The notes beneath the pieces are model-generated. The model was not told the DNA's origin. It saw only the letters and a list, made by a program, of their open reading frames with translations, and did not search any database. Position numbers and translations under genes: made by a program. Shown here in pieces: positions 1 through 17,570 of a DNA stretch of 17,570 nucleotides. The stretch is taken from assembly GCA_038845975.1 (NCBI GenBank), contig JAWBQF010000043.1, positions 1 through 17,570 on the forward strand, in the 5' to 3' direction. Source of the DNA: Candidatus Methanomethylicia archaeon (GTDB lineage: Archaea; Thermoproteota; Methanomethylicia; CALHIW01). The stretch's first letter is position 1; each line of letters begins with the position of its first letter.

Positions 1-342
1 AGTGCAGGCGTCTTAAGTTTTATTAATTGAAGAAGATAAATTTATAGCATTTAGTTAGAATGAAAAATGGTTAAAACTTCATTTAGTAAGAATATTAATG
101 CTAATGCTTAAACTATTACTTTTATAATGTTCTTCTATCATTACATAAGATTTGCATAACCATCGCTCATAAAGCTTTTCTATCTTTAAAATAAGCTTCA
201 ATTAATTTTTGTTCCTTTTAATTTTTCAGATTTTTTACTACTTTCAATTGAAAACAGATTTTTAAACAATAATTATATTTTCAAACGAAGTTTTATATTT
301 ATTATACGTACGTAAAATATTTTTTAAGAGTAAAATTCAAAA

Positions 343-356
343 GAAAAATTTAAAAG
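343..356 (+). promoter_or_regulatory. Archaeal BRE+TATA promoter of tRNA-Pro
   Basis: GAAAAA-TTTAAAAG ending ~29 nt upstream of the mature tRNA 5' end; the same pattern recurs before other genes in the window. Confidence 0.55.
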
Positions 357-384
357 CTAACTTTTAAATACTTCTAAAATAGAA

Positions 385-509
385 GGGGCTGTCGGCTAGA
401 TCTCAGCCTTAAAAAGGCTGCGAGGCAAATCTGGTCTAGGCTACGTGGCTTGGGAGTTAAAAGCCGAGAACCCACGTGATCGCCGGTTCAAATCCGGCCA
501 GCCCCACCA
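385..509 (+). tRNA. tRNA-Pro(TGG) with two introns (400-429 at position 15/16; 455-470 at position 37/38), CCA encoded
   Basis: Acceptor stem GGGGCTG(385-391)/CAGCCCC(499-505)+ACCA; T arm GCCGG-TTCAAAT-CCGGC; D stem GGCT/GGCT; anticodon stem CGTGG/CCACG with loop CT-TGG-G|C. Removing both inserts gives a typical archaeal tRNA-Pro. The 37/38 intron forms a BHB (CTTG:CGAG helix, bulges GG|A and AA|C). Confidence 0.93.
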
Positions 510-733
510 TAACTTTAGATAAAAGCTAAAATTAGTTTTATATCTTCACAAAACTTCTGAAAAACAAGAATTTACCTATTTTAATTCTATCAAAAGTAAA
601 GTAAAGGAAAGCTAGGAATTTAATTTATATTATTCCTTAGTTAGAATAATAAAATCCTAAAAGTAAATGTAATATTCACTTTATTTCGGTTCTCTTCAAT
701 TATTTAATTCTATATTTGAATACTGAGATTAAA

Positions 734-1918
734 TTAATATTGAATTGGATACTTTCCATAAATTCTTGCCGCTTCCACAATCGCTTTTATATTTTCAGGT
801 GGTGTATAAGCTCCAACCTCACAAGGAGTCATTACAACTGCTGTCGTGTAAGGTGTCGTATGCTTAATGAAAGTTTTAACCATAGCTTTCACTTCGTCTG
901 GTGTTCCATGCATAAGCAATTGTGTAGTTGGAGAACTCATTGAGCATCTTCTGCCCTTAAATTGTTTAGCAACCCATTTAAACCATTCTGGCCAATCCAT
1001 TTTATATTGCCTTAATGGTGTGTCAAATTGCACAGCCTTGACTGGAATACGCGTGGCCAATCGAATTATTGTTTCTTTTAGGTTCATTCCGCATACATGC
1101 CAAAAAATGTTTTCAAAAATTCTCCTAGCTTTTTCAACAAATATTTCATCATATTCCCCGAATTCCTCCCAATGTTTCGGTCCCCAAGTTCGTCCTCCAC
1201 CCCAACAACAGAAAAATTTGCAACCATTTTTGGCTGCGAACTCTTTATAACTGTCTAAAGCAGCTAACCTTTCTTGTAGAACTAAATCCATATAATCATG
1301 CATTTTTTGCTTCGGTTCAGTTATCATCCACTTTAAGAATCTTTGAACTTCAACTATTGTTTCAGCGTGATTACTTGGAGTTGCAGCTCCAGTGATAATG
1401 GGTACAAAATTATTCATACCTTTTTGAAATTCTAAAAGTTGTTGTAAATGAGGTATAAAATAATCAGCTGCATGACCGTAACCGTATTTCTCCCAAACTT
1501 TATCTTGAAAAAGTTTTATCGCTTCATCAAGCGTTGTTACAACTGGTTTAAAAACTATATAGTCTTTTGGACCCCTAATAATATAATGTTCCTTTCTTTT
1601 TTCTGGAGGTATTAAAGGATCAAGCTCTTCAGAAAGATCAACATACTGCCATATAGCATCCCATCGAAATTCAACCCAAGTTTTAATTAACGCATGCGTT
1701 CTTTTTGCAACAGCATTTTCTCCTTCAAAAATCTCCCATGCCGTATAACCTTGATAATAACAGCACCAATAATCAGCTTCTGGCGCCACCGGAACTATAT
1801 CTGGTTCTTCTAAGTTAAACGCTTTTTCCATTCTTTCCCAATGCGTCATTTTACCAATATTTTCTATACCCTTAAGTCTTTCGATCCATTCCTTAACAGA
1901 AAGTAATTCTCTAGTCAT
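734..1918 (-). CDS. Uroporphyrinogen decarboxylase-superfamily (MtaA/CmuA/MtvB-like) Zn-dependent corrinoid methyltransferase
   Basis: 394 aa; N-terminal 'ERMEKAF..EEPDIVPV', H274-V-C276 ... C366 Zn triad, 'LLMHGTPDEV' and C-terminal 'TPPENIKAIVEAARIYGKYP'; 4 nt downstream of a corrinoid protein gene whose stop overlaps a GGTGA RBS. Confidence 0.85.
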   Translation of the reverse strand: MTRELLSVKEWIERLKGIENIGKMTHWERMEKAFNLEEPDIVPVAPEADYWCCYYQGYTAWEIFEGENAVAKRTHALIKTWVEFRWDAIWQYVDLSEELDPLIPPEKRKEHYIIRGPKDYIVFKPVVTTLDEAIKLFQDKVWEKYGYGHAADYFIPHLQQLLEFQKGMNNFVPIITGAATPSNHAETIVEVQRFLKWMITEPKQKMHDYMDLVLQERLAALDSYKEFAAKNGCKFFCCWGGGRTWGPKHWEEFGEYDEIFVEKARRIFENIFWHVCGMNLKETIIRLATRIPVKAVQFDTPLRQYKMDWPEWFKWVAKQFKGRRCSMSSPTTQLLMHGTPDEVKAMVKTFIKHTTPYTTAVVMTPCEVGAYTPPENIKAIVEAARIYGKYPIQY

Positions 1919-1922
1919 TTAA

Positions 1923-2591
1923 TCACCATTTTCCTTTTTCTCTTAATAGCTTTTTTATTCCTTCAACAGCCTCCCAAGCATCATTCCAACCTCCATCTGC
2001 TCCCAGTTCTATTGCTTTTTTGCATTCAACAGCTGGTCCCCCGCAAACAATTACTACTTTATCTCTTAATCCTGCATTCTTTAATGTTTCGATAACTTTT
2101 GGAATATTATAAAAAGTTTCGCTCATATAAGTTCCAAGCCCTACAATATCAGCATTATATTCTTTAATAGCCTCCACAAACTTTGTTGGAGGAACATCAA
2201 CTCCTAAATCTATCACTCTTAATCCAAGCTCCGCCGTAAATATAGCTTTTGCTACACTTTTTCCGATTGTATGAATATCACCAAATATAGTTCCAATTAC
2301 CATTGTTCCTGTAAACACATTTTCACTTTTCTTAGCTATTAAAATCGGTTCTATTATTTCCATTCCGGTATAAAATGCATCAGCTGCTACTAGGACTTCT
2401 GGCATAAAAAATTCTAATTCACTCCATTTTTTACCTACAATCTTCATTCCTTCAGCAAGCGCACGAAGAACATCAACAGGATTCATTCTTACTTCTATAG
2501 CTTCTTGCGCTGCCTTCCTAACTGCTTCATTATCTAATGAGACTATTCCATTAATTAATTGTTCTTTAATTTTTTCGAATTTTTCATTCAA
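1923..2591 (-). CDS. Methyltransferase corrinoid (B12-binding) protein, MtaC/MttC/MtvC-like
   Basis: 222 aa; helical cap domain ('LAEGMKIVGKKW..EFFMPEVLVAADAF'), DxHxxG motif 'DIHTIG', 'VIDLGVDVP', 'CGG'; TTG start. Confidence 0.92.
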   Translation of the reverse strand: MNEKFEKIKEQLINGIVSLDNEAVRKAAQEAIEVRMNPVDVLRALAEGMKIVGKKWSELEFFMPEVLVAADAFYTGMEIIEPILIAKKSENVFTGTMVIGTIFGDIHTIGKSVAKAIFTAELGLRVIDLGVDVPPTKFVEAIKEYNADIVGLGTYMSETFYNIPKVIETLKNAGLRDKVVIVCGGPAVECKKAIELGADGGWNDAWEAVEGIKKLLREKGKW

Positions 2592-2629
2592 TTCCTATTT
2601 TGCCCCTAATTATTTGAGTTCTACTTTTA

Positions 2630-2644
2630 GTATATAACCTTTTA
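2630..2644 (-). promoter_or_regulatory. Putative BRE+TATA promoter of the corrinoid/methyltransferase operon
   Basis: Minus strand TAAAAGG-TTATATAC, ~39 nt upstream of the start codon. Confidence 0.45.
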
Positions 2645-2730
2645 TGAGTGAAATGGAAAACTTTTGACTTTAAACAGCTTAAGCTTGAAAGTTAAAAATT
2701 TAGGTGTCTTAAAGAATCAAATCTAAAAGA

Positions 2731-2745
2731 GAAAAACCTTAAATA
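2731..2745 (+). promoter_or_regulatory. Putative BRE+TATA promoter of the gfo-pfkB-aor-rpe operon
   Basis: GAAAAAC-CTTAAATA; RBS AGGAGGG at 2785-2791 before TTG 2803. Confidence 0.5.
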
Positions 2746-2802
2746 GCTCTTGTAAGAAGACTTTTTTATGGGGCTATGTTTTTTAGGAGGGTTTAAGTTT
2801 AA

Positions 2803-4059
2803 TTGGAAAGATTAAAAGTTGGTTTTATAGGAACAGGTTTTGTAAGCGTTTTTCATGCTAGAGCTTTTGTTACTGTAAGAAATGCTGAAATAACTGGTGT
2901 CTGTTCAAGAACAGAGGAAAAGGGAAAAGAATTTGCTGCTTTCTGTGAAAATCTTAGAATTGGGAAACCTAAAGTTTATACTGATTTGGCGGAAATGGTG
3001 AGAGACCCTAATGTTGATGCGGTTTGGATATGCAACCCTAACTTCCTTAGAGTGAACACTGTTAAAACAATAGTTGAAGAAGTTACTCAAGGTAAAGCTG
3101 AATTAAAGGGTGTTTGTTGTGAAAAACCATTAGCACGAAACGTAAAAGAGGCTAAGGAAATTGTGAATCTTATCGAAAAGGCTGGTATACCTCATGGATA
3201 TCTAGAAAATAACGTTTTTATGCCATCTGTTGTGAGAGGGAAAGAAATTATATGGAGGCGAGGAGCTGCCATAGCGGGAAGACCGTATTTAGCTAGAGCT
3301 GCTGAAGAGCATTCTGGCCCGCATTCTTCATGGTTCTGGATTGGCAAAAACACTGGCGGTGGAGTTGCTATGGATATGATGTGTCATAGCCTTGAAGCTG
3401 CACGCTTTCTATTAACTAGTCCAGATGAAGAGAAAGAAGCCCTCACACCTAGAACAGTTAGTGCTGAAATGGCTACCTTAAAATGGGCTACACCAAAATA
3501 TGTAAAAATTCTTAAAGAAAAATGGAAAGGGGAAGTAGATTATGTTAAAGAACCTGCAGAAGATTATGCTAGATCAAGTGTTATTTACGAGACGAGGAAT
3601 GGAGAAATATTAATTACTGAAACGATAAATTCTTGGAGTTTCATGGGACCAGGGATGCGTCTCCTTTTTGAGTTAATTGGACCTGAATATATGATGTACA
3701 TAAATGATCAACAACCATATCTTCATGTATTCTTTAGTCGTGAAGTTAAAGGACCTGCTGGAGAAGACTTTATGGAGAAACAATTGGCTGAACAGGGATT
3801 AATGCCAGTTTTAGATGATGAAAGCTTTGTATATGGTTATCAATGGGAAGATCAACATATGGTTAATTCATTTCTTGATGGAAAAATGCCTCGAGAAAAT
3901 TGGTATGATGGTTTGTTTATAGTAAAGTTACTTATGGCATGTTATATGTCAGCGGAAAGCGGGAGAAAGCTTAGATTTCCACCAGAAGGTATAGAGGATT
4001 TCATACCGAAGGTTCAACAAGGAACGTATAATCCTAGATCTGTTCTTGAAGGAGTATAA
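2803..4059 (+). CDS. Gfo/Idh/MocA-family NAD(P)-dependent sugar/polyol oxidoreductase
   Basis: 418 aa; Rossmann 'VGFIGTGFVS', 'CEKP' motif, 'GGGVAMDMMCH'. Confidence 0.9.
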   Translation: MERLKVGFIGTGFVSVFHARAFVTVRNAEITGVCSRTEEKGKEFAAFCENLRIGKPKVYTDLAEMVRDPNVDAVWICNPNFLRVNTVKTIVEEVTQGKAELKGVCCEKPLARNVKEAKEIVNLIEKAGIPHGYLENNVFMPSVVRGKEIIWRRGAAIAGRPYLARAAEEHSGPHSSWFWIGKNTGGGVAMDMMCHSLEAARFLLTSPDEEKEALTPRTVSAEMATLKWATPKYVKILKEKWKGEVDYVKEPAEDYARSSVIYETRNGEILITETINSWSFMGPGMRLLFELIGPEYMMYINDQQPYLHVFFSREVKGPAGEDFMEKQLAEQGLMPVLDDESFVYGYQWEDQHMVNSFLDGKMPRENWYDGLFIVKLLMACYMSAESGRKLRFPPEGIEDFIPKVQQGTYNPRSVLEGV

Positions 4060-4159
4060 GCTTTTGTTAGTTACTTAAAACCACAACTTTTATTTTTTCC
4101 ACTATAGTACTATAAAGATGAATACGGTTACTTTATTTGTTCATTAGGTGCATAAACTT

Positions 4160-5260
4160 ATGGATCTTACAGAGATTGTTAAAAAGATACGAGCGCCAGA
4201 CCGAAAACCAGATGTGACAGTAATGCATGATTTCTTTCTTGACCACTTTGTCACTTATATTGGAAATGGAGGAACATTTGAATCATATATTAAAAAAATA
4301 AACGAGCTTGCAAAGTTTGGTGGAGGAGAAATTTCAGAGACAAAACAGCAAATATTAAGGGGGGGGAAAGGCTTTAACGCATCCTCGGCATTAGCTTCTT
4401 TAGGAGCTCATGTCCATTATATAGGAAAAACAAGCAAGTTAGGTTTATATTTAATGCAGTTCTTCGCTAAAGGAAAAGATATAGATTTAACTCATGTGAA
4501 AACTACTGGAGAAATGGCAATGACCGTAGCAATAGAACTTAAATATAGTGATAGAATAGTGAATTTAATGTTTAATTATCCTGGATCTGTAGCTGATTTC
4601 AGCTTTGAGGATCTTGAACCTGAAGATTTAAATGTAATAAGAGAAACCGAATATCTTTTATTAACCCAGTGGAGTATGAATACAAGAGGCACAGAACTGG
4701 CGGAAAAAATTTTTGAAATACCTAAGTCTGGTTGCCGAAAATTTTTTGATCCTGGAGATCCTATAAAAAGGAAAGGAGAAATTAAAGAGCTTATTGAACG
4801 TGTTTTTATTCCAAAAAAATTTGATGTACTTGGTGTTAACGAAGGAGAAGCGATATGGTTCGCCTCTTACTTTGATGAAAAATATCTAGATATGGTAAGA
4901 CAAATGAGAATAGAAGAGTTAGGAATTGAATGCGCTAAATGCCTTAGGGATGAGCTTAATATAAGAGTTGATCTTCATACTCCATATTTTTCAGCCTCAA
5001 TAGGTAGGGATGGAGAATGGTTTGTTCCAACCTTTGATGTTAATGTTTTAAGAGTTACTGGAGCAGGAGATGCATGGCAAGCTGGAAACGCTTATGGCGA
5101 ATTAATAGGGCTTGAGCCTGAAGAACGCCTCTTACTGGCTAATGCTACTGCAGCATATTATATCTCTAACCCAAAAGGTGAGCATGGTACTCTTCAAGAA
5201 ATAAAGAAGTTTATAATAAGCACTAAGTTACGTCCATTAAAAATTTATAGAAAGAGTTAG
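4160..5260 (+). CDS. PfkB/ribokinase-family carbohydrate kinase
   Basis: 'GGKGFNASSALASLGA' signature, 'FFDPG', 'NEGEA', anion-hole 'TGAGDAW'. ATG 4160 is preferred (AGGTG RBS at 4146-4150); the ORF track extends to GTG 4148. Confidence 0.88.
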   Translation: MDLTEIVKKIRAPDRKPDVTVMHDFFLDHFVTYIGNGGTFESYIKKINELAKFGGGEISETKQQILRGGKGFNASSALASLGAHVHYIGKTSKLGLYLMQFFAKGKDIDLTHVKTTGEMAMTVAIELKYSDRIVNLMFNYPGSVADFSFEDLEPEDLNVIRETEYLLLTQWSMNTRGTELAEKIFEIPKSGCRKFFDPGDPIKRKGEIKELIERVFIPKKFDVLGVNEGEAIWFASYFDEKYLDMVRQMRIEELGIECAKCLRDELNIRVDLHTPYFSASIGRDGEWFVPTFDVNVLRVTGAGDAWQAGNAYGELIGLEPEERLLLANATAAYYISNPKGEHGTLQEIKKFIISTKLRPLKIYRKS

Positions 5261-5274
5261 AATGGTGTAGTAAG

Positions 5275-7158
5275 GTGAAAGGTGTAACAGGCAAAGGTTT
5301 ACGTGTAAACCTCACGGATAAGCATATTGAAGTTTTCAAACTCGATGAAGCTCTTCAATCAACATATCTAGGTGGAGTTGGATTAGCAACTAGAATTTTG
5401 TATGATGAAGGAAAAAGAGTGAATCCGCTTGGATTAAATAATCCATTAATAATGGCTCCAGGCCTTTTAGTTGGAACAGGTTTACCAACAGCTTCTAAAA
5501 CTACATTTATGGCAAAGTCACCATTAACTGGAGGTATTGGAAGATCTACAGTTGGAGCTTGGGCTGGAGTCGCTTTAAAAAAAGCAGGATTTGATATTTT
5601 AATAATTAAGGGAGCCTCAAATGAGCCTTGTCTTATTTATATAGAAGATAGTAACGCATCTATTGAAGTTTGTAATGAAATTTGGGGCTTAAATGTACGT
5701 GAATCCACAAAAACAATTAAGTCACGCTATGGTAATGCTGCAACAGTTGTGATTGGACCTGCTGGAGAAAATCTCAGTAGAATAGCAGGGATAGATTGTG
5801 AAGAACGACAAGCGGCAAGGGGAGGATTAGGAGCAGTGATGGGTTCAAAAAAATTGAAAGCAATAGTTGTAAAGGGAACAAAACAAGTTGAATATGCAAA
5901 TCCAGATGAAGTAAGAGAGCTTGCAGTGAAATGGGGAAAAATCCTTAGTAAAGACCAAAAATCAGAGCTTCAAAAAAAATACGGTACTTCAGAGTTTTAC
6001 GATTGGATGAATATGGATAGAGGTGTTTTCCCAAGCAGAAATTGGCAGTATGGATATTTTAAATTAAGTTATGAAAAACTTAAGGATAACGAAAAGTCTA
6101 AATTAGATCCATATTATTGGGCGCCTATTTATACTGTAAGAAATAAAGCATGTCCACATTGCAATAAGCCATGCGGTAGGATATTTAGAATTAGTTCAGG
6201 AAAATATGCTGGAACAGAGCTTGATGGTCCAGAATACGAAACTATTTATTCTTTAGGAGGCGCTCTTGAAATAGATGATATAGAAGCTGTTGCCAGGTTA
6301 CACATGGAATGTGATCTACTAGGTTTGGATGCAATCTCAGCAGGTTTAACAATTGCTTGGGCTATGGAAGCCTATGAGAAGGGTCTTCTTTCTAAAGAAG
6401 ACACTGATGGGTTAGAACTTAACTTTAGTAATGCTGATGCAGCTCTTGAAGTTCTAAGAAAAATCGCTTTTCGCAAAGGAAAGTTAGGAAGGTTATTAGC
6501 GGATGGCGTTAAATCTGCAAGTGAGCAATTGGGTAAACGCTCTGAAGAGTTTGCAATGCATGTGAAAGGAATGGAGTTACCAGGTTATGATGTAAGAGGA
6601 TTAAAAGGTGTTGGATTATCATTTGCTGTATCTGTACGTGGAGCTGATCATTTAAATGCTATATGCTATTCTGCAGAGCTTAAAGGTTCATGGTGGAAAT
6701 TTAGTGGTGTTGACAGATTTTCAGTGGAAGGAAAAGGTTTCATGGTAAAAATTCATGAAGATATAATGACTTTATATGATATGTTAGGATTATGTAAGTT
6801 TTCTAGAGGTTTCTTTTATGTAGAGGAATTGCCTAGTTTTATAAAGGCGGCTACTGGAAAAGAATTTAAAGTTTCTGAACTTCTTTTAATGGCTGAACGC
6901 GTATACAATTTAGAAAGAGCTTACAATGTTAGAGAAGGATTAACAAGAAAAGATGATACACTACCATATCGAATACTTCATGAGCCAATTCCTGAAGGAG
7001 CATCTAAAGGAAGCCTTATTAAGCCATCTGAACTTGAAAAAATGCTTGATGAATATTATGCTGCTAGAGGATGGTCAAAAGAAGGAATACCAACTAAAGC
7101 AAAATTAATTCAATTAGATTTAGTTAAGGAAGCGGAAGAAGTGGGAGCTAATCATTAA
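5275..7158 (+). CDS. aor: Tungsten-containing aldehyde:ferredoxin oxidoreductase family protein
   Basis: 627 aa; 'KSPLTGG', 'GPAGEN', 'RGGLGAVMGSKKLKAI', CxxCxxxC (CPHCNKPC), 'EYET', 'DLLGLD', 'GADH', 'DMLGLCKF'. Confidence 0.93.
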   Translation: MKGVTGKGLRVNLTDKHIEVFKLDEALQSTYLGGVGLATRILYDEGKRVNPLGLNNPLIMAPGLLVGTGLPTASKTTFMAKSPLTGGIGRSTVGAWAGVALKKAGFDILIIKGASNEPCLIYIEDSNASIEVCNEIWGLNVRESTKTIKSRYGNAATVVIGPAGENLSRIAGIDCEERQAARGGLGAVMGSKKLKAIVVKGTKQVEYANPDEVRELAVKWGKILSKDQKSELQKKYGTSEFYDWMNMDRGVFPSRNWQYGYFKLSYEKLKDNEKSKLDPYYWAPIYTVRNKACPHCNKPCGRIFRISSGKYAGTELDGPEYETIYSLGGALEIDDIEAVARLHMECDLLGLDAISAGLTIAWAMEAYEKGLLSKEDTDGLELNFSNADAALEVLRKIAFRKGKLGRLLADGVKSASEQLGKRSEEFAMHVKGMELPGYDVRGLKGVGLSFAVSVRGADHLNAICYSAELKGSWWKFSGVDRFSVEGKGFMVKIHEDIMTLYDMLGLCKFSRGFFYVEELPSFIKAATGKEFKVSELLLMAERVYNLERAYNVREGLTRKDDTLPYRILHEPIPEGASKGSLIKPSELEKMLDEYYAARGWSKEGIPTKAKLIQLDLVKEAEEVGANH

Positions 7159-7183
7159 TATTGCATTTACAGGTGTTCGCATA

Positions 7184-7846
7184 TTGAGTGGAGTGAAGGT
7201 TGGGGCGTCTATACTTTCTGCACGTTTTTCTCATTTAGCGGATGAAGTAAAAAAAGCAGAAGAAAGCGGTGTAGATTTCCTTCATTTTGATGTAATGGAT
7301 GGAAGTATAACTAATACAATTACATTTGGTCCTATATTAATTAAATCATTAAGAAAATTAAGTTGCTTGCCTTTTGATATACATTGCTATTTGTTAGATC
7401 CTGTGAGGTATATAGAACCACTAATAAATGCTGGTGCAGATTCCATTACAATTCATGTGGAAGCTCTTGGAAAAATTATTTGGGCATTAGATTTAATTAA
7501 GAAGTATGGAGTAAAAGCAGGTATAGCGTTATTGCCTGAGACGCCACCAGTAAGCATATCTCAGGTTTTAGATATGGTAGATTCAGTAACTGTAGTTACA
7601 GTTGATGTAATGAAGAGTAATTCATGGGAATTCATACCTGTGATGGTAAAAAAAATTAAAGAAGTACATGAGCTTATAGATAAGAAAATTTTAAAAATTG
7701 AACTTAAAGTAGATGGAGGAATAAATTTGGGGAATGCACAAAAAGTAATTACTGCTGGTGCCCACTCCTTAATTGTAGGTAATGCATTGTTTAATAGCAA
7801 TGATATGAAAGAAACAGTAAAGTTATTAAAAGGAAGTAATTGTTAA
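7184..7846 (+). CDS. rpe: Ribulose-phosphate 3-epimerase-family protein (divergent active site)
   Basis: 220 aa; 'SILSA', 'HFDVMDG', 'DIH', 'HVE', 'VDGGIN'; metal ligands H34/D36/H67/D177 present; AGGTG RBS at 7171. The PGFGGQ loop is absent, so the symbol indicates family only. Confidence 0.8.
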   Translation: MSGVKVGASILSARFSHLADEVKKAEESGVDFLHFDVMDGSITNTITFGPILIKSLRKLSCLPFDIHCYLLDPVRYIEPLINAGADSITIHVEALGKIIWALDLIKKYGVKAGIALLPETPPVSISQVLDMVDSVTVVTVDVMKSNSWEFIPVMVKKIKEVHELIDKKILKIELKVDGGINLGNAQKVITAGAHSLIVGNALFNSNDMKETVKLLKGSNC

Positions 7847-8742
7847 GCCTCTTTATATTCATGACCGCCAAACTCATATCTTAATGCTGAAATAACTTTT
7901 GCAATAAATGAGTCGTTATTTCTCGAGGAGTAACGAATATTTAAAGCAGCATTAATAGCCGGTACTGGAACTTCTAATTCTAATGCTGTTTGAGCTGCCC
8001 ATCTTCCAGTTTCACCACCTCCTATCCAACGTCCTATTTTACTTAACTCTGGATCTTTCTTTAAAGCTCTCTCGGCTAACTCAAGCAACCAAGATCTTAC
8101 AACACTACCTTTTTTCCATATTTCTGCAATCTTAGGTAAATCTAATTTATAAGGGGCAGATTTTAATAAAGCAAAACCTTCACCATACGCTTCCAATATT
8201 GCATATAACACACCATTATGAACCATTTTGACGTAATGTCCAGCGCCACTCTCTCCTAAGTACGCATATGCTCCAGGAGCAGATAATGATTCAAATATTG
8301 GTTTAGCAATTTCAAAAGCTTCTTTATCTCCTCCTATCATAAAGCACACACCTTTTTCAGCTCCTTCTATTCCACCACTTGTCCCTACATCCAGAAAGTA
8401 TATTTTCTTTTCTTTAAGCCAATTAGCTCTCCTAATAGAGTCTTTAAAGTAGGAGTTCCCAGCATCTATAATTATATCTCCTTCTGAAAGCTCTGGAAGT
8501 AACTCATTTATCGTCTCATCAACTGGTTTTCCTGCGCGAATCGATAGAAATATAACTCTCGGTTTTGGAAGTTTGCGAGCAAGATCCCTTAAAGATTCAG
8601 CTATAATTGCTCCTCTAGCTTCAACCTCTTTAAGAGCTGTTATATTATGCGGTGTATAGGCAACTACTTCATGACCCCGTTTCAATAGATTTAAAACCAT
8701 AGGTTTTCCCATCTTGCCTAATCCAATAAAACCAAGTTTCAT
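7843..8742 (-). CDS. gnd: Short-form 6-phosphogluconate dehydrogenase-like protein (catalytic Glu replaced by Leu)
   Basis: 299 aa; 'GFIGLGKMG', 'IDAGNS', 'DVGTSGG', 'GAGHYVKMVHNG', 'GSVVRSWLL', 'GRW', 'ALRYEFGGH'; RBS AGAGGGA upstream. The symbol indicates family only. Confidence 0.85.
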   Translation of the reverse strand: MKLGFIGLGKMGKPMVLNLLKRGHEVVAYTPHNITALKEVEARGAIIAESLRDLARKLPKPRVIFLSIRAGKPVDETINELLPELSEGDIIIDAGNSYFKDSIRRANWLKEKKIYFLDVGTSGGIEGAEKGVCFMIGGDKEAFEIAKPIFESLSAPGAYAYLGESGAGHYVKMVHNGVLYAILEAYGEGFALLKSAPYKLDLPKIAEIWKKGSVVRSWLLELAERALKKDPELSKIGRWIGGGETGRWAAQTALELEVPVPAINAALNIRYSSRNNDSFIAKVISALRYEFGGHEYKEA

Positions 8743-8783
8743 AATTTAATCCCTCTTAAATTTTATTGTAGGGTTAGAAGAAG

Positions 8784-8797
8784 CTAATAAATTTTTG
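8784..8797 (-). promoter_or_regulatory. Putative BRE+TATA promoter of the gnd-like gene
   Basis: Minus strand CAAAAA-TTTATTAG, ~42 nt upstream of ATG. Confidence 0.4.
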
Positions 8798-8835
8798 TGT
8801 TAGTAATTGCTGTTGAATAAAGTATTATTTATAAT

Positions 8836-8850
8836 GAAAAAACTTATAAA
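8836..8850 (+). promoter_or_regulatory. Putative BRE+TATA promoter of the flavoenzyme gene
   Basis: GAAAAAA-CTTATAAA; predicted TSS near 8873. Confidence 0.45.
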
Positions 8851-8908
8851 GAGTAATAAACATAATAAATAGTTGGAATTTATAGTTGTAGCTTTTAAAA
8901 TTGGGGGG

Positions 8909-11035
8909 ATGTTTTTGTTTTCTAACCTTAAGTACCCGAATCTTTTCAAGCCAATATGGATAGGAAATATCGAAATAAAAAATAGGATAGTTCATGTCCC
9001 TACAGATATAAGTAGTTCAAATGCTGATGGAAGTGTTAATGAAAGAGTAATACATTATCATGAGGAAATAGCTAAGTCTGGAGTTGGATTAATAGAGGTG
9101 GGAGCTACAACTCCTGATAGTAAAACTGGCCGTCCAACTGTTACATGTCTTGTAGCTGACGATGATAATTATATACCTGGTCTTCATAGGTTAGCTAGAG
9201 CTATGCAACGGTACGGAGCTAAGTGTACAGTACAAATACAGCATCCAGGTAGGCAAGCAGCTATACCAAGGTATGGTCAAGTTTCATGTAGTGATTTGGT
9301 TACGTATCAACCAGCATCAGCTGGACATGAAATAGTATATGCTACAGCTGAGGCTAAAGGAAAGGAAGCTAGAGCTATGACTATTGAGGAAATATACACT
9401 TTGATAGATAAGTTTTCTGAAGCTGCATGGCGGGTTCAACAAGCAGGGTTTGATGGGGTAACACTTCATGCTGCTCATGGATATCTTATAGCTCAATTTA
9501 TGAGTCCATATACAAACAGGAGAAATGATAGATTTGGCGGTTCCTTTGAAAATAGAATGAGATTCCCCCTAGAGATAATAAAAGATATACAAAGAAAATG
9601 CGGTTCAGATTTCCCAATAATATTCCGTTATTCAGCTGATGAATTTGTTCCTGGCGGAAGAACGCTTAACGAAAGCATAAAAATTGCGGAAGTTTTAGAG
9701 AATGCTGGTGTTGCTGCACTTGATATAAGTGCTGGTACCTTTGATACTCCAGGCCCTGTAATGGATCCTATGTATTATCCGGAAGGATGGTGTGTTTACA
9801 TGGCTGAAGCTATTAAAAAAGCAGTTTCTATTCCAGTTATAATCAGTCATAGTCTTAGAGACCCGGGATTTTGTGATAGATTAATAGCAGAAAATAAAAC
9901 TGACATGGTTGGATTCTCAAGACAATTTATAGCAGATCCATATTGGACACTAAAAGCTTACTATGGAAAGACTGAAGATATCAGAAAATGTATTTCATGT
10001 TTAGTTGGATGCTGGCAAGAATCACTTATGATTAAACATGAACTTAAATGCGCAATTAATCCAGCAGTAGGAGATGAAAGATTTTGGAATATACCTAAAG
10101 CTTCTAAAAGAATGCAGATAGCAATAATTGGCGGTGGACCAGCGGGAATGGAAGCTGCTAGGATAGCTAGTTTAAGAGGGCATAAAGTCACAATATTTGA
10201 AAAGGAAGGAGAGCTTGGAGGAGCTATGAAATATTGCTGTATGGTTCCTGGTAAATCAAAGATGAGATGGTACATGGATTGGATAAGAAATCAAATGAAA
10301 AAGTTAAATGTAGAGGTTAATTTAAGAGTTGAACCTTCATTAGATGAATTAAGTAAATATGATTTTGTATTAATTGGTACAGGAGCAAAAAGCTTTAAAC
10401 CAGATATACCTGGAGTAGAAAAAGCAGTTAAATTTGAAGATGTTCTTAGATGTGATAAATTTAATTGTCCATGGCATCCAGGTGATAGACCAGGACCTAT
10501 TGAAGTAGGTGAGAAAGTTTTAATTTGGGGAGATCATTTTGCTGGAGCAGATACAGCAGAAGCCTTAGCTTTTGCTGGAAAAGAAGTTTTCATTGTAACT
10601 GAAAATAAAGAGTTTGCATCAACAATAGAACCTGTACATCGTGATGTTTTAATGAAGAGATTAGCGGGAAAAAATGGTGAAGGCCTTACCGGTAAAACTG
10701 CTAATATACCTGTGAGAATAATTACAAACTCTACTGTTCATGAGATTTCAAATAATAAAGTTGTAATTCGAGATAATAAATTCGTTAAACGAGAAATAAG
10801 TATTGATACAGTAGTGCTCGCTCATACAGAGCCTAATATAGGTCCATATAAGGAGTTAATAAAGGCTGGAGTTAAAGCAGTACTCATGGGAGATGCTGTA
10901 AAAGTTAGGAACCTTCTTCATGCTACTAAGGAAGGAGCTCATTACGCTCTAGAAGTAGATGGTGACACAATAATGAATGCAAACTTGCAACCTTGCCGTG
11001 CTCTTCCATTGGAAATACAATTACTCTTTACTTAA
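8909..11035 (+). CDS. Old-yellow-enzyme family FMN/4Fe-4S/FAD oxidoreductase (FadH/BaiCD/TMADH-type architecture)
   Basis: 'YPNLFKPIWIGNIEIKNRI', 'QIQHPGRQ', 'HAAHGYLIAQFMSPYTNRRNDRFGGSFENRMRF', Fe-S 'CISCLVGC..CAINP', 'IIGGGPAGMEAA'. Start uncertain (TTG 8873, ATG 8909 or TTG 8915). Confidence 0.9.
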   Translation: MFLFSNLKYPNLFKPIWIGNIEIKNRIVHVPTDISSSNADGSVNERVIHYHEEIAKSGVGLIEVGATTPDSKTGRPTVTCLVADDDNYIPGLHRLARAMQRYGAKCTVQIQHPGRQAAIPRYGQVSCSDLVTYQPASAGHEIVYATAEAKGKEARAMTIEEIYTLIDKFSEAAWRVQQAGFDGVTLHAAHGYLIAQFMSPYTNRRNDRFGGSFENRMRFPLEIIKDIQRKCGSDFPIIFRYSADEFVPGGRTLNESIKIAEVLENAGVAALDISAGTFDTPGPVMDPMYYPEGWCVYMAEAIKKAVSIPVIISHSLRDPGFCDRLIAENKTDMVGFSRQFIADPYWTLKAYYGKTEDIRKCISCLVGCWQESLMIKHELKCAINPAVGDERFWNIPKASKRMQIAIIGGGPAGMEAARIASLRGHKVTIFEKEGELGGAMKYCCMVPGKSKMRWYMDWIRNQMKKLNVEVNLRVEPSLDELSKYDFVLIGTGAKSFKPDIPGVEKAVKFEDVLRCDKFNCPWHPGDRPGPIEVGEKVLIWGDHFAGADTAEALAFAGKEVFIVTENKEFASTIEPVHRDVLMKRLAGKNGEGLTGKTANIPVRIITNSTVHEISNNKVVIRDNKFVKREISIDTVVLAHTEPNIGPYKELIKAGVKAVLMGDAVKVRNLLHATKEGAHYALEVDGDTIMNANLQPCRALPLEIQLLFT

Positions 11036-11278
11036 TTTAAATTTTATTCCAGATATTATAAGCAATATAAACATAAATAAAATACCGGTACACCATAAAT
11101 GAAATAGTATTGAATATTGCCATGTTTTAAGAAGAACTATTCCATCAATAATTCCAAATATTGCTAAAAACCATAAAATTCCCTTAATAACTTTAGGAAC
11201 GACTTTTGTTGTATAAACTATAAATATTATGAATAACCCAAATGCGAGTAATCCAACTATAGCTAAAGATTCATACAT
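11021..11278 (-). CDS. Small integral membrane protein (about 3 TM), last gene of the ABC operon
   Basis: 85 aa, three hydrophobic segments, GGGTGA RBS, 16 nt after the ATPase stop. Confidence 0.7.
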   Translation of the reverse strand: MYESLAIVGLLAFGLFIIFIVYTTKVVPKVIKGILWFLAIFGIIDGIVLLKTWQYSILFHLWCTGILFMFILLIISGIKFKLSKE

Positions 11279-11294
11279 TCTCTCTTCACCCTTA

Positions 11295-12374
11295 TTATAT
11301 TAAAGCCTTCCCTTTCTTATCGAAAATGTGTATTTTTTCTGGATTTAAATCTAACCACATTTGTTTATCTATTTTATACTCTACCCAAGGATCCCCTATA
11401 ACTTCAAGAACTTTTTTATCATTTGTTTCTACCTTTATTAAAGTTTTAGAACCAATAGATTCGTAATCCACTATAGTAACCTTTATTGCACGTTCGGAAT
11501 GCGGTTCATCAGATAAATATAAATCTTCAGGTCTAACTCCAACCAAAAACTCTGTTGAAGTTCTAAGCAACTCAGCATAATTACTTACATCTATCTTAAA
11601 AGGTCCAATTAAATAGGCTTTTCCATTTTTCTCTTCATAAAAGTATTCATTTAGATTCATTGGAGGTGAACCAATCATTTGAGCAACCACATTATTAGCG
11701 GGATGATTATAAAGCTCATTAGGGGAACCAATTTGTTCTACACATCCATTAAATAGTACACATATTCTTTCAGCCATAGACATTGCTTCTGCTTGATCAT
11801 GAGTTGAAAATATAATCGTTTGTCCTATCTCTTTTGCTAACCGCTTAAGTTCAACTCTCATATTTATTCTAAGTAAAGCGTCTATATTGCTTAATGGTTC
11901 ATCAAGCAGGATCACTTTAGGTCTCCTAACAATAGCTCTTGCTAAAGCTACTCTTTGTCTTTCACCTCCACTAAAAGTAGCAGGTTTCCTGTCCAAAAGA
12001 TGCTCTATTTTAAGCAATTTAGCAACTCTCATTACGCTTTCTTTTATTTCACTTTCACTTATTCTTCTAATCCTTAATGGGAATGCTATATTCTCATAAC
12101 CAGTTTTGTCTGGAAATAAAACAAGATTTTCAAATTGCATTGAAACATCTCTATAACGTGGAGGTAAATCATTCACTAATTGGTTATCAATATATACATT
12201 TCCTTCATCAGCTTTAACTACACCAGCTATAATTTTAAGCGTTGTAGTTTTTCCTGCACCTGGTGGACCTAATATACAAAAAAATTCCTTGTCTTTCACC
12301 TCAAAACTTACGTTCTGTAATACTTTCTTTCCTCTGAAGCTTTTACTTACATTCTCAAATTTTACAGAAGCCAT
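11295..12374 (-). CDS. CUT1 sugar ABC transporter ATP-binding protein (MalK-like, subunit 2)
   Basis: Walker A GPPGAGKTT, signature FSGGERQR, Walker B LLDEP, H-loop THDQ, C-terminal TOBE region with 'GVRPE'. Confidence 0.93.
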   Translation of the reverse strand: MASVKFENVSKSFRGKKVLQNVSFEVKDKEFFCILGPPGAGKTTTLKIIAGVVKADEGNVYIDNQLVNDLPPRYRDVSMQFENLVLFPDKTGYENIAFPLRIRRISESEIKESVMRVAKLLKIEHLLDRKPATFSGGERQRVALARAIVRRPKVILLDEPLSNIDALLRINMRVELKRLAKEIGQTIIFSTHDQAEAMSMAERICVLFNGCVEQIGSPNELYNHPANNVVAQMIGSPPMNLNEYFYEEKNGKAYLIGPFKIDVSNYAELLRTSTEFLVGVRPEDLYLSDEPHSERAIKVTIVDYESIGSKTLIKVETNDKKVLEVIGDPWVEYKIDKQMWLDLNPEKIHIFDKKGKALI

Positions 12375-12389
12375 TAAAATAAACCCCCT

Positions 12390-13478
12390 TTATACAATAA
12401 CTTTTTCGGTTTTCTTGTCTATTATATGAATTTTATTGATATCAAATTCTATATATTTTCTTTCTCCAGGATTAGCAATAAATGTTCGTGAAGTAGAAAT
12501 TCTCATTAAGTACTGCCCTAGAGTAGCATCAACTATTGCTTCACTTCCAAGAGGTTCATAAGCTTCTATAATTACCTCTATAGAGTTTTTTGATACAGGT
12601 TCGTGAAAAATTTTAATATTTTCTGGTCTTACTCCTAAAATTAGTTCATTGCTGGAGCATTCTTTTAAGATTATTTCTCGGTATTTTGAAACATCAATTT
12701 TAGCAATTCCAAAATCAAGATATCCTCCATCTTTATCAACGAAACTACAATCTAGAAAATTCATTGGAGGGGCTCCAATAAACCCAGCTACAAATTTTGT
12801 CTTTGGAGTATTATATATTTCTTTTGGAGTACCATATTGGTGTAAAACACCTAAATTCATTACAGCTATTTTATCTGAAATAGCAATGGCTTCAAGTTGA
12901 TCATGCGTTACATATATTACTGTTTGTTTAATAGTTCTTTGTAACCTTCTTATCTCTCTTCTCATTTTAGCTCTAAGAGCAGCATCTAAATTGCTAAGAG
13001 GTTCATCAAGCAAGAGAATTGAAGGATTTGTTACAAGTGTTCTAGCTAATGCGACACTTTGGAGCTCACTTTGACTCATATGTTTTGGCATTAAATTTAA
13101 TATACCCTGAATATTAAGAAGTTCAGCTACCTCCATAACTCTTTTACGAATTTCTTCTTTAGGCACTTTTCTAATTTTTAATCCAAAAGCTATATTATCA
13201 AAAGCGTTCATTGTTGGAAATATAGCATAATCTTGGAATACAAGCCCAACATTTCTTTCTTGAGGTTTTAACTCATTTACTACTTTATCATTAAAATATA
13301 TTTCCCCACTTGTTGGTGAAGTAAGACCAGCTATCATTCTTAATGTGGTAGTTTTCCCGCATCCTGATGGCCCTAGGAAAGATACAAGAGTGCCACTATC
13401 AATCGTAAGGGTTAAATCGTTAACAGCTACGAGCTTTCCAAATTCTTTTCTAAGTTTCACTAATTTTACTTCAGTCAA
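12390..13478 (-). CDS. CUT1 sugar ABC transporter ATP-binding protein (MalK-like, subunit 1, degenerate signature)
   Basis: Walker A GPSGCGKTT, Q-loop VFQDY, Walker B LLLDEP, THDQ, 'GVRPE'; signature is MSQSE. Confidence 0.93.
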   Translation of the reverse strand: MTEVKLVKLRKEFGKLVAVNDLTLTIDSGTLVSFLGPSGCGKTTTLRMIAGLTSPTSGEIYFNDKVVNELKPQERNVGLVFQDYAIFPTMNAFDNIAFGLKIRKVPKEEIRKRVMEVAELLNIQGILNLMPKHMSQSELQSVALARTLVTNPSILLLDEPLSNLDAALRAKMRREIRRLQRTIKQTVIYVTHDQLEAIAISDKIAVMNLGVLHQYGTPKEIYNTPKTKFVAGFIGAPPMNFLDCSFVDKDGGYLDFGIAKIDVSKYREIILKECSSNELILGVRPENIKIFHEPVSKNSIEVIIEAYEPLGSEAIVDATLGQYLMRISTSRTFIANPGERKYIEFDINKIHIIDKKTEKVIV

Positions 13479-13481
13479 TTT

Positions 13482-14348
13482 TTATCCCCTAATCGCTCCG
13501 AAAGTTAAGCCTCTTACTAGATGTTTCTGAATAATTAATGAAAAGACTATAAGCGGTATAACTACTACAGTACCAAATGCAGCCTGTGGGCCATAAAGTT
13601 GACCAGAATATGTAAAGAAGTTTTTAACTTGAACTGGTATTGTTATTATTGCGCCATGCGTCAATATTAATGCCAATAAGAATTCGCACCAATTTAATAT
13701 AAATACAAAAAGAGCGGTAGCTGCGATTCCTCCTCTAATTAATGGTAAGGTAACTTTAAAATGAGATTCTAATGCAGACATACCGTCTATTTGAGCGGCT
13801 TCTTCAAGTTCTTTAGGTATTTCTTCTATAAAACTAGCAATCATCCAAGTTGAATATGGAGATGTAAAACATGCATAAGCTAGAATTAACCCTATATATG
13901 TATCTACTAGCCCTATAATTGAGTATAGTATTAAGAGAGGTATTGCCGCAACTATAGGTGGAGCCATGCGAGCTGCAAGAAGAAATATAGGAAAGAATTC
14001 CCCCCCCATTCTGTAACGACTTATTCCAAAAGCTGCTAGTAACCCAATTACTAATGATAGAATTGTCCCTCCAGCACTACATATGGCACTATCTATTATA
14101 GATTTAGTAACATTAGGAACCCTAGCTACAAAGCCTCCACCAAGCGCTCCACCAGTAAAGATGCTTATATAATTATCAATTGCTAATTTCTCTGGAATAA
14201 AGATAGGGGGGTAAGTAACCCATTCTCCAATGGACTTCAAAGAAGTGGATATTATCCAAAATATTGGGAATAATGTTAGCACTAATCCTATTAAAATTAA
14301 GATCCAACCACTTATTGTTTGTTTTTCAGCTACTTCTTCTACACTCAT
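13482..14348 (-). CDS. Carbohydrate ABC transporter permease (MalG-like)
   Basis: 288 aa multi-TM, EAA loop 'ELEEAAQIDGMS', C-terminal 'QKHLVRGLTFGAIRG'. Confidence 0.92.
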   Translation of the reverse strand: MSVEEVAEKQTISGWILILIGLVLTLFPIFWIISTSLKSIGEWVTYPPIFIPEKLAIDNYISIFTGGALGGGFVARVPNVTKSIIDSAICSAGGTILSLVIGLLAAFGISRYRMGGEFFPIFLLAARMAPPIVAAIPLLILYSIIGLVDTYIGLILAYACFTSPYSTWMIASFIEEIPKELEEAAQIDGMSALESHFKVTLPLIRGGIAATALFVFILNWCEFLLALILTHGAIITIPVQVKNFFTYSGQLYGPQAAFGTVVVIPLIVFSLIIQKHLVRGLTFGAIRG

Positions 14349-15259
14349 CTTTCTCTCCTTCTTAAAATTGATCTAGCAGCAGGTGAAGTTATAAACAAAA
14401 CAAGAATTAAAATAATCATAGCTATTGATGAACCATATCCAAGCAGGCCAGCATGAATAGCTGCTATATATGTGTAGATTGATAATGTTTCTGTTGCGAA
14501 TCCAGGTCCTCCCCCAGTTAAAATAAATGGCATATCAAATAGTTTTATAGCTTCTATAAACCTAATTACTAAAGCTATAATCATAATATTCCTTAGCATC
14601 GGAAGTTTTATGTACCGAATTATTTGCCATTCAGAGGCCCCTAATACTTTAGCAGCTTCTATCGGGCTTTGAGGTAAGGAAACCATACCAGAAAATAATA
14701 TTAGAAACATAAATGGTGTCCATTGCCAAACATCCGTAAGTATTATTGCAATCATCGCGGATCCTGCTCTAGAAAGCCAAGGGTAGATAATTTCTCGCCC
14801 TATTAACTTTCCGAATATAAAGTTAATTGGACCTGTTGGCTGGAACATCATCCAAAAGTTATATCCTACAACAACAGGCATAAAAAACATTGGAATTAAA
14901 AACATTGTTATAAGAATTTTTTTCCCTATAAAAGCTCTTGAAAATAGTAAGGCACCAATTAATCCTAAAAGGAATTCTAAACTAACTGCTATACCTGCCA
15001 TTAGAAAAGTTCTACCAACAGAAAGCCAAAGTCTAATATCTTTAAATACTCTAATAAATCCTAAACCATAGTTAAAATGAGCAAACCACCATTCTCCTCG
15101 TCCAGGCTCCCAATCAGAGAAACTAAGGTAAATCTCTAGAAGAAATGGAAAGAGCAATAATAAGAAAAGTAATACGTAAATTGGACCATGAAAGATTAAG
15201 AATCTACCTGAAGGAGTTTCACCAAATTTTAGGATTGCCTCTTTCCATTTATTCTTCAT
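14345..15259 (-). CDS. Carbohydrate ABC transporter permease (MalF-like)
   Basis: 304 aa multi-TM, 'DVWQWTPFMFL', EAA loop 'IEAAKVLGAS', 'LTGGGPG'; ATGA overlap with the next permease. Confidence 0.92.
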   Translation of the reverse strand: MKNKWKEAILKFGETPSGRFLIFHGPIYVLLFLLLLFPFLLEIYLSFSDWEPGRGEWWFAHFNYGLGFIRVFKDIRLWLSVGRTFLMAGIAVSLEFLLGLIGALLFSRAFIGKKILITMFLIPMFFMPVVVGYNFWMMFQPTGPINFIFGKLIGREIIYPWLSRAGSAMIAIILTDVWQWTPFMFLILFSGMVSLPQSPIEAAKVLGASEWQIIRYIKLPMLRNIMIIALVIRFIEAIKLFDMPFILTGGGPGFATETLSIYTYIAAIHAGLLGYGSSIAMIILILVLFITSPAARSILRRRER

Positions 15260-15313
15260 ATAGTTAATGCACCAGCAGTAAAGAGTCGAAATTATTATTT
15301 TAACGCTTATTCA

Positions 15314-15327
15314 CTTATAAATTTTTC
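15314..15327 (-). promoter_or_regulatory. Internal BRE+TATA promoter for the permease/ATPase genes
   Basis: Minus strand GAAAAA-TTTATAAG, 13/14 identical to the tRNA promoter, within a 210-nt gap. Confidence 0.5.
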
Positions 15328-15441
15328 TTATGCGCATTTTAACGATTATACATCCTCCCCATTAAGTTAAAATTTTTCCTCCACTTTTAGTATTAAAATA
15401 AGGGACCATAAGAATTAAGGCATAAACAAAATATTAAATTT

Positions 15442-15461
15442 ATAAAAAAGAAAAGAGGAGG
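15442..15461 (-). terminator. Archaeal oligo-U terminator candidate after the SBP gene
   Basis: Minus strand CCTCCTCTTTTCTTTTTTAT, 8 nt after the stop. Confidence 0.45.
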
Positions 15462-15469
15462 TTTTAGGT

Positions 15470-17116
15470 TTAAAGATATGGATTCATTAACGGTGCAAGT
15501 TTGGGACCATACCCTTTATGCTCTGGAGGACCGAATGTTCTAAGCGCTTGTATCTGCTTTTCTCTTCCTATACGATCTGTAATCGCTTCCCAAGCGTCAT
15601 GCACAGCTTTCATTCCTTCTTTTGGAGATTCACCACCAGTTAAAACCGCATTAACATGTTTTGTTAATACGTCATCATATTCAGGCGCTCCAAACAAGTT
15701 GATATCTGGTACAATCCAATCAAAGTTTTCCTTTAAAACATCAGTATAGTATTTTCCTCCATAAGATGCTTGAACAAGTGGATCATCAAAATGACCTACT
15801 CTGAAAGGTTCTAGAAAACCTGCTGGATCACATACAACCTTTGCGCTAACCTCAGGATCAGCAAAGTATGTGAGTAAAGCAAAAGCTAATTCTGGACGCT
15901 TAGACCAACGATTTACGAACATTATATGAGATTCACCAATCATTGCTGCATGTCTTACTCGTCCATCTTTAGTTGGGAACCCTGGACATAAAGCATTCTT
16001 TACTTTAGTTCCAAGACCTTTAGCTTCACAGTATTTCTTTAATGATGCCCAAGATAATAGCATTGCTATTTTACCTCTAGCGAAATAGTCATATGCGGTA
16101 TCCCATATAGCTGTTTTAACCTCTGGTGGACAAACGTTATCTACCAACCATTTTAGTAATTCAAGAGCTTCTAATGCTGGTGGTGTATCTATCTGTGGTA
16201 CCATGTTTTCATCAAAGTAATCGACACCTCTTGATGCAAGTGCTTGCTTATAGTTTCTTCTATTCCATGCGTATGGAACATAAACCCATGTTCCATACAT
16301 TTCAGGAGGTCTAGTGAAGAATTCTGCTATATCCTTAAATTCTTTCCATGTTTTAGGTGGTTTTAATTCATATCCATATTTATCATAAAAAGCTTTCTGT
16401 TCTTTAGGATCTTCAAATAAGTCAGCTCTATAATGATTTGTCCATAAATCGTAATCGTACACTATACCATATAATTTACCCATGTAACAGTTCACACCAG
16501 TGTAAAAGGCTGGAGCTGGAGGTGAGGGGGGTTCATCTTTCCATTGCGGTTGATACCTTTGATAATAATTAGCCGGAGGGGCTTCAGGATCAAGAACCAA
16601 TCCTTTTTCAACAAATGTACCTAAATAATGTTGTGGACACAGAAGTATCAAATCATAAGCACCAGAATGTTCTACCGCTTCAGCTGTGTACTTTGGAACT
16701 ATATCCTCCCAAGCTATAGTCACATATTTAACTTTTAATCCTGTAGCATCAGTAAATTCTTTAAAATATTTAGGATCAAAGTGTCCTTCAGATCCAGGAG
16801 TTACGGAGATGACTAATGTTGTTCCTTTAGCTTCAGGAAATGTTTCTAAATACATAAGAGCTCCATTAATTGCCCTTTCTTTAGGAGTAGCACCAGAAGG
16901 TACTGGAAAAGTTGTTTTATAGTCATATGTTGGCTTTGGTGTTGTTGTTGCTGTTATTGTTTCTGTTTTTGTTATTGTTTTTACAGCTGCTGGTGGTTTG
17001 CTTGCTAAATATCCTGCTAAACCCCAACCTATAGCTGCAGCAACAGCTAAACCACCAACAGCCCCCAAATACTTACGCCTAGAAACAGCCTTCTCTTCCT
17101 TTTTTTCTTCACTCAT
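15470..17116 (-). CDS. Sugar ABC transporter substrate-binding protein, Tat-exported and N-terminally anchored
   Basis: 548 aa; twin-arginine 'SRRKYL', hydrophobic helix, Thr-rich linker, CUT1 SBP motifs 'F...TGLKVKY', 'YRADLFEDP..F..KYGYEL.PPKTW.EF.DIAEFFT'. Confidence 0.92.
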   Translation of the reverse strand: MSEEKKEEKAVSRRKYLGAVGGLAVAAAIGWGLAGYLASKPPAAVKTITKTETITATTTPKPTYDYKTTFPVPSGATPKERAINGALMYLETFPEAKGTTLVISVTPGSEGHFDPKYFKEFTDATGLKVKYVTIAWEDIVPKYTAEAVEHSGAYDLILLCPQHYLGTFVEKGLVLDPEAPPANYYQRYQPQWKDEPPSPPAPAFYTGVNCYMGKLYGIVYDYDLWTNHYRADLFEDPKEQKAFYDKYGYELKPPKTWKEFKDIAEFFTRPPEMYGTWVYVPYAWNRRNYKQALASRGVDYFDENMVPQIDTPPALEALELLKWLVDNVCPPEVKTAIWDTAYDYFARGKIAMLLSWASLKKYCEAKGLGTKVKNALCPGFPTKDGRVRHAAMIGESHIMFVNRWSKRPELAFALLTYFADPEVSAKVVCDPAGFLEPFRVGHFDDPLVQASYGGKYYTDVLKENFDWIVPDINLFGAPEYDDVLTKHVNAVLTGGESPKEGMKAVHDAWEAITDRIGREKQIQALRTFGPPEHKGYGPKLAPLMNPYL

Positions 17117-17145
17117 AAAGAGACCCTCCAGTAAGGAGGTCTCAT
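17113..17145 (-). other. Candidate leaderless uORF (MRPPYWRVSL*) with SD-sequestering hairpin
   Basis: ATG 22 nt after the TATA box; stop overlaps the SBP start (ATGA); GAGACCTCC/GGAGGGTCTC stem at 17120-17143. Confidence 0.45.
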
Positions 17146-17166
17146 AATAATTTTTGTTTTTTACTC

Positions 17167-17181
17167 TATTTAAATCTTTCG
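17167..17181 (-). promoter_or_regulatory. BRE+TATA promoter of the SBP gene
   Basis: Minus strand CGAAAGA-TTTAAATA, a canonical archaeal promoter; predicted TSS ~17145. Confidence 0.6.
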
Positions 17182-17373
17182 ATGATTAATAAAAAAGGAA
17201 GTAATGTAGTTTACTGTAAAATAATACTATGCAAGACAAACTGTATTACTATTAATAAAAGTTTTTATAAGTAAGTAGGTTTTTTCAAAAACTTTCAAAA
17301 TATCTTCTTCCAAAAATAAATTCCAAACAAATATAAGTTATTAATTATAAATTTAATTATTGAGGTTAAAAAC

Positions 17374-17570
17374 TTGAGATATTCTTATTTTGAAAATTAT
17401 GGTTTCAAGTTGCCATATGGAGAGGAAGTGATTAAAACTGCAGGTCAAGTTGTTCCAGGAGCAGCTTTTGTGGATATTAGAGCTCAAGCTTTAAGGCTTC
17501 CTCCTGAAAAGCTTTTGGAAAGACTTAAGAAACCTTATGAACCTAAGTTCTCGGCTGGGATTTGGTTTTT
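17374..17570 (+). CDS. 5' part of a probable xylose-isomerase-like TIM-barrel sugar isomerase (runs off the window)
   Basis: Open frame from TTG 17374 (RBS GAGGT 17362-17366; alternative GTG 17428) to the window edge: ...AFVDIRAQALRLPPEKLLERLKKPYEPKFSAGIWF. From recall this resembles the N-terminus of atypical thermophile xylose isomerases (FVD.RAQ...EELL....KFS.GIW). Confidence 0.6.
   Translation, partial: MRYSYFENYGFKLPYGEEVIKTAGQVVPGAAFVDIRAQALRLPPEKLLERLKKPYEPKFSAGIWF

What the first reader, a model, noticed from the sequence alone, without database searches (positions are those of the whole stretch)
734..17570. Cobalamin methyl-transfer module inside an archaeal sugar uptake/catabolism locus: candidate pathway for O-methylated or otherwise modified sugars
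Seen: a corrinoid protein and a UroD-fold Zn methyltransferase share a divergent promoter region with a sugar oxidoreductase/kinase/W-AOR/epimerase operon. They lie next to a CUT1 transporter, a Gnd-like enzyme, an OYE flavoenzyme and a probable sugar isomerase. Established: corrinoid + UroD-fold MT pairs act in anaerobic demethylation (MtvB/MtoB-type O-demethylases, MtaA-type MT2), normally on methoxy-aromatics, methanol or methylamines rather than sugars. Inference: the locus imports a methylated sugar or cyclitol (e.g. an O-methyl hexose/pentose or a pinitol-like compound), moves the methyl onto cobalamin and degrades the backbone by a modified pentose-phosphate-like route. The altered Gnd and Rpe active sites fit a non-standard substrate. 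The methyl acceptor (H4MPT/H4F transferase) and corrinoid activator (RamA/MtoD) are not in the window.
Basis: partly seen in the sequence, partly recalled or inferred. Interest (0 to 1): 0.82.

Follow-up and report, generated by a model that had tools for sequence, protein, structure and literature searches.

The report
Cobalamin methyltransferase pair beside archaeal sugar genes
A two-gene vitamin-B12 methyl-transfer unit of an uncharacterised enzyme subfamily lies next to a sugar uptake and breakdown gene cluster in a hot-spring archaeon, and the same pairing in related archaea hints, without proving, that it removes methyl groups from a methylated sugar-like compound.

Summary

The UroD-fold enzyme belongs to a sharply bounded, uncharacterised subfamily. 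It keeps the MtaA-type H-x-C...C zinc motif. A corrinoid protein sits beside it in 43 of 49 bacterial loci and in all 10 other archaeal-type loci.

Its partner methyltransferase changes with lineage: MtrH, pterin-binding, MtaA-like or homocysteine S-methyltransferase. That marks this enzyme as the substrate-side methyltransferase (MT1).

- None of the 49 bacterial loci carries the Gfo/PfkB/AOR/Gnd/OYE/SBP set.
- In the two genomes with the orthologous sugar cluster (65-84% identity), the methyl module lies on another contig.
- However, a homologous CUT1 transporter lies next to the module in 3 of 5 archaeal lineages, with AOR in all three and Gfo in two, in three different arrangements.
- Module and cluster co-occur in genomes, and both look horizontally acquired.

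The activator (RACo) and acceptor methyltransferase (MtrH) are encoded elsewhere in the genome. The substrate is unknown. A methylated sugar or cyclitol is plausible, at about 0.35-0.45.

The parts
734..1918 (-). UroD-fold, Zn-motif methyltransferase (394 aa) of an uncharacterised subfamily; inferred MT1 (substrate:corrinoid methyltransferase).
   Evidence: Pfam URO-D scores 47 bits. MtaA/CmuA models fall far below cut-off. H274, C276 and C366 are invariant in 44 sequences and align to the HICG and PGCG segments of MtaA 4ay7. The AF2 model has pLDDT 94.4. The top Foldseek hit is MtaA 4ay7, TM 0.79.
1923..2591 (-). Cognate corrinoid protein (222 aa): cap domain plus B12-binding Rossmann domain, with D-x-H-x-x-G.
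   Evidence: PF02310 and PF02607 match. TIGR02370 scores 153 bits. A homologue lies next to the MT in 43 of 49 bacterial loci and in all 10 other archaeal-type loci with upstream sequence.
2592..2802 (.). 211-bp divergent intergenic region between the corrinoid and Gfo genes.
   Evidence: Sequence. TATA-like and SD-like elements were seen by eye only. No significant shared motif with other promoters was found.
2803..4059 (+). Gfo/Idh/MocA NAD(P) sugar or cyclitol oxidoreductase.
   Evidence: best NCBIfam model is IolG, 74.5 bits, far below its cut-off. 75-78% identical in G384 and G492; 32% in L072.
4148..5260 (+). PfkB-family sugar or sugar-acid kinase.
   Evidence: The only PDB hit is KDG kinase 1v19, E 6.6e-6. 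65-66% identical in G492.
5275..7158 (+). Aldehyde:ferredoxin oxidoreductase family protein.
   Evidence: AFOR_N plus AFOR_C, 229 and 439 bits. 74% identical in G492. AOR homologues sit beside the module in L071 and L073.
7184..7846 (+). Rpe-family epimerase with a changed phosphate-loop region.
   Evidence: The changes are conserved in G384 and G492.
7843..8742 (-). Short 6PGDH-like dehydrogenase in which NGIEYG reads NGVLYA.
   Evidence: Conserved in G384 and G492.
8873..11035 (+). OYE plus pyridine-nucleotide-disulfide oxidoreductase (FadH/BaiCD-type) flavoenzyme.
   Evidence: 81% identical in G492. RNA-library contigs cover it.
11295..13478 (-). Two different MalK-type ABC ATPases.
   Evidence: Both copies are conserved in G384, G492, L072 and L073.
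13482..15259 (-). Two CUT1-type permeases.
   Evidence: The L073 permeases hit only this contig in the genome.
15470..17116 (-). CUT1 solute-binding protein (548 aa).
   Evidence: SBP_bac_1 and SBP_bac_8 match. Nearest solved structures are trehalose/maltose BP 1eu8, MalE3 and a sorbitol SBP. 77-78% identical in G384 and G492; 41-42% in L072 and L073. A 1447-nt contig from an RNA library covers it.
17374..17570 (+). N-terminus of a xylose-isomerase-like TIM-barrel protein, cut by the contig end.
   Evidence: Homologues of about 209-430 aa; 8 of 12 carry PF01261 and two are named xylose isomerase.

Best explanation
The window joins two horizontally acquired units.

(1) A methyl-transfer module. 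It consists of a corrinoid protein and a Zn-dependent UroD-fold methyltransferase of a new, tightly bounded subfamily. I infer that the enzyme is the substrate-specific MT1. It would take a methyl group from a small-molecule donor and place it on Co(I) of the corrinoid protein. An MtrH-type methyltransferase encoded elsewhere in the genome would pass the methyl on to a pterin (H4MPT or H4F). A RACo-type ATP-dependent activase, also encoded elsewhere, would re-reduce oxidised cobalt.

(2) A conserved gene cluster of about 14.5 kb for uptake and catabolism of a non-standard sugar, sugar acid or cyclitol. It holds a CUT1 transporter with two ATPases, Gfo, PfkB, AOR, variant Rpe-like and Gnd-like enzymes, an OYE/FadH-type reductase and a xylose-isomerase-like protein.

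Most likely, but unproven, the imported compound is a methylated carbohydrate-like molecule (an O-methyl sugar or uronate, or a methyl cyclitol). The module would demethylate it before the backbone is oxidised and phosphorylated.

Shown: the gene content, fold, motifs, neighbourhoods and distribution. Inferred: the MT1 role, the direction of methyl flow, and above all the identity of the donor.
For: Family and fold:
- The AF2 model has pLDDT 94.4 and its best match is MtaA 4ay7.
- H274, C276 and C366 are invariant in 44 sequences.
- The family is sharply delimited. Only 19 representatives at 50% clustering reach E<=1e-30, then scores drop to about 60 bits.

MT1 role:
- The same MT plus corrinoid pair sits with four different second methyltransferases. 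These are MtrH in the genome G492 and in contigs L066, L067, L069, L071 and L072; Pterin_bind plus RACo in Ca. Formimonas, L052; an MtaA/CmuA-family protein scoring 322 bits against a cut-off of 244 in L030; and a homocysteine S-methyltransferase in L042.
- Activators are adjacent. RACo is present in 10 of 10 other archaeal-type loci. A stand-alone MetH activation-domain protein is present in 23 of 49 bacterial loci. I aligned 22 of those 23 proteins, leaving out L043:11843-12820, and all 22 hit PF02965; the profile hits PDB 1j6r at E 9e-18.

Link to the sugar genes:
- Corr and Gfo are divergent neighbours in the window.
- L073 reads [ATPase, ATPase, permease, permease, SBP] | Corr-MT-RACo | AOR. 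L072 reads MtrH | Corr-MT-RACo | Gfo plus the same transporter. L071 has AOR on both sides.
- This amounts to 3 of 5 MT lineages.
- In the genome, the L072 and L073 SBP and permeases hit only this contig.
- Xylose-isomerase-like TIM barrels, a xylulokinase-like FGGY kinase and an Ino1-like gene lie beside the module in G384, L066, L070, L071 and L072.

Co-occurrence:
- The MT occurs in 1 of 62 genomes of the window's own class, and so does the SBP.
- In the sample of G384's class, the MT is in 2 of 401 genomes (G384, G492). SBP copies at 75% identity or more are only in G384, G492 and, as fragments, G480.

Horizontal transfer:
- Genes of the window are 51-84% identical (median about 74%) to G384 and G492. 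For 48 flanking genes of those genomes, the best hits in this genome have a median of about 41%.
- The archaeal MTs form one clade (SH-aLRT 100) nested among bacterial sequences (quick tree).
Against: - In G384 and G492 the orthologous sugar cluster (contigs C1 and C27) and the module (contigs C16 and C12) are unlinked.
- G492 and its near relatives L067-L069 show no sugar genes next to the module, apart from a fucose-isomerase-like gene 4-5 kb away in L069.
- L070 and L071, whose MT is 94% identical to that of L072, have different flanks.
- None of the 49 bacterial loci holds the window's sugar set.
- Carbohydrate-type Pfam families occur within about 5 kb in 22 of 49 bacterial loci by my tally. 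These phyla are rich in such genes and I had no control. Gfo-type neighbours lie 4-10 genes away, never within 3.
- Other bacterial neighbours point to amino-acid or methionine metabolism: homoserine dehydrogenase or aspartate kinase in L018, L020 and L057, threonine dehydratase in L011 and L012, and a Hcy methyltransferase in L042.
- G480 has SBP fragments but no MT orthologue.
- G510 has a 44% SBP homologue without the MT.
- Adjacency in the window could simply reflect one transferred island next to a tRNA-like element.
- The contig's tetranucleotide profile is the second least typical of 59 contigs, so mis-binning cannot be excluded.
- No substrate evidence of any kind exists.
Confidence: 0.42

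Rival explanations
1. The module is a genuine MT1 plus corrinoid pair, but it serves a non-carbohydrate methyl donor such as methoxylated aromatics, methanol, methylated sulfur compounds or a halomethane. Its place beside the sugar cluster reflects co-transfer or island formation, not a shared pathway.
For: - The module and the sugar cluster are unlinked in G384 and G492.
- There is no conserved sugar set in the 49 bacterial loci.
- In G492, L067 and L069 the module sits in a self-contained MtrH-Corr-MT-RACo cluster with an EamA transporter.
- In Firmicutes (L050, L052) it lies with IclR, Amidohydro_2, RACo and a pterin methyltransferase, like aromatic O-demethylase clusters.
- SAM-dependent catechol-type O-methyltransferases lie beside it in L047 and L017.
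- The H-x-C...C zinc site is the type used for thiol or halide chemistry in MtaA and CmuA (recalled). There is also a weak N-terminal match to the chloromethane enzyme CdmB 9rui.
- The whole contig looks foreign to its class.
Against: - The homologous CUT1 transporter is an immediate or near neighbour in three MT lineages with three different gene orders.
- It is the only transporter of its type in this genome.
- Sugar-type isomerase, kinase and dehydrogenase genes recur beside the module in lineages B and D.
- Chance adjacency within 10 kb in genomes of about 2 Mb is about 1% per genome (my estimate).
Confidence: 0.36
2. The UroD-fold enzyme works on the acceptor side, like MtaA. It would move methyl from methyl-cobalamin to a thiol such as homocysteine or another low-molecular-weight thiol. 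The module would then be biosynthetic, a non-canonical methionine or thiol methylation system, rather than a demethylase.
For: - The Zn motif and the best structural match are those of MtaA.
- Bacterial loci carry a MetH activation-domain protein in 23 of 49 loci.
- Some bacterial loci lie next to homoserine dehydrogenase or aspartate kinase (L018, L020, L057) or MTHFR (L058).
Against: - L042 already has a homocysteine S-methyltransferase. L030, L038, L043 and L059 have an MtaA-family or related second URO-D protein in the same operon. In those loci a second thiol-side enzyme would be redundant.
- In archaea and Firmicutes the partner is a pterin methyltransferase, which leaves no donor-side enzyme unless this MT is it.
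Confidence: 0.12
3. The pair is inactive or decaying cargo in this genome, because it lacks its adjacent activase and acceptor methyltransferase.
For: RACo follows the MT in 10 of 10 other archaeal-type loci. In the window the MT is instead followed by 733 non-coding bases and the contig end.
Against: - Both ORFs are intact and keep every invariant residue of the family.
- Two RACo and four MtrH genes exist elsewhere in the genome.
Confidence: 0.05

Closest known systems
Methanogen MtaABC / MtaA (methylcobamide:CoM methyltransferase, PDB 4ay7)
   Same: It shares the UroD TIM-barrel fold. The H-x-C...C motif aligns with MtaA. The cognate corrinoid protein is of the MtaC/MtbC type.
   Different: It scores only 38-50 bits on the MtaA/CmuA models, whose cut-offs are 235-400, and is 16-17% identical in the structural alignment. 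The partner genes indicate that it acts on the donor side rather than on CoM. It is about 50 residues longer.
Bacterial and archaeal aromatic O-demethylase systems (MtvB/OdmB/MtoB-type MT1, corrinoid protein, pterin MT2, RACo-type activase)
   Same: It has the same four-component logic. In Ca. Formimonas (L052) and in the genome G492 and contigs L066 and L072 the full set of MT, corrinoid protein, RACo and pterin/MtrH methyltransferase is clustered.
   Different: No sequence comparison with these MT1 enzymes was possible here, because no reference sequences were available to the tools. The archaeal neighbours are sugar-type transporters and enzymes, not aromatic-acid genes. The zinc motif is of the MtaA type (recalled distinction).
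CdmBCA chloromethane system (CdmB, PDB 9rui; Nat Commun 2026, seen as a search listing only)
   Same: CdmB is a UroD-superfamily MT1 of about 430 aa, with a corrinoid protein and a pterin MT2. There is a weak N-terminal profile match at E 3e-6.
   Different: The match covers only about 60 residues, and CdmB belongs to a different subfamily.
Split cobalamin-dependent methionine synthase (MetH modules; T. maritima activation-domain protein 1j6r)
   Same: Bacterial versions of the module carry a stand-alone MetH activation-domain protein. In L042 there is also a homocysteine S-methyltransferase module.
   Different: The pterin-binding module is replaced by the UroD-fold enzyme. The window's archaeon has none of the MetH-type parts, by tblastn.
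Bathyarchaeial MtgB lignin-aromatic methyltransferase (PMC10989822, passages read) and type 1 mlp clusters (PMC10418091, Results part 1 read)
   Same: Both are corrinoid methyltransferase systems found in the same kinds of organisms.
   Different: MtgB is described as about 300 aa with no homology to known methyltransferases. Mlps are about 30% identical to MtaA/MtbA and occur several per cluster. The window's enzyme is 394 aa, belongs to the URO-D superfamily, is single-copy and lies far from MtaA.

Membership tests
Corrinoid-dependent methyltransferase system (MT1 / corrinoid protein / MT2 / activase) | Corrinoid protein with a cap domain plus a B12-binding domain and D-x-H-x-x-G. | tested here: met
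   PF02607 plus PF02310; TIGR02370 at 153 bits; GDIHTIG seen.
Corrinoid-dependent methyltransferase system (MT1 / corrinoid protein / MT2 / activase) | TIM-barrel methyltransferase encoded next to the corrinoid protein. | tested here: met
   The pairing is conserved in 43 of 49 bacterial loci and in all archaeal-type loci with upstream sequence.
Corrinoid-dependent methyltransferase system (MT1 / corrinoid protein / MT2 / activase) | Second methyltransferase to a pterin or thiol, and a reductive activase. | tested here: met
   Neither is in the window. The genome holds 4 MtrH-like and 2 RACo genes. Both are adjacent to the module in relatives.
Corrinoid-dependent methyltransferase system (MT1 / corrinoid protein / MT2 / activase) | Methyl transfer from the substrate to Co(I). 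| not testable with these tools
   Needs an enzyme assay.
MtaA/CmuA family (TIGR01463, NF040654) | Score above the curated family cut-off. | tested here: not met
   46.3 bits against 235.4, and 38.6 against 400.
MtaA/CmuA family (TIGR01463, NF040654) | H-x-C...C zinc ligands. | tested here: met
   H274, C276 and C366 are invariant and align with the MtaA HICG and PGCG segments. The ligand role in MtaA is recalled.
Aromatic O-demethylase MT1 (MtvB/OdmB/MtoB) | Sequence clustering with characterised members. | not tested
   No reference sequences could be obtained through the tools. No PDB or NCBIfam model of these enzymes matched.
CUT1 carbohydrate ABC importer | SBP_bac_1 binding protein, two BPD_transp_1 permeases, and a MalK-type ATPase with a C-terminal OB/TOBE domain. 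| tested here: met
   The nearest solved SBPs bind trehalose/maltose, maltose or sorbitol. The two distinct ATPase genes are unusual.
Decarboxylating 6-phosphogluconate dehydrogenase | Family score above cut-off. | tested here: met
   TIGR00872 scores 356.5 against 297.2.
Decarboxylating 6-phosphogluconate dehydrogenase | Catalytic Lys/Glu pair in the K-M-V-H-N-G-I-E-Y segment. | tested here: not met
   Lys is kept. The Glu position reads Leu (NGVLYA) in the window, G384 and G492. The catalytic role of this Glu is recalled.
Ribulose-phosphate 3-epimerase | Family score and conserved loops. | tested here: inconclusive
   NF004076 scores 181.8 against 165, so it passes. TIGR01163 scores 195.7 against 212.6, so it does not. 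H-x-D and V-D-G-G are kept, while the G-F-G-G-Q region differs.

The most novel reading that the evidence does not exclude
This UroD-fold subfamily is the first corrinoid-dependent demethylase for O-methylated carbohydrates or methyl cyclitols. It would be a portable MT1 plus corrinoid cassette that polysaccharide-degrading Planctomycetota, Verrucomicrobiota, Acidobacteriota, Armatimonadota and a few hot-spring and sediment archaea plug into whatever C1 acceptor they own (H4MPT/H4F, homocysteine or another thiol). Methyl ethers of sugars would thereby become a C1 source, and the sugar backbone would be unblocked for a non-standard oxidative pathway.
Probability: 0.3. Interest if true: 0.85.

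Novelty: new variant of a known kind. Interest (0 to 1): 0.6.

Why it matters
Corrinoid methyltransferase systems are known for methanol, methylamines, quaternary amines, methyl-thiols, halomethanes and methoxy-aromatics. My five literature searches found none described for methylated sugars or cyclitols.

The one pinitol paper I read in passages (PMC9788770) reports no identified bacterial demethylase.

This subfamily is widespread in major polysaccharide-degrading phyla and has no assigned substrate. It offers a concrete, clonable candidate: two small genes plus a known type of activase. That makes the question of how methyl-ether sugars are demethylated without oxygenases directly testable.

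Even if the donor turns out not to be a sugar, two points are useful:
- One MT1/corrinoid pair partners with four different acceptor methyltransferases and two different reactivation systems. This is a clear example of modular evolution in C1 metabolism.
- The conserved sugar cluster holds variant Gnd-like and Rpe-like enzymes and a two-ATPase CUT1 transporter, and is itself an uncharacterised pathway.

Tried and rejected
- Shared operator motif. An 11-mer occurs in both the Corr|Gfo and the permease-SBP spacers. With up to 1 mismatch there are 4 matches against 1.14 expected, and 8 of 200 shuffles reach 4. This is not convincing.
- Expression. Contigs of one RNA library (X9) lie on the SBP (1447 nt, 8 differences), OYE, Gnd, a permease, the PfkB/AOR junction and part of Gfo. 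No contig lay on 587-2344, where the MT and corrinoid genes are. Contigs cannot show silence, and DNA may be present in the library, so no conclusion is drawn. Joints with sides of 20-30 letters in that call were ignored.
- Fused forms of the MT. None of 691-2000 aa was found at E<=1e-20; this is weak evidence. In L066 the corrinoid and MT frames read through as one ORF. I did not follow this up.
- Carbohydrate enrichment around the bacterial loci. My tally is 22 of 49 loci, without a background control. The Gfo-type cluster members lie at gene positions -10 to +4 and never within +/-3. I treat this as background.
- Protein atlas search. It returned only generic URO-D clusters.
- Earlier findings.
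- tRNA-like element. ARAGORN with and without introns, and Rfam, do not call the element at about 385-510 as a tRNA.
- Pfam on the 65-aa end fragment and on the small ORFs conserved upstream of the corrinoid gene in lineages B and C gave nothing.
- Tree. The careful tree search did not finish in 288 s, so the quick tree (SH-aLRT only) was used. Its outgroup branches are very long, so the nesting of the archaeal clade among bacteria is tentative.
- Rows dropped before scans. In one search, L014, L037 and L045 were left out because of mis-called ORFs; they were scanned later. Searches took only ORFs of 160 aa or more within 4.5 kb, excluding the three conserved clusters.
- Papers. The DCMF metaproteomics paper (PMC9768040, passages read) does not mention the L052 cluster in the passages I found.

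Full report
**What is in the window.** The window is a whole 17.6-kb contig (C43) of a 2.77-Mb, 76-contig genome rated 93% complete and 4.3% contaminated.

- 734-1918(-): a URO-D-fold protein.
- 1923-2591(-): a corrinoid protein.
- 2592-2802: a 211-bp divergent spacer.
- 2803-7846(+): Gfo/Idh/MocA, PfkB, AOR and an Rpe-family gene.
- 7843-8742(-): a short Gnd-like gene.
- 8873-11035(+): an OYE/FadH-type flavoenzyme.
- 11295-17116(-): a CUT1 ABC system with two different MalK-type ATPases, two permeases and a 548-aa binding protein.
- 17374-17570(+): the first 65 codons of a protein whose longer homologues are xylose-isomerase-like TIM barrels.

The junction between the corrinoid and Gfo genes is bridged by independent assembly contigs from two studies. 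All DNA runs holding the stretch are hot-spring metagenomes.

**The methyltransferase.** The 394-aa protein matches Pfam URO-D weakly (47 bits). It scores 38-50 bits on the MtaA/CmuA models, far below their cut-offs.

Homologues form a tight family. In the word-indexed search there were 141 hits, all listed ones carrying PF01208. They are 75-87% identical in a few archaeal records and 45-58% in many Planctomycetota, Verrucomicrobiota, Acidobacteriota, Armatimonadota and Sumerlaeota, plus two Peptococcaceae.

Against 1.84 billion cluster representatives, only 19 reach E<=1e-30. The next relatives score about 60 bits.

In 44 aligned members, H274, C276 and C366 are invariant. They align with the HICG and PGCG segments of MtaA 4ay7. 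An AlphaFold model (pLDDT 94.4) matches MtaA best (TM 0.79), then the uroporphyrinogen decarboxylases.

So 'UroD-fold Zn methyltransferase' is right, but it is not a member of the MtaA/CmuA family as NCBI defines it.

**A conserved module with interchangeable partners.** I ran tblastn of the 13 window proteins against the 49 genome loci.
- A corrinoid gene lies beside the MT in 43 of 49 loci. Four of the six misses are cut by contig ends (L022, L026, L051, L056). L018 and L057 are true misses.
- None of Gfo, PfkB, AOR, Gnd, OYE, the permeases or the SBP was found. Rpe gave one weak hit. The ATPases gave only generic ABC hits.

Clustering all neighbours found a third conserved gene in 23 of 49 loci, usually just downstream. 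I aligned 22 of those 23 proteins, leaving out L043:11843-12820. All 22 match the MetH activation domain PF02965. Their profile hits the stand-alone T. maritima protein 1j6r at E 9e-18.

The second methyltransferase differs by lineage:
- A pterin-binding protein plus RACo in Ca. Formimonas warabiya, L052.
- An MtaA/CmuA-family protein (322 bits against a cut-off of 244) in the acidobacterial locus L030. A similarly placed URO-D gene lies in L038, and blastp clustering puts URO-D-type neighbours in four loci in all.
- A homocysteine S-methyltransferase in L042.
- MtrH in archaea.

One pair that keeps its identity while the acceptor enzyme and the reactivation system are swapped is best read as the substrate-specific MT1 with its carrier. 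This is an inference, not a measurement.

**Archaeal distribution and transfer.** The MT was found in:
- 1 of 62 genomes of the window's class, namely itself.
- 2 of 401 genomes in a phylum sample.
- 2 of 401 genomes in the class of G384. These are G384 (81% identity) and G492 (76%), both in one family.

The G492 MT is identical to a protein that NCBI labels Bathyarchaeia.

A metagenome scan added eight archaeal-type loci at 74-80% identity. By MT identity the eleven loci fall into five lineages:
- A: the window.
- B: G384 and L066.
- C: G492 and L067-L069.
- D: L070-L072.
- E: L073.

In a quick tree the archaeal sequences form one clade (SH-aLRT 100) nested among bacterial ones. The outgroup branches are very long and the careful search did not finish.

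RACo follows the MT in all ten loci other than the window. In the window the MT is followed by 733 non-coding bases and the contig end. The genome has two RACo and four MtrH homologues elsewhere, nine URO-D family genes, and about ten corrinoid proteins.

**Is the module tied to the sugar genes? Evidence for.**
- In L073 the transporter (two ATPases, two permeases, SBP) is the divergent neighbour of Corr-MT-RACo, and an AOR follows.
- In L072 the order is MTTB, xylose-isomerase-like, MtrH | Corr-MT-RACo | a 125-aa ORF, Gfo, then the same transporter.
- L071 has AOR on both sides and an inositol-3-phosphate-synthase-like gene.
- Identities to the window are 41-42% (SBP), 48-54% (permeases), 48-62% (ATPases) and 32% (Gfo).
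- In the window's genome these SBP and permease queries hit only contig C43.
- Lineage B has a xylulokinase-like FGGY kinase and psicose-epimerase/IolO-like TIM barrels nearby. L070 has an IolE-like TIM barrel.
- So 3 of 5 lineages place a homologous CUT1 system next to the module, each in a different arrangement.

**Evidence against.**
- G492 carries the whole orthologous cluster on contig C27: SBP, two ATPases, two permeases, OYE | Gfo, PfkB, AOR, Rpe-like | Gnd-like, at 53-84% identity. G384 carries most of it on contig C1.
- Their modules lie on other contigs (C12 and C16).
- Within lineage D the flanks differ between contigs.
- In bacteria the module is a self-contained two- or three-gene unit. 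Its surroundings are variable. By my tally, 22 of 49 loci hold some carbohydrate-type Pfam family within about 5 kb. I had no background control, and Gfo-type genes lie 4-10 genes away.
- Several bacterial loci sit beside threonine or methionine-pathway genes instead.

**Co-occurrence and origin.** Close SBP orthologues (75% identity or more) occur only in G384 and G492 and, as fragments, in G480, among the 401 genomes of that class. None occurs in the other 61 genomes of the window's class. G480 has no MT orthologue.

Window genes are 51-84% identical to G384 and G492, with a median of about 74%. For 48 flanking genes of those genomes, the best hits in this genome have a median of about 41%. 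Both units are therefore foreign to the window's class and probably arrived by transfer.

Alternatively, contig C43 is mis-binned. Its GC (34.6%) fits the genome (33.8%), but its tetranucleotide profile is the second least typical of 59 contigs.

**The sugar cluster itself.**
- The Gnd-like protein passes the NCBI short-6PGDH model, but NGIEYG reads NGVLYA.
- The Rpe-like protein keeps H-x-D and V-D-G-G but lacks the G-F-G-G-Q region.
- Both changes are conserved in G384 and G492. These are therefore specialised enzymes, not decay.
- The best models for Gfo and PfkB are IolG and IolC/KDG-kinase types, at low scores.
- The nearest solved SBPs bind trehalose/maltose, maltose or sorbitol.
- A standard pentose-phosphate reading is therefore unlikely. 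A sugar-acid or cyclitol-type route is as good a guess, but it is only a guess.

**Verdict.**
- The module is most likely the MT1 and carrier of a four-component corrinoid demethylase (about 0.8).
- That its donor is the carbohydrate-like compound imported by the neighbouring CUT1 system is plausible but unproven (about 0.35-0.45).
- The main rival is a non-sugar donor with adjacency caused by co-transfer (about 0.36).
- Literature searches and the papers read in part (PMC10989822, PMC10418091, PMC9768040, PMC9788770) describe neither this subfamily nor any corrinoid demethylase for methylated sugars or cyclitols. Their supplements could not be seen.

Noticed in passing
window 385-510 (+): A tRNA-like element with GGGGCTG...CAGCCCC acceptor arms, a GCCGG-TTCAAAT-CCGGC T-arm and an encoded CCA. 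By eye it reads as tRNA-Pro(UGG) interrupted by two introns, one in the D-loop and one after position 37. ARAGORN (with and without introns) and Rfam do not call it. Depth in DNA runs is 10-15 times that of the rest of the contig, so the element is shared with other organisms. The contig's foreign genes lie right next to it.
   Followed up: partly
window 7843-8742 (-); G384:C1:131938-132840; G492:C27:22739-23638: A short 6PGDH-family protein passes the NCBI equivalog cut-off but has Leu where the NGIEYG Glu normally sits. The change is conserved in three genomes. It is probably a non-decarboxylating dehydrogenase for another hydroxy-acid.
   Followed up: partly
window 7184-7846 (+) and orthologues in G384 and G492: An Rpe-family protein that keeps the metal and catalytic motifs (H-x-D, V-D-G-G), while the G-F-G-G-Q loop region is replaced (DVMKSNSWE). 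The change is conserved in three genomes and may indicate a non-phosphorylated or otherwise different substrate.
   Followed up: partly
window 11295-13478 (-); also G384, G492, L072, L073: The CUT1 transporter carries two distinct MalK-type ATPase genes, about 40% identical to each other, instead of the usual single one. The pair is conserved in every homologous locus seen.
   Followed up: no
window 11021-11278 (-): An 85-codon ORF just downstream of the ATPase genes overlaps the end of the OYE gene. Its translation looks strongly hydrophobic and may be a small membrane protein. It was not tested.
   Followed up: no
L042:8266-11892: A Planctomycetota locus has the order homocysteine S-methyltransferase, corrinoid protein, UroD-fold MT, MetH activation-domain protein. 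This is a MetH-like assembly in which the pterin module is replaced by the UroD-fold enzyme. It suggests methionine synthesis from an unknown methyl donor.
   Followed up: partly
L066:2686-3018, L062:5104-5436, L064:12902-13261, and L067 and L069 at 8864-9196: A conserved ORF of about 110 aa with no family lies between MtrH and the corrinoid gene in archaeal lineages B and C. It is absent from the window.
   Followed up: no
A2 alignment (bacterial loci, e.g. L038:12125-12826): The stand-alone MetH activation-domain proteins of the bacterial modules end in an invariant C-x2-C-x4-C motif. It may bind a metal or a cluster.
   Followed up: no
G000 contig C26, about 7600-28900: The window's genome has a methyltransferase island holding two URO-D genes, two RACo genes, one MtrH and one corrinoid protein. 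It is the likely source of the activase and acceptor enzyme for the window's module.
   Followed up: partly
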